From: Turneriella sp.
GTDB taxonomy: Bacteria > Spirochaetota > Leptospiria > Turneriellales > Turneriellaceae
Assembly: GCA_965279515.1 (NCBI GenBank)
Contig: CBDIID010000003.1
Span: forward strand, 2,432,001 to 2,496,000
Direction of reading: 5' to 3'
Length of the DNA: 64,000 bases
In this document: positions 1 to 64,000 of the stretch, one piece after another
How the letters are laid out: the number at the start of each line of letters is the position of its first letter
How positions within the stretch are numbered: the stretch's first letter is position 1
The notes under the pieces: model-generated
Told to the model about the DNA's origin: nothing
The model's input: only the letters and a program-made list of their open reading frames with translations
The model's database searches: none
Program-made: the position numbers and the translations under genes

Positions 1-2
1 CA

Positions 3-296
3 AGTGACGAAGAACCCGACACAATGGGGATTGTTCCCCTCGGGACGCCCATGGTCGCAGGTCCGGCCCTGATTACTACCTGCGTATTGATGGCGAACGA
101 ATATGGCGTCATCATCACGCTCATTTCGCTGACGCTGAATATTCTCGCTGCGGGAATTATCTTCTCTTACGGGCAATTGCTTACAAAAGTTCTCGGTGAA
201 TCAGGCTCGGCAGCGCTATCTAAAATAACCAGCTTGTTACTCGCATCCATCGCCGTGATGATGGTGCGGCGTGGCGTACTCTCGATGGTCTCTTAG
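3..296 (+). CDS. MarC family membrane protein (5'-truncated by window edge)
   Basis: Frame is open from nt 3. It contains the MarC-type motif GIVPLGTPMVAGPA followed by hydrophobic helices ending LLLASIAVMMVRRG. Confidence 0.85.
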   Translation, partial: SDEEPDTMGIVPLGTPMVAGPALITTCVLMANEYGVIITLISLTLNILAAGIIFSYGQLLTKVLGESGSAALSKITSLLLASIAVMMVRRGVLSMVS

Positions 297-337
297 TGAA
301 CTGATTGACAGCGCTGGCTGACGGTCTCTGATACGAC

Positions 338-829
338 ATGCCATGGCGCCTGATGCAAGTTTTCTCGCTGGTGGGAGGTATCGCACTCACGATTCTTCTA
401 TCGCGTTTTTTGCCTGACCGCGTCGCGATCCATTTTAATATTTCGGGTCAGCCTGACGGCTGGGCTTCCAATGGAATGAATACGGTTTTCTTTTCGGCGA
501 CATTCCTGATTTTGAACGCCTTGTTCGCGGGGATAGCCCTGTTGATGAAAAAGATTCCCGTCTCGCTGATCAATATGCCGAACCGCGAGTACTGGTTTGC
601 GCCCGAAAGGCGGGCTGCCAGCGCTTACGTATTGGGAACCTTTTTTGCCGAGCTGTGTTTTTTCCTGAACATCTTCCTGTCCGGCATTCTGCTCATGACC
701 TTTTTTGCCAACCGCACTCAAGGCCAGCTACCGCCGGCTATTATGTTTAGCTGGTTGGGTGTTTTCCTGATCTTTGTTGTCCTGTGGATTGTGCATTTGC
801 TCAAGGCATTCCGGTTACCAAAAGCCTAA
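338..829 (+). CDS. DUF1648-domain membrane protein
   Basis: LPDRVAIHFNISGQPDGW motif typical of DUF1648, and about 4 TM helices. Confidence 0.8.
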   Translation: MPWRLMQVFSLVGGIALTILLSRFLPDRVAIHFNISGQPDGWASNGMNTVFFSATFLILNALFAGIALLMKKIPVSLINMPNREYWFAPERRAASAYVLGTFFAELCFFLNIFLSGILLMTFFANRTQGQLPPAIMFSWLGVFLIFVVLWIVHLLKAFRLPKA

Positions 830-837
830 GGAAAAAT

Positions 838-2097
838 ATGAATAAAAAATTACGCTATGTGCTGATCTTTCTCGCCGCTGCGGGTATTTCGATCTACGTG
901 GGACGCGAGTATATCAAAGGGAAGTTGATCCATATTCTGGGCAGCGCCGATAAATACAAGGCAGAGGGAGATCCCAATGCGTTGCAGCCGAAATACACCG
1001 ACGCCGACGCGGCGCGCGAAAAAATCGAAATCAAACTGGTTCAGGTCGCGTCGGGTTTCACACAACCGACCGATATCCAGTTCTCACCCGTTGAGCCCGA
1101 CGTGGCACTTATCGCGGAAAAAACCGGCGCGCTCAAGTGGGTTAATCTCAACAGCAAGGCATCAGGCACCTTGTACAAATTCGCAGTCATTTTTGAAGCC
1201 GAAGAAGGGCTTCTGGGGATGGCATTCCATCCGCAATTTAAGACAAACGGTAAAATCTACTTCAACTATACGGTGAGCGAAAACGGCAACGATGTCAGCC
1301 GCATCGCCGAGTGGGTTGTGACTAAACCGACCGATCTCGCGCATGCAAAGCTCGAGAACGAACGCATACTCATGCGTGTAGTTCAGCCTTATGCAAACCA
1401 CAACGCGGGCCAGCTGCAATTCGGTCCCGACGGCATGCTCTACATTGGCTGGGGCGACGGCGGCTTCAAGGATGACCCCCAGGGAAACGGACAAAATACC
1501 AAAACACTGCTGGGCAACATGCTGCGTGTGAGCGTCGAGCCCGATACATCAGGGAAGCCTTATACAATCCCCGCGGACAATCCCTTTGTCGGCAACGCAG
1601 CCTATGCGCCGGAAACTTTTGCCTATGGCTTCCGCAACCCGTGGCGCTATAGTTTTGATCCCAAGGGCCGGCTGATCGTCGCCGACGTTGGACAAGATCT
1701 CTGGGAAGAAATCGACATCGTCGAGAAGGGCGGTAACTATGGCTGGAATATCCGCGAGGGTGCGCACTGCTTTGAACCGAAAGAAGGTTGCAGAACTGAA
1801 AATTTACGTGACCCGGTCTATGAATATGGCCGCAAAGAAGGGCAATCCCTGACCGGCGGCTATGTCTATACCGGCACGGCAATCGGCGCCCTGAAAGACA
1901 AATACGTCTTTGCGGATTTCGTGAGCGGACGCATTTGGGCCATCCAATTACCTGATTCCGCTCAGGGTAAAGCGGAGAAAGCCTACACGCTCGGGCAATG
2001 GCCCGTACTGATCTCTGCCTTCGGCAGGGACAGCGGCGGCAATCTTTATGCGGCAGATTTTGGCAGCGGAAAGATTTTGCGCCTCGCAGCGAAGTAA
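838..2097 (+). CDS. PQQ-dependent glucose/sorbosone dehydrogenase family beta-propeller protein
   Basis: Motifs EEGLLGMAFHP, NHNAGQLQFGPDGMLYIGWGDGG, AYGFRNPWR and GGNYGW. ATG at 838 follows AAGGA; there is an N-terminal anchor. Confidence 0.9.
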   Translation: MNKKLRYVLIFLAAAGISIYVGREYIKGKLIHILGSADKYKAEGDPNALQPKYTDADAAREKIEIKLVQVASGFTQPTDIQFSPVEPDVALIAEKTGALKWVNLNSKASGTLYKFAVIFEAEEGLLGMAFHPQFKTNGKIYFNYTVSENGNDVSRIAEWVVTKPTDLAHAKLENERILMRVVQPYANHNAGQLQFGPDGMLYIGWGDGGFKDDPQGNGQNTKTLLGNMLRVSVEPDTSGKPYTIPADNPFVGNAAYAPETFAYGFRNPWRYSFDPKGRLIVADVGQDLWEEIDIVEKGGNYGWNIREGAHCFEPKEGCRTENLRDPVYEYGRKEGQSLTGGYVYTGTAIGALKDKYVFADFVSGRIWAIQLPDSAQGKAEKAYTLGQWPVLISAFGRDSGGNLYAADFGSGKILRLAAK

Positions 2098-2121
2098 TCT
2101 CGTTCGTGCCGGGGCGTCCGG

Positions 2122-2559
2122 TTAGTTATAAGTATATTCTTTGCTGCGGGCTAAAGTGGTGCCGAAATGGGAATTCCCGCTATCCAGTTTTTCTATGGTG
2201 TAGTACACCCTGAAAGGTAGGGCGGCCTTCCGTACACAACCGAGGATACAATTGTAAAAATTCCTGCCCGAATACGAATCGGTTTTTGTACCTGACGCGG
2301 GATTTAAATCAAATGCCACAGCCCATTCCGGAGAACCCTGATTCGTATCGTAGAGCAGTACCTGCATGACGTATCTTTTCGCAGCATCGTAATTCTCGAT
2401 TTTCCAGGAATATGAGACCGATAGGGTGCTGTTATCGTCGACGTTAGAGAGCTCGGCCGGGGTCGTGGCGCTGATAGTTAAATCCGCTTTGGGCACCTCG
2501 GGTATCGACAAAGCGCATCCAGACAAAAAAGCCACAGAAAGAACCCAAAGGACTCTCAT
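2122..2559 (-). CDS. Hypothetical lipoprotein
   Basis: ATG at 2559 preceded by AGGAGG; lipobox FLSGC. Confidence 0.7.
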   Translation of the reverse strand: MRVLWVLSVAFLSGCALSIPEVPKADLTISATTPAELSNVDDNSTLSVSYSWKIENYDAAKRYVMQVLLYDTNQGSPEWAVAFDLNPASGTKTDSYSGRNFYNCILGCVRKAALPFRVYYTIEKLDSGNSHFGTTLARSKEYTYN

Positions 2560-2584
2560 ACAACCTCCTGATAGCTGAACCGGC

Positions 2585-3241
2585 TCAAAATGCATACCCC
2601 AGGGACACCTCAAAGTCAATGCGGAGTATATTGTCGAAGAATTTGCTAAACGCGTCCCGGTTCGCCGCGAAATCTTCGGTGCTGTACTTATAGTTGGAAA
2701 TAACAGGACCGGCGCCCATGCGCAGCGTCAGCGCAATACCCGGATACCAGATAAACCGGTGGCCGACATTCAGGCCGATAATCAGATACGAAGTTGTGAA
2801 TCCCATTTGAGGCTGGCCGATCGTTGAGTTAAAAAGTACGGCCGCATTGCTTACCTGGTAGATCGTCCCGGCGACACTCCCATATTTCAAAAATGCCCCC
2901 AGGAAAAGTGAATTGAGGCCTTTCCAAAAATGAAAACGATATTGGGCGCCCAGGGTATATCCATCGTGGGTTCTCCAATCTGTGCCATTGATTTTCAGGC
3001 GGTAAGCACCGACCTTTCCCACCTCAACGACTAACCCATGCCGGTCGCCGACCAGGCGCTCGAAATTAAAGAAAAAAGAACTAAAAAAAGCATCAGGTAT
3101 CCGGAAACTGATAACGTTGCGTTCCGGCTCTCGCTGAGGCTTCGCTACGGAGGGTTCTGCAGCATTCACCGCAAAAAAGCTGAGCATACCGGTCATCAAG
3201 GCCAGAAAAAGCACTCTGCCTGTTGAGTTTTTCTGACGCAC
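2585..3241 (-). CDS. Putative outer-membrane beta-barrel protein (DUF3575-like)
   Basis: Signal peptide, amphipathic beta strands and C-terminal ...EVSLGYAF barrel signature. Confidence 0.6.
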   Translation of the reverse strand: MRQKNSTGRVLFLALMTGMLSFFAVNAAEPSVAKPQREPERNVISFRIPDAFFSSFFFNFERLVGDRHGLVVEVGKVGAYRLKINGTDWRTHDGYTLGAQYRFHFWKGLNSLFLGAFLKYGSVAGTIYQVSNAAVLFNSTIGQPQMGFTTSYLIIGLNVGHRFIWYPGIALTLRMGAGPVISNYKYSTEDFAANRDAFSKFFDNILRIDFEVSLGYAF

Positions 3242-3339
3242 CCGGGCCGGATATGGCGCGGGGGGTATCCTCTGTCAAGACAATGAAGATGCATAAAACT
3301 TGACGGAAGCTTACCAACAAACAATCTGCTGGCAGCGGA

Positions 3340-4110
3340 ATGAGAATCCAGTACGCCTCTGATCTGCATCTCGAATTTCCACGTAACCGGGAGTACCTCG
3401 ACAAGAACCCTCTGATTCCCAAGGGGGATGTCCTCATTCTCGCCGGCGATATCGTCACCGACAAGCAGCGCGATAAAATCGAGCCGCTCTACGCGAAATG
3501 GCGGAAGGAATTCCGCTATGTCATCTCAATCCCAGGCAACCACGAATTCTATGGCGGCGACGTCATGTACTGCTACCCGAATTACCGCAGCGAGCTCGCG
3601 GAAAATCATATACTTGCGAATAATGAAACCATCGTGTTTGAGAATGTGCGCTTCATCGTCAGTATCCTGTGGACGCATATGCCTGAATCAAAGATGGCGC
3701 GGCTCGAAAAGGCTTCGAATGACTACCGCTTAATTCAGTATTATAAAGACGACAATATGCAGCGCAAGATCACAGGCGAAGCAGTCAACGAGTTCCATGC
3801 CCTTTCCCGTCACTTTCTCGAGTCCGAGCTTGCAAAACCTTTCGCAGGCAAGACCGTCGTCGTCACCCACCACCTGCCCAGCTATGCGCTGATGGGTTTT
3901 GCCGCCTATTCAGACGTACTCAAATATTACTGCGCGTCGAACCTCAACAAAGTCATTAAAGAGCATGATATTGATCATTGGATCTTTGGCCATTGGCACC
4001 AGAGTGTCCACAAGCGAATGTTCAATACCACGTTTGTCTCCAATCCACTGGGCTATATGACAGAAGATCAGTACCGGGAATTTTCTCCCACAGCGCATTT
4101 CGAAATTTAA
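3340..4110 (+). CDS. Calcineurin-like metallophosphoesterase
   Basis: SDLHLE, LAGDI, PGNHEFY, THH and FGHWH motifs. Confidence 0.9.
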   Translation: MRIQYASDLHLEFPRNREYLDKNPLIPKGDVLILAGDIVTDKQRDKIEPLYAKWRKEFRYVISIPGNHEFYGGDVMYCYPNYRSELAENHILANNETIVFENVRFIVSILWTHMPESKMARLEKASNDYRLIQYYKDDNMQRKITGEAVNEFHALSRHFLESELAKPFAGKTVVVTHHLPSYALMGFAAYSDVLKYYCASNLNKVIKEHDIDHWIFGHWHQSVHKRMFNTTFVSNPLGYMTEDQYREFSPTAHFEI

Positions 4111-4196
4111 CTGGGCCACGCGCTAACAAAAAAAGAGCACTTCAGGCGCCCAGGATGACTCTCCCCTATGACGGCAAAAATGCCAAGGAGAGATTC

Positions 4197-4676
4197 ATGA
4201 AGAAGATATTTTTTATACTGGCTGCACTGACATGTGCTTTTTTTATCGGATGCCAAAACACGACGGAAGCCGACGGCGGTAAGGATTCGGGTAAAGGACA
4301 GAACCCGTCGGATTTACCCGCCAATACGATCAGCTTCAAGTTTAACGGCAACCAGGTTACGATTTCAAACTCTGTTTACACAGTCGGGGGTGGGGCAACC
4401 GTCATGGGAAAAGAGCTACAGGGAGAGTATATCCAAGCTGCGACACCGACAGTGTTAACCGGCACGTATGACAAAAACACTAACCCAAAGTTTTCCATGT
4501 TCTATGCGGAAAACGGTACCGCATACCTGAGCGATGTGGGCGCCGCAAATATGACATTTAATGTCACAGTAACCGCCACTGAAGTCACGGGAACTTTCTC
4601 GGGCACTTTGCGTAAAAACACCGCCCCGAACGACATCCTTCCGGTCACAGACGGGACATTCCGCGTAACCAAATAA
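4197..4676 (+). CDS. Hypothetical lipoprotein
   Basis: ATG at 4197 after AAGGAG; signal and lipobox MKKIFFILAALTCAFFIGC. Confidence 0.7.
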   Translation: MKKIFFILAALTCAFFIGCQNTTEADGGKDSGKGQNPSDLPANTISFKFNGNQVTISNSVYTVGGGATVMGKELQGEYIQAATPTVLTGTYDKNTNPKFSMFYAENGTAYLSDVGAANMTFNVTVTATEVTGTFSGTLRKNTAPNDILPVTDGTFRVTK

Positions 4677-4700
4677 GGGTTAAATGCTGATTCGGGGATT

Positions 4701-5546
4701 TTATGGAACTGTACTCCAGGCGGAAATCGCTGTTGTATAATTCGTCAGGGCACCGCTCGCCACAAGATCCCCGGAATTATAGACACCGCCGCCATCGGTA
4801 TCAATCCAGCAGGCATACCCCAGCAGGCTCGCCGTCGTTAGGGTGACGCGCGGCGTTGTTACCGCCGTCGTATTGCCACCCGCATAAGGTAAAATGCCCT
4901 GGGAAAACCCGAGAGTTGAACTTGTGTAGATGGTGGGGTTTGAGATGCCGCCATCCACAATACTACAGTAGGTATTCCGGTTAACGCCGTTCAGTCCCGT
5001 CCCTGAAATATTGAAAGTGACTTGCGATGTTGTATTCATCGCGGTCACGGAAAATGTAGCGTTACCAGAGGCCAATGTCACGGTAAAATCCATACCTAAT
5101 CCGGCATCGGAAAGGAACCCCGGACTCGCGGGGCATCCGGCGGGAGATACCAGGTTGGCCGAACCCGTATTATCCACGCGGTAGTGCAGGCTGTAAGTCC
5201 CGACGGCGCCGTCGTTGAAGAGTTGATTCGTAATACAATTGCTGGCGTCGACCTTATAGCTCCTCGCATAATACTGCCCGTTTGCATCCAGCGTCGTATT
5301 GGAGAGCACAGCGCCCTTCAGCACGCCGCCCATAAAGACATAGGCCGAAAATTTTTTATTCGCCTGCGCCGGCAGGTTGATATTAAAATTGATATTGGAA
5401 AGATTCCCGGTAGGAGTACTAAACTCTGAAAAACTATTATTACTGGAGCAGGCAGCGCAGATCGGCGCTAAAAAGAACAGCTTGAGACTCAAGCGCAACA
5501 GTGCCCCACCCACGGCCTGAAATCCTCCGGAGCAGTGCAGCGCCAA
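4701..5546 (-). CDS. Hypothetical lipoprotein (start uncertain, probably about 50 nt downstream of the ORF start)
   Basis: LFFLAPICAACSS lipobox-like sequence; Ser/Thr/Asn/Gly-rich beta protein; DTDGGG Ca-binding-like loop near the C-terminus. Confidence 0.6.
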   Translation of the reverse strand: MALHCSGGFQAVGGALLRLSLKLFFLAPICAACSSNNSFSEFSTPTGNLSNINFNINLPAQANKKFSAYVFMGGVLKGAVLSNTTLDANGQYYARSYKVDASNCITNQLFNDGAVGTYSLHYRVDNTGSANLVSPAGCPASPGFLSDAGLGMDFTVTLASGNATFSVTAMNTTSQVTFNISGTGLNGVNRNTYCSIVDGGISNPTIYTSSTLGFSQGILPYAGGNTTAVTTPRVTLTTASLLGYACWIDTDGGGVYNSGDLVASGALTNYTTAISAWSTVP

Positions 5547-5639
5547 CCATTATCTAAAAATGCCTGCATGCTTCAATCTTCACACTCTCGCAACAAGCTA
5601 ATACTTGACCTTTAGAGAGAAAATCTGGTTTCAGGGCAA

Positions 5640-7604
5640 ATGTTCACACGTTACGCAATTCTGGGCACGCTGCTGCTCACCCCGCTCGTTCACAGCGAGA
5701 CAACGGATAATCTTCAGGTACTCAAATCGGTTAAGAATGCCGTCTATGAAGTGGTCCTCAAGAAGCCCGAAACCGATACCTTATCCTATGCTGAAAAACT
5801 CCCCCATGAGCTTTTGTCGTTCCAGCAGCGTAACGATAAATATTATTCTATCGGCTCTGCCTTCCCGATTAACGAAACGGAGATGATCACGGCCTGGCAC
5901 GTCATTGTTCCCGGCAGCGGCGGTCTCAGCAACGGTTATGCAATACGTGACGCCGAAGGGAAAATTTATGAAATCGACAAGATCACCGGATTTTCAAACC
6001 GAAAAGATTACCTGATTTTTACGCTGAAAGACAAAAAATTCAAGACCTGGCTGAAACCGGCGGCGAAACGGGAAGTGCAGCAGAAAATCTTCGCCATCGG
6101 CAATGCCCTGGGCGAAGGCATTATCGCCCGCGACGGTATCTTCACATCCGAAACGCCGGAAACGTACGAAGGTAAATGGAATTACATTCGCTTTACGGCG
6201 GCCGCATCGCCAGGCAACAGCGGCGGCCCGCTCGTTGACGCGAAGGGAAATTTTCTTGGCATCGTGCTGCGAAAAAGCGAGAACGAGAATCTTAACTACG
6301 CGCTGCCGTCAGAGATTTTCATCAATACGAAACGCGAGGGCAAAATCCAGTATAATCTCGCGTACCGGTTTACCAATACCATCCTGCGCGACCGCTCAGA
6401 TTATGCCAGGGATTATTCCGTTCCGGCATCGTTTGCGGAAATCGACGCCAAACTGATCAAGGCAAATACAGAACTTTCGCAGAATCTGGTGAAGAATTTC
6501 TTTAACAACCATAAGAAAGATTATTTTCCATACGGGCCCGGCGGGATAAAAATCCTGAATAATGCGGGCAACAGCCTTTTTCCCATGATGGTCGCACAGA
6601 CAGACGACGGGGTCTGGAGTCATTTTGAGCCAGAAAAAAAGGAGCGGGTGGAAACGGAAGATAACGGCCTCATTGTCTACGGTTCGCTCCGGGGTGTTTA
6701 CGTGCAGTATATGCGCACCCCGCGTAAAATCAAACCCGCACAGCTGATGGCAGATCAGAAACAATTTCTCGACCTGTCGCTGAAACATGTGCGCATTGAG
6801 AGAAAATTTGCGGGGCAGAAAATCCGCGTCACGTCATTCGGGCAGCCGGCAAAGTCTTACACCCATGCGGATCGCTACTCGCGCAAATGGCAGATCTCCG
6901 AATATCCGATTCACTACGCCGATGAAAAGATGATCACTTATTCGTCTATGGTGCCCGACGGCATTGTCACCCTGATTGTGCGGGATAGTACCGGAAAGAT
7001 CGATATGGATCTGCGTTTTGATATGCTCGAATTGCTGAATTATATGACATTCAGCTACTACGGCCGGCTTTCAGACTGGAAGGATTTTTACCAAAGCACC
7101 AACTATATCCCCGATGAATTCAAAACACACCGCCTCGAATTTAACGACGGCAAAGAGCTGAAATTGCAGACACGCGAGATCAGTTCGACCCTTAGCGGCA
7201 ATGACTTTAAGCTCAGCGCCGATAGCGACATGCGTATGGATTTCGGTTTTACGCTAAACGGCAGCGAACTCCGGTATGTGCATATGGATACGATGTTCGG
7301 TGAGAACGTCAATACCAGCACCTCGCTTTCTGTTTTCCGGGTTTCGAAACCAGCAGCCGAATTGCCCGAAGCCATTCACCATGGCTGGGGAAATATCATC
7401 AACCAACGCTTACCGTTTGACCGTTCGGTCAGGTATTCCGATGGTAAATCCAGTCTGAACCTGGTAACGCCGGCGCTGTTTCTTAAAAAAGGCAATGATG
7501 TGGATACAGCCTTTTACCTGCGTTATGTCATCGACGGAAAAGCAGAGGATGCGATTTTAAAAACAAAAGTCGAAAGAATCTCGACCGGAATTAAACTCAA
7601 CTGA
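5640..7604 (+). CDS. Secreted trypsin-like (S1) serine protease with long C-terminal extension
   Basis: Signal peptide; ITAWHV (His), KDY (Asp) and SPGNSGGPL (Ser) catalytic motifs. Confidence 0.85.
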   Translation: MFTRYAILGTLLLTPLVHSETTDNLQVLKSVKNAVYEVVLKKPETDTLSYAEKLPHELLSFQQRNDKYYSIGSAFPINETEMITAWHVIVPGSGGLSNGYAIRDAEGKIYEIDKITGFSNRKDYLIFTLKDKKFKTWLKPAAKREVQQKIFAIGNALGEGIIARDGIFTSETPETYEGKWNYIRFTAAASPGNSGGPLVDAKGNFLGIVLRKSENENLNYALPSEIFINTKREGKIQYNLAYRFTNTILRDRSDYARDYSVPASFAEIDAKLIKANTELSQNLVKNFFNNHKKDYFPYGPGGIKILNNAGNSLFPMMVAQTDDGVWSHFEPEKKERVETEDNGLIVYGSLRGVYVQYMRTPRKIKPAQLMADQKQFLDLSLKHVRIERKFAGQKIRVTSFGQPAKSYTHADRYSRKWQISEYPIHYADEKMITYSSMVPDGIVTLIVRDSTGKIDMDLRFDMLELLNYMTFSYYGRLSDWKDFYQSTNYIPDEFKTHRLEFNDGKELKLQTREISSTLSGNDFKLSADSDMRMDFGFTLNGSELRYVHMDTMFGENVNTSTSLSVFRVSKPAAELPEAIHHGWGNIINQRLPFDRSVRYSDGKSSLNLVTPALFLKKGNDVDTAFYLRYVIDGKAEDAILKTKVERISTGIKLN

Positions 7605-7612
7605 AACCGGGG

Positions 7613-8749
7613 TCACTGCTTCTGCAGTGACTTCTCGAGAATGGCGATTTCTTCCATCAGCCGCGGCACAATTTCCGCTTCAGAAATTTTACCCTTGCTC
7701 TCGCCCTTGACATAGAGAATCGCCGAACCCGCGCCGGCAGAGATGCCGATGTCGGCTTCTTTGCTCTCACCCGGGCCGTTGACGAGACAACCCATCACCG
7801 CCACCTTGAGTGGCGTCTTGATGTGCGCTACCGCCTCTTCGACTTCTTTCGCAATGCGGAAAAGATCCACTTCGAGGCGGCCGCAGGTCGGGCATGAGAT
7901 CAGTGTTACGCCAAAGCTCACGAGACCCAGCGACTTCAGAATCTCTCGGCCGACTTTGACTTCTTCGGCGCCGTCGGTGGTAAGGCTCACGCGTATCGTG
8001 TCACCTATACCCTCAGAGAGCAATCCACCAATGCCGATCGAAGATTTGATCGTGCCCTGCCAGCTTGTACCGGCTTCGGTAACGCCGAGGTGAAACGGAT
8101 AGTCGCACATCTTCGCGAGCTTGCGGTAAGCCTCCATCATCATAAAAACATCGCTCGACTTCAGTGAAACGATGACGTCGTCAAAATTATGTTCGTTACA
8201 GATGGCGATGTGCCTCAGCGCCGACTCGACCATACCGTCCGAAGTGGGATATCCCACTTTGCGCAAAATATCTTTTTCGAGTGAGCCGGCGTTCACGCCG
8301 ATACGGATCGGGATGCCGTTGTCTTTGCAGGCGCGCAGCACTTCGGAAACTTTTTCTTTGTTGCCGATGTTGCCGGGGTTGATGCGGATTTTATCGACGC
8401 CGCTCTTCACAGCAATGAGCGCGAGTTTGTGCTGGAAGTGGATATCGGCGACGAGGGGAATGTGGATGTTTTTTTTGATCTGCGCGAGTGCGAGCGCGGC
8501 ATCTTCATCGTTCGCCGTGCAGCGGACGATCTGGCAGCCGGCTTCTTCATAGCGCAGAATCTGTTCGACCGTCGCCTTCCAGTCGGCGGTCTTTGTTTTG
8601 GTCATCGACTGCACGGGTACGGGGTGTCCCGAACCGATCGGCACACCCGCCATCATCACGGTGCGGGTTTTGCGGCGTTCGATTTTGTCGTGCACGGTGG
8701 CGTCGCCGATTTCGGCGGGCGTTTTCTCCGGCAGCTCTGGGGCAGTCAT
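7613..8749 (-). CDS. ispG: (E)-4-hydroxy-3-methylbut-2-enyl-diphosphate synthase
   Basis: [45 protein letters not shown] and [10 protein letters not shown] motifs. Confidence 0.97.
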
Positions 8750-8905
8750 GCACCCTCGTCAGATGCTCAAATCAGGTTGAAAAGAGCTTTCCTGCATTGT
8801 TTTCAACTCGAAAAAGGGGTATGTTGGTTCCGCAGCTGTTTCCCTGAAAATTAACCGTGGCTTGAATTCAATTCACCCCCTGTCAGGTGATCAAATTCCG
8901 GCTGC

Positions 8906-10258
8906 ATGGAATTCGAGCGCACCCCCGATAATTTAATCAAAAACCTGCGAGTCTACATCACCGACAAACCCGGTTATCTCGGCAAAGTCATGACGACGAT
9001 CGGCATGCACGGCGGTAACATCGGCGACCTGAAGCTCATCAAGCGCGCCGGTAAAAGTAACCTGCGCGAGATCGAACTCTATGTGCGCGACCAGGAACAC
9101 ATGCAGGAAATCCTCCACGCCGTCGGCGAGCTCGACGGTATCCAGGTGGCTTCGGTTTCAGATGCGGTACTTGACTTGCACAAAGGCGGTAAGATCGAAA
9201 TGCGCAGCCGCGTTCCCGTTGAAAGCGCCAGCGACATCCGGCGGATCTACACTCCCGGCGTCGCCGCTGTCTGCCGTGCGATCGAAAAAGATCCCGAACT
9301 CATGTACGACTATACCTATGTGCGCAATACCGTCGCGATCGTCACGAACGGCACCGCGATTTTGGGTCTCGGCGACATCGGCGTGCGCGCGGGTATGCCC
9401 GTCATGGAAGGTAAAGCCGTGCTGTTTGCCAAACTCGTGGGTCTCAATGGTATACCGATACTCATCGACAGCAAAGACATCCAGACTTGCGTCGACACCA
9501 TCGTCAATATCGCGCCGTCTTTCGGCGCCATCAAGCTCGAGGATTTCCGCGCGCCGGAATGTTTTGCCATCGAAGAGGCGCTGAAAAAGAAACTCGACAT
9601 GCCGATCATGCACGACGACCAGCATGGTACCGCAACCGTTGTACTCGCAGCTTTACTCAATGCGACAAAATACGTCGGCGACGATCTGCGCTCGCTCTCT
9701 GTTGGCATCATCGGCCTGGGCGCGGCAGGCACGGGCATAGCCTGGCTGCTGAAAAGTTTCGGCGTAGAGAAAATCTACGGCGCCGATATTGCAGAAGATG
9801 CGAAACAGCGTCTTGCAGCGGCGGGCGGTACGCCCTTGCCGCTCATGGAACTCATGCGTGAAGCCCAGGTCGTCGTGACGACAACGGGAGTTCCCAATCT
9901 CATTAAACCCGAAATGGTACGTCATCGCCAGATTATTCTCGCGCTCTCGAACCCCGACCCCGAAATCAAGCCAGAAGCCGCGCTCGAGGCCGGTGCCGCT
10001 TTTGCCGCCGACGGGCGGGGTGTGAACAATGCACTCGCCTTCCCGGGCCTCTTTAAAGGCGCGCTCGATGCGAGAGCCTCACGCATCAATAACCGCATGA
10101 AAATTGCCGCGGCGCAGGCCATTGCCTCGCTGGCAAACAGCGACCGCAAAGAACTGGTGCCCGCCCTGCTTAACCCCGATGTGCACATGCGTGTGGCCGA
10201 GGCCGTCGAACGCGCGGCCCTCGAATCGGGCGCGGTAAAAAGACTCAGCGAGATGTAA
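8906..10258 (+). CDS. NAD(P)-dependent malic enzyme with N-terminal ACT domain
   Basis: YTPGVA, VTNGTAILGLGDIG, PVMEGKA, LEDF, HDDQHGTA, GLGAAG, ALSNP and NNALAFPG motifs; ACT-like DKPGYLGKV at the N-terminus. Confidence 0.93.
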   Translation: MEFERTPDNLIKNLRVYITDKPGYLGKVMTTIGMHGGNIGDLKLIKRAGKSNLREIELYVRDQEHMQEILHAVGELDGIQVASVSDAVLDLHKGGKIEMRSRVPVESASDIRRIYTPGVAAVCRAIEKDPELMYDYTYVRNTVAIVTNGTAILGLGDIGVRAGMPVMEGKAVLFAKLVGLNGIPILIDSKDIQTCVDTIVNIAPSFGAIKLEDFRAPECFAIEEALKKKLDMPIMHDDQHGTATVVLAALLNATKYVGDDLRSLSVGIIGLGAAGTGIAWLLKSFGVEKIYGADIAEDAKQRLAAAGGTPLPLMELMREAQVVVTTTGVPNLIKPEMVRHRQIILALSNPDPEIKPEAALEAGAAFAADGRGVNNALAFPGLFKGALDARASRINNRMKIAAAQAIASLANSDRKELVPALLNPDVHMRVAEAVERAALESGAVKRLSEM

Positions 10259-10308
10259 ACGCGTGACGCGGCCGGGGGCGTTGGCGGAGTTCCCCGGAAG
10301 CAATCCCT

Positions 10309-12798
10309 GTGAAGAAGCTGTCTCTGATTATTGCCGCAGCTTTGCTGCTCTTTGCCTGCGCCAGAAAAAACCGGCCCCTGATGGTGGCGCAGGGTGGTGT
10401 GCTTGACCTGCGCGAGAATAAAACATCCGGGCAACCCGCGTGGGATTTCGAACAGCACGGTACACTCGAACTCAATGGTGAATGGGAAATTTACTGGAAT
10501 CGCCTTCTCGATCCAACCGATTTCACACAGAAGGCACTACCTAAACCTTCTGCGCTTGTAAAGGTTCCGGCGCGCTGGAACGGCATGCAGCTCGACGGAG
10601 TCACGGCCGCTGGCAATGGGTTTGCAACCTACCGGCTCAAGCTCATCTTGCCGGGCAAAAGTTATGTGCAGAGCGAGCTTTTAGCACTGCGCTGCCGTTA
10701 CCAGCAATCTGCTTACCGCATTTTCTGGAATGGGATCTCCATAGCGGGCAACGGCGTTGTGGCGACGCATAGGGAATCATACCGCCCGGAATACCGGCCT
10801 TTAACTGCAAAGGTGCCTGGGGGCGAGAAGCATGAGATTGAAATTATTGTTCAGGTTGCCAATTTCGCGCACCGTTATGGCGGGTTTTCTATCCCCCTGG
10901 AACTCGGCATGGCGCCGGCACTCGCCGCATACACGCGCACACGCCAACTGACAGAAGCGTTTCTGCTGGGTGCGGCGCTGCTCATGTCTTCGTATTTCTT
11001 CGGCTTATTTTTCACGCGCCGGCAAGATCGCGCACCGCTTTGGTTTGCAATCTGCTGCTTCGCAATGTTCATCCGCATCCTGATTACCGGCGACCGTCTC
11101 GTCATGCAGGTTTTTACCGAACCCGACTGGACATTTTTACTCCGGCTGGAATATATTTCGTTTAATATCGCGACCCTCTCGGGGCTCATGTACCTGCATA
11201 ATCTTTTTGTCGAAGAAACCAATCTCCGCATCCGGAACATCATCGTCGGTGTGCTTATACTGCTGACCTTACCTGTGTTGATTCTGCCGCCGGCACTCTT
11301 TACCCATACCTTGCTCTACGGGCAGCTCGTGATTCTCGTCACTCTGCTCTTCGCCTACTACGTCTCCATCAAGGCGATGATCAACCGCCGCGAAGGCGCG
11401 CAGGCTGTCTTCCTGGGCTTTGCACTACTTTCCATTACGGTCGTAAACGACATCCTCTACAACCAGTTTTTGGTTGGCCCCGGTTATCTTGCCCCGTATG
11501 GTATTTTCATTCTCGTACTTACCCATTCGGTGGCCCTGTCGCGCCGCCTTGCCGCGGGGTTTCGCCAGACTGAGAACATGAAAGAAAACCTGGAGATCCA
11601 GGTTGAACTGCGCACCATAGAACTGCAAGAAGCGATCAACATTGCGGAGCAGGCGACTAAAGCCAAGTCAGCTTTTTTTGCGATGATGACGCATGAGCTA
11701 CGCACGCCGCTGAACGGCATCATTGGTATGTCGAATATTCTTAAACTGACTCAGCTCAATCCGGAACAGGAAAAATATCTCAACATTATCCACGGCAGCG
11801 GCTCGAACCTGATGTCAGTTATTAACGACATTCTCGATTTTTCCGTGATCGATGCGGGAAAACTCTCTCTCAATAAATCGGTATTTTCACTTTCCGAGTG
11901 CCTCGAAGAGGTCATGACGCTGGGCAGGACGCTCATTAGGGATAAAAATGTAACGCTCACCCGGGCGCCGCTGCCGCCGGGCGTTCCGGACAAAGTCATC
12001 TCTGATCAGGCAAGGTTGCGCCAGGTTCTGCTGAATCTCGTCGGCAATGCTGTAAAATTTACCGAACAGGGATACGTCCACCTGAGCTTCTCGGTTCTCC
12101 AGGCGTGGCATAATATCTACCGTATCGAGTTCTGTATTGAAGATACGGGGATTGGTATTTCAGAAGAGGAGCAGCAGTATCTCTTCAAACCTTATACACA
12201 GGCAGACCAGACCATCTCACGGCGTTACGGCGGAACGGGACTCGGACTCGTCATCAGTTCGCGCATTGTCGAGGCCCTGGGGGGAGCGATCTTTTTGAGT
12301 AGCCTGCCCGGAAAAGGGAGCTGTTTCTTTTTTTCGATTCTGCTGCAGGCGGCAGAAGAAGCCGATGCGGCGAACGAAGCGCCGCACAGCCCCCCGATGC
12401 AAATCGGCACGGATTTCGCATTGCGTTATCCGTTAAAAATTCTCGTGGTTGAAGATGATGTTGTCAACCAGGTCGTGATCACCGAATCGTTGCGGGTTTT
12501 GGGATACCGGGCGACGCTGGCCGACCACGGCCGGGCAGCGCTGGATATTACCGCGCACGAGAGTTTTGACCTGATACTCATGGATGTGCAGATGCCGGAA
12601 ATCTCGGGTATCGAAGCGACGCGGGAAATCCGCAAAAGGGAGAACGGCAAGACCTTCACCATTATTGCGCTGACGGCAGATTCTTCGGTCGAAAACCAGC
12701 GCCAATGCTTCGATGCGGGCATGGACGACTTTCTCATGAAACCTTTTAACCTGGCAGCGCTGCAGAATATGTTTATTAAGTGGTCGAAGAAAAGCTGA
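10309..12798 (+). CDS. Hybrid sensor histidine kinase/response regulator with 7TM-DISM-type sensor
   Basis: Extracellular beta domain (LNGEWEIYW...GFATYRL), about 7 TM helices, [11 protein letters not shown]-box, N/G1/G2 boxes and receiver domain [10 protein letters not shown]...KP. Confidence 0.92.
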
Positions 12799-12859
12799 TC
12801 TCAAATTATTTACGGCACGTCCCGTTAAAACACACAGCCTCGGGCTATTTGGCCCAGCA

Positions 12860-12931
12860 GCCCTCGTAGCTCAGTGGATAGAGCGTTGGTCTCCGAAGCC
12901 ATGTGCGCAGGTTCGATTCCTGCCGAGGGCA
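12860..12931 (+). tRNA. tRNA-Arg (anticodon CCG)
   Basis: Cloverleaf: acceptor GCCCTCG/CGAGGGC, D-arm GCTC..GAGC, anticodon loop CT-CCG-AA, T-arm GCAGG-TTCGATT-CCTGC. CCA is not encoded. Confidence 0.95.
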
Positions 12932-12933
12932 CA
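12919..12933 (+). repeat. attL-like direct repeat (tRNA-Arg 3' end), CCTGCCGAGGGCACA
   Basis: An identical 15-mer occurs at 51597-51611. Confidence 0.85.
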
Positions 12934-13022
12934 TATCGATGCTTCGACATTCGGCTTGCGGCATTACTCGGGATCGTCCCACTGCTTTTGCCCGCTTCGA
13001 TCTTGCGATTTGTATCGCTGGG

Positions 13023-13160
13023 CGCCCCCGTCTCATCCGCAATCCAGCACCGAAAGCCGTTGTTGTGCTCGAACTTGCGCAGAGGAACCGACTCGGTTTC
13101 TCTTCATCCTGTGCTGCGCGAAGACGCTTCTTTCGGAATGCCCGGCGAAAAGAGTTGCCT
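13023..13160 (-). pseudogene. Deletion-riddled remnant of a DUF3024-like gene (third tandem copy)
   Basis: Minus-strand blocks QLFSPGIPKEA / AAQDEEKPSRFL / KFEHNNGF / WIADETG match the 13635-14000 protein (QLFAPSIPKEA / AAKDEEQPSRFF / KFEFDNGF / WLADETG) in order but across frameshifts; the ATG has become AGG. Confidence 0.75.
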
Positions 13161-13178
13161 ATTGATTAGCCTACTACC

Positions 13179-13613
13179 TCACCATCCGGCACTGACTAAC
13201 ACTGCCAAAGCATCGCGCTCGATATCCGCGTCGGAAACCCGTCGGCGCTTTCCCGTCACCAGCCGCGAACGAAAGATGCCCGTGGCATCGTCCTGAAAAT
13301 GGCGCAGTACGGCTGGAAAGCGCTCTGCCGCTGGGGCCAGGGCAAAGCGCCGCCACTTGCGGCTCGCATCGATGCAGTAAAGGTGCCACTTGCCGTCTTG
13401 GTAGAGAAACTTGGCCGCATCACGGCCTGTGAAATCCCCGTTTTCCGCGACGAATTCTTCCGCAATGATAAACGCATTGCCGCGACGAAACCAGTAAATC
13501 CGATCTCTCTCTCCGCGGCGCTTTCTTTGCGCATGGCGCACGTATGCGTCGAGGTGTGCAGACACGATTACCATTAGGTCGGTAGGGATGGACGGGCGAA
13601 AGAGTGTAAGCAT
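13179..13613 (-). CDS. DUF3024-like protein (paralog 2, with C-terminal extension)
   Basis: AKFLYQDGKWHLYCIDASRKWRRF...DDATGIF resembles the DUF3024 pattern; paralogous to the adjacent gene. Confidence 0.65.
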   Translation of the reverse strand: MLTLFRPSIPTDLMVIVSAHLDAYVRHAQRKRRGERDRIYWFRRGNAFIIAEEFVAENGDFTGRDAAKFLYQDGKWHLYCIDASRKWRRFALAPAAERFPAVLRHFQDDATGIFRSRLVTGKRRRVSDADIERDALAVLVSAGW

Positions 13614-13634
13614 ATTTTCAATCTTGCTGCGGGC

Positions 13635-14000
13635 CTATCCCCTGAATATCCCGGTCTCATCCGCAAGCCAGTGCCGGAACACAGCATCAAAACTCTTCGC
13701 CGCCTTCGCAGGCACATACCTTCGCCAGGTACGGCTGGCGTCCAGACAGTAAAGCAGCCAGAAACCGTTGTCGAACTCAAACTTGCCCGAGTCGCGCCGT
13801 GTCAATTGACCGTCTTGTGTGACAAACTCTTCGGAAAGTATCACCGTCTTGCCCTTTCGCGCCCAGAAGAACCGACTTGGCTGCTCTTCATCTTTCGCTG
13901 CAGCGCGGCGTTTTTTCTCTACCCGCTTGCAGTAGGCATCGAGCCGTGTCATCGCGTCGGTGAAGGCTTCTTTCGGAATGGATGGCGCGAAGAGTTGCAT
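13635..14000 (-). CDS. DUF3024-like protein (paralog 1)
   Basis: GKFEFDNGFWLLYCLDASRTWRRY...ADETGIFRG. ATG at 14000 chosen by alignment with the paralog; it also avoids overlap with the upstream gene. Confidence 0.65.
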   Translation of the reverse strand: MQLFAPSIPKEAFTDAMTRLDAYCKRVEKKRRAAAKDEEQPSRFFWARKGKTVILSEEFVTQDGQLTRRDSGKFEFDNGFWLLYCLDASRTWRRYVPAKAAKSFDAVFRHWLADETGIFRG

Positions 14001-14016
14001 CGGTGTCAGTGTCAGC

Positions 14017-14610
14017 TTACTTAAACTGAATATCCCTTTGAATATCTTCAACGGACTTCATGACCGTTGCGTCCGCGATCTTCTCTTCGACGGAACCCGG
14101 GAAAGCAAAAGGCATGCCGAAGATTAGTAAAATCTGATTCAGCTGCGTCATAGGTTCGGTATATACGTATTCTTTTAAAACCTGATTTCCCTTGTATACT
14201 TTCACTTTGGTGACAATATCCTTACTGTTCCAGGAGGGAATGATGCCGACAGTGATAATACCGAGCCCGTTCAAAAAGCCGTTAAAAAAAGTATCCTTGG
14301 AAACCGGCTCCCATTTATACGTGATCAGGTAGCCTGTAGCCATACTGTCTTTATCCGTAATGCTCACCGACAGATTGGCCGCTTTAAAGTGTTTTTCAGC
14401 GGATTCTTTGAGTGCTTTTTCCTGAAAACTTCCGGCGATGCCGGCTTTCACATAGATGCTGACAGGCTGCTGTACTTTAGACTGAATTGGCGACAGCTTT
14501 TCCGGCGCCTGAATGTTGTGTCCGCGCCAGCCGATGCAATTTGCGACTAACAGAATAGCCCCAAACAGGCTAAAAAAGCCGTAACGCTTTAAAAAAGATC
14601 GGTTTTCCAC
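14017..14610 (-). CDS. Hypothetical lipoprotein
   Basis: GTG start after GGAG; lipobox LVANC; internal hydrophobic hairpin (GLGIITVGIIPSW, ILLIFGMPF) seen in leptospiral lipoproteins. Confidence 0.7.
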   Translation of the reverse strand: MENRSFLKRYGFFSLFGAILLVANCIGWRGHNIQAPEKLSPIQSKVQQPVSIYVKAGIAGSFQEKALKESAEKHFKAANLSVSITDKDSMATGYLITYKWEPVSKDTFFNGFLNGLGIITVGIIPSWNSKDIVTKVKVYKGNQVLKEYVYTEPMTQLNQILLIFGMPFAFPGSVEEKIADATVMKSVEDIQRDIQFK

Positions 14611-14630
14611 ATATTCTCCATAGTTTTCTC

Positions 14631-14648
14631 TTTGTATCTTATGATACC
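14631..14648 (-). promoter_or_regulatory. Repeated 18-bp palindromic motif TTTGTATCTTATGATACC (copy 1)
   Basis: Identical copy at 16279-16296; contains the inverted repeat GTATC-N4-GATAC; lies 20 nt upstream of the start at 14610. Confidence 0.6.
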
Positions 14649-14662
14649 TGTATATTCATCGC

Positions 14663-14731
14663 GCCCAATCGCTCGCTTACCTGAAGTTTTCGAAGGCAAC
14701 TTAGCCTTGCGTCAGGTAAGCGCGGTTGGGC
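14663..14731 (-). repeat. Integron attC-like site (degenerate R' box)
   Basis: Minus strand reads GCCCAAC...GATTGGGC with perfect 11-bp inner arms CGCTTACCTGA/TCAGGTAAGCG; it lies just after the stop of 14750-15478. Confidence 0.6.
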
Positions 14732-14749
14732 TGATGCGCGGCCGGGAGC

Positions 14750-15478
14750 TTACTTCCCTTTCTTCTTCGCTGCAGGTTTCTTGCCTGCTGCAGGTTTCGC
14801 CTCTTCGGCTGGTGCTGCATACGGATCAGCGTTTGTTGCGGCTGGTGCCGGCGCAGCATACGGATCTTTGGCGCTGTCGTTTGAAGATGTTGTTCCAAAC
14901 ACATAACCCGCACCAAACTGCGCATACAGACCAGACTTGAAATCACGCGTGCTGCCGACTCCGCCTATGTCAGCGCCGAATTCAAAAACCTCGTAAAGAA
15001 ACGTGCCTTTCAGAAAAACACTGTCTACAGGAAACACTTTGATACCGCCGCCTACAACAATGCCAGTACCAAAGCGGCTTGAACCCGTCACCTCCGCACC
15101 ATTCAGCGTTCCCTTAGTAGCGTATTTAATCTGCGAACCCGGGCTGAAGAAGAATGCAAACCGTGAAATGCGGTAGTTGAATTCGAAGAGCAAGCTCAGC
15201 ATATATTCCATCTGTGAAAAACCACTCAACTCGCCGCTGCTCGTAGTCGCCTTGCTGACCGTGTTTAAAAGCAGAGAATAATTCATGCCAAAATGGAAAC
15301 CCTGCTTAGTGGGTTCATCCGTAAATGAAATACCTCCGCCGAATTTGGTAAACTTCTGTGAAGGTGTCTTATACTCAGTTTCCTGATAGTTACCCAGAAC
15401 ACCCAGGCCGAAATTAGCAAACACCAGTTGTGGTGCGAGTAATGCAGCACACAGAATTAATTTTTTGATTTTTTTCAT
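14750..15478 (-). CDS. Outer-membrane beta-barrel protein with Pro/Ala/Lys-rich tail
   Basis: Signal peptide, about 8 amphipathic strands ending GAGYVF, then a tail with 2x DPYAAPA and KKPAAKKKGK. Confidence 0.65.
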   Translation of the reverse strand: MKKIKKLILCAALLAPQLVFANFGLGVLGNYQETEYKTPSQKFTKFGGGISFTDEPTKQGFHFGMNYSLLLNTVSKATTSSGELSGFSQMEYMLSLLFEFNYRISRFAFFFSPGSQIKYATKGTLNGAEVTGSSRFGTGIVVGGGIKVFPVDSVFLKGTFLYEVFEFGADIGGVGSTRDFKSGLYAQFGAGYVFGTTSSNDSAKDPYAAPAPAATNADPYAAPAEEAKPAAGKKPAAKKKGK

Positions 15479-15502
15479 ATCTTCTCCTATAACTTATTTT
15501 AA

Positions 15503-16255
15503 CTATTTTGCTTCTTTGAGCTTCGCAAAGATCAGATCAACCGTGCGCGCATAGACATGCTTCTGCTTGATTTTTGTGAAATTTGCAACATCACCGGCAC
15601 CCGTGACGTCGAGCGGCGGATCGATCGCACCGGCACCGCTAAAAATGCGTTCTCCCGTGCGGTCGTAGATCACAATACCCGTGCCCATAAGAGCCTTGTC
15701 CTGTTGAATAACAAACACAACCTTGCTGAACGACAGCGCAATCGCATCAACATTCAGTTTTTCGCAAAAATAGACCGCGAGTTTTGACAAGTCCGCTTTT
15801 TCCAGATGCTTGCCGAATTCACCCTCCGGCGCATCGATGAAATTCTTCTCTCCGCTGGCTTGTGTTACGGAAAACTCGTTTTTGTAGGCGGCAACCGGGA
15901 AATCTTTAAAACCATCGTTTTCAGCTGTTGCATACGCTTTTGTCAGTTGCTTGCCCGACAAAACCGTCGCGTTTAATTCTGTCGCCAGTTTTTTTGTCGC
16001 AATGTCGCGGTACTGATCCACCACACCGGCATCGACCTTATTGAGCTCGCCTGCTATTGCGGCAAATTTTGCCTCCGTGGCACCCTGCTGAAGGCCCGAC
16101 ATGCTTGTAACGGCAGCCTTTTCTATCAGCGTTTCCAGAAGCGCGATTTTTTTGATCGCTACCAGCTTCTCTTTCGAAGCCACGACCTTAACAGTCGAAC
16201 AGCCCATGAGCGCAAATAAGGCAACTGCGCCGGGAATCCATAGTCTTCTCTTCAT
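15503..16255 (-). CDS. Hypothetical lipoprotein
   Basis: Lipobox ALMGC; RBS GGGAG; alpha/beta mature region. Confidence 0.7.
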   Translation of the reverse strand: MKRRLWIPGAVALFALMGCSTVKVVASKEKLVAIKKIALLETLIEKAAVTSMSGLQQGATEAKFAAIAGELNKVDAGVVDQYRDIATKKLATELNATVLSGKQLTKAYATAENDGFKDFPVAAYKNEFSVTQASGEKNFIDAPEGEFGKHLEKADLSKLAVYFCEKLNVDAIALSFSKVVFVIQQDKALMGTGIVIYDRTGERIFSGAGAIDPPLDVTGAGDVANFTKIKQKHVYARTVDLIFAKLKEAK

Positions 16256-16278
16256 TCAATTCTCCCTTGATAAGTTTA

Positions 16279-16296
16279 TTTGTATCTTATGATACC
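16279..16296 (-). promoter_or_regulatory. Repeated 18-bp palindromic motif TTTGTATCTTATGATACC (copy 2)
   Basis: Identical to 14631-14648; lies 23 nt upstream of the start at 16255. Confidence 0.6.
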
Positions 16297-16379
16297 GTTT
16301 TCACAACCGGAATATATTCAAATATTTTTCGCCAGCCACTCTCCGAAGACGGAGACGCGAAATGCGTCACCATCATGGC

Positions 16380-16469
16380 GCCCAACGTTGGTTTACGCGA
16401 AGTTGCGTAGCAATTTGCGGCGATGGGTGAGCGCAGTCGAACCCGGAGCCCGCGTAAACCCGGTTGGGC
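16380..16469 (-). repeat. Integron attC-like site
   Basis: RYYYAAC (GCCCAAC) and GTTRRRY (GTTGGGC) boxes span 90 bp, with inner arms GGTTTACGCG/CGCGTAAACC; lies downstream of the SH3 gene stop. Confidence 0.7.
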
Positions 16470-16541
16470 GACGTGATGACGCGCGGGAGGGTTCGGATAT
16501 CCGAACGATTTGTCTTGTTTTCGCGTGGAATGTGCTGCGCT

Positions 16542-17669
16542 TCATTTCTCATACTCTATGTATGCATCAAACACCCATTGGTCTTTGCCGATTTCAACCC
16601 AATGTCCTTTCTTACCATCAATCTCTACATAATCACCAACTTGACCTACTGAAAGTTTAGTTCCCTTGGCAATGAGTCCAACTTTTTCTGCTTCTATGTT
16701 CGGCTTTTTTCGTACATTTAGGCCGCTTTGGGGCACCGCAGTGGCGCGCTGACTATTTTTTTCAAAACCCTGGAAGACTCTACGAAATTCTTCATTGTCA
16801 AATTTCTGGATGCAATACCAGTACTCAGTGCTGTCTGCCAGCGAAGGCACAAACCGTTCTTTACCGGCATATTCGCGCCGCTGTTTTATTGTGCCATGGC
16901 TGCGGAGTTCGCCAGAGTTAAGAAGGGTAAATTTGAAATTGATATTGAAGTCGACGTAGATATCGCTAAAGCCATAATGTTTCAGCTGAGCGGTTTCGCA
17001 AGATCTCCTGCATTCACCGGGTGTGCTCCATTTTTCCCAATCTACGCAAGCGTCTTTCAGAAAATTACCTTTTGGCAACTCCCGGCGACGACCACACAAG
17101 CCACTTGATCCATCCGCGCAACGTGAACATGGTGAGCCGTCTTTATAAATTCCGCTAACAACTAAGCTCTTACTATCATCTGTGTACCATCTGAGATCAC
17201 GCCATTCGTCGTGTTCACCCCAGCGTACAGCTCTGTGATTTGGCAAAAGCCAAAAAGAAGAACTCTGCGAAGCTGATAAATATATGTGTCCAGCATTCAA
17301 ATCCTTTAATGAATCTGAATTCAGACATTTGCTCTTATCAATATCATAATCTGGAACAAAGATATACCCAGCTTTATTCTCGTATTTAGCACTTATCCAA
17401 CGACCCCATGCGCCATTCTTTCTTTCAAAGTTACCAACTATGTTACCTTTTTCAACTTTCGTCCCCTTCGGAATATATGCGAGAATTTTCCGAGGCTGAC
17501 CATTAACAGAACTGATTCGTTTATCACCTATGTTCCAAAACTCTGTTTTTTCGCCAACGGTATAGTAACTGTCTGATTTTTCAGCTCGCAGGCAACATCC
17601 CAAGCTGATAAAAAAAAATATCTTTGTCAACTTTAGAAAAATTAACTTACTACGATTTCTACCGCCCAT
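16542..17669 (-). CDS. Exported SH3b-domain protein; candidate immunity protein of the upstream giant toxin
   Basis: C-terminal SH3b motif GLNVRKKPNIEAEKVGLIAKGTKL...GHWVEI...WVFDAY and a second SH3-like N-terminal segment; signal/lipobox-like SLGC; Cys-rich centre; start overlaps the giant gene stop; low GC. Confidence 0.75.
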   Translation of the reverse strand: MGGRNRSKLIFLKLTKIFFFISLGCCLRAEKSDSYYTVGEKTEFWNIGDKRISSVNGQPRKILAYIPKGTKVEKGNIVGNFERKNGAWGRWISAKYENKAGYIFVPDYDIDKSKCLNSDSLKDLNAGHIYLSASQSSSFWLLPNHRAVRWGEHDEWRDLRWYTDDSKSLVVSGIYKDGSPCSRCADGSSGLCGRRRELPKGNFLKDACVDWEKWSTPGECRRSCETAQLKHYGFSDIYVDFNINFKFTLLNSGELRSHGTIKQRREYAGKERFVPSLADSTEYWYCIQKFDNEEFRRVFQGFEKNSQRATAVPQSGLNVRKKPNIEAEKVGLIAKGTKLSVGQVGDYVEIDGKKGHWVEIGKDQWVFDAYIEYEK

Positions 17670-20600
17670 AATACCCGAGCCCCCAGACTACATTTTTTCG
17701 ATTTGGTGACGTTGGTACTCGGTTTTCAAGGGTACCGGTTGAATTCCGGTGATATAATTGCCATCCCCTGTCTTCGCTACCATGACTGCCACCAGGCATT
17801 GGAGTTGAAATAACTGTGCTGGCATCTAAATGTGTCCAGCCACCGTTTTGGTCATTGGATACCTGATCCCAAACCTTAAAGTATTGTTGCCCATTAATTG
17901 TTTCGTTACCCACGATGTTCATTGTGTGGCCAGAAACGCGAATCATCGGATAGCGGCCTTCAGCTAGTTCATTCTGAACAAGCTGTCTCCAATGATCAGG
18001 ATTATCGGCCACACTGCGGAATTCCCATGTTTGACCCGCAGAATTCGTTTCTCTGCCTTGCCATCTCAGATCACTGCCCAACGCATCGGCAAAAAGATCG
18101 TAGTTGCTCAGGTAGCCGTCGCTCGGATTTATTGAACCATTAGCAGTACCTAGCCCGTAAGCTTCTGGCAAGGTGATGTTCCTACCCATCGCCGATGCTA
18201 GATTGGTTCTCGCTCCATTCAAATTGCATGCTTCAGCACCCGCACTGCTAGGTGTCAAATTAAACTGATTAAAGTACTCCGGCGTAAATCCGTTTGCCCC
18301 TGTTGCCAAGCCATCAACAACCCTCGGCGTACTAGAGCCAAATATAGAATTCCATGCACGCTGAAATATGTTCGGCCTATTTGCTTCCGCAGCGGCTCGC
18401 TGCGCTTCTCCCTGCCATGCTGCCAGACTTGCCCGCCCCTCAGCTTGAAGTTGCGTCTGCTGGGCTGTTGTCATCTTGCCACTATGCCAGTCGCTATAAA
18501 GCGTATCCAGAGTTTGGTTCAATTGTGCCTTCTCTTTGTCTGAAAGATTCATGCTCTCTATCATCTTCTGTGCTGTTGGCCGATCTTTCGCATGATAAGC
18601 AGCTTTAACAAGCTCCGCACGTTTCTGCATCATTTGCGCTTGTGCCGCTGCAGCTTCGCCAAACATGACGTTCGTCAATTTCACTTCTTTGCCGTATAGT
18701 TCATGGTTTGCAACAATCAAATCGGTCTCACCAATGTCTTTCCATGTGCCATCAGGGAACATAACTACCAAACCACCGTCGATGTTTGAAAGCGTACCAC
18801 CAAGCTTTGTGGCTACGTAAGCGTGCTCCCTTGTGCCACCGACTTTCTTTGCGTATTCGGTATTTCCTTGGGCAAGTGCACCGTAATCCACCTTATTCCC
18901 GGTGCTGCCGCTCAATGCGGCGATTTTCATCGCCTCAACTTGTGCATTTGTATTAAATCCTGAACCAGAAACGAAGTTTACCGTTTTTTGGAAGGTGTTG
19001 CTGATTCCCGTGCCAAGATCAGAGAAGAAATTCTTCGTCGAATTCCATGCACTGCTCGCACCCCTTCCAATAGCACTTCCCGTATCGCCAACCGCGCTTC
19101 CTATCGCTTTGAACCCATCCAGAATGCCACCCAGCACATCGTTATCCTTCCCTTCCTCACGTCTCGCCGCGATGATCGCACCGCCTCCGATCAGCTCACG
19201 GAATGGTTGCTGGTTGGCCGGTAGACTATTTCGATCGGCACCGCGGTTATTTACCATCTTTGCCATCTCACCGCCCGCATAAGTCCCCAGCGTATTGAAG
19301 ATACCTTCTGGCCCGTACGCATTCCACGCGTTCTTGTCTCCCAAGAGCGATGCAGTAATCGTATTCGCGAGGCGACCCACCTGCGTACCGACCAAATCTG
19401 ACTTGCTCATGTTACCTGCGTAACCCGATGCCACCGTCGATGCCATATTTGCCGCGAACGATGTGCCTGCCTTTTCCCAATTGTAGGCTTTCATCGAACC
19501 GTCATCGTTAAACTGGAAGCCGGACCCCAGTGCGTTGAAGGTCGTTGAAACAGTAGAGCCGGCAGTGCCGCCGCCTAAACCGTATTTGGCGTTGATGCCC
19601 GCACCGAGCATAGAGAAGCCACCCTGAACCAGTGCGCTGAAACCCGCCCCGCGGCTGGGGCCTGAATAGCCCACGCTGCCGTCGGATTGCATCTGAAAAC
19701 CGCTCATCAGATAGCTCGTTGTCTGCTGCGCAGCCGCGCCGACAACCGCATTACCTACTTTAGCTAGATTACTTGTCTCGCCGAAATAATTCAGACCACC
19801 CAGAAAACTGCCTGCAAAGGCGCCCGCTCCCTGAATTAGGCCCATACCCAGCTGACCCCAGCCATTGTTACCCGAAGCAAACGCGGCGCCGGTCTGTACT
19901 ACTGTGTTGGCGCTAGCCATAGCCAGGCTTACCCACATATTGCCCGTCAAGGCTCCGGTAACCGCGCTCGCAACGTTCATCGTTGTGTAGACGACCTGTT
20001 TCTTATCCGCAAGCCGTGTTTCTTCTTCATGTAAACCGCGGTAGGTGAGCTTATTCCATTTACTGCCATTAGCCCAACCACCCAATTCTCCAGAACCTTC
20101 GCTCAACAAATCGCCACCCGGACCTTTCCACTGCGCGATATCGCCGACATAGTCGCCATAGAGGCCCTTTTTGCTGCCGTCGCCACCGACAATCTTGAAC
20201 GCCTGCTCTAACGCCATCGTCTGTACCTCGAAGAACAGTTTCACGTCGGTATCGCGGCCGGTTTCAAGAAATTTGACCATATCGTCGCTCGAAAGCCGCG
20301 TCATACCCGCTTCGGTCATAGCACGCTCCATCATGCCCTCGATATTGGCGTTGCGGTAGGCGACAAATTCGTAATCACCCCACATACCTTCGTCCTTGGT
20401 GTACGTACCACCCTGTTGTGTGTAGCCCGAAGATACGGCCTGTGCCGTAAGCGCGATAGCGACTTTCTCGTCATTTTTCCGGAGCGATTCCTTGAAACTC
20501 TCTATCATCTTCTTAAAGTTTTCGTAGAGTTTGACGTTGTTGAGGATCGCCATTTTCTTTGAAAACTCTGCCATATTCTGTGTGAAGTTTTCTTCCAGAT

Positions 20601-23600
20601 TGCCGTTGTTAAAGCCCTTGAAGTGCGTCGCGTTACCTAATTCCAGCGTCACGTTAAACGCATTGATCGATTTATTGATTTGGCTGAAGATCTTCTCCGA
20701 AGATGGGCGGGTGCTCTCGAAATCGTTCATTGCCTGCGCAACCAGATCAGTTACATTAATTTCGGGTATCTCCGTCTGAATATTGGCGTTGGCTGCCAGA
20801 ACGCGGAGTCTCTCATTCAGGCTTGAACCTGTTGCAGCCAGCATCTTATCCAGCGACTGTTCCATAGCCGCAGTCTTGATCTCTTGCTGCCAGTTTTGTT
20901 TTTCCGCCATGAAAGTTCTGATCTTGTCGTCCCACTGTTTCTTGCCGGCTTCGATCTTGCGGTTCGTGTCGATCTCCCACTGGCGCCACGCCTTCAGGAA
21001 TTTCTGTTCTGACGCATTGAAAGATTCTGTGCCCCGGCTTTCGATGGTTGTCGCCAGATTCTCCCAGCGTGCGCGGGCAGCGTCGAGTTCAGCGCGACGT
21101 AAATCCCACTGCTGCGTCACAAGAGAGGCATTTTGCTGCTGTTGTACCTGGAAGACATTCGTCGAGTTTTCCTGGTAATCGCCCGCAAGAACCTGAAAGC
21201 CCTTGAACTGCTTGCCTTGATTGTCCGCATAGTCCCAAAGTGACCACATGGTTTTCTCGCGCTCGTTGAGCATCAACGTCTGCTCGTGCGCTCCACCTGC
21301 GGTCAAATAGCTTTGTTTCAGGTTGGCACGGAGTGAGTCAGTGTGGTTTGAAGTCAGATTCATTACACGACCCAGATCGTAAGTATCCCACACCCCACCC
21401 GCCGCGATCGGCGCGGTGATGTATTTCGCATAGGTATCGGTCATCGTACCATTATGCGACATCTTCTTGATTTTTATGTACTTATCTCCGTTCAGCCAGT
21501 AGAAGCCACCCTGCATCGTCGACTCCAGATTCTGTGTCGTCGTCTGTGAGGGATCATAAAGGTCTCCGGCTGCCGTCGCGAATTCAGGCGTCTCTGTCAG
21601 CGCCGTGATATTTGAAGCCCGCGCCGCGTCGTTAGTGCAGCTACCCGTCGGCGGGCAGTGCGCGCCCGCCGTGTAAGTTACGCCGGTCGAGTCGATGTAG
21701 TTTTGCTTCGTGTCCCTGACATAGCGCAGGTCGCTGTCTGAAAGGGCGTATTTCGCGTTCTGCCCGCCCCATTGCACAAGGCGATCTTTCAAGACCTGTT
21801 GGCTGGGCGCCTTCGTAAAATAATCCACCGCCGCCTGCGCGATCAGATATTCTTCTTCCTTTTGTTTGATGACGCCTAGTTTGTTACTGATCTGATCCCG
21901 CTGGAAGTTCAGGCCATTAATCTTATTCTGCCAGGTATTATCCTGATCGTTATACTGCATCACCGCCACTGTAATTGCGATGGTGGCCGGAATAATCAGG
22001 CCAAACCCAACTTTCGTATTAAAAGCGCCTGCGGCAAGAAATGGCCCCGCAAAAGCCCCGCCAAAGAGCGAAGCCGCCAATGCAGCAGCCGTCGCGTACA
22101 TACCCTTGGCTATGGCTAAGAATACGCCACCTGCAGCAATGACCGGGGTCATGACGCCTATCGTCCAGTTCATGAAATGCCGCTTTTCTTCCCGCTTCTC
22201 CCATTCCTGAATCATCGAAGCATTGGCGGCTTTAAAAGCGCCGTAATCGCCGGAGTTCAGCTGGCCAGCGGCAGCATAGGCTCTGAACTGATCTAAAAGA
22301 GCTTTATCTGCGGGGTTCAGCCCGTTATAGGCTGCCAGCTTCTGATTTCGATCGTTATGAACGGCAGCCTCATTCATCCCGTTTTCCGTCGTGCCCGCGA
22401 TGAAAATATTTCCACCCGATTCGTAGGCGCCCTCGGTATAGAACATGCCTGAAAGTACATCCATCAAGGCCCCATTGCCACCTGATGCTTTGATTGCCAT
22501 CAAAGTCGCAATGGACTTATCCCGATTGTAAACCTGCGGCTTGTTATTGGGGTCGGTTGGTTTAATCAGATTATCTTTGGCTTCATTATACGCTGCCAGC
22601 TTTAGTGCCGCGATGGCTTTACGTTTTTCGATTTCAGCATTCAGTATCTCCTGCGCCTTTTTGACGCGGATCATCCGCTCGCTTTCGAGTACGTATTCCT
22701 TACGCGCATCGATGAAATTCTGGTACGTCGCGCGCATTGCTGTTTCCTGCGCGGTTAAAGGCAGGCCCTGGTCGATCTTGGTGATCAGGTCAGAGAGCTG
22801 CGTCAGGGTATCCTGCGTGCGTACTTCGTCCGCTTTCGCCGTTAGCTGCGCCTGTGTCTGGTCGTAGCGCTGCTTCGCAGAGAGATACATCTGGTAAGCG
22901 TCGGCTTCGTTGGCGCTCGATGCCTGCGTTGATGAAGCGAAGAGGTAAGCCGTGGTGGCGAAATCTTTCACCGCCGCCTTTTTTTCATAGTCGGAGTTCT
23001 CTACCTGGAAGTTTTTGAATGCCCCCGACATGGTATTCAGCGCATCCGTATAGTAGGTAAAATGCTGCACATAGGTATTCTTCAGAGCCGTTTGCGCCGC
23101 AATCTGTGTATTGTATGCCGCTTCGGCCGCGTTCAGGTCTGCATAGACCTGGTTAAACTGCTGGTTGAGAAACCCGCGCGCGTTCGAACCTAAGAGCACA
23201 TCGCGGTGCGCCGCTTCGGCGAGCTTCTGCCGCGAATCGCGCACTGCAGCGGTGTTTTGCTCGATCGCTTTCTGTTTACCCAGGACGACATTTTCAGAAA
23301 GCCCTGTGGTCGCGTTATCGTCGAGTAACTGCGTATTGCGGCTGTCTTTAACCGCCGTGACCGCGTTTTTCAGGTCGTCGATACTACCGCCACCCTTGAA
23401 GGTAGTAATCGCACCAAGAAGGCCAGCCACCACCTGCGCGCGCCCGTTATTCGCAGAGGCAGCGTCGGTGGTCTCGGCCATCGCGAAGATACTCGCTAAA
23501 GCACGGTTCATACCCGACACAGCGGTAAGATAGTTGTTGGCAAGGTGCTCGCTGAACGCGACGGTTAAATCGGGATTTGCATCGGTGTTTACCTTATTAA

Positions 23601-26600
23601 TCGATTGCAGGTTGGCATTGAATGTGTCGGGGCCGACAGTCCACGAAACCTGATCTGCGGGTAAAACCGGCGCAGCGTCGCTCACAAGCTGTGCGCCATA
23701 GGTACCCGCTGCAAACATCGCCTCCAGGGCTGCCCCGGCATAACCCGCGCCGCCATTTAAGACATTCTGTTTGAGAGTCTTGCCCTGAAGATAAGCGGGC
23801 AGTGTTGCCGGAGTTTCATTGGGGAAGAGTACCCGCTGCTTATCGGCAACTGATTTTACGAAAGATCGGTAATCGAGAAACAGCGAGCCGCCATTCGCAA
23901 GGTTTGCCGTATCGCCGCGCAGCGCCGCAAAGCGTTTCAGGTTATCCGCAACAGCATAGTTGCGGCCGAAGACGCGCTGCCTGCCCGTCGTCACTGCCTG
24001 GTTGTTTTTTAGCTTCTGGCCTATGGCATCGGTGACAGCCGTTAAATTCGCCTGCGCGAGCGCCTCGGCGACCTTGATTTCATAAGATACGTCGGTCGCA
24101 AAAGTCGCGTTCGTCAGCGAGGCATCGCTCATGAGCCGAGCCACCTTGTTACGCTGCGCGGTGGTTTCCTGAATCGTGTTGAAAAACTGTGTCAGGCGGG
24201 ATTGTTCCGCTTCAAAAAAACCCTTTTCCTGCGTGTTGAGTTCCGCCGCCATTTTGGCGAAGTCGGCCGCCGTAATGGTGGTCGCCCCCAGGGTTACGCC
24301 AGTACCACTGCCCTGCATATATTGCGCAAAGGCTTTGTAGAATTCGTTAAAATTCTGCGTCGCGGCAGCTCTGAGCGCCGGCGTCGACAGATGCTCCGCG
24401 GCCGCGCGCACCGTCGTTTCTGATTTAGAGAGATCGCCCTTAAAAAGTATGCCAGAGACACTAACAGGCAGGCTTACATAGGTCGTAAGTTCCGTGAGAT
24501 AATCACCCATGAACTTACGGTTTTCCGCAGAGAGCTTCGTACCCAAAGATAGCGCATAGTCGTCGAAGGCCGTTTTATTCTGGGGATTAAGTCCGTTGTA
24601 GAAAGTATTCGCTGCGGCATTACCGGCGAGGGATAACCCAAGCACAGTCATCCATGCTGCGAGCATGAAGCCTGCTTCGTTATTCTGCGCCAGGTCGCGT
24701 ACGCGCGCCGATGCGCCTTCCAGCGCCGAGTAAGAGGCGTTCTCTAAAGCAGAGAGATTGGCGCGATTTGCAATAAATCCCTCTTTTGCTACCGGATCGG
24801 CAGAGAAGACATTTTCTACCGTCGCCGTCAGGCGCAGGTTAAAGAGCGCCTGTGAGGGTGAGGGCGGCTGACCCGCCGAACCCGCCGCGACCTTTGTCGC
24901 CAAAGCGATGTCGTTGAAATAGGTATTCAGCGTTGCTTCCACGGCGGCACTGATCGTGTAACCGCTGGTGGAGATCATCTGCGCAATTTGCGCGTTCGTC
25001 ATCATACCGGCATCGAGCGCAAGATTCTCCGAAAGTTTTTGTTTCAGATAAACTGTCTTCAGTGCATCCGACAGCGAATTGGTATATCCCTGTCCGGTTG
25101 TCTTATAGTTTGCAATTGCGGTGAGCGCCGCAGGTAACAACGTGTCGGCGTTCACACGCGCATCGCTGGCAAACGTCGCCGCACTCATCACTCCTGAATA
25201 AAGAGACGGCATATAGACAGAGAGATTACCACCACCGTTGTTATTGAGACCGTAATATGCGAAGGCCTTGTTCCTGAAATCGACAAGTTCGATATTGCCA
25301 GAGAGCTGGTCTTTGAGCTCTACCCCGCTGATTCTGTAGGTATTATCGTTAAGAAACGTATCGAAGAATGTTTTGAATGCTGCGGCGTTCATACCAGCAG
25401 CGGGATTATTCGTCTGCAGATAATCGTCGAATTTCGCCATAAGAATTCGTGTTCTGAACTCTTTGGCTTCTGTGTTGACATCAACCTGGTTGGCGAGACC
25501 CGGATTCAAATCCGTCCCGAGGGCGCTGTGCCGTGCGTGCAGAATAATGTTTCTGAACTCATTTAAGAGATCGGAACCTGTTACCGATGCATCGATTTTG
25601 CGGCTCAGGAGATACTGTGCGATGAATCCGTTTGTATCCTTAGCACCTCCGCCTGCCAGGTAATCCTGAAGCGCCTGGCCTGAACCCGCCGCGCCGCCTT
25701 CGTCCAAAAAGCTGTAGAAATCATTCAGGTAGAAATGCCGCTGCATTTCCTGCGGATGCCCCGAAAGGTTGAGCGATGCGCGGTTCTGTTCGTCTGCAAT
25801 AGTAGAGTTCTTAAGCCTTAGGAATTCCTGATATGCGGCATTGAGGTCGTTATAACCCCGGAGCAGAATAAAATTCCTGACTTCAACGGGATAATCTGCG
25901 GCGGTAAAATTCGAAGCATAGTGGTATCGGTTAAGCGCCGCTGTCAGCTCTGACTGCCGTGCAAGGTCGGTGAATTTTTGCTGTTCCGTTGCCGATGGGT
26001 TAGCCAGTAAAGCCGTAAAATTCGTGAGCTCTGTTCTGAACTGGCCGAGTGGCATGCCGGCATTCAAGCCCTGCATCAGGTACTTAATCTCTGCGGCATA
26101 ATCCTGCTGCATTTCAGGCACGTTGGCAGTATTCGCCATCCAGGTATTAACCAGCCCGATCGCTGTTGCCGTCGTCGTCGCACCGGGAATGGAGTTCAAG
26201 TAAGCATCCAGCGCAGTCCTGAAACTGTCGGCACGTACCGCCTGCTGGGCGATAAAGGCATCAATCGACGCCCCGGCACTTCCGGCCGCCTGATACAGAT
26301 CGCGCGGCGAAAGCGCGTTGAGTTCGCTCTTGACCTGCGTTGTAAAGGCGTCGCCCTGCAACGCATTGAGCAACATGCTCTTGAGGCTCCCTGCATGAGT
26401 CACAGGGTCACCAACGACAGGGTTAGCTGTGACAATATCCCATAACTTCGATAAGTAAAGTTCCGATGCGCTGGAGCCCGTCAGGTATGCGGTTACTCCC
26501 GCGACAAAGTTGGCATCAGCTGTGATGTTGGTGATACTCGTCTGTATCGCGGCGGTTTTCAGTACATCGACGCCCGCGATGAATTCAGAGACGGAGAGCA

Positions 26601-29600
26601 CCTTGTTCTGCGCATACGCGGCCTGGCGCGCTTCTAAGAATTGCTTCTGAATCTTTGCACTGTAAAGTTGCTCGCGCACTTCCTTGAGCTGGCCTGATAA
26701 AGCAAAGAGTTCCGTCAGTGAATCGTGTACCGCTGCATCGGGCCCGACCGCAGTCACGCTAAAGAGATTCAGCAAGTCTTTGTTCTGTGTTTTAGAGAGT
26801 TCCGCAACAAAAGCGGAATACGCGCCGAGCGGAGAGGTGCCGTTTGCCGTGTCGTAATTTGACATCGCATTATTGATGTTCTGGTAAAACGCCAGAACCT
26901 TGGCAATATTCTTTAACCGCTCGGTTTCCAGAGTGCGCGTATTATCGGTGTTGGTATTGATCGTTGCAACAGCAGTTTGGCGGTTCGCAATATAGGCCTG
27001 TGCACTTAAATACTCAATTAGGGAGCTTTCCAGGCCAGAGATCGCCTGTTTCAGGTTGTCTGGTACGGTTTTGCGTTCAGCCTGCGCACGATCGACGTAC
27101 TGCGTCAGCACCGCCACCCAGTTCTCCAGAGACGAACCAGACTGATTACCCCCCAGAAGCACGGAGATATCCGCACTCGCAGGTGTTGTTCCGGGGAGGT
27201 TATTCGCAGTTAAGAATGCCGTATCGACCAGCGGTTGACCCGACACGTCGCGGCGAATATTACCATATGCATCTTTCTGGTAAAAGCCGATAACCTGCTT
27301 GATGGTATCCGCAAGGCCTTGCTCGGCCGCAGCCTGTTCTGCGCGGTAGCTTGCATCCTTAACGGCAGACCATTCGGAGTTTAAGCGGCGGTAACCTTCT
27401 TCTTCAATACGGTACTGCCAGAGCGAGTTTTGCACGAACGGCGCCATCACAAGAGATGATCCCCGGCTGATAAGCTCTGACGCATACGCCCGTAGTGGAT
27501 CGATCGTTGTGCGTAGGGCACCCGCGTCGATATTCAGTTGATCGATGTCATTTTGTAGTGCCGTCTTCTCATTTGTCTTCTGCGTGATTTCGTTATTAAT
27601 AGCGGTCAATTCACCACCAGATACCGTGAGCGCCAAAGCTGTGAGCGTTGCGATATCGCCGTCGATTCCCTGTATCGCGACGGCTTTTGTTTGAATCTGA
27701 CCGATCTTGGCTGCGAGCTGCGTTTCATACGTACGCGCTTCGCGGTCTTTGGAAAGGTATTGTTCCTTCGCCCAGATTGCACCGTAATTCAGGTTGAGCT
27801 TCTGCAGCTCTTGCGTCATGCCATTGCGGGCATTGGTCAGATCGGCGACCAGATTCACCGTACTGCCTTCGTTAACGTAATGGCCGATATACGACTGTAT
27901 GATGAAACGCGTGTCATCCGCCTGCTGTGGCGTCAGGGAATTCAGGTAACTTGTAAGAGCTGCCTGCGCAGCCGTCGCATTCGGCGCGCCTAAGATCGTT
28001 GTCAGTTGATTGCGCAGAGCACCGCGCGTTGAATTAAAGTTGGTTACCCAGGCATCTGTCGCTGATTGCGGCGCCTGGCTCGTTACGTCTGAGAAAATCT
28101 GATTTTTTTGCTGGTAAAACTGCACCTCCTCCAGGAATTTTTGCCATTTTTGTTCGATTGTCTGCCCACCGGGGGGCGGTATCGATGACAGGTTGTCGAT
28201 GCGGGCTTTAACGTTCGCGTCGGTTAAGTAGCTCCTCACGATCCACAGTTTTTCGAGTGTTACATTAAAGCTTGTATCCGTCTTACCTTCGAAGAGACCA
28301 AAATCATAGCTGGAACCATTCACCCAGGCATTGCCGGCATTGTTGCGCTGATTGCCACCGAGAATCTGCGCAATCTGATCGTCGACTGTCTTAAGCAGCG
28401 TTTCGCTGTTCGAAACCGCCTGATTATTGCCGGTGATAACGGCGCTGACGAGGCCTTGCAGGTGATTCACAGCAGCTTCGTTGAGGCGTTCATACTGAGC
28501 ATTGGTACGCGTCACCGCGTCGCCGACTTCTTTCTGCAGCGTCGTCGCATTTAATATGGCCGTCTGCCCGCCCAGGTTCGACTGGGTGTCCAAAAGGTAG
28601 TCCAGGGCTTCGGAGTTAATTTTCTTCTCCATGCGCAGGCTAACGATAAAGCCGTCGATGTTCTGCCGCAGGGCTTCGGTTGCGATCAGTAATTCTTTTT
28701 CTTTCTGTGCTATCGTCGCGGCATTGCCGCCACCAATGGCTGTTTGCAGCGCAGTCTGCGCAAGTACATAGGCGTTCTTGCGTGTTTCAATACCGTCGAA
28801 AAGATCGATCGTCTGCGACCAGTTGACAACAGGGCCCGTACGCTTCAGAAAATCGTTTTCTTTCGCCTTGAAGTCGGCGGCAATCGTCGCAATATCCTTA
28901 CCGGCAAAGCCCGCTGTGAGCATCGTGTCGAGCTCCGCCGTCTGTGTACGCGCGACTTTCAGGTTTTCAATGGATTGAAGTACTTTCGTCGTGAATCCTA
29001 AATCTTTCTGCGCTTCGGTGCGCTCTCTGAGCAGGCGGTAATAATCGAGCTCGGAGGCGGAGACCACGTCTTTCATTTCAGTCACGCCGTTAACGAGCAC
29101 CATACGGTTGGTTACAGCAGCCAGCTGCTGTCCCATGTTCGATATTTCGGTCGCGATAATCGCTTGCGAATTAGGCAATGCGATAACGTCGAAATTCTTT
29201 TTCGTCTGACGATAGATATCCTGTTGCAAATCGTATGCCGCTTTTGCGCCGGCGACAACAACAGCCTGCGCTTCGATCAGGCTCTTATCGGCCTGAAGCT
29301 GCGCGCCGAGTTCCGTCAGGTTCATGAGAAGGGGATTTCCCGGCACCATAGCGCCTTTAACGTCGGCGATGATCGCAGCGAGTTCTGAAAAACGGTAATT
29401 GCCCTGAAGGTCAGTGAGGGATTGATTTAAGGCGTTTGCCGCGGCTTTCAGCTGCGTCCAGCGCTGCTGTTTTTCGAGAAGCGCGTCGCCGGTAAGACCG
29501 ACGGTCCACTCGTTCTTCAGCTGGATGAGCTTATCGGAAAACTGCTGCAGATAATGCACGTTGTTTGCAGTGCCCGAGGGCGTTGCCGGATTTGTTCCAC

Positions 29601-32031
29601 GCCACTGGTCAAACGCGGTAATGAGACCGTTTAAATCTGTACCGACATTCACCGCGCCAGCTCCGATAACAGTACCCAACGCGTTCTTTTCGGTAACAAT
29701 CTGCCCTTCGCGGGTGTAGATGGTATTGAGATCAATGCCGCGCGCCGCGAGCAGGGTATTGAATTCCGTATCGCGTGTTGCCGCATTGGTTTTAACCAGT
29801 GGATTTAAGGCGATATCGCCCTTCAATATCTTGTACTTGATTTCGGCAAGGTCGGTATAGACTTTCTGGATGTCCGCAGATTCTTTCGTGACCTGCGCGA
29901 GTTCAAGACCCGCACCCGAAGCATTCGCTACGCGCGCGTAGTTATAGACCGCTTCAGACGTCGCAAGTTGCTGAGCGAGAAAATTGCGGCGATTCCGTAG
30001 GAGCTCCCACTCATATTCGGCCTGTGTCATGAGGTAGGGATCGTTATCGTTACCCGTCAGATAGTTGCCGCCATAGGGCGTATTGAAGTAGGCCGTGACG
30101 CGGTTAAAAAGCGACTGGTCAACGTTCATGCCCTGCGTGAGCAGGGTCTGCACCTGCGTCTGCAGCGCTGCTTTTTTCGACGCTTCATCGGGGTAGGTTG
30201 CGTTGTCGTTATTAATCGTATTCCAGAGCGCGAGGATATCCGCCTTAACATTGGCGTGTTCATCGCTGTAGGCATTTACTTTCGCAGTGACGTCGGCAAA
30301 GGCATAGGTGCCACTGAACCAGCTTCCTAAATCGGCACCAAGATACTGGCTCGAGACGGCATAGGTATCGGCTCTCTGGATTTCACGCCGGAGATCGCGG
30401 TCATACAGAACATAGGCTTCGGTAAAGGTATCGAGTTTCGCCTGCAACGCGGTCTTGAAGCCCGATGCTCCCAAAGCCTGGATTTCAGAGGGCACAGTGC
30501 CAGCAAAAACACGTCTGTCTACGAGGTAACCGCTGTCGGCATTCTGTGAAAGCATCGTGCTCTGCATTTCGGTGCGCACATTGGCAAGCAGGGTATTAAA
30601 TGTGCCGAGCGCGGAGTTAAAATAGCCGATCTGCTGAGTATAAAAGTCCCTGATTTCCTGTTGTGATGTATCAGGCAAGACAGAGCTGTAGAAAGCAACA
30701 GCATCCTGCGCCTGTGACAGGGCAGAGCCGCCCGTGGTCACCATGTCTATGAGCTTATCGTTATAACCGTTCCAGCGGTCGTTTTCCGTGACCAGAAGGC
30801 GTTGAAATTCCGCATCGGCTCTTTGCCGTTCGTCAGCAAACTGCACATACTTCTGATCCCAGAGGGTGCGGCCTTGCTGAATCTGTGTCCTGACGTCTGT
30901 CATCCATTTCTCTTTCTCTGCGCGTATACGTTCGTACTGCGCCTTCCAGATGTCGCCGCCGTCTTTTAAGAGCTTCTTTTCCTTGTTCGCCCATTCGATG
31001 CGCTTCTCCATCAGGTCTTCTTCGGCGACCTCCCACGATTTTAGCCCTTGACTTACAATCGCCTCAACCTGACGTTGCCAGTCTGTGCCGAGATTGTTCA
31101 TGTCGGCAGATTGCTGGCCTAAAGCGGCGTTCACCGCTTGCTGCAAGGCCTGGGTCGTCATGCCAGTGACACTGTCCCAGGTTTGCTTTAAGAGTTGGTC
31201 GGTGATATACGCTGCGGATTCTTTCTCTGAATCCGATTTAGCACTGCCCAGGTCTGAGCGTTTCTCTGCGATATACTGATTACGTGCGCGGCGCAGGTAA
31301 TAGTTCTGCTTAAGTTCATACTCCGACTTAATCGATGCTTCCACCTTGGCGAGTTCTGCATCGAATGCAGTTCGCTCGGCACCCGAAAGCGCGAGATTTG
31401 CTGATGCAATACGGTTGACCTCTGCGGTCAAAAGAGATTGAAACTGCGTTTCTACCGCTGCATTGTCGCCCTGAACCGTTGCATCCCAGAGTGCAAGGTT
31501 AAGATCGGTGCCCAAAACCGCCGTACGTGCTTTGGTAATAATCTGCCGGTACTTTTCTTCGTCGACTTCGGCAACGAAAGCGTTGCCAACAATAGCCTTC
31601 CACTTGCCCCGCTCCGAGACAACCCTGTCTGCGGCCGCGGAAAGCCAGTCGAGCTTTGCCTGATCGAACACTGCCTGTGCGGCATTCTTCTGCACTAACT
31701 TCTGCGCGTCATCGAGGCCCGTCGTTTCATCGACCGTCTTTTTCTCTGCGTCCAGAACAGAACGCGCTTCGGATTCCCACTGTGCTTCTGAGACGCCTAA
31801 CCCCTGATCGACAAAATTCTGCCAAGTAGCTTCCGTCGACAGCGTCTTGCCGCGGTCGAAGTAATTTTCCATTTGTGTTTTACCGCGCTCGTCGAAGGTC
31901 TTATATTGTGGCGCGGCGGCGAGAGCCGTCGTAAAAGGCAGTATCGCAAATAGATATATAAAGACAAAATTCAACAGGAAAGAAGTAAACCGAAAAAAGC
32001 TCTGACCGTTTTGACTACCATGTGAGAACAT
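17659..32031 (-). CDS. Giant (4790 aa) secreted coiled-coil protein, putative polymorphic toxin with C-terminal papain/C39-like domain (resembles the Leptospira 'longest'/TIGR04388-type architecture)
   Basis: Uninterrupted 14.4-kb ORF. Sec-type signal (…LPFTTALA/AAP), Trp-periodic coiled coils, long hydrophobic segment at about aa 3286-3358, Gly/Ala-rich region, and C-terminal Q..C...GH..IVG...V.D motif. Confidence 0.8.
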   Translation of the reverse strand: MFSHGSQNGQSFFRFTSFLLNFVFIYLFAILPFTTALAAAPQYKTFDERGKTQMENYFDRGKTLSTEATWQNFVDQGLGVSEAQWESEARSVLDAEKKTVDETTGLDDAQKLVQKNAAQAVFDQAKLDWLSAAADRVVSERGKWKAIVGNAFVAEVDEEKYRQIITKARTAVLGTDLNLALWDATVQGDNAAVETQFQSLLTAEVNRIASANLALSGAERTAFDAELAKVEASIKSEYELKQNYYLRRARNQYIAEKRSDLGSAKSDSEKESAAYITDQLLKQTWDSVTGMTTQALQQAVNAALGQQSADMNNLGTDWQRQVEAIVSQGLKSWEVAEEDLMEKRIEWANKEKKLLKDGGDIWKAQYERIRAEKEKWMTDVRTQIQQGRTLWDQKYVQFADERQRADAEFQRLLVTENDRWNGYNDKLIDMVTTGGSALSQAQDAVAFYSSVLPDTSQQEIRDFYTQQIGYFNSALGTFNTLLANVRTEMQSTMLSQNADSGYLVDRRVFAGTVPSEIQALGASGFKTALQAKLDTFTEAYVLYDRDLRREIQRADTYAVSSQYLGADLGSWFSGTYAFADVTAKVNAYSDEHANVKADILALWNTINNDNATYPDEASKKAALQTQVQTLLTQGMNVDQSLFNRVTAYFNTPYGGNYLTGNDNDPYLMTQAEYEWELLRNRRNFLAQQLATSEAVYNYARVANASGAGLELAQVTKESADIQKVYTDLAEIKYKILKGDIALNPLVKTNAATRDTEFNTLLAARGIDLNTIYTREGQIVTEKNALGTVIGAGAVNVGTDLNGLITAFDQWRGTNPATPSGTANNVHYLQQFSDKLIQLKNEWTVGLTGDALLEKQQRWTQLKAAANALNQSLTDLQGNYRFSELAAIIADVKGAMVPGNPLLMNLTELGAQLQADKSLIEAQAVVVAGAKAAYDLQQDIYRQTKKNFDVIALPNSQAIIATEISNMGQQLAAVTNRMVLVNGVTEMKDVVSASELDYYRLLRERTEAQKDLGFTTKVLQSIENLKVARTQTAELDTMLTAGFAGKDIATIAADFKAKENDFLKRTGPVVNWSQTIDLFDGIETRKNAYVLAQTALQTAIGGGNAATIAQKEKELLIATEALRQNIDGFIVSLRMEKKINSEALDYLLDTQSNLGGQTAILNATTLQKEVGDAVTRTNAQYERLNEAAVNHLQGLVSAVITGNNQAVSNSETLLKTVDDQIAQILGGNQRNNAGNAWVNGSSYDFGLFEGKTDTSFNVTLEKLWIVRSYLTDANVKARIDNLSSIPPPGGQTIEQKWQKFLEEVQFYQQKNQIFSDVTSQAPQSATDAWVTNFNSTRGALRNQLTTILGAPNATAAQAALTSYLNSLTPQQADDTRFIIQSYIGHYVNEGSTVNLVADLTNARNGMTQELQKLNLNYGAIWAKEQYLSKDREARTYETQLAAKIGQIQTKAVAIQGIDGDIATLTALALTVSGGELTAINNEITQKTNEKTALQNDIDQLNIDAGALRTTIDPLRAYASELISRGSSLVMAPFVQNSLWQYRIEEEGYRRLNSEWSAVKDASYRAEQAAAEQGLADTIKQVIGFYQKDAYGNIRRDVSGQPLVDTAFLTANNLPGTTPASADISVLLGGNQSGSSLENWVAVLTQYVDRAQAERKTVPDNLKQAISGLESSLIEYLSAQAYIANRQTAVATINTNTDNTRTLETERLKNIAKVLAFYQNINNAMSNYDTANGTSPLGAYSAFVAELSKTQNKDLLNLFSVTAVGPDAAVHDSLTELFALSGQLKEVREQLYSAKIQKQFLEARQAAYAQNKVLSVSEFIAGVDVLKTAAIQTSITNITADANFVAGVTAYLTGSSASELYLSKLWDIVTANPVVGDPVTHAGSLKSMLLNALQGDAFTTQVKSELNALSPRDLYQAAGSAGASIDAFIAQQAVRADSFRTALDAYLNSIPGATTTATAIGLVNTWMANTANVPEMQQDYAAEIKYLMQGLNAGMPLGQFRTELTNFTALLANPSATEQQKFTDLARQSELTAALNRYHYASNFTAADYPVEVRNFILLRGYNDLNAAYQEFLRLKNSTIADEQNRASLNLSGHPQEMQRHFYLNDFYSFLDEGGAAGSGQALQDYLAGGGAKDTNGFIAQYLLSRKIDASVTGSDLLNEFRNIILHARHSALGTDLNPGLANQVDVNTEAKEFRTRILMAKFDDYLQTNNPAAGMNAAAFKTFFDTFLNDNTYRISGVELKDQLSGNIELVDFRNKAFAYYGLNNNGGGNLSVYMPSLYSGVMSAATFASDARVNADTLLPAALTAIANYKTTGQGYTNSLSDALKTVYLKQKLSENLALDAGMMTNAQIAQMISTSGYTISAAVEATLNTYFNDIALATKVAAGSAGQPPSPSQALFNLRLTATVENVFSADPVAKEGFIANRANLSALENASYSALEGASARVRDLAQNNEAGFMLAAWMTVLGLSLAGNAAANTFYNGLNPQNKTAFDDYALSLGTKLSAENRKFMGDYLTELTTYVSLPVSVSGILFKGDLSKSETTVRAAAEHLSTPALRAAATQNFNEFYKAFAQYMQGSGTGVTLGATTITAADFAKMAAELNTQEKGFFEAEQSRLTQFFNTIQETTAQRNKVARLMSDASLTNATFATDVSYEIKVAEALAQANLTAVTDAIGQKLKNNQAVTTGRQRVFGRNYAVADNLKRFAALRGDTANLANGGSLFLDYRSFVKSVADKQRVLFPNETPATLPAYLQGKTLKQNVLNGGAGYAGAALEAMFAAGTYGAQLVSDAAPVLPADQVSWTVGPDTFNANLQSINKVNTDANPDLTVAFSEHLANNYLTAVSGMNRALASIFAMAETTDAASANNGRAQVVAGLLGAITTFKGGGSIDDLKNAVTAVKDSRNTQLLDDNATTGLSENVVLGKQKAIEQNTAAVRDSRQKLAEAAHRDVLLGSNARGFLNQQFNQVYADLNAAEAAYNTQIAAQTALKNTYVQHFTYYTDALNTMSGAFKNFQVENSDYEKKAAVKDFATTAYLFASSTQASSANEADAYQMYLSAKQRYDQTQAQLTAKADEVRTQDTLTQLSDLITKIDQGLPLTAQETAMRATYQNFIDARKEYVLESERMIRVKKAQEILNAEIEKRKAIAALKLAAYNEAKDNLIKPTDPNNKPQVYNRDKSIATLMAIKASGGNGALMDVLSGMFYTEGAYESGGNIFIAGTTENGMNEAAVHNDRNQKLAAYNGLNPADKALLDQFRAYAAAGQLNSGDYGAFKAANASMIQEWEKREEKRHFMNWTIGVMTPVIAAGGVFLAIAKGMYATAAALAASLFGGAFAGPFLAAGAFNTKVGFGLIIPATIAITVAVMQYNDQDNTWQNKINGLNFQRDQISNKLGVIKQKEEEYLIAQAAVDYFTKAPSQQVLKDRLVQWGGQNAKYALSDSDLRYVRDTKQNYIDSTGVTYTAGAHCPPTGSCTNDAARASNITALTETPEFATAAGDLYDPSQTTTQNLESTMQGGFYWLNGDKYIKIKKMSHNGTMTDTYAKYITAPIAAGGVWDTYDLGRVMNLTSNHTDSLRANLKQSYLTAGGAHEQTLMLNEREKTMWSLWDYADNQGKQFKGFQVLAGDYQENSTNVFQVQQQQNASLVTQQWDLRRAELDAARARWENLATTIESRGTESFNASEQKFLKAWRQWEIDTNRKIEAGKKQWDDKIRTFMAEKQNWQQEIKTAAMEQSLDKMLAATGSSLNERLRVLAANANIQTEIPEINVTDLVAQAMNDFESTRPSSEKIFSQINKSINAFNVTLELGNATHFKGFNNGNLEENFTQNMAEFSKKMAILNNVKLYENFKKMIESFKESLRKNDEKVAIALTAQAVSSGYTQQGGTYTKDEGMWGDYEFVAYRNANIEGMMERAMTEAGMTRLSSDDMVKFLETGRDTDVKLFFEVQTMALEQAFKIVGGDGSKKGLYGDYVGDIAQWKGPGGDLLSEGSGELGGWANGSKWNKLTYRGLHEEETRLADKKQVVYTTMNVASAVTGALTGNMWVSLAMASANTVVQTGAAFASGNNGWGQLGMGLIQGAGAFAGSFLGGLNYFGETSNLAKVGNAVVGAAAQQTTSYLMSGFQMQSDGSVGYSGPSRGAGFSALVQGGFSMLGAGINAKYGLGGGTAGSTVSTTFNALGSGFQFNDDGSMKAYNWEKAGTSFAANMASTVASGYAGNMSKSDLVGTQVGRLANTITASLLGDKNAWNAYGPEGIFNTLGTYAGGEMAKMVNNRGADRNSLPANQQPFRELIGGGAIIAARREEGKDNDVLGGILDGFKAIGSAVGDTGSAIGRGASSAWNSTKNFFSDLGTGISNTFQKTVNFVSGSGFNTNAQVEAMKIAALSGSTGNKVDYGALAQGNTEYAKKVGGTREHAYVATKLGGTLSNIDGGLVVMFPDGTWKDIGETDLIVANHELYGKEVKLTNVMFGEAAAAQAQMMQKRAELVKAAYHAKDRPTAQKMIESMNLSDKEKAQLNQTLDTLYSDWHSGKMTTAQQTQLQAEGRASLAAWQGEAQRAAAEANRPNIFQRAWNSIFGSSTPRVVDGLATGANGFTPEYFNQFNLTPSSAGAEACNLNGARTNLASAMGRNITLPEAYGLGTANGSINPSDGYLSNYDLFADALGSDLRWQGRETNSAGQTWEFRSVADNPDHWRQLVQNELAEGRYPMIRVSGHTMNIVGNETINGQQYFKVWDQVSNDQNGGWTHLDASTVISTPMPGGSHGSEDRGWQLYHRNSTGTLENRVPTSPNRKNVVWGLGYYGR

Positions 32032-32210
32032 CGACGCCCCCTGCTCTTATTATAGACCGGGCAGGGTGAAATCTGGCCAACTCTTTGTCAGCAAGAAAAC
32101 GAAAACGTCTATATAGGCCAGCGAACTAAGTCACATATATTATTCTTACAAAATACATGCAATTTTTGAATATTGACTCCCAGTTGAAGATCGTATGAGA
32201 CATAATTCCT

Positions 32211-32834
32211 TTAATGAATAATTTCCATCTTGTCCTTTTGCATCATCTCCTGAATAGCCTTTATCTTTTTTTCTTCAAATTCCTTCTCCGTTACAATTTG
32301 AATCTTTTTCCCAATTTGAACCTTAATGTCGTCCATAGAAAGCTTTTCCTTTTCAAAGGCTATCCGATTCTTTTCATAAAACTTTTCAATGGCCTTATTT
32401 CCAGAGAATCTGACCTTGTTTGCTGCAAGAATCCGGGGATAATCCTGCTTCTTGTAGTGATAATACTCTTCTAAAACCTTTTCCATGCGTGGCCAAATAT
32501 ACGCTTCCGCATCCGCATCCTTATAAATGCCCTCTTCATAGCCCCGCCGGATAATTTCACGCCGCAGGAGCTCCCGACGAAATACTTCTTCCCGGAGTGA
32601 GGCAGGCATGTCCTGAACATCGCTAAACGTATAGACGCGCCCATCCACATTATGATAGGCAAAGCTCTTTCGCGAAATTGCCGCCTTGCCGAAAGCGCCC
32701 AATTTGCCGTCTCCGCCCAATTTGGCCTGCTCCTTGACGTTTTTTCCCGCCATCTGATCGATCGGGGAACCGCAGCCGACAAAGCATGAGACAAAGAATA
32801 CAAGAAGCTGAACATATCTGCTATTCTGTTTCAT
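32211..32834 (-). CDS. Lipoprotein with SurA/PrsA N-terminal-like helical chaperone domain
   Basis: Lipobox FVGC; RELLRREIIRRGYEEGIYKDADAEAY...VLEEYY resembles foldase N-domains; no PPIase motif seen. Confidence 0.55.
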   Translation of the reverse strand: MKQNSRYVQLLVFFVSCFVGCGSPIDQMAGKNVKEQAKLGGDGKLGAFGKAAISRKSFAYHNVDGRVYTFSDVQDMPASLREEVFRRELLRREIIRRGYEEGIYKDADAEAYIWPRMEKVLEEYYHYKKQDYPRILAANKVRFSGNKAIEKFYEKNRIAFEKEKLSMDDIKVQIGKKIQIVTEKEFEEKKIKAIQEMMQKDKMEIIH

Positions 32835-32840
32835 ATTTCC

Positions 32841-33611
32841 TCAATAGCCAAAATCGGTATTTGAACTGACGGAGACTTTAGACACATTGCGTAACCGCTG
32901 GAGCATCAGATTGCGTTGATTCTGAAGCTCTTGCGTAACGTTATTGCGCAGCATTTCATTTAGTGTGAAGCGGATGCTCTTCAATGCCGTATCCTTGTCG
33001 ATTTTTTTATCCGTGTACGCTTTTGCGTTTTTGATGTAGAATTGCATTACCTCTGCATCCGAAACCGAGGTTTTTATTTTTGCCCCGCTCTCTTTCAGTA
33101 GTTTCTGGAAATAGTAATCCGCCAGAGTTTTTCGAACAGATAACGAAAGCAGGTGCACTGCCGCGGGGTCACTAAGGATATTTTCCCGGAGAGCCTGATT
33201 TACGAGAATATCGATATTCAGGGATTCGCGCAGATAAAACTGTTTATCCTGGCTTTTCGGGTCGTTGGAGAAAATCCCCTGATTTTGCAATGTATCATAG
33301 AGCCTGTTCAGGTATGCCTTCGAATACTTAACATTGCCGATTTCGTAGTAAAAATCGGCAGCAGTCGCAGCACGCTTCTGGGCATCAAAGAAATGCTCCA
33401 GCAGCTTCTTCTCCTCTGGGCTATACAAAAATATGTAAAGATAGGGCGGGAGCATAATGAAGATAATGATGATTGCAAAAAAGCCCTGACTTATCCCTAC
33501 GAATTTTCGGAATTTAGATGCTGGCCTCGGCGGCTCTTCGCGGATAAAATCTTCGTCAGTCGGAGTATACTCTCCCTGCCCTGTGGTATTGCTGTTACTG
33601 CTATTGCTCAT
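32841..33611 (-). CDS. Membrane-anchored protein with SurA/PrsA N-terminal-like domain
   Basis: One TM helix; ESLNIDILVNQALRENILSDP...LADYY...VSDAEVMQFYIKN...LQRLRNVSKV matches the foldase N/C helical domain pattern. Confidence 0.6.
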   Translation of the reverse strand: MSNSSNSNTTGQGEYTPTDEDFIREEPPRPASKFRKFVGISQGFFAIIIIFIMLPPYLYIFLYSPEEKKLLEHFFDAQKRAATAADFYYEIGNVKYSKAYLNRLYDTLQNQGIFSNDPKSQDKQFYLRESLNIDILVNQALRENILSDPAAVHLLSLSVRKTLADYYFQKLLKESGAKIKTSVSDAEVMQFYIKNAKAYTDKKIDKDTALKSIRFTLNEMLRNNVTQELQNQRNLMLQRLRNVSKVSVSSNTDFGY

Positions 33612-33652
33612 GAAATAGGCTCCTTTTTGGTAGAGAACAAACTATTTATCCA

Positions 33653-33679
33653 TTATCGACCGGCATTGTTGAAATTTCA
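33653..33679 (-). promoter_or_regulatory. Sigma-28 (FliA)-like promoter
   Basis: TGAAATTT-N11-GTCGATAA versus consensus TAAAGTTT-N11-GCCGATAA; about 40 nt upstream of the ATG at 33611. Confidence 0.5.
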
Positions 33680-33765
33680 AGTGGTATTCAAATTTGATTG
33701 ACTCGCCGATTTGCTCTGGATGACTTGCCTTTGTAGCTGAAAAAGCCTTTCCTTTAAGTACAGGT

Positions 33766-34638
33766 ATGCCCATGCAATTGATTAGATTTCTCTCCTTATC
33801 CGTGATAACCTCTGTTATGCTCGATGCTCAGGAAAAGAAGCCAGAAAAAAAGGCAGGAAAAGAAGGCGAGGGGTACGACTTCTTTCAGGAAGACGCGCTC
33901 AAAACGATGGAAAACGAGCTCGATACTTATGAAAAATCCCATGAAGACACCAAGGCCATCAAAGGAATGTTTATTCAGCGGAATTTTGACGAAAAGGAGA
34001 AAGATTCCGGCAAGAGAAAAGCACCTCCATTCTATCGAAATATTCTTGTTCGCAAAAAAGTAAAACTCCACCTCTCTGGTGGGGAAGTCATTCAGGGCGA
34101 AACCCCATTCAACGGGGATAAAATTACGATAATTTCTGAAAAAGACGGTAACAAGACAATCCATGAATTCCCTCGCTCTGAAATTACAACTCTTGAATTC
34201 TCCAAGTGGCAACCCTTCCGGGAAGCCACAGAACCGCTTCAGAACCTCGATTTTAAGGTTAAAAAGTATTATTACCTGCCTTCGGCGGCCAAACTCATTC
34301 TCGCGAGCGGGGCAAAAATCGAAGGGCAAATCGATCCGTTTGAAGTCTTGACCTTTCATATTCAAAGCGATACCGCCAAGTCGGCTTATGCAGCATATTT
34401 TTCGGACACCATGATTCCGACCAAAGATGCTAAAGACATCGCAGAATACCTGAAGGATAAGAATAAGCACAAAGCTGAGCTTGAATCCCTCGATTATAAG
34501 TGGCTGGTGGCAAATACCGCCGATAAGAAATACTACGAAAAAAATATGCCGAAACGGACGATTAAGAAGATAGAATTCATAGCGACCGTCGAGACTACCG
34601 GAAAAAATGAACCGCCCAAACCTTCACCGACCGAATAA
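33766..34638 (+). CDS. Hypothetical exported protein
   Basis: Signal-like N-terminus, charged body; first gene of a 3-gene overlapping operon. Confidence 0.7.
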   Translation: MPMQLIRFLSLSVITSVMLDAQEKKPEKKAGKEGEGYDFFQEDALKTMENELDTYEKSHEDTKAIKGMFIQRNFDEKEKDSGKRKAPPFYRNILVRKKVKLHLSGGEVIQGETPFNGDKITIISEKDGNKTIHEFPRSEITTLEFSKWQPFREATEPLQNLDFKVKKYYYLPSAAKLILASGAKIEGQIDPFEVLTFHIQSDTAKSAYAAYFSDTMIPTKDAKDIAEYLKDKNKHKAELESLDYKWLVANTADKKYYEKNMPKRTIKKIEFIATVETTGKNEPPKPSPTE

Positions 34639-35254
34639 CCTGAAACCTGCTTTATTCTTAGCGATAGCTTTTGTCAACCTCGCCCATGCGTGCAAGACTG
34701 AGGAGATTAAAGTGGTAAAGGTAAAAGAATCAGACCCTATTCCTTTGGCGACGGCGGCCGAAAATATGGTTTCGATCAGTACCGGAAGGGGTGTATTCTA
34801 CATTGATCGCTATGAGGCTTCTGAGCCGACACCAGGCGATTTTTTTTCCGTCCCAAACCAAACGCCAAAGACGAACGTAACGCAAGCTGAAGCGAAAACA
34901 ATCTGTGAGAGCCTCGGCAAACGGCTCTGCACTAGCCGCGAATGGGAGCTTGCATGCATCGGCGGTCATTTCTTGAAATACAGCTATGGCCATAAAAATA
35001 TTCCCGGCTTCTGCAACATCTCTGGCATACGCAATTCTCCTGCATACACAGGAGAATATACGAATTGTAAGTCGGATCTGGGGACCTTTGATCTGATCGG
35101 CAACGTCATGGAACTAACCGCAGACTTGTCGCCAGCGGGATTAGTCATTGCAAAGGGCGGTGACTACTCTACAAAAGAAGCGACGTGCTTTCAGGAATTT
35201 TTTGATCAACCTGTGGAAAAAAATGCAAAATTAGGATTTCGGTGCTGCAAATGA
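34607..35254 (+). CDS. Formylglycine-generating-enzyme (FGE-sulfatase/SUMF1) fold lipoprotein
   Basis: FYIDRYE, KRLCTSREWELAC, FDLIGNVME, KGG and GFRCC motifs; lipobox AHAC. Confidence 0.85.
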   Translation: MNRPNLHRPNNLKPALFLAIAFVNLAHACKTEEIKVVKVKESDPIPLATAAENMVSISTGRGVFYIDRYEASEPTPGDFFSVPNQTPKTNVTQAEAKTICESLGKRLCTSREWELACIGGHFLKYSYGHKNIPGFCNISGIRNSPAYTGEYTNCKSDLGTFDLIGNVMELTADLSPAGLVIAKGGDYSTKEATCFQEFFDQPVEKNAKLGFRCCK

Positions 35255-35796
35255 ATAAATATATCTTCTTTTTCGCTTCGTCATGCTTAATGTTAGAATG
35301 CAGTTCAGTAACTGTCACAAGTTATTACGACAAGAATACTTATAAAGACCCGGTTAAAGAAGTCGGCCTGGGATTTATCGAGGTCAGAAATCTCGATCTC
35401 AATACTTTTGTGAAAAAGAACCTTTACGATTCGATAAAATTCGAAATGGAAAAATTACGCTACCGCGTCAATGATCCCGAAACTATGAAAGCGGCTCGGA
35501 AGGCTTCAAATATAGAAAACGAAGAATTGCTCTCAGGAGCGGAAATATTTAGCCTGTCGAAAACCAGCAGTTTCGATCTTTACCTGCAAGGTTATGTGCA
35601 GGAGAACAAGGTCGGTGACGCTCTCTCCGAGGAACACCATTCTGTTATTGTCTTCTTTTTGTTTTCCCGCGATGGTAAAAAGGCGGGAGAAATACGGTAT
35701 TTCTCCAAAAAGAAAACTGTAGTTTCCGCCGAGAACCTTCAGGAAATGGCGCAAGGTGTAGTTCAGGAATTTCGCAAAACCGTACCGTCACTGTAA
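35251..35796 (+). CDS. Hypothetical lipoprotein
   Basis: ATGA overlap with the previous stop; signal ending MLEC; alpha/beta fold reminiscent of CsgG/LpoB-like lipoproteins. Confidence 0.65.
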   Translation: MNKYIFFFASSCLMLECSSVTVTSYYDKNTYKDPVKEVGLGFIEVRNLDLNTFVKKNLYDSIKFEMEKLRYRVNDPETMKAARKASNIENEELLSGAEIFSLSKTSSFDLYLQGYVQENKVGDALSEEHHSVIVFFLFSRDGKKAGEIRYFSKKKTVVSAENLQEMAQGVVQEFRKTVPSL

Positions 35797-38700
35797 CCGT
35801 TTATCGAAGCGAAAGAAAGGCTTTCGCGGCAAAGAAATGATAATCTGTAGTATCGGAATCAGATATAGGGTTACCAGTAAAGAGAATGACGTTCCGACGA
35901 GAATGGTAAAAGCAAGCGGACGCCACAAATTACTCCCTTCGCCATAGTCGAAAATCAACGGTAACATACTCACGATAGTTACACTCGTCGTCATGGATAT
36001 CGGCCGAATACGTTCAAATACCGCAGCAAAAACAGCCCGAATAGGCTTAGCGCTCATTTTCTTACGCTTAATGGTACTCACCAACATGATGGCTCCGCTT
36101 ACCGAAATTCCGGCGGTTAGAATAAAGCCGATGTAGACCGAAACGTTCAGAGTTTTTCCCAGCAAGACTGTTACAATGAGGCTCATCATAATTGATGCAG
36201 GTACGGTGAGGATCACATACAGCGGCGTCGTGAAAGACTCGTAAAGGGCTCCCAGAAGAAAATAGATAAGTAATATTGCCGCCAAGGATGCAAACAGCAT
36301 CTCTCTTTGGCCCTCCAACTGCTTCTTATAACCCTCACCGAAATCATAATGGTAATTCTTTTCAAAGGGATATCGATTCAAGAATTCCTTAAGTCTTTGC
36401 CCTGCCGTACCCGTATCGATCCCGCTCAGTTTCGCGGTAATTGAGACAGTTTTTTGTTTATTCTTACGGTAAAGTTTAGTCTCTTCAGTTCCCTCCTGAA
36501 TCTTCAAAACGGAGGATATCGGCACGAAATCTTTAACATCGCCGGGAATATATAGTCCTTTTAGCTTTTCCGGCGTATTGATGAAGTTAGGGTCTATCTT
36601 CAGGCGAACGTCGACTTCCCGGTCTCCCTCATAGAATTTTGTGACCACAATTCCGTAAAGGGCGCCCCGGAACAGCTCGCCAATCCGCGCGTTCGTAAAT
36701 CCGAGACGCGATAGCTCAACATGTTTCGGCGAAATTTCCAGAGCCGGTTTCCCTTCACGAAATCTCAGAACGATCTCTCCAATACCGGGAATCGCCTGTT
36801 TTAGCTCCTGGGAGAGACTGCGTGCCAGCTTCTTGAGTTCCTTATGGTCATCGCCAAAAAGATCGATATCAATCTCTCTACTGTCCCCGCCATCGGAGCC
36901 TTGATTGAAGTAAACATAGGCGTTTTTAAATTGCCCGGTTATGCCTTTTAACTCAGACACAAAGGTATCGCTATCTAAAGACGATCTTAACTCCTTTTTC
37001 ATCCTAACAAATAAAGACGCATGCCACTTCTCAATCTTCGCCGTTATCTTTTCAACAGCAGGATGAAGGAGTAGTGCTTTTTCGATCTCCTTAACGGCTT
37101 TTTCCGTATGTTCGAGATTTATACCAGTATCCAATTCGACGCTTGCATTTATCTCACCCGAATCAATCGGATCGATAAATTCCTTTTTGGCAAAATAAAA
37201 GGCAACAATTCCGCCAGCGACTGTAAGCAAGAGCAGCAAAAGATTAAATCGAAAACTGCGACAACCGTTGAAAATTGCCTTCCGATACCGTGTTTTTAGA
37301 CTGATTGTTTTGTAACGATCGGCATATCGCAGGATGCCCGAAAGTTTCTCGCGTGTTTTCAAATACGGGCGAGAGGAGAAAATAAAGCTCCACATTCGTT
37401 CGAAAACCCCGTGAATTTTTTCTCCTAGAGATTGTGCTACACTCCCCTGTAATTGATGATAAAATGACGGAATAATTGTAAGGGATAAGAAAAGCGAAAC
37501 CAGTACAGACAACGAAAGCGAAATCGCCAGGTCTTTATACAAATCACGGGTATTCTGATTCGTGAAAAAGATCGGCAAAAAAACGATTACGATTGTGAGA
37601 GTTGAAGATAGAACTTCGAATTTGACTTCCGCAACTTTTTCCAGAATGCCGGCTGCCTTCGATAAGTTCTGCTGGTTTATATGAGCCATTTTTTCGACCA
37701 CAACGATAGCATTATCGATGATGAGGCCTACACCCAGCGCAAGCCCTGAAAGAGTCATCACATTGAGCTCTATCTTGAAAAAGAACAAAAATAAAAATGT
37801 CGTTAGAATCGACGCCGGTATAACGATAGACGTCAAAAAAGTGATGCTGGCTTGCCTCAGAAAGAGCCATAGAATTAAAGCCGCTATAATCGAACCCAGA
37901 ATGATTTCATTCGTAACGCGTTTGATCGCCTTTTCGATGAACTCTCCTTGATCATAATCCACCTCGATATTCAGGTCTGGAAAGTTCAGTTCCTTCAATA
38001 CGCGTCTACAGCCTGCCGTCACGGCAGCGGTGTTCGCGATCCCTGATTTCATTACATAAATTGAAACCTTTTCTGTCCCGTTCGAGCGCGAAATATTCTC
38101 CGGCTCTCTGAAATGGTCCTTGACATCTGCAACGCTCCGAAGAGGAATAATCTGGTCTTTGCCATAAGGTATGAGTGTCTCACCAATCTCTTTGACTGAT
38201 TTATACTTGAAATTCGCGATAATGTTCCGCGTCTGATTCAGTTCTCTTAAAGGTCCGGCCGGCATATATCTGTTATTTGCCTGCACCAAAGAGATGATGT
38301 CTGACAGAGAGATATTATACGAGATGAGCTTCAATGGATCGGCGAAAATTTGAATTTCACGAATAGTGCCACCGCCCACAAACACTTCGGAGACACCCTC
38401 TACTTTGGAAAAGTTATACTTAATTCTTTTATCAGCCAGACCGCGGATATATTTCAGATCATGACGCTTACTGCTCAACGATAAAATAAACACCGGCCGA
38501 TCAGACGGATCATAAGGCACAATATAGGGAGCTTCTACTTCCCGGGAAAAAGTCTGCCGAATCTGTTCGAGTTTTTCCTGCACTTCGATTATTTTGACTT
38601 TGAGATCGACATTGCTGCCAAAGATGACATTGATCTTCGACTCTCCATCCTCGGAAAGGGAGCTCAGCTGTTCTATTCCAGGCACCTCGGCGACTTTTTC

Positions 38701-38934
38701 CTCTATGGGCTTGGTCAGCAATTTTTCGATTTTTTCCGGTGCAACGCCGGGATAACGTGTGATGACCGACAGACCGGGCGTAACGGCATTCGGCAGAAGA
38801 CCGATTTTTAAGAACCCCGCAGCGTAAATACCCAAGAGTAATCCCGAGGCCAAAAGCATCGTGGCGGCAACGGGTTTCTGAAGAAAAAAAGCAGTAAGCC
38901 CCGAACCTGTCGAATCGCCGGGTTTATCCATCAT
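35788..38934 (-). CDS. RND transporter permease subunit (AcrB/AcrD/AcrF family), copy 2
   Basis: YPGVAPEKIEKLLTKPIEE, LNVMTLSGLALGVGLIIDNAIVVVE, YESFTTP and RIRPISMT motifs; 12-TM architecture. Confidence 0.92.
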   Translation of the reverse strand: MMDKPGDSTGSGLTAFFLQKPVAATMLLASGLLLGIYAAGFLKIGLLPNAVTPGLSVITRYPGVAPEKIEKLLTKPIEEKVAEVPGIEQLSSLSEDGESKINVIFGSNVDLKVKIIEVQEKLEQIRQTFSREVEAPYIVPYDPSDRPVFILSLSSKRHDLKYIRGLADKRIKYNFSKVEGVSEVFVGGGTIREIQIFADPLKLISYNISLSDIISLVQANNRYMPAGPLRELNQTRNIIANFKYKSVKEIGETLIPYGKDQIIPLRSVADVKDHFREPENISRSNGTEKVSIYVMKSGIANTAAVTAGCRRVLKELNFPDLNIEVDYDQGEFIEKAIKRVTNEIILGSIIAALILWLFLRQASITFLTSIVIPASILTTFLFLFFFKIELNVMTLSGLALGVGLIIDNAIVVVEKMAHINQQNLSKAAGILEKVAEVKFEVLSSTLTIVIVFLPIFFTNQNTRDLYKDLAISLSLSVLVSLFLSLTIIPSFYHQLQGSVAQSLGEKIHGVFERMWSFIFSSRPYLKTREKLSGILRYADRYKTISLKTRYRKAIFNGCRSFRFNLLLLLLTVAGGIVAFYFAKKEFIDPIDSGEINASVELDTGINLEHTEKAVKEIEKALLLHPAVEKITAKIEKWHASLFVRMKKELRSSLDSDTFVSELKGITGQFKNAYVYFNQGSDGGDSREIDIDLFGDDHKELKKLARSLSQELKQAIPGIGEIVLRFREGKPALEISPKHVELSRLGFTNARIGELFRGALYGIVVTKFYEGDREVDVRLKIDPNFINTPEKLKGLYIPGDVKDFVPISSVLKIQEGTEETKLYRKNKQKTVSITAKLSGIDTGTAGQRLKEFLNRYPFEKNYHYDFGEGYKKQLEGQREMLFASLAAILLIYFLLGALYESFTTPLYVILTVPASIMMSLIVTVLLGKTLNVSVYIGFILTAGISVSGAIMLVSTIKRKKMSAKPIRAVFAAVFERIRPISMTTSVTIVSMLPLIFDYGEGSNLWRPLAFTILVGTSFSLLVTLYLIPILQIIISLPRKPFFRFDKRLQ

Positions 38935-41900
38935 ACCTTGAAAAATTTTCGGCTAAATCTTTCCTTAAGTCTTTCAAATGCCAGATATAATGCTGGAAAG
39001 TATATGAGAGTCAGGAATGTAGAGATTGTGAGCCCTAGTACAACAACTATAGATAACGGGGCTTGAAATTCGCTACCTTCCCCTATTGCTAAAGCTGTCG
39101 GTAAATCGGCTACAATTGTCGTAAGCTGAGTCAAAACAATTGGCCGAATTCTCACCTCACCTGCTTTTTTGAGCATTGCGATTAGATCTCCCGAACTTGC
39201 GGAGACATGTTTTTCCTCCCGAAAATACAGAATGAATTCGTAGAGAACGATCGCAGTGCTAACAACAATTCCCACCAGCATGACGATTCCCATACCTGAA
39301 ATAACCGAAATCGAATTATTAGTAACGAAAAGCGCCAATGCGACACCGGGAATCATCAACGGAATGCTCAACGCAACGGAAATCGGCTGTAAGAATGATT
39401 CGAATTGCGCCGCGATGATCATGTAGATCAGAACAGACGAAAGAATAAAAGTGAGCAACAGTCCTTTAAGAGATTCCATTGTCTCATGATTTTTTTCCAG
39501 GAATTCAATTTCCAGTGAATCTCCGGGATTTTGGACTGCAACACCAGCCTGAACATCTGCTTGCTGCGTTTGATATTGATTCTTGAAATGCGCCAGCGCA
39601 TTCATTACCGCCAGTTTCTTACCATCAGCATACTTGATTTCGATAACTTCCATACGCCGGCTATCGCGACGCAATATCGTGCCACTACTTTCACCGGGTT
39701 CGAGCCGCGCTATTTGAGAGAGCTGTAGCATCGCCTTCGACGGGGCCTTTACATAAAGCGAAGAAATGGTATCGGGTGAAATCTTTCCCTCAAAGGCCGA
39801 ACTCATCTTTACCCGGACAGGCACCTCCCGATCGCCCTGCCTGAATTGCGTCGTAATATCGCCCTGTACGGCAGATTTCAGGGAGCGGCCGATTTGTACC
39901 GGCTGCAATCCAGTTGTCGCCATTTTTGTACGGTCGATCTGAATTTTCAATTCTGGTAATTTTCTGAGCGCGGTTGCATCTATACTGACAATAGTGCCGT
40001 CTTTGAACAGGGAGGAATCGCGCAGCGAGCTTAAGAAAAACTGAACCGCTTTCAGGTTAGCCCCGGCATTGTTCGAGCTGAACCGGGATTCAATTACGTT
40101 CTGCGTCTTACCAAGAACACTCTCCAGGACATCGCCGCGAGGCGAGAGAGAAAAGCTGATTCGTTGATTTTGGCCGATAAATCGGCTCAACTCCTCAATG
40201 AATTTTTCCGAACCTAACTCGGATCTATTGACCGAAAAATCCACTTCAATGTAGTTAGGCTTCTTCTTGCCCTTAACCATATCAACAAGGTTATCCTCAT
40301 CGTGACCGATGTGGAACACGCTCTGCGAAACCATTTTGTTCTTGGATAAATGTGCATGTATATTCCGGCACAGCTCAATACTTGATTCTATCCTCGTCCC
40401 AGGTTGCATTTCAATGAAACCCTCAACCCTGTAACGATCCGCTTTTGGGAAAAGCTCCTTTGGCAACATGTAGGCCATAATAATGCCGCCGGCGGTAATT
40501 ATAATTCCGATAGTGAATGTCTTCTTTAGGTTATGCAAAACAAGATCAAGCAATTTACTATACGAAGATTTCATTCCTTCAAGCTTTTTCTCGATGAACG
40601 CAGCATACCAATCCATGAACTTCCGATACCGTGTCGAAATACCGCTCAGACCTTGCGGCAGAGAAAAGCGAATCGGAATTTTCACACAGACGAGCATCGG
40701 AACCAATGTGAAGGAAAAAATCAGGGAAACGAGCAAGGCGACGGAAATAGTGATTGCTAATTCCTTAAAGATCTCCCCTGCGAGACTCTGTACAAACACA
40801 ATCGGAAAGAAAACAACAACGTTGCAAAGAGTCGCCGCGATATTTGAAGCCCTGACTTTTTGAACCCCTTCGTAGGCATTTTGAATCAATGTCCGCGTTG
40901 GATTCTCGACAATTTCCGTATCTATACTTTCCAATACGACGGTGCTCGAATCGACGACCATACCGACTGAAAGTGCCAAGCCCCCAATAGACATGACATT
41001 GATGGAAATGCCGGTCATATACATTACTACGAACGTTGCGATGATTGTGATGGGAATTGCAATACTGATGATGATTGCCGATTTGAAATTCCCAAGGAAC
41101 AAAAAGAGTAAAATGAAAGCAATGACTCCACCTACAATCGCGTTTGTTGTGACATTATCAATCGCATCGCGAATATAATTCGATTCGTCCGAAATGACCG
41201 TCATCTCCGCCGATCTGCCGAATCGACTATTCAAATCTTTGATTTTCGCCCGCAGGGCGTCTACGGCTTCTAACGTGTTTTTGCGGGGCTCTTTATATGC
41301 ATTCAGAATTATGGCTTCCTGATCATTAAATATCGTCGCTCCGAATTTCTCCCGGTAGGAATCCTGAATATCTGCAATAGACTTCAGGTAAATTGGCACG
41401 CCTTGCTCTGAAAGAAAAACAACGACCTCCCCGATATTTTGAACTTCCTTAAATTCTCCCATCATGCGAACTGTGTATTCTTTCTCTTGCTTATAAACGT
41501 TTCCGGCAGGGAAGTTGTAGTTAGCGGAGTTGATACTTTGGGCGAGATCGTCGAGGGTCAGGTTCGCCTGAAAGAGTTTTTGCGAATTGGCCATAATTTG
41601 AATTTCGCGTTTCTCCCCCCCCCTTATGATGATCGAGGCAGTTCCTTCTGACCGCTCTAATTCCGGTTTAAGGTTTTTTTCGATAAAACCACGAAGCTTT
41701 GGAAATGTAATGCCCACCGGCTTCACCAGTATACCCAGAACCGGTTGATCAGAAGGGTCGAATTTGAGGATTATCGAACGCTGAACATCCTGCGGCAAGG
41801 AACTCCTTAAAAGATCCAGTTTTTGCCGCATCGAAATCAGGGCCAGGTTAGCGTCGTACCCCCAGGATAGGGTAACGGAGATAATGCTCAAGCCCTCTTC

Positions 41901-42146
41901 AGATTTTGAATTAACTTTATCTACGCCGTTTACCGATGAGAGTGTCTCTTCAATCGGCCTTGTGACGAGATTCTCTATCTCGCTGGCTGACACGTTGGGA
42001 TAGGAGGTAAGGATAGTAAGACGGGGGATGTTAATTTCCGGCAGTAAATTTACCTGAATTCTCGATAAGCTCACTAATCCGAGAAGCAAAAGTGCGGCAT
42101 AAAACATCGAGACCGCGACGGGTCTCTCGATAGAGAAGCGGATCAT
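38931..42146 (-). CDS. RND transporter permease subunit (AcrB/AcrD/AcrF family), copy 1
   Basis: MIRFSIERPV, YPNVSASEIENLVTRPIEE, INVMSIGGLALSVGMVVDSS, AQFESFLQP and RIRPIVLT motifs. Confidence 0.92.
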   Translation of the reverse strand: MIRFSIERPVAVSMFYAALLLLGLVSLSRIQVNLLPEINIPRLTILTSYPNVSASEIENLVTRPIEETLSSVNGVDKVNSKSEEGLSIISVTLSWGYDANLALISMRQKLDLLRSSLPQDVQRSIILKFDPSDQPVLGILVKPVGITFPKLRGFIEKNLKPELERSEGTASIIIRGGEKREIQIMANSQKLFQANLTLDDLAQSINSANYNFPAGNVYKQEKEYTVRMMGEFKEVQNIGEVVVFLSEQGVPIYLKSIADIQDSYREKFGATIFNDQEAIILNAYKEPRKNTLEAVDALRAKIKDLNSRFGRSAEMTVISDESNYIRDAIDNVTTNAIVGGVIAFILLFLFLGNFKSAIIISIAIPITIIATFVVMYMTGISINVMSIGGLALSVGMVVDSSTVVLESIDTEIVENPTRTLIQNAYEGVQKVRASNIAATLCNVVVFFPIVFVQSLAGEIFKELAITISVALLVSLIFSFTLVPMLVCVKIPIRFSLPQGLSGISTRYRKFMDWYAAFIEKKLEGMKSSYSKLLDLVLHNLKKTFTIGIIITAGGIIMAYMLPKELFPKADRYRVEGFIEMQPGTRIESSIELCRNIHAHLSKNKMVSQSVFHIGHDEDNLVDMVKGKKKPNYIEVDFSVNRSELGSEKFIEELSRFIGQNQRISFSLSPRGDVLESVLGKTQNVIESRFSSNNAGANLKAVQFFLSSLRDSSLFKDGTIVSIDATALRKLPELKIQIDRTKMATTGLQPVQIGRSLKSAVQGDITTQFRQGDREVPVRVKMSSAFEGKISPDTISSLYVKAPSKAMLQLSQIARLEPGESSGTILRRDSRRMEVIEIKYADGKKLAVMNALAHFKNQYQTQQADVQAGVAVQNPGDSLEIEFLEKNHETMESLKGLLLTFILSSVLIYMIIAAQFESFLQPISVALSIPLMIPGVALALFVTNNSISVISGMGIVMLVGIVVSTAIVLYEFILYFREEKHVSASSGDLIAMLKKAGEVRIRPIVLTQLTTIVADLPTALAIGEGSEFQAPLSIVVVLGLTISTFLTLIYFPALYLAFERLKERFSRKFFKV

Positions 42147-42152
42147 CGTAGG

Positions 42153-43679
42153 CTAATTGTGAAAGAATAAGTAGTCGTTTAGCAGAGCATTACCCTGATT
42201 ATCTTTCGCTGTGCCCCCCGCTATCTTCAAGCGATGATACCCTGTGCCTGCCCAACCACGAATATAGACGCTCATAATCATTAAAGTGGCATCAAGCTGA
42301 ATATCAGTGATACCGACTGTTCCCGGACCACTAACAATGGCCGTATACGTTGTCGCCTGAACCAAGGATTGCAGATCCATGGGTCGATCAAAGTATACTT
42401 TTAATACGTGACGAAAATCTGTAGTTGCAGCCGTGTCGATATCTACTCTTTCGTCGACAATCAGGACCGAATTTTGGAGCAAACTCCCCGAATCCAAAAC
42501 TGCAGATAATGCCTGATTGTTGCAGACATCAGTAACTCCACCTACGCAGTTTGCGATCGCGGGACAAGTCGCAGGAGTTAGAGTACACGTTCCGGATGCT
42601 AGAATTGTATAAGCTTGTCTTACACCAGTAATTGTGGGCCGAATTGAATCAGCTGCGTTTGTAGTGAATTGATAGTTATAGTTCTGATTTAGAATATTAT
42701 TCGCAATATCCGTGGCTGAATTATTTACGGACAAAGTATACAAGGTTTCACTCTCCAATGCGGGTGAAAATGTTAAAGTCGCCACAGTCGATAAACCAAC
42801 AGTCGCAAAGACTTTTGAAAAACCTGCCGTTGGCGAAATGGTAATAGCGTTGGTCAGGGTGGTTGTGTTCATAAGTTCACTGAACGTAATCACAATCTGA
42901 TCGTTTCGGCTAATCAGGGGCGTTACCAAACCATTTTGTAAAGCGAGGGCACTCGGATTTGCCACCGTACTTGTAATCGTGGGTCTGACAAAATCAGTTC
43001 CGACGACAAAACTAATTGTCCTTCCCTGAAGAAGATTATTTCCGACTAAGTCCTGGACATTCGTGTTAATGCTTATCGTATAAACAGTCCCATTCAAAAG
43101 GTTCGATTGCGGGGTAAAAGTCACAGTCTCTCCGGTACCATTTACCGTGAAAGCACCAACGACGGAGGGCGTGATGGTTATACCCGGGATCAAAGTCGAT
43201 GGATTTACTGCCTCTGAGAAAACGAATGTAAATACTGAATTCGGCAAAATTCCGGTCTGACCATATACGGGGTTCGTTGATACAATCTGTGGTTTACCCG
43301 CATCTGGATTAACAGTAAAATTGATCTGAAAATCATCGCGGAGGTTATTGCCCTCACTATCTTCAGCTGACTTGCTGATCAATAAGGTATATGTCCTTCC
43401 GGTCGTGAGGGGGCCTCTGGGAATAAATCGCAGACGATTTCTTTCCCAGATAAACTGGCCTTTGGGGCGGTCCGTATCCGCAAAAAGACTGAAGGCTGTC
43501 TCCGTTTGCGAATAATCCATCGATTCAGAAAATTCAATCCAGACCTCCACGTTATTGCTGATTCCCGTAGCATTTTGGGTCGGGTAAGAAGCAGAAACTT
43601 CGGGAGGATTAAAGTCATCTCGGCAATTAAAACCAAGAAAAACTAATCCGAGAAGAACAATAAGGCTTGTTTTTTTCAC
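42153..43679 (-). CDS. Lipoprotein with tandem bacterial Ig-like (Big_5/SbsA-type) domains
   Basis: Lipobox GFNC; about 4 repeats of P.V....P....I...FSE.M...Y.L.I...A.D..GN.L. Confidence 0.85.
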   Translation of the reverse strand: MKKTSLIVLLGLVFLGFNCRDDFNPPEVSASYPTQNATGISNNVEVWIEFSESMDYSQTETAFSLFADTDRPKGQFIWERNRLRFIPRGPLTTGRTYTLLISKSAEDSEGNNLRDDFQINFTVNPDAGKPQIVSTNPVYGQTGILPNSVFTFVFSEAVNPSTLIPGITITPSVVGAFTVNGTGETVTFTPQSNLLNGTVYTISINTNVQDLVGNNLLQGRTISFVVGTDFVRPTITSTVANPSALALQNGLVTPLISRNDQIVITFSELMNTTTLTNAITISPTAGFSKVFATVGLSTVATLTFSPALESETLYTLSVNNSATDIANNILNQNYNYQFTTNAADSIRPTITGVRQAYTILASGTCTLTPATCPAIANCVGGVTDVCNNQALSAVLDSGSLLQNSVLIVDERVDIDTAATTDFRHVLKVYFDRPMDLQSLVQATTYTAIVSGPGTVGITDIQLDATLMIMSVYIRGWAGTGYHRLKIAGGTAKDNQGNALLNDYLFFHN

Positions 43680-45154
43680 GGATTACTCCTGAAAAACAAA
43701 GAATAATCGCTTTGCAAATAATTATTGCTCCCGTCTTTTACTCCGGTATTGGTTCCGATGATTTTCAATAAATAGACGTTATTGCCCAATTGTCCAAGGG
43801 ACAAGCTTAGAACGGTGCGCGGGACATTCCAGCTAAACTGAGTCATTGTACCTACCAAGGCGGAATCATTCCCCAGAAGTCTGGTAATCGAAATATTATC
43901 AGGCACAGATTCCACTAACATGGGAGCAGAAAAGGTAATCACAACTATACAATTCCAGGGTGGCACGACAGCACCGTAAGATAATGTAAATATGGGTATC
44001 AAAACGGTATTCGTGATTGCCGTGCCCGGCGACGGGCAACCAGCCCCCTGAACCACTGAAGCGATAGTCACGTATTGTGAATTTGGACCGTTGACTACAA
44101 AGCTTGTGGCAACCTGCGATAGTAAAGGATTGCCAAAAGCATCTTTTGCATTTTCTGTTACGGTAAGATAATATTCCCGCCCAGGCGTCAGCAAACCTGT
44201 TGGTTGAAACGTAAAACCGGCAAAACTGCCTAGCCAACTGAAGGAACCAGCGATCGTATTGCCAAAATGTCCGTCTACAATACTAAAGGAGCTTTGTGAA
44301 GGACTATAATCCATAGCTTCGTCGAAAGTGACAACAAAGCCTTCGTTTTTCTCAACAGTTGTTGCAGCAGGGCCGGGAAAGATCGCTGTTCCACCCGTTG
44401 TCTGTACCGTTAAAACCTGAGGCTTAACAAAATCTGTACCCGCCTTAAACCGGAAAACATGATCTGACACCATGGGCATGCCACGGGCATCCTTGGCAGT
44501 TTTCGCAATCGTGACCGCGTATTGTTGATTAAAGGTTAATCCCTGAAAGGGTGTGTACGTGAGCACGGTATTTCCTACGCTCCAGGTAAACAGACCGGTA
44601 ACAGAGGGACTTAACTGAAAAGCAGCTTCTGTTTCAGTAATGGACATGGGTCTACTAAACGTGATGTCGATTGGAGTATTTAATGCCACGCTCATATTCA
44701 AGTCTATGGGATTAGTCGTCACGACTCGTGGCGGAGTTAGATCCGTGCCAGCATAAAAATGGGCGAGAAATGTCGTTAGATATTTGCTTTCGTCCTTTGC
44801 CTGAGCAGAAGGCAATAATTTTACCGTGTATCTTCCCCCATATTCAAGATCGCCTTCGAGCTGGTAGTACATCGTATTCCCGCTCCACACAAAAGCACCC
44901 TTCGGAATCGGCGAATCAGACGTCAGTGAGAACGCATTCTGCGTCAGTTCATGATTCATCTCCTTGTCGAACTTCAGATATATATTCGGCCGGACGTCGG
45001 TAAATCCGGTTCTTTCGGCAGGATAAGAATCAATGACCAGAGGTGATTCCAGGGATTTTAGCGCCGCGCAGGTGAGAAGAAATCCCGTGACCATGCCCGC
45101 GCAAAGCCATCTGAAAACGGATCGGGTTAAATTTCCTTTCGACTTCGTCAGCAT
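43676..45154 (-). CDS. Lipoprotein with tandem bacterial Ig-like (Big_5/SbsA-type) domains
   Basis: Lipobox LLTC; repeated PRVVTTNP...ITFSRPM...AKDARGMPM units; paralog of the adjacent gene. Confidence 0.85.
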   Translation of the reverse strand: MLTKSKGNLTRSVFRWLCAGMVTGFLLTCAALKSLESPLVIDSYPAERTGFTDVRPNIYLKFDKEMNHELTQNAFSLTSDSPIPKGAFVWSGNTMYYQLEGDLEYGGRYTVKLLPSAQAKDESKYLTTFLAHFYAGTDLTPPRVVTTNPIDLNMSVALNTPIDITFSRPMSITETEAAFQLSPSVTGLFTWSVGNTVLTYTPFQGLTFNQQYAVTIAKTAKDARGMPMVSDHVFRFKAGTDFVKPQVLTVQTTGGTAIFPGPAATTVEKNEGFVVTFDEAMDYSPSQSSFSIVDGHFGNTIAGSFSWLGSFAGFTFQPTGLLTPGREYYLTVTENAKDAFGNPLLSQVATSFVVNGPNSQYVTIASVVQGAGCPSPGTAITNTVLIPIFTLSYGAVVPPWNCIVVITFSAPMLVESVPDNISITRLLGNDSALVGTMTQFSWNVPRTVLSLSLGQLGNNVYLLKIIGTNTGVKDGSNNYLQSDYSLFFRSNP

Positions 45155-45156
45155 AG

Positions 45157-46788
45157 CTACTCCTCGCGCACCTTTTGCCGCGTTCTTTTCGGTTTTTTCT
45201 TGATAATCTGTGTCTTGCTTAAGTCGGTTTCTACGCCTTCCTCAATTGATTCTCCCGAGGGGTTATCCACCTGCGGAGATTCTGGCACTGATTCAGCTGC
45301 CGCTGGGCGCGCCTTAGATAGCTCAGCTACTATCTTTTTCCAGCGGTCTTCGCTATAGACTTTCGTCCCATCGTTTAATGCTTCTACGTTAGAGGTTGCA
45401 ACAATATCCTGATCAGACAAACCTTGCAGGATTTCATACTCATCACTATATCTGTTGCCGATCACGATTTCCTTCTTGAAAGCTGTCCCATTCTTTAATA
45501 CGAAACAGTAGCCATTTTTCTCTAGTTTTCCGGGTTTTCGATCCGTGATGATTATTGCTGTTTCAGGGATCGCCATAGCATTACCCTTCGACGCGAGTAC
45601 GATTTGAGTTCTGACAAACATACCCGGCCTAAAAATATGTTCAGGATTGCTGGCCTTAATCTTCACTTCGGCCGTCCGCGTCTGTGGCGCAAGGACAGGG
45701 GATATGACCGTTACCGTGCCGGTGAAAAATTTACCAGGTAAGGCATCCACGCCAAATTTAACCTCAAGGCCCTTCTTTATTTGGAAAAGATTCTCCTCGC
45801 TCACTGAAGTAACCAAATAAACGGGATTTGTACCAACGATTACGAAGACCGGGGTATCCGGTTTAACCATTTCGCCAATATCCACCTGACGAGCTGCAAT
45901 AACACCGTCGATAGGAGTGCGAATCGTTGCTTCCTTCAGAAGTAGCGCGGAGATTTTTTCCTGGGCTTCCGCAGATTTGATACTGGCTTCAGCAATGTTG
46001 AGTTCCGACCGCTCGATGGTCGTATTTAACTCCATAACAGATTTTTTCCATTCGGCTTTTGTTTTCGGCCGCTCGTATCCCGCTTTAAGGAGGTCTTCGA
46101 CCCGATAACCGACAGCGTTCATCTTTTGATCCAACATCAAACCATAGTATCGCGATTTTGTATTCATAATCTCGACTTGCTGGGCATTGTACTCTAAAGG
46201 TGTAACCCCATCAATATCGAGCAAAGTCTTCTTCGCTTTTTCATTAATCAAATCGTTATCGTATTTCGCCTTAACGGCCAAGACATCGATCTTCTCCTTC
46301 TCCATCGCCCAAACACGCTTTTCGACGTTACGCTTCGCAACATTATACTTTTCCTTGGATAGCTTCAACTGGGCTGTTGCCGAATTTAGGCTATTCTGAG
46401 CCTGAAGATGCTCCATCTCGAGGCGCTGCTTGTCCAATAGCGCAATGACCTCCCCTTTGGTCACAAAATCACCTACATCTTTCGTAAAAGAAGCGAGTCT
46501 CGCGTTCGCGAGGGATGTTATCTGCGCTTTCTGAATCTGGCTTACAGTCCCGGGGGTATCGAGAATATTTACGAGATTCTTTCGGTATATTTTCAGATAC
46601 TTGGTATCGCTGAAAATTGGCTCGTCGACCCGATATGTCTTAGGTTTCTTATAAACCAGAAAAGTCAGCAGGATCGCCGGCACAGCGAGTAGGGCCACGT
46701 AAATCAAGAGACGCAATTTGGGCGGCAGCTTTCTCAGCAGATTGTTGAGAATTGCCAGGGGCTTAAAGATTATTTTCAGGATATTCAT
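45157..46788 (-). CDS. RND periplasmic adaptor (membrane fusion protein) with long helical hairpin
   Basis: N-terminal TM helix, VGDFVTKGEVIALLD and IRTPIDGVI lipoyl halves, and TRT...RPGMF. Confidence 0.9.
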   Translation of the reverse strand: MNILKIIFKPLAILNNLLRKLPPKLRLLIYVALLAVPAILLTFLVYKKPKTYRVDEPIFSDTKYLKIYRKNLVNILDTPGTVSQIQKAQITSLANARLASFTKDVGDFVTKGEVIALLDKQRLEMEHLQAQNSLNSATAQLKLSKEKYNVAKRNVEKRVWAMEKEKIDVLAVKAKYDNDLINEKAKKTLLDIDGVTPLEYNAQQVEIMNTKSRYYGLMLDQKMNAVGYRVEDLLKAGYERPKTKAEWKKSVMELNTTIERSELNIAEASIKSAEAQEKISALLLKEATIRTPIDGVIAARQVDIGEMVKPDTPVFVIVGTNPVYLVTSVSEENLFQIKKGLEVKFGVDALPGKFFTGTVTVISPVLAPQTRTAEVKIKASNPEHIFRPGMFVRTQIVLASKGNAMAIPETAIIITDRKPGKLEKNGYCFVLKNGTAFKKEIVIGNRYSDEYEILQGLSDQDIVATSNVEALNDGTKVYSEDRWKKIVAELSKARPAAAESVPESPQVDNPSGESIEEGVETDLSKTQIIKKKPKRTRQKVREE

Positions 46789-46789
46789 A

Positions 46790-48211
46790 TCAGTTATTAT
46801 AATTGATTAGTCCCAAATAGTCTGCCTTTACTCCCATGGTAGTTTCAAGCACACCGATTGAAATCAGATAATCGGCTTTGGCTTTTATAAAGTTTTGTGC
46901 AACGCCAAGGTATTCGATCTCGGCAAGCATTAAGTCAACACGCTTCAATTGGCCTAATCTTACCTTTGCGGTTTGAATCTGAATTCTCTCAGACAGTACT
47001 TTCTCAGCCTCTTCTGCGATTTTGAAGATTTCGAAGTTGTGCTCTGCAGAGATCAAAGCAGTTTTCACTTCTATCGCCAGCTGGTCTGGTAGCCTGTCCC
47101 TTTCGAAGAGGCCTCGTTTTAGATTCATCCCTGATTCGATCTTCTGTCTACGGTAAGAAATATCCTCGAAAACACCAATCGACGTGTCCGTACTGTATCC
47201 TTGCGTATATCCGTTTGTCGCGACATTGCTTCGCGGCGTTTCCCGAACCATGTTGCCAAACATGTTTGAAGTCACAATAACGCCTACCCCCCATCCGTTT
47301 TCCTGCGGAAAAAACCGGTCTCCCGACAGATTGTAATTACCCGTTAGGGAAATACGAGGATAGAAATAACTTTCAGCAATTTCATACTCCTTTCTGAGGC
47401 GCATTGTATCAACACGTCTTTGTTCAACTTCTGGCCTGTTCGACATGGTAATAGCGTACAGATCTTCGAATTTTCTATCGATTTCCCTGAAGGTAAGCTT
47501 GTGTAAGGTTTCTTTATCCAGAACCAGTTCGACGCTTGGATTCAGGCGAAGCCCCTGCTTGAAGGTTAAATCCAGGGTTTCGTAATCACGCTTCTCTTTA
47601 ATCAAACTTGTTACTATCTGCTTATATTTGGAAACCACATCGAGGTAATCAATTTTTGTCAGAGTACCGACTTCAAATTCTTTCTGACTGAGCTTGGCCT
47701 GAAGTTCTGATCGTTCGGCGGAGCGCTGTCGGGATTCAACCGTGTAGATCGCCTGCAACAGGCGGAAAAAATTACTTCTGGTATCGAGAATGACCTTATT
47801 TCGCAACTGCCGGTATTTATAGTTGGCAAGAGTTACGTCCAATTTACTCAAATCGTATGCCAATGACATTCTGCCGCCGTCATAGACGGGCTGCGTAACA
47901 TCGACTCGCATTTGATGGCTGCGCGTATCAAAATCACGAATTCTAACTTGCTCGTTATTCAGGTACGAGAATCGCAATTGGGGCAAAAACGCCCGCCATT
48001 TTTCGATAATATTTGCCTGCATCATGCTTCGCTCAGAACTCTGAAGCTGAAGATCAATGCTGTTAGTTTGGGCTAATTGTTCCGCTATCTTCAAATCCAT
48101 GGGCATACGATTCACATCTTGAGTGAATAGCATGCTTGCCGAAAGCAGATAACCCCCTATGTAAAGGGGCCATCGGCTGCAAAAATCTAATTTGTCCGGA
48201 CTATTGGCCAA
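46790..48211 (-). CDS. TolC-family outer membrane channel protein
   Basis: FLPQLRFS, QPVYDGG, NRPEV and YFYPRISLTG motifs; two-repeat OEP pattern. Confidence 0.88.
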   Translation of the reverse strand: MANSPDKLDFCSRWPLYIGGYLLSASMLFTQDVNRMPMDLKIAEQLAQTNSIDLQLQSSERSMMQANIIEKWRAFLPQLRFSYLNNEQVRIRDFDTRSHQMRVDVTQPVYDGGRMSLAYDLSKLDVTLANYKYRQLRNKVILDTRSNFFRLLQAIYTVESRQRSAERSELQAKLSQKEFEVGTLTKIDYLDVVSKYKQIVTSLIKEKRDYETLDLTFKQGLRLNPSVELVLDKETLHKLTFREIDRKFEDLYAITMSNRPEVEQRRVDTMRLRKEYEIAESYFYPRISLTGNYNLSGDRFFPQENGWGVGVIVTSNMFGNMVRETPRSNVATNGYTQGYSTDTSIGVFEDISYRRQKIESGMNLKRGLFERDRLPDQLAIEVKTALISAEHNFEIFKIAEEAEKVLSERIQIQTAKVRLGQLKRVDLMLAEIEYLGVAQNFIKAKADYLISIGVLETTMGVKADYLGLINYNN

Positions 48212-48235
48212 GGATCTGATCTCCGTCTGCTAATT

Positions 48236-48853
48236 TCATTTATCCCGGACTGCTTCCAATACCAGACGTCTTGCCTTGATTTTTTCGGCCCGCTCCGTAA
48301 GCTTATGTTGTACCAATAGGGCTTCGTAGCCTCGGTAGGCCGTCGCCAGTTCCAGTTCGGACATTAGAACTTTTTGATACTCAACCATAGCCTGGCGTAA
48401 GTTACCTGTCTTTGCGTAAAACCTTGCCAACTCGACATGCATGGCAAAGTCTTCAGGATGATTATTCAAACCATGCAGCAGATAACTTTCAGCCTGAGCT
48501 TCTGTTTTCTTTTCCGTCATCGCAATGCGCGCAAGCCAAAGCAACGCCCCTTGATGACCAGCTTCTTTTTTGAGAATAGCCGAGAATACCTGCTCGCTTT
48601 CTTTATACTTTTTGGTGTAGAAGAAAATTTTTCCCTTTAGCACTTGCGCTGGCAAATAGGCCGCATATGCTTTTATGATTTTTTCAGCACTTTCCAGCGA
48701 ACTATCAAACTTTCTCTCGATAAAATCCTGGTTTGCCTGGAAAAGATCTTTCTCGATAGCCGGTGGAATTTTTTGAACCGTCTTTTCTCCACAATAACTG
48801 AAGATAAGAATGACCAACAGTGTGATGATTTGCGAAATTCCGATTTTTTTCAT
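48236..48853 (-). CDS. TPR-repeat lipoprotein
   Basis: Lipobox FSYC; several TPR-like helix pairs (AQVLKGKIFFY, ALLWLARI, HVELARFYAKTG). Confidence 0.8.
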   Translation of the reverse strand: MKKIGISQIITLLVILIFSYCGEKTVQKIPPAIEKDLFQANQDFIERKFDSSLESAEKIIKAYAAYLPAQVLKGKIFFYTKKYKESEQVFSAILKKEAGHQGALLWLARIAMTEKKTEAQAESYLLHGLNNHPEDFAMHVELARFYAKTGNLRQAMVEYQKVLMSELELATAYRGYEALLVQHKLTERAEKIKARRLVLEAVRDK

Positions 48854-49842
48854 TTAAGCCTCTCTTCGCTACTCAAGCGAATTCTTCCGATGATTTTCTC
48901 TCCTGATGTCCTAATTCGATTCAAAACCGATTTTATGATGGCATCTAACCTGAGAGAGAAAAGCAGATAAATCATGTACATCAGCGGAATGAGATTCGTC
49001 ACTAGACCGAATTTAGCTGCTGGCAACAGACTCTTCTGAAGTTGGCTATCCGCATCCGAAATCAGACTATTCAGCATTTTGGCGGAGATTCCGGATGGTG
49101 ATTGCGCATAGGCCAGATTCAAAGTTTCTTTGAGATTTTGTGAGGTCCGCCTCTGGTATGCGCTGATGTCGACAACACTCCAAGTCGCCGAGGCTACCAT
49201 TATGAGATAAAACCCAGCCACTAAATGTGCAGCCCATCTCCATCCCGTAATACTAATAATGCCAAGTGCCGCGCTGCAAACCACCAGCGTGATACTGACA
49301 ACTCGCGCAACCTCCCCTTTGAAGATGCGCGCAAATAGATCCACAGCGGGAATTTTGGCAAATATCATCGGGATACTCGTTACCGCCGCCGTAACCAAGA
49401 GAATTCCGATGAGTTTCTGAAGTGGTCTGGATGTATCAAATCGCATGGGCACTAAATTGGGCGAGCTGTCAACGATGGCATCTGACAGATGGGCTGATCT
49501 TTTATTGAAGAAAAGATACAAAAACGGGACAAATAGGAGGAAAACGCTAATCCATTGGGATATGAATCTCAGCACCTCTTCAAACCAAGTCAACCGTTTA
49601 CCTTTGGTGTTTTTCCGAATGTTATAACCGAACAACCACATACCCATTGTTTGACCTTTAAGAAACAGTCTCGATGCAAAATAGGTGAGAAACACTCCAC
49701 CCAGGAAGGACAAGAGGATAACAGCCTTATTTGTGAGCCATGAAGCCGGGATGAAAATTGAAGCGACATCTAACAATAACCGGAAGATGGCAAGGTCTGT
49801 TATCGTCGATAAAAACCGGATCCAGGGTGAAACATTCTGCAT
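48850..49842 (-). CDS. RDD-family membrane protein with C-terminal TM extension
   Basis: PWIRFLSTITDL, GQTMGMWLFG, LRF and HLSDAI RDD motifs. Confidence 0.8.
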   Translation of the reverse strand: MQNVSPWIRFLSTITDLAIFRLLLDVASIFIPASWLTNKAVILLSFLGGVFLTYFASRLFLKGQTMGMWLFGYNIRKNTKGKRLTWFEEVLRFISQWISVFLLFVPFLYLFFNKRSAHLSDAIVDSSPNLVPMRFDTSRPLQKLIGILLVTAAVTSIPMIFAKIPAVDLFARIFKGEVARVVSITLVVCSAALGIISITGWRWAAHLVAGFYLIMVASATWSVVDISAYQRRTSQNLKETLNLAYAQSPSGISAKMLNSLISDADSQLQKSLLPAAKFGLVTNLIPLMYMIYLLFSLRLDAIIKSVLNRIRTSGEKIIGRIRLSSEERLK

Positions 49843-49892
49843 GATTTAGTGGCTTTTCCTTGGCGTTATCCAATTCTAATATCTCCTGTCCA

Positions 49893-49920
49893 ATATCGAC
49901 GACAGAGAAGCCTAACTTAA
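49893..49920 (-). promoter_or_regulatory. Sigma-28 (FliA)-like promoter
   Basis: TAAGTTAG-N11-GTCGATAT, 50 nt upstream of the RDD-TolC-RND operon start. Confidence 0.45.
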
Positions 49921-49998
49921 AAATCCGCGAGGACAGAAAAGAACAATGTGTATGCTAACCCAATTAACTATAAGTCAGATGGCGATCGACTTAAGGGG

Positions 49999-51387
49999 TC
50001 AGGATTTGAATTCAAATTCTCGGATGAGATGATCTAAGGCAGGATCATGTGACAATAATGCGGCCTGATCGGATAAAACCTCTATTAGGTCATCGCAAAT
50101 CAATTGGGTTATTCTTTCCAAAGATATGGCCTGAGATATGGGGTTATCGCTGTCTATGCTTGCTTCCTCTACTTCAAAAGCTACGCTTGAAATCCGATGA
50201 TTATTGATTAGGATTGCGGTTGATTCTGGTTGAAGGCGGCTATTAAATTCGATAGAGATTTCTTCGATAATCGTGCCTGTCGCCTGTATGGCCTTCATCC
50301 TACTTAAATTTACCGCAATACCCATGGCAACTTCATTCCCTACAAAGTAATCGTTCCAGAGTGTCCTGCCTAACTGCAGCTTAACGCGATTTTCAAGTTC
50401 AATCCGCTTCTCTTCCCTTTGGATGAACTCGGCATGTATTTCCAGGTGACCCGCATCCGTAGGCTCAACTACGTCTGATAAAAAGCCGGCTGCAAAGACA
50501 GCGCCACCGAATGCTACCAAGAATGCATTGGGAAAACCCGGAAAAAAAGATAGAACAACAAAAAAAGCGCCAATCAACATCGCCTTTCGGCGGTCTTCAA
50601 AGAGCATTTCCCGGAAATTCAGCTTGGCAACCCTTTTGGTGGCAAGTTGCGAGAGCCATTCTCTGATCGCAAAAAGATTGAGTGCTATCCCAGGCAAGAG
50701 ACATAAGACAGTGCTCACTATCAAAAGAGCCGAGGTTCTGATGGATTTCCCTAATGAATCCGGTGTAAAATGATCGCGATTCCATACTCCAAGAATCAAT
50801 GCGAAACACATAAATAAAGGGAATACATACAATTCGATCTTCGCTGTGCTTAGGAAGAACAAAGGAATTTTAGAACCTTGGCGAAAATCAGATTTCGATA
50901 AAATCTTTTCATCGGATTCTTCCAATTTCTCTATTTGAGGAAAATTTAATTCATTCCTGACCTGGATTTGCACATGAATATCATTTACAACTCGCTTAAT
51001 GGTCGCAAGGGATAAAAATCCAAGAGTTAGGTAAGTTGTGACCGCAATGGTCAGGTTTGATTCAAGGGTTTGGAAGTAAAAAAAGTCCGTTATTTTCCGA
51101 ATAATCTGACCGTCAAAGTTGGGGCCTGCAAGGCCGATCTTACGAACCGATGCGCCTAACATCATCATGCGCAATGTAAGTGTAAAAAAGCCAGCTACCG
51201 TCAGCCAGTAATAACGTGTATTTGGTTGAATTATCAGACTTGCAAGAGTAAAGATAACGGTACTAAAAACCGCAAAAAACAACAAGAAATCGAAGACCAC
51301 CGAAGGCATTGGGAGCAATAACATCATCGCTGATGGGAAAAAGCACAAGAAATAAGAGAATCTTTTTTGATCGGCCCAAGAATGCAT
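49999..51387 (-). CDS. Highly divergent, truncated FlhA/SctV (FHIPEP family) paralog
   Basis: Collinear FlhA-like blocks MMLLLPMPSVVFDFLL, LRMMMLGASVRKIGLAGPNFDGQII, LSFFPGFP, VKLQLG, NSRLQPESTAILIN and LICDDLIEVLSDQAALL. The conserved RFTLDAMPGKQM core is absent. Confidence 0.7.
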   Translation of the reverse strand: MHSWADQKRFSYFLCFFPSAMMLLLPMPSVVFDFLLFFAVFSTVIFTLASLIIQPNTRYYWLTVAGFFTLTLRMMMLGASVRKIGLAGPNFDGQIIRKITDFFYFQTLESNLTIAVTTYLTLGFLSLATIKRVVNDIHVQIQVRNELNFPQIEKLEESDEKILSKSDFRQGSKIPLFFLSTAKIELYVFPLFMCFALILGVWNRDHFTPDSLGKSIRTSALLIVSTVLCLLPGIALNLFAIREWLSQLATKRVAKLNFREMLFEDRRKAMLIGAFFVVLSFFPGFPNAFLVAFGGAVFAAGFLSDVVEPTDAGHLEIHAEFIQREEKRIELENRVKLQLGRTLWNDYFVGNEVAMGIAVNLSRMKAIQATGTIIEEISIEFNSRLQPESTAILINNHRISSVAFEVEEASIDSDNPISQAISLERITQLICDDLIEVLSDQAALLSHDPALDHLIREFEFKS

Positions 51388-51401
51388 GCGTACCTATTAC
51401 A

Positions 51402-51429
51402 TTATCGTGATTCTCTTGCCTAAAATTCA
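51402..51429 (-). promoter_or_regulatory. Sigma-28 (FliA)-like promoter (weaker)
   Basis: TGAATTTT-N12-CACGATAA upstream of the FlhA-like gene. Confidence 0.35.
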
Positions 51430-51596
51430 ATCGTCATGGTTTTTTTTGAATACCTGCTGGATTTCAAAGCGTAAATTGGCCCGTAAGCACCTAAAACCCC
51501 CTAAAATCAAGAAACAAACTGACCAAACGCTAGGAGAAGTTTCCGAATCTGCAGTGCGTGAAGCAGGGAAGAGAATCAGCAGATTTCCAATTTCCG

Positions 51597-51611
51597 CCTG
51601 CCGAGGGCACA
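51597..51611 (+). repeat. attR-like direct repeat of the tRNA-Arg 3' end
   Basis: CCTGCCGAGGGCACA, identical to 12919-12933. Confidence 0.85.
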
Positions 51612-51660
51612 CGATGTGCTGAGCGCCGCCGCTGGCACGGACGCCATCTTCGCGGCGGCG

Positions 51661-51671
51661 CGAGGGCACAT
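51661..51671 (+). repeat. Second, shorter copy of the tRNA-Arg 3' end (CGAGGGCACAT)
   Basis: Matches 12924-12934; lies 50 nt beyond the first attR copy. Confidence 0.55.
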
Positions 51672-51723
51672 TCAAATCGGGCTTTACACCTTGCTCAGGC
51701 TAAAAGCCGCATTGTAAGCGGAT

Positions 51724-52860
51724 ATGATGCTCGTGGAAATATTAAGAAGAAAGATCGTTCTGCGCTTTTTGATTTCTGCGCTTTACGCAATCCCACTGGC
51801 ATTGCCGATTTCGGCAGGCGTATATACCGACGGTTCATCGGTGATGACCCTGAATGCCGGACAAGATGCTAATTTTGGCGGCAAGATGCCGGACTTACTC
51901 AATACGATCGCCGAGAAATACCAGCTCTCTGCCCTAAACGATATTACGCGGGGCAACGCGACGTCGCAATCTCTGGCAACCATGGGCGCAGGCACGGCAT
52001 ACGCCTCGGGCAATTATACTTTTATCGTGGGCGGCGGTGGGGGGCTGGGAATCAACGCTGTCAACCAGAGCCTCGGCGACGTGTTTACGAAACTCGGTGA
52101 TTTAGGCGGCGACGGCCTGCCGCGCTTTGGTGTTGGCGCACAGCTTTCGGCGATGGTGGGTATGAATCTCGGCAACCTGCGTACCCCGCGTTATCTCGGG
52201 CCCCTGGAGCTTTCGCGCATGACGGTGCTGGTGAATTTTATGAGCGCCTCTTCGAGCAGCCTGACTGGCGGATTGAACCTTTCGGCGACGGTCGCCGGCC
52301 TGCATGTACAATATCAACTTTCCCGTGCGCGCGGCTCTGCTTTTCAATACGGCGAAATTCTGCTGACGACGGGTTTTGATTATTCGCGGCTTGCAGCGAA
52401 CTACGATTCAGCCAACGGCAAGGGGTTGACTGCGGTTTCGATTGGGTCTGGTAGTGCAAGCGACCAGCAACTGACATGGCTACCCACTGGCACGATGTCG
52501 ATCACTTCAGGTTCGGGCACAGTACCCGTCGAAATTTCGACCAGCACCCGGCTGCTCTATTTCTTGTCTCTCTATGTCGGGGCCGGTGCGGATTTCAACG
52601 TCGGCAAAGCCACAACCGATATCAATCTCTCTGGCACAGTAAAAGGTAACAATGGCACTGGTGAAAATGTTGTAGGTTCAGGCTCACTCTCGGTAAGCAA
52701 GTCCGCATCACCGCAATTTGCCAGTGGCCGCGGTTTCGCAGGGGTACAGTTCAACCTCGTACCGGGGCGTACCGGTGGCGTCGTGGGAATTTTTGCACAG
52801 GCGAGCATCACCAGCCTGAATGGATTGGGCGGACAGCTCGGCGTGCGCGCCGCCTGGTAA
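51724..52860 (+). CDS. Putative outer-membrane/surface beta-barrel protein (possibly Lsa36-like)
   Basis: Signal peptide, Gly-rich amphipathic strands and C-terminal GQLGVRAAW. Confidence 0.6.
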   Translation: MMLVEILRRKIVLRFLISALYAIPLALPISAGVYTDGSSVMTLNAGQDANFGGKMPDLLNTIAEKYQLSALNDITRGNATSQSLATMGAGTAYASGNYTFIVGGGGGLGINAVNQSLGDVFTKLGDLGGDGLPRFGVGAQLSAMVGMNLGNLRTPRYLGPLELSRMTVLVNFMSASSSSLTGGLNLSATVAGLHVQYQLSRARGSAFQYGEILLTTGFDYSRLAANYDSANGKGLTAVSIGSGSASDQQLTWLPTGTMSITSGSGTVPVEISTSTRLLYFLSLYVGAGADFNVGKATTDINLSGTVKGNNGTGENVVGSGSLSVSKSASPQFASGRGFAGVQFNLVPGRTGGVVGIFAQASITSLNGLGGQLGVRAAW

Positions 52861-52861
52861 T

Positions 52862-53197
52862 TTATTTTCCGGCTTTTTTTGCAGCGGCTTTTGCAGGTTT
52901 AGCAGCGGGAGCTTCGACCTTGGGCGGTGTAACCACCGCAGGTTTTTGCACCTCACCGCTTTTCGGAGCTTCGTCGTCGGCGTGGATGATATTCAGATCT
53001 TTGCAGATAATATCTGAGCCCTGCGTTTTGCACTGCTCGATGCCGGTACTTTCGCTGCGGCCCGACGCTTTTGCCGAAGAATAATAGGTGCGCAGATAGC
53101 CGTTGGAGCCGTCGGAGCCGACATGCGAATTATACTTCACGGCGCTGCAACTTGCTGCCGCAAAGGTCAAAAGGGTTAAACCGAGTTTTAGCGGCAT
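52862..53197 (-). CDS. Small lipoprotein with Cys pair and Ala/Lys/Pro-rich tail
   Basis: Lipobox AASC; CKTQGSDIIC motif. Confidence 0.65.
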   Translation of the reverse strand: MPLKLGLTLLTFAAASCSAVKYNSHVGSDGSNGYLRTYYSSAKASGRSESTGIEQCKTQGSDIICKDLNIIHADDEAPKSGEVQKPAVVTPPKVEAPAAKPAKAAAKKAGK

Positions 53198-53397
53198 ACA
53201 AGATCTCCTTTACTATCGGCGACGCAGATGAGTCCCAAAACCGGCCGCGACGAGAACACGCCGTTTTCCACCGCATCGACGCGGTAGATAATTTTATTGT
53301 CTTTATTGCTCAACACTTCAAAATTTGTGATTTCCAGACTGCGGCAGCCCGTGAAGAGCGCGGCTATGACCAGAATAAGGATTATGATTTTTTTCAT
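53188..53397 (-). CDS. Small lipoprotein
   Basis: MKKIIILILVIAALFTGC; CVADSKGDLVC motif; overlaps both neighbours. Confidence 0.7.
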   Translation of the reverse strand: MKKIIILILVIAALFTGCRSLEITNFEVLSNKDNKIIYRVDAVENGVFSSRPVLGLICVADSKGDLVCR

Positions 53398-53699
53398 GGT
53401 TTTACATCCTTCTGAAAGTATTCAGGCGCTTGCCAGTACTGCGTGTCGATATTGAGGTTTAGCTCGCGGTCGCATTTGAGATCTTCGCCGCGCAGCTTGC
53501 AGTTGAGAATTACCGGAGTCGTGGAACTAAAAAGAATCCGTGACTGCACTTTAATCGCCTGCACATAGACGGTTCCGTCGGCACCAGGTACGGTGCGCTG
53601 GTACTGGTAGCGCGGTTTACCCGTCGCACAGTTCAGCGCCGCAAGACTCAGGACTAAAACAGCAAAACCGTAAACCTTTCGCATAGCGCCGACTCTCAT
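53394..53699 (-). CDS. Small lipoprotein
   Basis: Lipobox ALNC; CKLRGEDLKC motif. Confidence 0.65.
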   Translation of the reverse strand: MRVGAMRKVYGFAVLVLSLAALNCATGKPRYQYQRTVPGADGTVYVQAIKVQSRILFSSTTPVILNCKLRGEDLKCDRELNLNIDTQYWQAPEYFQKDVKP

Positions 53700-54925
53700 T
53701 TCGCCCCCGCTTTGCCGAGCATTTCCACGATATCATTGCGCCCTTTGCGGCGCGCGGCTTCGATTGCCGTAAAGCCATCCCAGGTCTTGATGTTGACGTT
53801 TGCGCCAGCTGCAATCAGGTCGGCGAGAATTTCGCTGTGGCCCTCTTGTGCGGCATATAGCTGGGCGGTAAAACCGTACAGATCTTGCAGCGCACTGTTG
53901 GCCTTGCGGGCAATGAGCGCCTTCAGGGGTAATGCGCGCGCTTTGAATGCTGCCTGAATCAGAGGTGTCTTACCGCCGCCGATGCGGAAGTTCACGTCGG
54001 GCGCAACCTGGATAATCGCCACGGCAGTTGTGTCGTTGGCAAAGTTGATGGCATCCATGATATCGGCCTGATAGTCAGCGCCTGCTTTAATCAGAATCTC
54101 AGCAAGTGCGGTATGCCCCGCAGCTGCGGCAATAGCGAGCGGCGTGATATCGCCGCGGTCGCGCGCATTGACATCCGAAATCAATGCCATCTCCGAATTT
54201 TTCAGGCGGATGGCAAATTCGGCCGACGTATAATCTTTGATGCGGCTGACAATTTCCGCCGCGACCTGATTCAAGGCATCGAAGATATTGACGTCGAGGC
54301 TCGCGGTGATCTGGCTTTCGACGATAAGTTTTTTATCGGCGGGCGTAAAAACCTGTGTCGTAATGACAGCCTGTTTGCCGCCGGGAAGTGAGGTATACGA
54401 GCCGCTGATGATTACAGCTGCCTGGGTTTTTTCTCCCAGCTGGGTCAGTAGTTCGGGAGTATATTCGGTTTTCTTACCGATGACGCTGTCAGCCGCTTTT
54501 TGGGTCTGCTTTTCCGCTTTGCGTTTGAACTCAAAATTCTCGGCCATGAGCCCCTGTATCGCATCGGGCAGGCTGGCGCCGATCCAGCCATAATTTTTCG
54601 AACCGGTGTTGTTGAGGTAGTTCAGAATCGCGACACCTTCACGACTGGATTTTTTTGCCGCGAGCACAGCCTTGGGTTGCAGCAGCGCTTTCACCGCATC
54701 GGCATTCCCCGAAGCTGCGGCGAGATGCAGAGGCGTACGGCCACGCTCATCCTTCGCCAACGGATCTCCACCAGCGAGGACAGCCTGTTCGATACCTGCG
54801 GCATCGCCGGCGGTGGCGGCTTTTTTCAGGTCGGCGGTGGGGCCGGTCTCGGCAATCTTTTGTGTGCTGGAGCAACTGAGGATAAAGAGCCAAAACAATG
54901 TGGTGGGCAAGTAAATAGCGCGCAT
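53696..54925 (-). CDS. Ankyrin-repeat lipoprotein with inserted alpha/beta (FlgO/TolB-N-like) domain
   Basis: Lipobox ILSC; GRTPLHLAA, DITPLAIAA, GKTPLIQAA and GFTAQLYAA ankyrin repeats; central VAILNYLNNTG...IISGSY domain. Confidence 0.8.
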   Translation of the reverse strand: MRAIYLPTTLFWLFILSCSSTQKIAETGPTADLKKAATAGDAAGIEQAVLAGGDPLAKDERGRTPLHLAAASGNADAVKALLQPKAVLAAKKSSREGVAILNYLNNTGSKNYGWIGASLPDAIQGLMAENFEFKRKAEKQTQKAADSVIGKKTEYTPELLTQLGEKTQAAVIISGSYTSLPGGKQAVITTQVFTPADKKLIVESQITASLDVNIFDALNQVAAEIVSRIKDYTSAEFAIRLKNSEMALISDVNARDRGDITPLAIAAAAGHTALAEILIKAGADYQADIMDAINFANDTTAVAIIQVAPDVNFRIGGGKTPLIQAAFKARALPLKALIARKANSALQDLYGFTAQLYAAQEGHSEILADLIAAGANVNIKTWDGFTAIEAARRKGRNDIVEMLGKAGAK

Positions 54926-54990
54926 ACAGCAGTGCGGGGGTCAAAAAACACAGCGTCAAGCCGTCTCCGCGGGAAAAAAATCGCAAAATC

Positions 54991-55017
54991 TGTCACAAAC
55001 GGAAATCTCTTGTATCT
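54991..55017 (+). promoter_or_regulatory. Candidate ECF-sigma promoter
   Basis: TGTCACA-N16-ATCT about 10 nt before the DUF1304-ECF operon ATG; resembles the ECF41-type TGTCACA-N16-CGTC. Confidence 0.35.
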
Positions 55018-55026
55018 AACTTTGTA

Positions 55027-55401
55027 ATGAAAACAACAGCAAACATTCTCACCGGCTTCGTGGCCTTCATCCACTGCTACATTCTGGTGCTCGAAAGCTT
55101 TCTCTGGAAAAGTGCCTATGGCATGAAAACCTTCCAGCTCACCCCAGAACGCGCCGAACTGACAGCCGTCATGGCACAGAACCAGGGCGCGTACAACGGC
55201 GTCTTAGCCGTGGGCCTGATCTGGAGCTTCTTCGTCGCAAACCCTGAATGGAAGCGCAACATCCGCACATTCTTTTTGCTCGCCGTCTTTGCGATGGGCC
55301 TTGTCGGCGCTGCCACAGCGATGGTAAAGATTCTGTTCATCCAGTCGGTGCCGGCTCTTCTGGCGCTCATTGTGGTGAGACTGGCATACCGCAAAGCCTG
55401 A
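55027..55401 (+). CDS. DUF1304-domain membrane protein
   Basis: HCYILVLESFLW, NQGAYNGVLAVGL and ILFIQSVPA motifs. Confidence 0.85.
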   Translation: MKTTANILTGFVAFIHCYILVLESFLWKSAYGMKTFQLTPERAELTAVMAQNQGAYNGVLAVGLIWSFFVANPEWKRNIRTFFLLAVFAMGLVGAATAMVKILFIQSVPALLALIVVRLAYRKA

Positions 55402-55406
55402 ATAAC

Positions 55407-56237
55407 GTGAGTTGGATTGATACCGGCAACGACGAAGTTTTAGCCGCGGTCGGGGGTAACTCCGCCGCGCTCGAACGCATTCTGCAAGCGACGCAGGAAC
55501 CGGTATACAATCTCGCCTTAAGATTCCTCTGGCACCCGCAAGACGCGCAGGACGCGACACAGGAAATTCTCATCCGCATCATGACGAATCTTTCGGCGTT
55601 CCGCGGCGAGAGCCAGTTCGGTACCTGGGCCTACCGCATCGCGGTGAACCATTTGCTGCGCGCGAAAAAGTCGCGCGCGGAGCGGCGTGAAATTTCTTTC
55701 CGCGGCACTGCGATCGAAATGCAAAAACTCGATCCCGAACCGCTCGGCGAAAACGACGCCGACCGCATTTACGATATCAAGATCGCCTGTACGAATGGCA
55801 TCCTACTGGCGCTCAGCCGCAACTACCGCATCGCTTTTGTGCTCGGCGCTGTGATGGAAATGAAGAGCGAAACGGCGGCCGACATACTCGGTATCTCGGC
55901 GGCAAGTTTCAGGCAGCGCCTCAAGCGTGCGCGCACCGCGATGGCAGAATTTCTCGGCAGGCAATGCGGTCTTGTAAATTCTGCGGCCGCCTGCCGTTGT
56001 AGCAAGCGTGTGCGACCCGCAATGCAGCGCGGCGCAATCGAACCTTACATTGCTCTGGCCGCAAGTATGAAACGCAGCGGCGAATTTCAGACGATTGAGA
56101 AAAACCTGAGCGGCGAAATCTCAACCATCGAACGTACCGTCATGCTCTACCGACAAAATGCGGAATACCGCTCACCGGAAATCCTGAACCGCAAGGTGCG
56201 CCAGGTGCTCTCCGGAAATCTATTCGCCTCTGAATAA
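55407..56237 (+). CDS. ECF-family RNA polymerase sigma factor with Cys-rich C-terminal extension
   Basis: GTG start at 55407; region 2 DAQDATQEILI and FGTWAYRIAVN; region 4 RIAFVL...AADILGIS...RLKRAR; then CGLVNSAAACRC. Confidence 0.88.
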   Translation: MSWIDTGNDEVLAAVGGNSAALERILQATQEPVYNLALRFLWHPQDAQDATQEILIRIMTNLSAFRGESQFGTWAYRIAVNHLLRAKKSRAERREISFRGTAIEMQKLDPEPLGENDADRIYDIKIACTNGILLALSRNYRIAFVLGAVMEMKSETAADILGISAASFRQRLKRARTAMAEFLGRQCGLVNSAAACRCSKRVRPAMQRGAIEPYIALAASMKRSGEFQTIEKNLSGEISTIERTVMLYRQNAEYRSPEILNRKVRQVLSGNLFASE

Positions 56238-56309
56238 ACCTGAACGATTGTTCATTTTTATCTTTACAAAGAGTCACCACCGGTTCCGAATGTGCCGGAG
56301 GACAAACCG

Positions 56310-57329
56310 ATGAGCGCAACACTTACCCTCAGTGAAAAAGACCGCGGCAGTAAAATTATCCAGTGGATTCGTTTTACCGACAAGCGGCTGAGGCGCAGGC
56401 ATCCCTTTCTCACGCGTTTTCAAAACCAGATCGGTCTCGCAATCACGCTAGGCTCTGCGGCGGGTATGATCGGCTTTGCGGCTCTCTACATTGTGGGATG
56501 GATTCCCGCGTGGCTGTGCATCACCGCGAATGCGGTCTTCGCCTCATTTCTGCACGAGATGGAACACGATCTCATCCATTCGCTATACTATAAAGAGAAT
56601 CTGAAGATGCAGAACTTTTTGTTCTGGATGGTGTGGCTATTCCGCGCGAACGTGGTCAATCCCTGGTTCCGGAAGGAAATCCACCTATTGCATCACCGTG
56701 TTTCAGGCAATAAAGAAGATGTCGAAGAGCGTTATATTTCGAATGGCATGCCGTTTGGTTTGAAGCGCCTCATGGTGATGCTCGACCCGATCATGGCGCT
56801 GAAATTTCAGGGGCCGCCGATCAAACGCGATGCAATTCTGCAACTGCGCAAAATCAAGGCGCCGCACAAAATTGGCCCGGTGCGCGAGATCTTCATGCTG
56901 CTCTGGTACTCATTCTTAATCTTCAGTCTCGTGCGCCTCGGCTTTTGGATTGCTGGTATGCAAATGCCTCTGCCTGCATGGGCGAATACTGCCGCAAATA
57001 TTCTCAATACGGCCGCCGTTGTTTACCTCATCCCATGCTGGCTGAGGCAAACTGCGATCCAGATTGTTTCATCCAACATGCACTACTACGGGGGCATTGA
57101 CTCGCTGTACCGGCAGACCCAGGTTCTGGATTCATGGCTGGTCTTGCCGCTGCACGTGTTCTGTTTCAATTTCGGGGCGACGCATGGTATTCACCACTTT
57201 GTCGTCAATCAGCCATTCTACCTGCGGCAATGGACGGCTCCGTACGTGCGGCCAGCGATGCGCAAGTACGGTGTGCGTTTCAACGATTTTAAGAGCATGC
57301 TGCATGCGAACCGCTGGCAAGAGGCCTGA
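56310..57329 (+). CDS. Membrane fatty acid desaturase family protein
   Basis: His boxes HEMEHDLIH, HLLHH and HGIHH; RBS GGAGG before the ATG at 56310. Confidence 0.88.
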   Translation: MSATLTLSEKDRGSKIIQWIRFTDKRLRRRHPFLTRFQNQIGLAITLGSAAGMIGFAALYIVGWIPAWLCITANAVFASFLHEMEHDLIHSLYYKENLKMQNFLFWMVWLFRANVVNPWFRKEIHLLHHRVSGNKEDVEERYISNGMPFGLKRLMVMLDPIMALKFQGPPIKRDAILQLRKIKAPHKIGPVREIFMLLWYSFLIFSLVRLGFWIAGMQMPLPAWANTAANILNTAAVVYLIPCWLRQTAIQIVSSNMHYYGGIDSLYRQTQVLDSWLVLPLHVFCFNFGATHGIHHFVVNQPFYLRQWTAPYVRPAMRKYGVRFNDFKSMLHANRWQEA

Positions 57330-57368
57330 TTCGCTAAAAGCTCTTTACGCTATCCGTAGCGTCGCGGG

Positions 57369-58307
57369 ATGTCGGCCATGAAGAAAAAGCTACTCATAGG
57401 CCTCGGAACAATCGCCGCGGCTTTCGCGGTTGTTTATTTCTTTTTCCCGGGCACGCTGTTCGGTGTGGTTGCGAAACTCGAACGCAACCGCGCCAACGTC
57501 ACTGTGAAGAAAATCGACGCGGGCGGCTGGCATACCCCGTACATCGAAGGTGGCCAGGGTGAGCATGTCATATTACTCCACGGTTTTGGCGGCGACAAAG
57601 ACACCTTCACCCGCTTTGCCCGGTTTTTGACGCCCAAATACCATGTCGTGAGCCCCGATCTGCCGGGCTTCGGCGAGAACGAACGCCGGCCGAGTGAGAA
57701 ATACTCCATAGCCGATCAGGCAAAACGCGTGCTGGCATTTGCTGCCGAACTCAAACTCGAAAAATTCCATCTCGTGGGTAACTCCATGGGCGGCCATCTC
57801 GCTGGTATTATCGCCGCCGATGCACCCGGCAAAGTTCTTTCGCTGACACTCATCGATAATGCCGGCATCCATGCGCCGCGGCCATCAGAGCGCGACGAGC
57901 TACTGAAGCAGGGCAAGAACGCGCTCGTCGTCGATTCCGAAGAGGATTTCGACCGGCTCATGGATTTTCTGTTCTTCAAACGGCCGTTTATTCCGAGGCC
58001 AATCAAAAAATATTTTGCCCAACGGGCGCTGGCGAGCCGCGAATTTAACCTGAAAATCTTTAAAGACCTGGGAGAAGATAAGTTCTACCTCGAAAAACGT
58101 TTCGCCGATATCAAGGCCCCCATCTTAGTGATCTGGGGCGACCACGACCGCGTGCTCGAAATCTCGAGCATCGACGTCATGAAAAAGATCAATCCCGCGA
58201 TCGAGGTCAAAATCATGAAAGACTGCGGCCACACGCCGCAGATCGAACGCCCTGAAGAAGCCGCGCAGCTGACGGAAAAATTCATGGCACAGACCCGCGC
58301 ACATTGA
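57369..58307 (+). CDS. Alpha/beta-fold hydrolase (lipase/esterase)
   Basis: LLHGFGG, PDLPGFG, GNSMGG nucleophile elbow, WGDHD and CGH motifs. Confidence 0.92.
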   Translation: MSAMKKKLLIGLGTIAAAFAVVYFFFPGTLFGVVAKLERNRANVTVKKIDAGGWHTPYIEGGQGEHVILLHGFGGDKDTFTRFARFLTPKYHVVSPDLPGFGENERRPSEKYSIADQAKRVLAFAAELKLEKFHLVGNSMGGHLAGIIAADAPGKVLSLTLIDNAGIHAPRPSERDELLKQGKNALVVDSEEDFDRLMDFLFFKRPFIPRPIKKYFAQRALASREFNLKIFKDLGEDKFYLEKRFADIKAPILVIWGDHDRVLEISSIDVMKKINPAIEVKIMKDCGHTPQIERPEEAAQLTEKFMAQTRAH

Positions 58308-60841
58308 AACCGGTAACCGTCACTTCGGCAACCCCGGTATTTTCTGCGCAGCCTGCCGCAGAGGTACTGGCACAGCTCGAGACCCGCAGTGATGGGCTGA
58401 CCAGCAGCGAGGCGACTGAACGCCTCAGCCGGTTCGGGGCAAACCGCCTCAAGCCGAAAAAAAATTCGCAGAGCCTGGCTATCCTCATCGGGCAATTCAA
58501 AAGCCCAATCATTATCATCTTATTATGCGCAACGATACTCTCATTCGTGTTGCGCAACCCCGTCGATGCGTTGATTATTCTCACCATCGTGATCGCCAGC
58601 GGCTTTATGGGCTTCTGGCAAGAGCGCGGCGCGTCGAATGCCGTCGCGAAACTGCTGGCGATGGTGCAGATCAGGGCGACAGCGCTGCGTGACGGGGCAC
58701 CGGTCGAGATTCACGTGGAAGACATTGTGCCCGGTGACGTCGTCAAACTCAATGCCGGGGATATCGTGCCCGGCGATTGCCTGCTCATTGAATCCAAAGA
58801 TATTTTCGCCGACGAGGGTACACTGACGGGCGAGACCTTTCCCGTAGAGAAATCCCCGGCGACCGTCACGGCGCAGACGCCGCTCTCGCAGCGCAGCAAT
58901 ACGCTGTGGATGGGTACACATATCGTCAGCGGCACGGGGCGCGCCGTGGTTGTACATACGGGTAAGGATACCGAGTTCGGCCGCATCTCCGAGCGGCTGC
59001 AGAGCAAGCCACCCGAAACCGATTTTGAACGCGGTATCCGCAGGTTCGGCTACCTGCTCGGTGAAGTCACGCTGATTCTCGTCGTTGTAATCTTTGCCAT
59101 CAACGTCTACTTCGAGCGGCCCGTGCTCGAATCGTTTCTGTTTTCCCTGGCGCTGGCGGTGGGGCTCACGCCGCAGCTCTTACCCGCGATTATCAGCGTC
59201 AACCTCGCGCATGGCGCAAAAAAAATGGCGGAAAAAAACGTCATCGTCAAACGGCTGTCTTCGATCGAGAATTTCGGCAGCATGAATATACTCTGCTCCG
59301 ATAAGACCGGCACACTCACGGAAGGTGTAGTTCACCTGAAAGCCGCGCTCGATACAAACGGAAGCGCCAGCGAGCGCGTCTTTCTCTACGCCTACATCAA
59401 TGCGTTTTATGAAAGCGGTTTTACGAACCCCATCGATACCGCGATCCGCAGCCATAAAACTCTCGACCTGACAGCCTACCCCAAGGTGGATGAAATTCCC
59501 TATGATTTTATTCGCAAACGCCTGAGCATCGTCGTCACCCACGAAAACAAGCGCCTGATGGCTACCAAGGGGGCATTGGCCAACATTCTGGAAGCCTGCA
59601 GCTTTGCGGAGGTTAAGGGCGGCGGCGTTGTTCCTATTGACTCTGTGCGGGAAAATATCGATCAGCAGTTCTCTGATTTCAGCGCACAGGGATTCCGCAC
59701 GCTGGGAATCGCTTTCAAGGAACTGCCCGATGAAGACGGCATCCAGAAAGACGATGAAAGCGGTATGACCTTTCTGGGTTTCCTTACATTATTCGATCCG
59801 CCGAAAGAAAATATCGTCGAGACCATTGCGGACCTCAGGGGTCTCGGCGTTTCGCTGAAAGTCATTACGGGGGATAACCGTCTCGTGGCGCAAAGCCTCT
59901 GCGCGAAGATGGGCCTCTCGCATGTAAATCTCGTCACGGGTTCAGACTTGCGTGACATGGGCGACGACGCTCTCGTGAACCGCGTCAGGGACACCGATAT
60001 CTTCGCGGAAATCGAACCCAACCAAAAAGAGCGGATTATCCTCGCGATTCGTAAGGGCGGTCATGTCGTGGGTTACATCGGCGACGGCATCAACGACGCT
60101 GCGGCGCTGCATGCCGCCGATGTCGGCATCTCTGTCGATACCGCGGCCGACGTCGCTAAAGACGCGGCCGACATCGTACTGCTCGAAAAAACCCTCGATG
60201 TTCTGATCGCCGGCGTGCGCGAAGGGCGCACCGTGTTTGCGAATACGCTGAAGTATGTCTTCATGGCAACCAGCGCCAACTTCGGCAATATGTTTAGCAT
60301 GGCAGGTCTTTCGTTTTTTATACCGTTTCTGCCGCTTTTGCCGAAACAGATTCTGCTCACGAACCTGCTCACAGACTTTCCCGAAATGACGATCGCCACT
60401 GACCGTGTCGATGAAGAGATGATCAACCACCCGCGCCGCTGGGACATCAAGGCAATCCGCAAGTTTATGATCACCTTTGGCCTCGTCAGTTCCATCTTTG
60501 ATTACCTGACATTTGGCCTGCTGCTGCTTTTTCTGCGTGCCAGCGAAATTGAATTCAGGACCGGATGGTTTGTCGAATCCGTTGTTTCGGCTTCACTGAT
60601 TGTGCTCATCATACGCACACCAAAGCCGTTCTTCAAAAGCCCGCCGGGCAAATACCTGCTGCTTGCAACGCTCGCCACGGTCGCAGTGACAGTAACGCTA
60701 CCCTTTACACCGATCGCGCCCTTTTTCGGCTTTGCTCCCCTCAGCCTCAAAACATATGCGTATCTCTTTTTAATAGTCATTGCGTATTTCGCCGTCGCTG
60801 AAGTCGTGAAGACGATTTTCTACCGCCGGGTACGGCTTTAA
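58304..60841 (+). CDS. mgtA: Magnesium-translocating P-type ATPase (MgtA-like)
   Basis: TGE, LAVGLTPQLLP, DKTGTLT, TGDN, GDGIND and SANFGNMFS motifs. Confidence 0.85.
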   Translation: MKPVTVTSATPVFSAQPAAEVLAQLETRSDGLTSSEATERLSRFGANRLKPKKNSQSLAILIGQFKSPIIIILLCATILSFVLRNPVDALIILTIVIASGFMGFWQERGASNAVAKLLAMVQIRATALRDGAPVEIHVEDIVPGDVVKLNAGDIVPGDCLLIESKDIFADEGTLTGETFPVEKSPATVTAQTPLSQRSNTLWMGTHIVSGTGRAVVVHTGKDTEFGRISERLQSKPPETDFERGIRRFGYLLGEVTLILVVVIFAINVYFERPVLESFLFSLALAVGLTPQLLPAIISVNLAHGAKKMAEKNVIVKRLSSIENFGSMNILCSDKTGTLTEGVVHLKAALDTNGSASERVFLYAYINAFYESGFTNPIDTAIRSHKTLDLTAYPKVDEIPYDFIRKRLSIVVTHENKRLMATKGALANILEACSFAEVKGGGVVPIDSVRENIDQQFSDFSAQGFRTLGIAFKELPDEDGIQKDDESGMTFLGFLTLFDPPKENIVETIADLRGLGVSLKVITGDNRLVAQSLCAKMGLSHVNLVTGSDLRDMGDDALVNRVRDTDIFAEIEPNQKERIILAIRKGGHVVGYIGDGINDAAALHAADVGISVDTAADVAKDAADIVLLEKTLDVLIAGVREGRTVFANTLKYVFMATSANFGNMFSMAGLSFFIPFLPLLPKQILLTNLLTDFPEMTIATDRVDEEMINHPRRWDIKAIRKFMITFGLVSSIFDYLTFGLLLLFLRASEIEFRTGWFVESVVSASLIVLIIRTPKPFFKSPPGKYLLLATLATVAVTVTLPFTPIAPFFGFAPLSLKTYAYLFLIVIAYFAVAEVVKTIFYRRVRL

Positions 60842-60877
60842 TAACCAGCGCGAGACAGCGATAGGAATGCGTTCAGG

Positions 60878-61378
60878 TTACCAATAGCTTTCTATAGCAA
60901 AGTATGCGCAGCTTAAGTTACGGTAAAACGGCCTGGCACGAGCGTTCACGGCAAAGATTTCTATACTTTCGGTGAAACGGATGCCTTCCCACGTTAGTTC
61001 CGCATTTGTAACAAAATGCCAGCTGTGTTTTTCCATAGCTAATGTCACAAGATATAGCTCAATCGCCAGCCGGACAAACGCCGTGATTGTCAAACCCAGC
61101 TCCATCGCCGCGAGACGAATAATCTTTTCATCCTCTCCATAAAGACACATCATATGGCGGTGCATATCCTGCGCGATAGCAAGCCCCTCCTTAACACCCG
61201 TCTCAACTTGACGCAGCTTGGGCGTCCAGCGCAAGGAGCACTTATGCGCTAAGCGCATAGTGCAATAGCGTGTTATCGTTGAGTAGGTACGGCGGCGTTG
61301 CCATGAGGTCAGCTTAATCCGGTTCCAATGGATGGGAGCCAAACATACTTCGAGAAGGTGGGTGAAAAGATGCGCCAC
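60878..61378 (-). CDS. Hypothetical protein (possible ribbon-helix-helix-like segments)
   Basis: 166-aa ORF filling the gap; EKIIRLAAMELGLTITAFVRLAI resembles RHH helices. Confidence 0.45.
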   Translation of the reverse strand: MAHLFTHLLEVCLAPIHWNRIKLTSWQRRRTYSTITRYCTMRLAHKCSLRWTPKLRQVETGVKEGLAIAQDMHRHMMCLYGEDEKIIRLAAMELGLTITAFVRLAIELYLVTLAMEKHSWHFVTNAELTWEGIRFTESIEIFAVNARARPFYRNLSCAYFAIESYW

Positions 61379-61442
61379 GATCTTGGCGTGCTTTTCAATT
61401 TTTATTTACGGCGCATCCCGCAGGCAAAAAATAATCCGTCTC

Positions 61443-61526
61443 ATGGTTAACAAACCGCAAGCACTTTGGCTAGTACCTGTAATGGTGGTCGTCGTGGTCG
61501 TGGTTATGCACGCCGTTGGGGCATAG
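61443..61526 (+). CDS. Val-rich attenuator leader peptide of ilvB (IvbL-like), MVNKPQALWLVPVMVVVVVVVMHAVGA
   Basis: 27 codons with 11 Val (7 consecutive) and 2 Leu, ending 78 nt upstream of acetolactate synthase. Confidence 0.85.
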   Translation: MVNKPQALWLVPVMVVVVVVVMHAVGA

Positions 61527-61534
61527 GTAATCTA

Positions 61535-61601
61535 TCCCCGCGGCGCCAGCCAGCGGGGACCCCACACAAACCACCGCTCGCTTGGCCCTCGGGAAAGAGG
61601 G
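61535..61601 (+). promoter_or_regulatory. Attenuator hairpins (TCCCCGC/GCGGGGA and RBS-sequestering CCCTC/GAGGG)
   Basis: Inverted repeats at 61535-61559 and 61586-61601; the second includes the RBS of ilvB; no U-tract. Confidence 0.6.
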
Positions 61602-61604
61602 AAC

Positions 61605-63260
61605 ATGCGTAAAATCAACGGAGCCCAGCTCCTCATTAAATTTCTGGAAAGCGTCGGCGTGCGTTATGTCGCGGGCGTGCCTGGTGGCGCTGCGCTGCCG
61701 CTCTACGATGCGCTCGAAGGCTCGCGTCTCACGCACATTCTCGCGCGCCATGAACAGGGCGCGGGCTTCATCGCCCAAGGCCTCGCGCGCGCTACGGGTT
61801 TTCCCGCTGTCACGTTTGCGACCTCGGGCCCCGGCGCGACGAACCTGGTCACGGCCGTCGCCGATGCCTATGCCGACAGCGTGCCGCTGCTCGCCGTCAC
61901 GGGCCAGGTGCCACGCGCGCTCATCGGCACCGACGCCTTTCAGGAAGTCGATGCCTGCGCGCTTTTCCAGAAGATCACGCGCAAATCTTTTTTCGTAAAT
62001 TCAGCTGCCGAGCTCTATGACATCTTGCCCGAGGCATGGCGCCTGATGACCACGGGGCGTCCGGGGCCGGTGCACATCGATATTCCGAAAGACATTCAAA
62101 AAGAAGAGGTGGATTTACTCCCGTTCGCAAAGCCCAAACCCCGATCTGCGGAGATTGGCCCCGAAAAAATCGCCGAAGCCGCCCGCCGCATTCAGCAGAG
62201 CGCACGCCCGGTTTTTTACACGGGCGGCGGCATTGTCCACGCCGATGCTTCTGCAGTACTCGGCGCCTTTGCGCGCCGGCATCAGGTACCGGTGGTTTCG
62301 AGTCTCATGGGTCTCGGCGCTTTCCCCACCAGCGACCCACTGTTTCTCGGCATGCTCGGCATGCATGCGGCGCCATTCACCAACAGGGTCATGCACGAGG
62401 CCGATTTACTGATCGCCGTCGGCGTACGCTTCGACGACCGCGCGACAGGTAAGCTCGAGAAATTTTGCCCCGACGCGGAAGTGATTCACATCGACATCGA
62501 CGCGCGCGAACTCGGAAAACTGCGCAGGCCCGAACTTGCTATCGAGTGTGATGCCCGCATCGCACTGACAAAAATTTTTGCCGCCATGGAAAATCCGCGG
62601 CCACGCGAGGCCTGGCATGCCCGTATCGGCGGCCTGAGAGCGAGTCACGCGTTGCGCTTTCCCGCCAACGCCGACTCGGGCATGCATTTTATGCGCGAGC
62701 TGGCGCGGCACCTGGGCGGCGACGACTTAGTCGCCACCGACGTCGGCCAACACCAGATGTGGGCGGCGCAGCTTCTGGAGTTTGAAAAACCGCGGCGCTG
62801 GTTCACCTCGGGCGGACTCGGCACGATGGGTTTCGGCCTGCCAACCGCTATCGGCGCCGCGCTGGCGACCGGTGGCCGGCAAAGAATTATCTGTGTTTCG
62901 GGCGACGGCTCGCTGCTGATGAACATCCAGGAAATGGCGACGCTTGTGGAATGGAATCTGCCTGTGAAGATCATTCTCATCGACAACGGCCACCTGGGTC
63001 TTGTGCGTCAGCAGCAGGAACTCTTCTTTCAGAACCGCTTCTCGGCGTGTGAATTTAAGCGGCCAACGGATTTTACGCGGGTCGCGGCCGCATTCGGCAT
63101 CGGCGCCTATGCATACGACGGGGGAAATCCCACTATGCTTGAAGAGTTTTTATCGGCTGATGGGCCCGCGCTCATGCACGTTCGTGTGGCGCGCGAAGAC
63201 AAGGTTTTTCCGATGGTGGCGCCGGGGGCAGGCAACCTCGACATGATTGTCGGGGCATAA
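61605..63260 (+). CDS. ilvB: Acetolactate synthase large (catalytic) subunit
   Basis: GVPGGA, ARHEQGAGF, TSGPGATNL, GRPGPVHIDIPKD, RFDDRATG, DVGQHQMW and GDGS...N ThDP motif. Confidence 0.95.
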   Translation: MRKINGAQLLIKFLESVGVRYVAGVPGGAALPLYDALEGSRLTHILARHEQGAGFIAQGLARATGFPAVTFATSGPGATNLVTAVADAYADSVPLLAVTGQVPRALIGTDAFQEVDACALFQKITRKSFFVNSAAELYDILPEAWRLMTTGRPGPVHIDIPKDIQKEEVDLLPFAKPKPRSAEIGPEKIAEAARRIQQSARPVFYTGGGIVHADASAVLGAFARRHQVPVVSSLMGLGAFPTSDPLFLGMLGMHAAPFTNRVMHEADLLIAVGVRFDDRATGKLEKFCPDAEVIHIDIDARELGKLRRPELAIECDARIALTKIFAAMENPRPREAWHARIGGLRASHALRFPANADSGMHFMRELARHLGGDDLVATDVGQHQMWAAQLLEFEKPRRWFTSGGLGTMGFGLPTAIGAALATGGRQRIICVSGDGSLLMNIQEMATLVEWNLPVKIILIDNGHLGLVRQQQELFFQNRFSACEFKRPTDFTRVAAAFGIGAYAYDGGNPTMLEEFLSADGPALMHVRVAREDKVFPMVAPGAGNLDMIVGA

Positions 63261-63299
63261 ACCGCTGGACTTTCCAGAGTTAGCGTGAAACGTGCTGCC

Positions 63300-64000
63300 A
63301 TGAAAAGAATCGCCACTCTCGCTGCCCTGACGCTCGCCCTTGCCTGCAAGGAGCCGCCGAAAAAGCCGGCGGCGACGCATGCCGCCGCGGTGGTGTTTGT
63401 TGTCGGTAACGATGCAAAAATTGTCACGGCAAAGGGTCAGGTCGCTGCCGTAAAAGGCGCGATCTTACAGCAGGGCGATAGTATTCAGACGGGCCCGAAA
63501 TCGCAGGTGGATTTACTCCTGCCTGGCAAGATTCTGATCCGTATTGACCAGCACACGACGGTGGCGATGCGCGAATTCGCCGCAGCGGATGGCAGCCAGA
63601 GCGACAAACTCTATCTGCAGCGCGGCTTAATTTTCGCGAAGGTCACGAAACTCGGGGCGCATTCGTCTTTTGCTATCCAGACACCGACCATCGTCGCGGG
63701 TGTACGCGGCACGGAATTCATGACGACGAGCGACGAGAAGGGCGCGGGCAAGGTTGCCGTCACCGAAGGCACAGTCGCCGTTAAGTCAGATAAGGGTGAA
63801 GAGAAGGCCATCGACGCCGGCGAACAAGCCAATGTCAGCGATTCGGGCGGCGTGGCCGAGACCAAACTCGACGATGCGACCGCAGCGCAGATGAAACAAC
63901 TCTCGACTGTGGCCAATATCAGCGCGCAGCAGGTACAGATTTTTGAAGATGCACTGAAGCAGCAGAAAGAGGCGCTTGAAAAAGCCGGTGGCACCGACAA
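63300..64000 (+). CDS. FecR-domain lipoprotein (LipL45-like), 3'-truncated by window edge
   Basis: Not in the ORF track because there is no stop. ATG at 63300 gives MKRIATLAALTLALAC..., GDSIQTG, IQTPTIVAGVRGTEF and VAVTEGTVAV FecR motifs. Confidence 0.85.
   Translation, partial: MKRIATLAALTLALACKEPPKKPAATHAAAVVFVVGNDAKIVTAKGQVAAVKGAILQQGDSIQTGPKSQVDLLLPGKILIRIDQHTTVAMREFAAADGSQSDKLYLQRGLIFAKVTKLGAHSSFAIQTPTIVAGVRGTEFMTTSDEKGAGKVAVTEGTVAVKSDKGEEKAIDAGEQANVSDSGGVAETKLDDATAAQMKQLSTVANISAQQVQIFEDALKQQKEALEKAGGTD

Follow-up and report, generated by a model that had tools for sequence, protein, structure and literature searches.

The known substrates of RND pumps are small molecules, and the entry clefts of these pumps appear too narrow to pass a chain as long as the 4,790-aa protein described below; we know of no RND pump that moves large proteins. 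In pumps of the AcrB type, the proton relay consists of two aspartates in TM4 and a lysine in TM10. Loss of the integrase is common in decayed genomic islands. The description of the family TIGR04388 includes HINT near the C-terminus and the label 'structural protein'. For polymorphic toxins, the export routes given in the part of Zhang et al. 2012 (PMC3482391) considered here are T2SS, T5SS, T6SS, T7SS, PVC, TcdB/TcaC, PrsW and MuF; most of the text of that paper makes no mention of RND, TolC or Leptospira.

The window (the whole stretch of 64,000 nt of Turneriella sp. DNA that was analysed) contains an island in which a gene for a giant protein lies together with a cassette of RND, adaptor, TolC, Big_5 and TPR genes (Table 1). 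This cargo is of greater weight than the island boundary. The giant family travels across spirochaetes with one pump-and-channel set, which may represent an undescribed export of very large proteins.

Table 1. Features of the island and its borders (positions within the window)
Feature	Position	Strand	Remarks
tRNA-Arg(CCG), integration target	12860..12932	+	intact, single copy genome-wide
Left 15-bp direct repeat, attL core	12919..12933	+	spans the T-stem and acceptor-stem 3' strands
Remnant of a giant-gene copy (45 bp, frameshifted)	12974..13018	-	about 87% identical to 20927-20971
Two DUF3024 genes	13179..14051	-	13179-13613 and 13635-14051
Three genes for exported proteins (197, 242 and 250 aa)	14017..16255	-	signal peptides assigned by visual inspection
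375-aa signal-peptide protein with C-terminal SH3_3 domain	16542..17669	-	overlaps the stop of the giant gene; candidate immunity protein
4,790-aa giant protein	17659..32031	-	signal peptide; N-terminus helical and conserved, C-terminus variable, carrying a putative papain/C39-like domain
Two paralogous membrane-anchored proteins (207 and 256 aa)	32211..33611	-	weakly SurA-type chaperone-domain-like
290-aa exported protein, FGE-sulfatase-domain lipoprotein, LIC10494-like lipoprotein	33766..35796	+	
Two RND transporters, AcrB/AcrD/AcrF family (1048 and 1071 aa)	35788..42146	-	
Two lipoproteins with three Big_5 domains each	42153..45154	-	cassette marker; invariant Cys19
Periplasmic adaptor, TolC-family channel, TPR protein	45157..48853	-	
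RDD-family protein and divergent 462-aa FlhA-like protein	48850..51387	-	outside the conserved cassette
TTTCCAA, possible T-loop mimic (weak)	51584..51590	+	displaced outwards by 5 bp relative to the tRNA, as seen at the ends of serine-recombinase islands
Right 15-bp direct repeat, attR core	51597..51611	+	
Chromosomal hairpin unit (~60 bp) of a dispersed repeat family	51603..51671	+	its end is the 'second repeat'
Lsa36-family gene, first chromosomal gene past the island	51724..52860	+	adjoins the tRNA directly in G001

A sequence-only reading had placed the island boundaries at a 15-bp repeat of the tRNA end. This sequence, CCTGCCGAGGGCACA, was present at the two listed sites and nowhere else in the 4.9-Mb genome, and the left-hand copy forms the 3' end of tRNA-Arg(CCG). 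Within 200 kb of a tRNA, about 0.005 such repeats are expected by chance, which makes 0.18 for 39 tRNAs, and the 15-mer is not decisive by itself; the boundaries are decided by the empty site of a congener of another species (G001). There, as the proposed check had foreseen, tRNA-Arg(CCG) is followed directly by the orthologue of the gene at 51724, and synteny with the right flank extends over about 10 kb. The cassette marker was found in none of the 33 other genomes of the order. Positions 12934-51596 are a real 38.7-kb insertion into the 3' end of tRNA-Arg(CCG). The change from an AT-rich island to a GC-rich chromosome, reported for the right repeat, held for the right half of the island (44.3% GC in 32100-51596 versus 55.5% on the right flank). 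It did not hold for the left half (12934-32100), in which the GC content of 51.5% is close to the 52.3% of the left flank, and AT-richness is therefore confined to the right half. GC3 of the right-half genes lay between the 2nd and 12th percentile and that of the giant gene at the 24th. The boundary itself is ordinary and the island now apparently immobile.

In agreement with the sequence-only reading, Pfam detected no recombinase inside the island and PHROGs no integrase remnant; six-frame profile searches that read through stops gave no recombinase remnant either (best E 0.36, against E 1e-203 for the positive control). Weak evidence points to a large serine recombinase, since lost, as the likeliest integrating enzyme. 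In 9 of 12 matches, serine recombinases of the order adjoined the 3' end of a tRNA; one of them, the large serine recombinase gene of G008, abuts tRNA-Arg(CCG) and is convergent on it. Four serine-recombinase islands of congeners carry short copies of the tRNA end, accompanied by a T-loop mimic displaced 5 bp outwards; the same offset is described for attP versus attB of the LI/A118 integrase in the part of PMC3783163 considered here. At attR of the present island, the element-arm motif matched in 4 of 6 bases (background 0.037; 0.016 for 5 of 7), which is a weak signature. The expected motif was absent from its place on the left arm, and left-arm similarity gave p values of 0.04 and 0.40 in two comparisons. 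For the G008 island, no far end could be located in the 86% complete assembly, which contains one copy of the repeat. The recombinase loci of G030 and G027 showed no distal copy of the tRNA end, and the two distal copies at the G023 locus were both without the motif. A metagenome search with the G008 enzyme yielded one locus, at tRNA-Arg(ACG). The present island would have been inserted by a large serine recombinase that targets tRNAs, like that of G008 at tRNA-Arg(CCG), and the enzyme would later have been deleted together with its end of the element, leaving the island fixed; we give this course of events an even chance.

The island may instead never have owned a recombinase, having been inserted in trans (and being still movable in this way) or transferred whole by homologous recombination from a relative, which we consider rather unlikely. 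The lack of any detectable remnant would fit such an origin, as would the second giant module of this genome, likewise an integrase-less insertion, whose flanking genes are adjacent in four of five relatives. Against action in trans, the only large serine recombinase of this genome is part of a tRNA-Glu island and gave no blastp match to the Arg-targeting enzyme, and the four tyrosine recombinases all lie far from the tRNA-Arg(CCG) site. Furthermore, attR was crossed without a branch in contigs of four runs from one study, although contigs drop rare variants. Of the two states proposed from the sequence, fixed or mobilised in trans, the first is the favoured one and the second found no positive support.

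The RND/adaptor/TolC/Big_5/TPR set is tightly linked to the giant family across Spirochaetota. Of 36 spirochaete loci, 21 had a full cassette no more than 20 kb upstream of the giant gene and four a partial one; 11 loci had no cassette upstream, and for 10 of these the marker was found elsewhere in the genome. Among 301 sampled genomes, 57 had both giant and marker, 3 the giant only, 13 the marker only and 228 neither (35, 3, 13 and 228 without the training genomes), but the co-occurrence test overstates the association because kin are not independent. Close giants without the marker were found in G001 and G008 (84% and 86% complete). The adaptor contains a long helical insert of about 180 aa between its lipoyl halves. 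In an alignment of 52 cassette RND rows, inspected by eye, one TM4 Asp was present in each row and the TM10 Lys in two; the AcrB-type relay set is not kept. Supports in the RND tree for or against a single clade of cassette RNDs were 0.35-0.55. A search of genome contigs with the second RND gave no match. Searches with a Big_5 protein gave no match in phages and partial matches only in plasmids, while PHROGs families matched three cassette genes.

Since the giant carries an N-terminal signal peptide, its export would be a two-step process from the periplasm. The protein would enter the periplasm by Sec, where its chaperone-like and lipoprotein partners would hold it; passage across the outer membrane, or display there, would be through the RND pair, adaptor and TolC. 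This route, read from gene content, is about as probable as its negation. The cassette of the island would also serve, in trans, the second, cassette-less giant gene of the genome. More tentatively, the cassette could be an undescribed spirochaete-wide secretion system, in which the RND pair, the long adaptor, TolC and the two Big_5 lipoproteins form a proton-driven RND machine that moves Sec-exported polymorphic toxins of 250-550 kDa out of the periplasm and through the outer membrane. A literature search found no description of a giant-protein/RND cassette system.

It is also conceivable, but doubtful, that the cassette is an accessory machine, either a pump for a small molecule, lipid or glycan or the builder of an envelope platform to which the giant rod is anchored, and that the giant exits elsewhere (type II secretion, vesicles or lysis). 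Every component matches families of small-molecule RND pumps, the TM4 Asp kept in every row is expected of a pump, and the 13 marker-only genomes gave no giant match. However, giant and cassette are linked in both directions across many families, biosynthetic genes do not recur in the cassette, and the extra lipoproteins, chaperone-like proteins and long adaptor insert suit protein handling.

As judged from sequence, the giant gene and its neighbour have the layout of a polymorphic toxin, with a conserved N-terminus, a variable C-terminus and a candidate immunity gene. Identity to the paralogue was 93% over the first 300 aa but had fallen to 20% over the last 290 aa, and the C-termini of 66 long relatives formed 45 clusters, some perhaps contig-truncated. 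A signal-peptide-like segment was present in 109 of 119 N-complete relatives and in none of 119 internal controls. The N-terminal model gave no Foldseek match at E<=0.001 and no usable match in the ESM Atlas. The match of this region to TIGR04388 reached 23.2 bits (E 2e-5), below the 45-bit cut-off, and weak matches were seen in 6 of 28 alignment members. The tip was assigned as papain/C39-like from ESM Atlas features (0.90-0.92) and sub-threshold Foldseek hits (E 0.013 at best, with a pLDDT-47 model); Q4589, C4602, H4702 and D4722, picked by eye, are putative papain-like residues. PT-HINT was detected in four of seven homologue C-termini and was absent from the copy in the window (8 scanned), and a HINT motif regex, itself uninformative, matched none of the 66 long relatives. 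The genes adjoining the giant gene vary with the tip, with a matched pair in G008 and G044: the giants of both share a C-terminus (32%), are followed by MORN proteins and differ in their N-termini. An orphan giant fragment was also found in G008. PT-HINT release domains, tips swapped with downstream genes and the orphan fragment are hallmarks of such systems. The giant is probably an interbacterial polymorphic toxin, whose papain-like tip would act outside the cytoplasm and would be neutralised by the adjacent exported SH3 protein, the 375-aa candidate immunity protein.

That the giant is a structural or adhesive filament of the cell surface, its variable enzymatic tips serving in feeding or host contact, is an improbable alternative to an interbacterial toxin. 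Such a filament would suit the model of the N-terminal 700 aa, which consists almost entirely of long helices, the lack of any toxin or other domain called by Pfam at the tip, and the structural label that the sister family TIGR04388 bears. The three hallmarks speak against it, as does PT8, a Leptospiraceae-specific tip shown to be toxic in the part of the preprint considered here (bioRxiv 10.1101/2021.10.19.465003) and compared here as a tip. The best explanation overall combines the insertion, a lost serine recombinase, a toxin cargo and RND/TolC export, and is held with moderate confidence.

The remaining claim of the sequence-only reading concerned CGAGGGCACAT at 51661-51671, an 11-mer occurring three times in the genome (its 10-mer 18 times). 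This second repeat is chromosomal and is no scar, being the end of a dispersed hairpin. The hairpin unit lies behind tRNA-Arg(CCG) in 6 of 10 congeners (G001, G003, G005, G006, G010 and G013), with as many as four copies in tandem, and a profile built from relatives only recovered the unit of the window and 21 further copies in this genome (22 in total, E<=0.01). Tandem integration of two elements, with the second repeat as the scar of a deleted one, has a precedent in the genus at tRNA-Asp of G002 but is contradicted by these copies and is extremely improbable.

Among the other island genes, the DUF3024 pair has a counterpart flanking the second giant module. The first of the three exported-protein genes gave weak, sub-cut-off matches to Leptospira lipoprotein families, the membrane-anchored pair matched HP_0175 with E 0.005, and a search for close relatives of the FlhA-like end gene gave none.

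The giants represent a candidate system of interbacterial competition, present in roughly one in five of the Spirochaetota genomes sampled (60/301); no description of such a system in this phylum was found in the literature searched. The island is a whole system moved horizontally into an order whose other sampled genomes lack the marker. If the RND/TolC set is the export route, the range of RND cargo would be broader and a secretion pathway would be added.

With tRNA-anchored genomic islands, the locus shares the short direct repeat of the tRNA 3' end, the intact tRNA, the empty site in a relative and the foreign composition; nothing essential differs, and the absence of an integrase places it with the integrase-less, 'fixed' type. 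Large serine recombinase elements resemble it in the weak 4-of-6 match at the 5-bp offset and through the G008 enzyme at the same tRNA, but here the enzyme gene is missing and the left-arm motif is out of place. Like polymorphic toxin systems, as set out in the part of PMC3482391 considered here, the giants are large proteins with a conserved N-terminus, swapped C-terminal domains, HINT release domains in some homologues, an adjacent candidate immunity gene and orphan fragments; they differ in that no Rhs, haemagglutinin or other known trafficking domain was called. MdtABC-TolC, a tripartite pump with two RND subunits, shares the clustering of two RND paralogues, adaptor and outer-membrane factor. 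Beyond these, the cassette has a pair of Big_5 lipoproteins, a TPR protein and chaperone-like proteins, and its adaptor contains the long insert; it also differs in its single TM4 Asp, the mostly missing TM10 Lys and its linkage to a giant protein. In type I secretion (HlyB-HlyD-TolC), adaptor and TolC likewise stand beside a very large substrate, whereas here an RND replaces the ABC transporter and the giant has an N-terminal signal peptide. TIGR04388 (Lepto_longest) shares weak N-terminal similarity, very long proteins of Leptospirae and HINT near the C-terminus, but the giants score below its cut-off, are longer (mostly 2,400-5,000 aa), occur phylum-wide and are tied to the cassette.

The island is a genuine insertion behind tRNA-Arg(CCG), and the sequence-only reading was correct about its boundaries, both repeats being found exactly where it had placed them. 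The 15-mer occurs twice in the genome and nowhere else, so it is not a common dispersed repeat; its first copy is the 3' end of the tRNA. No other of the genome's 39 tRNAs has so long a distant copy of its 3' end (the runner-up is a 14-mer 66 kb from tRNA-Glu); by chance, 0.005 such copies would be expected per tRNA and 0.18 over all 39, so that evidence from outside the sequence repeat was required. G001, which belongs to another species of the genus, lacks the island: there tRNA-Arg(CCG) comes after the kinase orthologue, and the orthologue of the 51724 gene (79% identity) lies some 190 bp beyond the tRNA, with seven more genes after it in the same order as in the window; the stretch immediately behind this tRNA aligns with the window's DNA to the right of 51611. 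Ten of 13 congeners yielded tRNA-Arg(CCG), and none of the loci listed carried the island block behind it; the cassette marker, a pair of Big_5 lipoproteins, was not found in any of the order's 33 other genomes, many of them incomplete. No match to the tRNA was obtained in G002, G011 and G009 (two near-complete congeners and one incomplete), and in G011 a different gene follows the kinase gene in its place. GC content jumps from 44.3% to 55.5% at the right repeat, whereas it hardly changes at the left one (52.3% to 51.5%). The right junction was spanned by a single contig in each of four sequencing runs of one study, indicating that it is not a misassembly, and no loose contig ends at this junction were among those listed for these runs. 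The island boundary itself is ordinary. NCBIfam matches place the host among the spirochaetes, in the class to which Leptospira belongs. Two small contigs of this genome, C1 and C2, consist of tandemly repeated units, about 23.5 kb long in C1 and 6.6 kb in C2; since the genes on C1 are of an ordinary chromosomal type, both may be assembly artefacts.

Locations of features in the window (bare coordinates) and in genomes of the order (G000, the window's own genome; G002, a congener)
Feature	Location	Remarks
Kinase gene	10309-12798	
tRNA-Arg(CCG)	12860-12932	
15-bp repeat, left copy	12919-12933	
Giant gene	17659-32031 (-)	4,790 aa
Big_5, TPR and small lipoprotein genes	42153-48853 and 35242-35796	match PHROGs 15875, 22370, 27687
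FlhA-like gene	49999-51387	divergent, 462 aa, ~22% identity to true FlhA
15-bp repeat, right copy	51597-51611	
Hairpin unit	51603-51671	-39.2 kcal/mol, z -3.4
Second repeat (11-mer)	51661-51671	
Second giant module	G000:C3:2669600-2688300 (L024, L025)	4,840 aa, different tip with DUF7587, two DUF3024 genes
Paralogue of giant gene	G000:C3:2675-2688 kb	
tRNA-Glu island	G000:C3:633000-699500 (L029, L077)	66 kb; intact large serine recombinase, frame running into tRNA; right-end arm similar to left
Second fragment in tRNA-Glu island	G000:C3:660335-660493	resembles recombinase C-terminus
tRNA-Asp elements	G002:C1:1080000-1139300 (L066-L068)	40-kb prophage-like element and second recombinase-bearing element, in tandem (gene roles by eye)

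The second repeat, previously taken as a sign of tandem integration or as a scar, is neither, since related hairpin units sit behind tRNA-Arg(CCG) in six of ten congeners and a profile from five relatives' units picked up the window's unit (E 8e-6) as one of 22 matches across its genome (E<=0.01), three of them adjoining other tRNAs. It is instead a chromosomal unit, moved to the far side by the insertion; both ends of the hairpin resemble the tRNA end. G003, G005 and G006 have a single unit each; that of G010 is interrupted, G001 has two units and G013 has four, amplified in tandem. This dispersed repeat family contains GGATG, and some of its copies lie next to tRNA genes.

No recombinase gene was called inside the island with Pfam, NCBIfam or PHROGs, and six-frame searches across stops with serine and tyrosine recombinase profiles gave a best E of 0.36 there, compared with 1e-203 for the tRNA-Glu island as control, in agreement with the sequence-only reading. 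Of the recombinases encoded in the genome, four are tyrosine enzymes, all distant from the island, and the only large serine recombinase is that at tRNA-Glu. In G008, a large serine recombinase gene runs into the same tRNA-Arg(CCG), and a 90% identical relative on a metagenome contig uses a different gene, tRNA-Arg(ACG). Of twelve Recombinase-domain matches in the order, nine lie against a tRNA 3' end and one against a copy of a tRNA end; the other two are more than 1.5 kb from any tRNA. This large serine recombinase family targets the 3' ends of tRNAs for Arg, Asp, Asn, Glu and Ser (L051, L053, L054, L057, L064, L075-L083), where a CGAAC-like motif some 13-14 bp past the tRNA mirrors the T-loop. 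Far ends were located for four serine-recombinase islands (G000-Glu, G007-Glu, G002-Asp and G033-Asn) and looked for, but not found, at the G008, G030 and G027 loci. All four showed a short tRNA-end repeat and a T-loop-like hexamer whose distance from the end is 22 bp in place of 17; the hexamer was absent from the second G033 copy and from two G023 copies. A zinc-ribbon motif shifted 5 bp outward in attP is described in the accessible part of PMC3783163. The window has TTTCCA at the shifted position (4/6 match, background 0.037); on the left arm, the corresponding motif is missing from its place. At a distance of 40 bp from tRNA-Arg(CCG) lies a frameshifted 45-bp piece of a giant gene, indicating that the left end of the island has been rearranged. 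A lost large serine recombinase is the best guess for the integrating enzyme, in view of the G008 enzyme at the same tRNA, the far-end geometry and the TTTCCA match; its chances are about evenly balanced.

The giant protein received no call from Pfam or NCBIfam, and its N-terminus matched TIGR04388 below the cut-off. The paralogue showed 93% identity in the first 300 aa and 20% in the last 290, and ten copies across eight genomes (one an orphan fragment) had the N-terminal or middle region in common and mostly unlike tips. PT-HINT was found in four of eight C-termini scanned. The giants of G008 and G044 have distant N-termini and a common tip, each followed by a MORN protein, although MORN repeats align easily. 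A hydrophobic signal-like segment, scored by a hydrophobicity rule and not a signal-peptide predictor, was present in 109/119 N-complete relatives and in 0/119 internal controls. The family, with 184 representatives at 50% identity (of ten looked up, four had Spirochaetota names, two only 'bacterium' and four none), is polymorphic-toxin-like. The first 700 aa were modelled as nearly all helix (pLDDT 80, pTM 0.38), and a structure search with this model gave no match. The window's tip looks papain/C39-like: the ESM Atlas gave 0.90-0.92, the ten best family matches all belonged to one clan, the best six Foldseek matches were IdeS/Mac-1-type proteases (E 0.013-0.08, poor model), and a Q-C-H-D set lies at 4589/4602/4702/4722. 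The downstream gene overlaps the giant gene and encodes an exported SH3 protein, which would fit a target outside the cytoplasm. The second giant module has no cassette, integrase or tRNA repeat, and in four of five relatives the genes on either side of it are separated by some 20-30 bp. In congeners (L033:1-2511, L140, L144), DUF3024 genes and a common non-coding segment of about 250 bp recur by giant-gene fragments or small exported-protein genes.

Upstream of the giant gene lie genes for two RND transporters, two Big_5 lipoproteins, an adaptor, TolC, a TPR protein and two weakly SurA-like proteins. This cassette flanked the giant gene in four of the seven family-f8 loci read first. Upstream DNA of 40 more giant genes was selected for contig room; 39 existed and three below 10 kb were dropped, and the cassette was full in 21 of the remaining 36 loci, partial in four and absent from 11, ten of which belong to genomes with a Big_5 pair elsewhere. 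RND and Big_5 genes occurred together in 1 of 243 20-kb windows of G000, the island itself. Among 301 genomes of the phylum, 59 had both giant gene and marker, seven the giant only, 14 the marker only and 221 neither. Removal of six weak N-terminal-only giant matches and three partial Big_5 matches gave 57, 3, 13 and 228, kin not being independent, and 35, 3, 13 and 228 without the 22 alignment genomes. Against linkage count G001 and G008, incomplete assemblies having close giants without the marker. Judged by gene order and co-occurrence, the cassette is tightly linked to the giant family. Of the reference RND residues, a single Asp of the TM4 pair remains in each of the 52 cassette RND rows and the TM10 Lys in just two of them, as judged by eye. 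The PHROGs matches suggest that the cassette is present in some (pro)phage-annotated region; an INPHARED search gave no match. No close relative of the FlhA-like gene was found in 33 genomes of the order.

Beyond the observed insertion, gene content, polymorphism, signal-like N-termini and linkage, an export route can be proposed. Sec would take the giant protein to the periplasm, where it may be held by chaperone-like proteins and the Big_5 lipoproteins; its export or display would fall to the RND pair, adaptor and TolC. The tip would damage neighbouring cells and the adjacent gene product would protect kin. RND pumps collect substrates from the periplasm. That the cassette represents a new secretion route is a tentative reading, with a chance somewhat short of even, and its weak point is substrate size: to our knowledge, no RND pump carries a large protein. 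An accessory role for the cassette, which would then not be the conduit for the giant protein, is a reading that we consider rather unlikely. No RND pump with a large-protein substrate appears in the accessible part of PMC8277102.

Literature searches, with subscription papers largely uncovered, yielded no paper on TIGR04388, on Leptospira with 'putative large structural protein' or 'pretoxin HINT', or on Leptospira with largest protein, intein, toxin and efflux combined. The value of the finding lies in the cargo, a polymorphic-toxin-like family with its linked RND/TolC cassette, and not in the island boundary; no description of such a system was found, as judged by titles and the starts of abstracts. 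PT8 is a toxic tip specific to Leptospiraceae according to the accessible part of bioRxiv 10.1101/2021.10.19.465003, where neither RND nor TolC is mentioned with it; the supplements may name its carrier. The export routes of polymorphic toxins given in the accessible part of PMC3482391 are others than RND/TolC.
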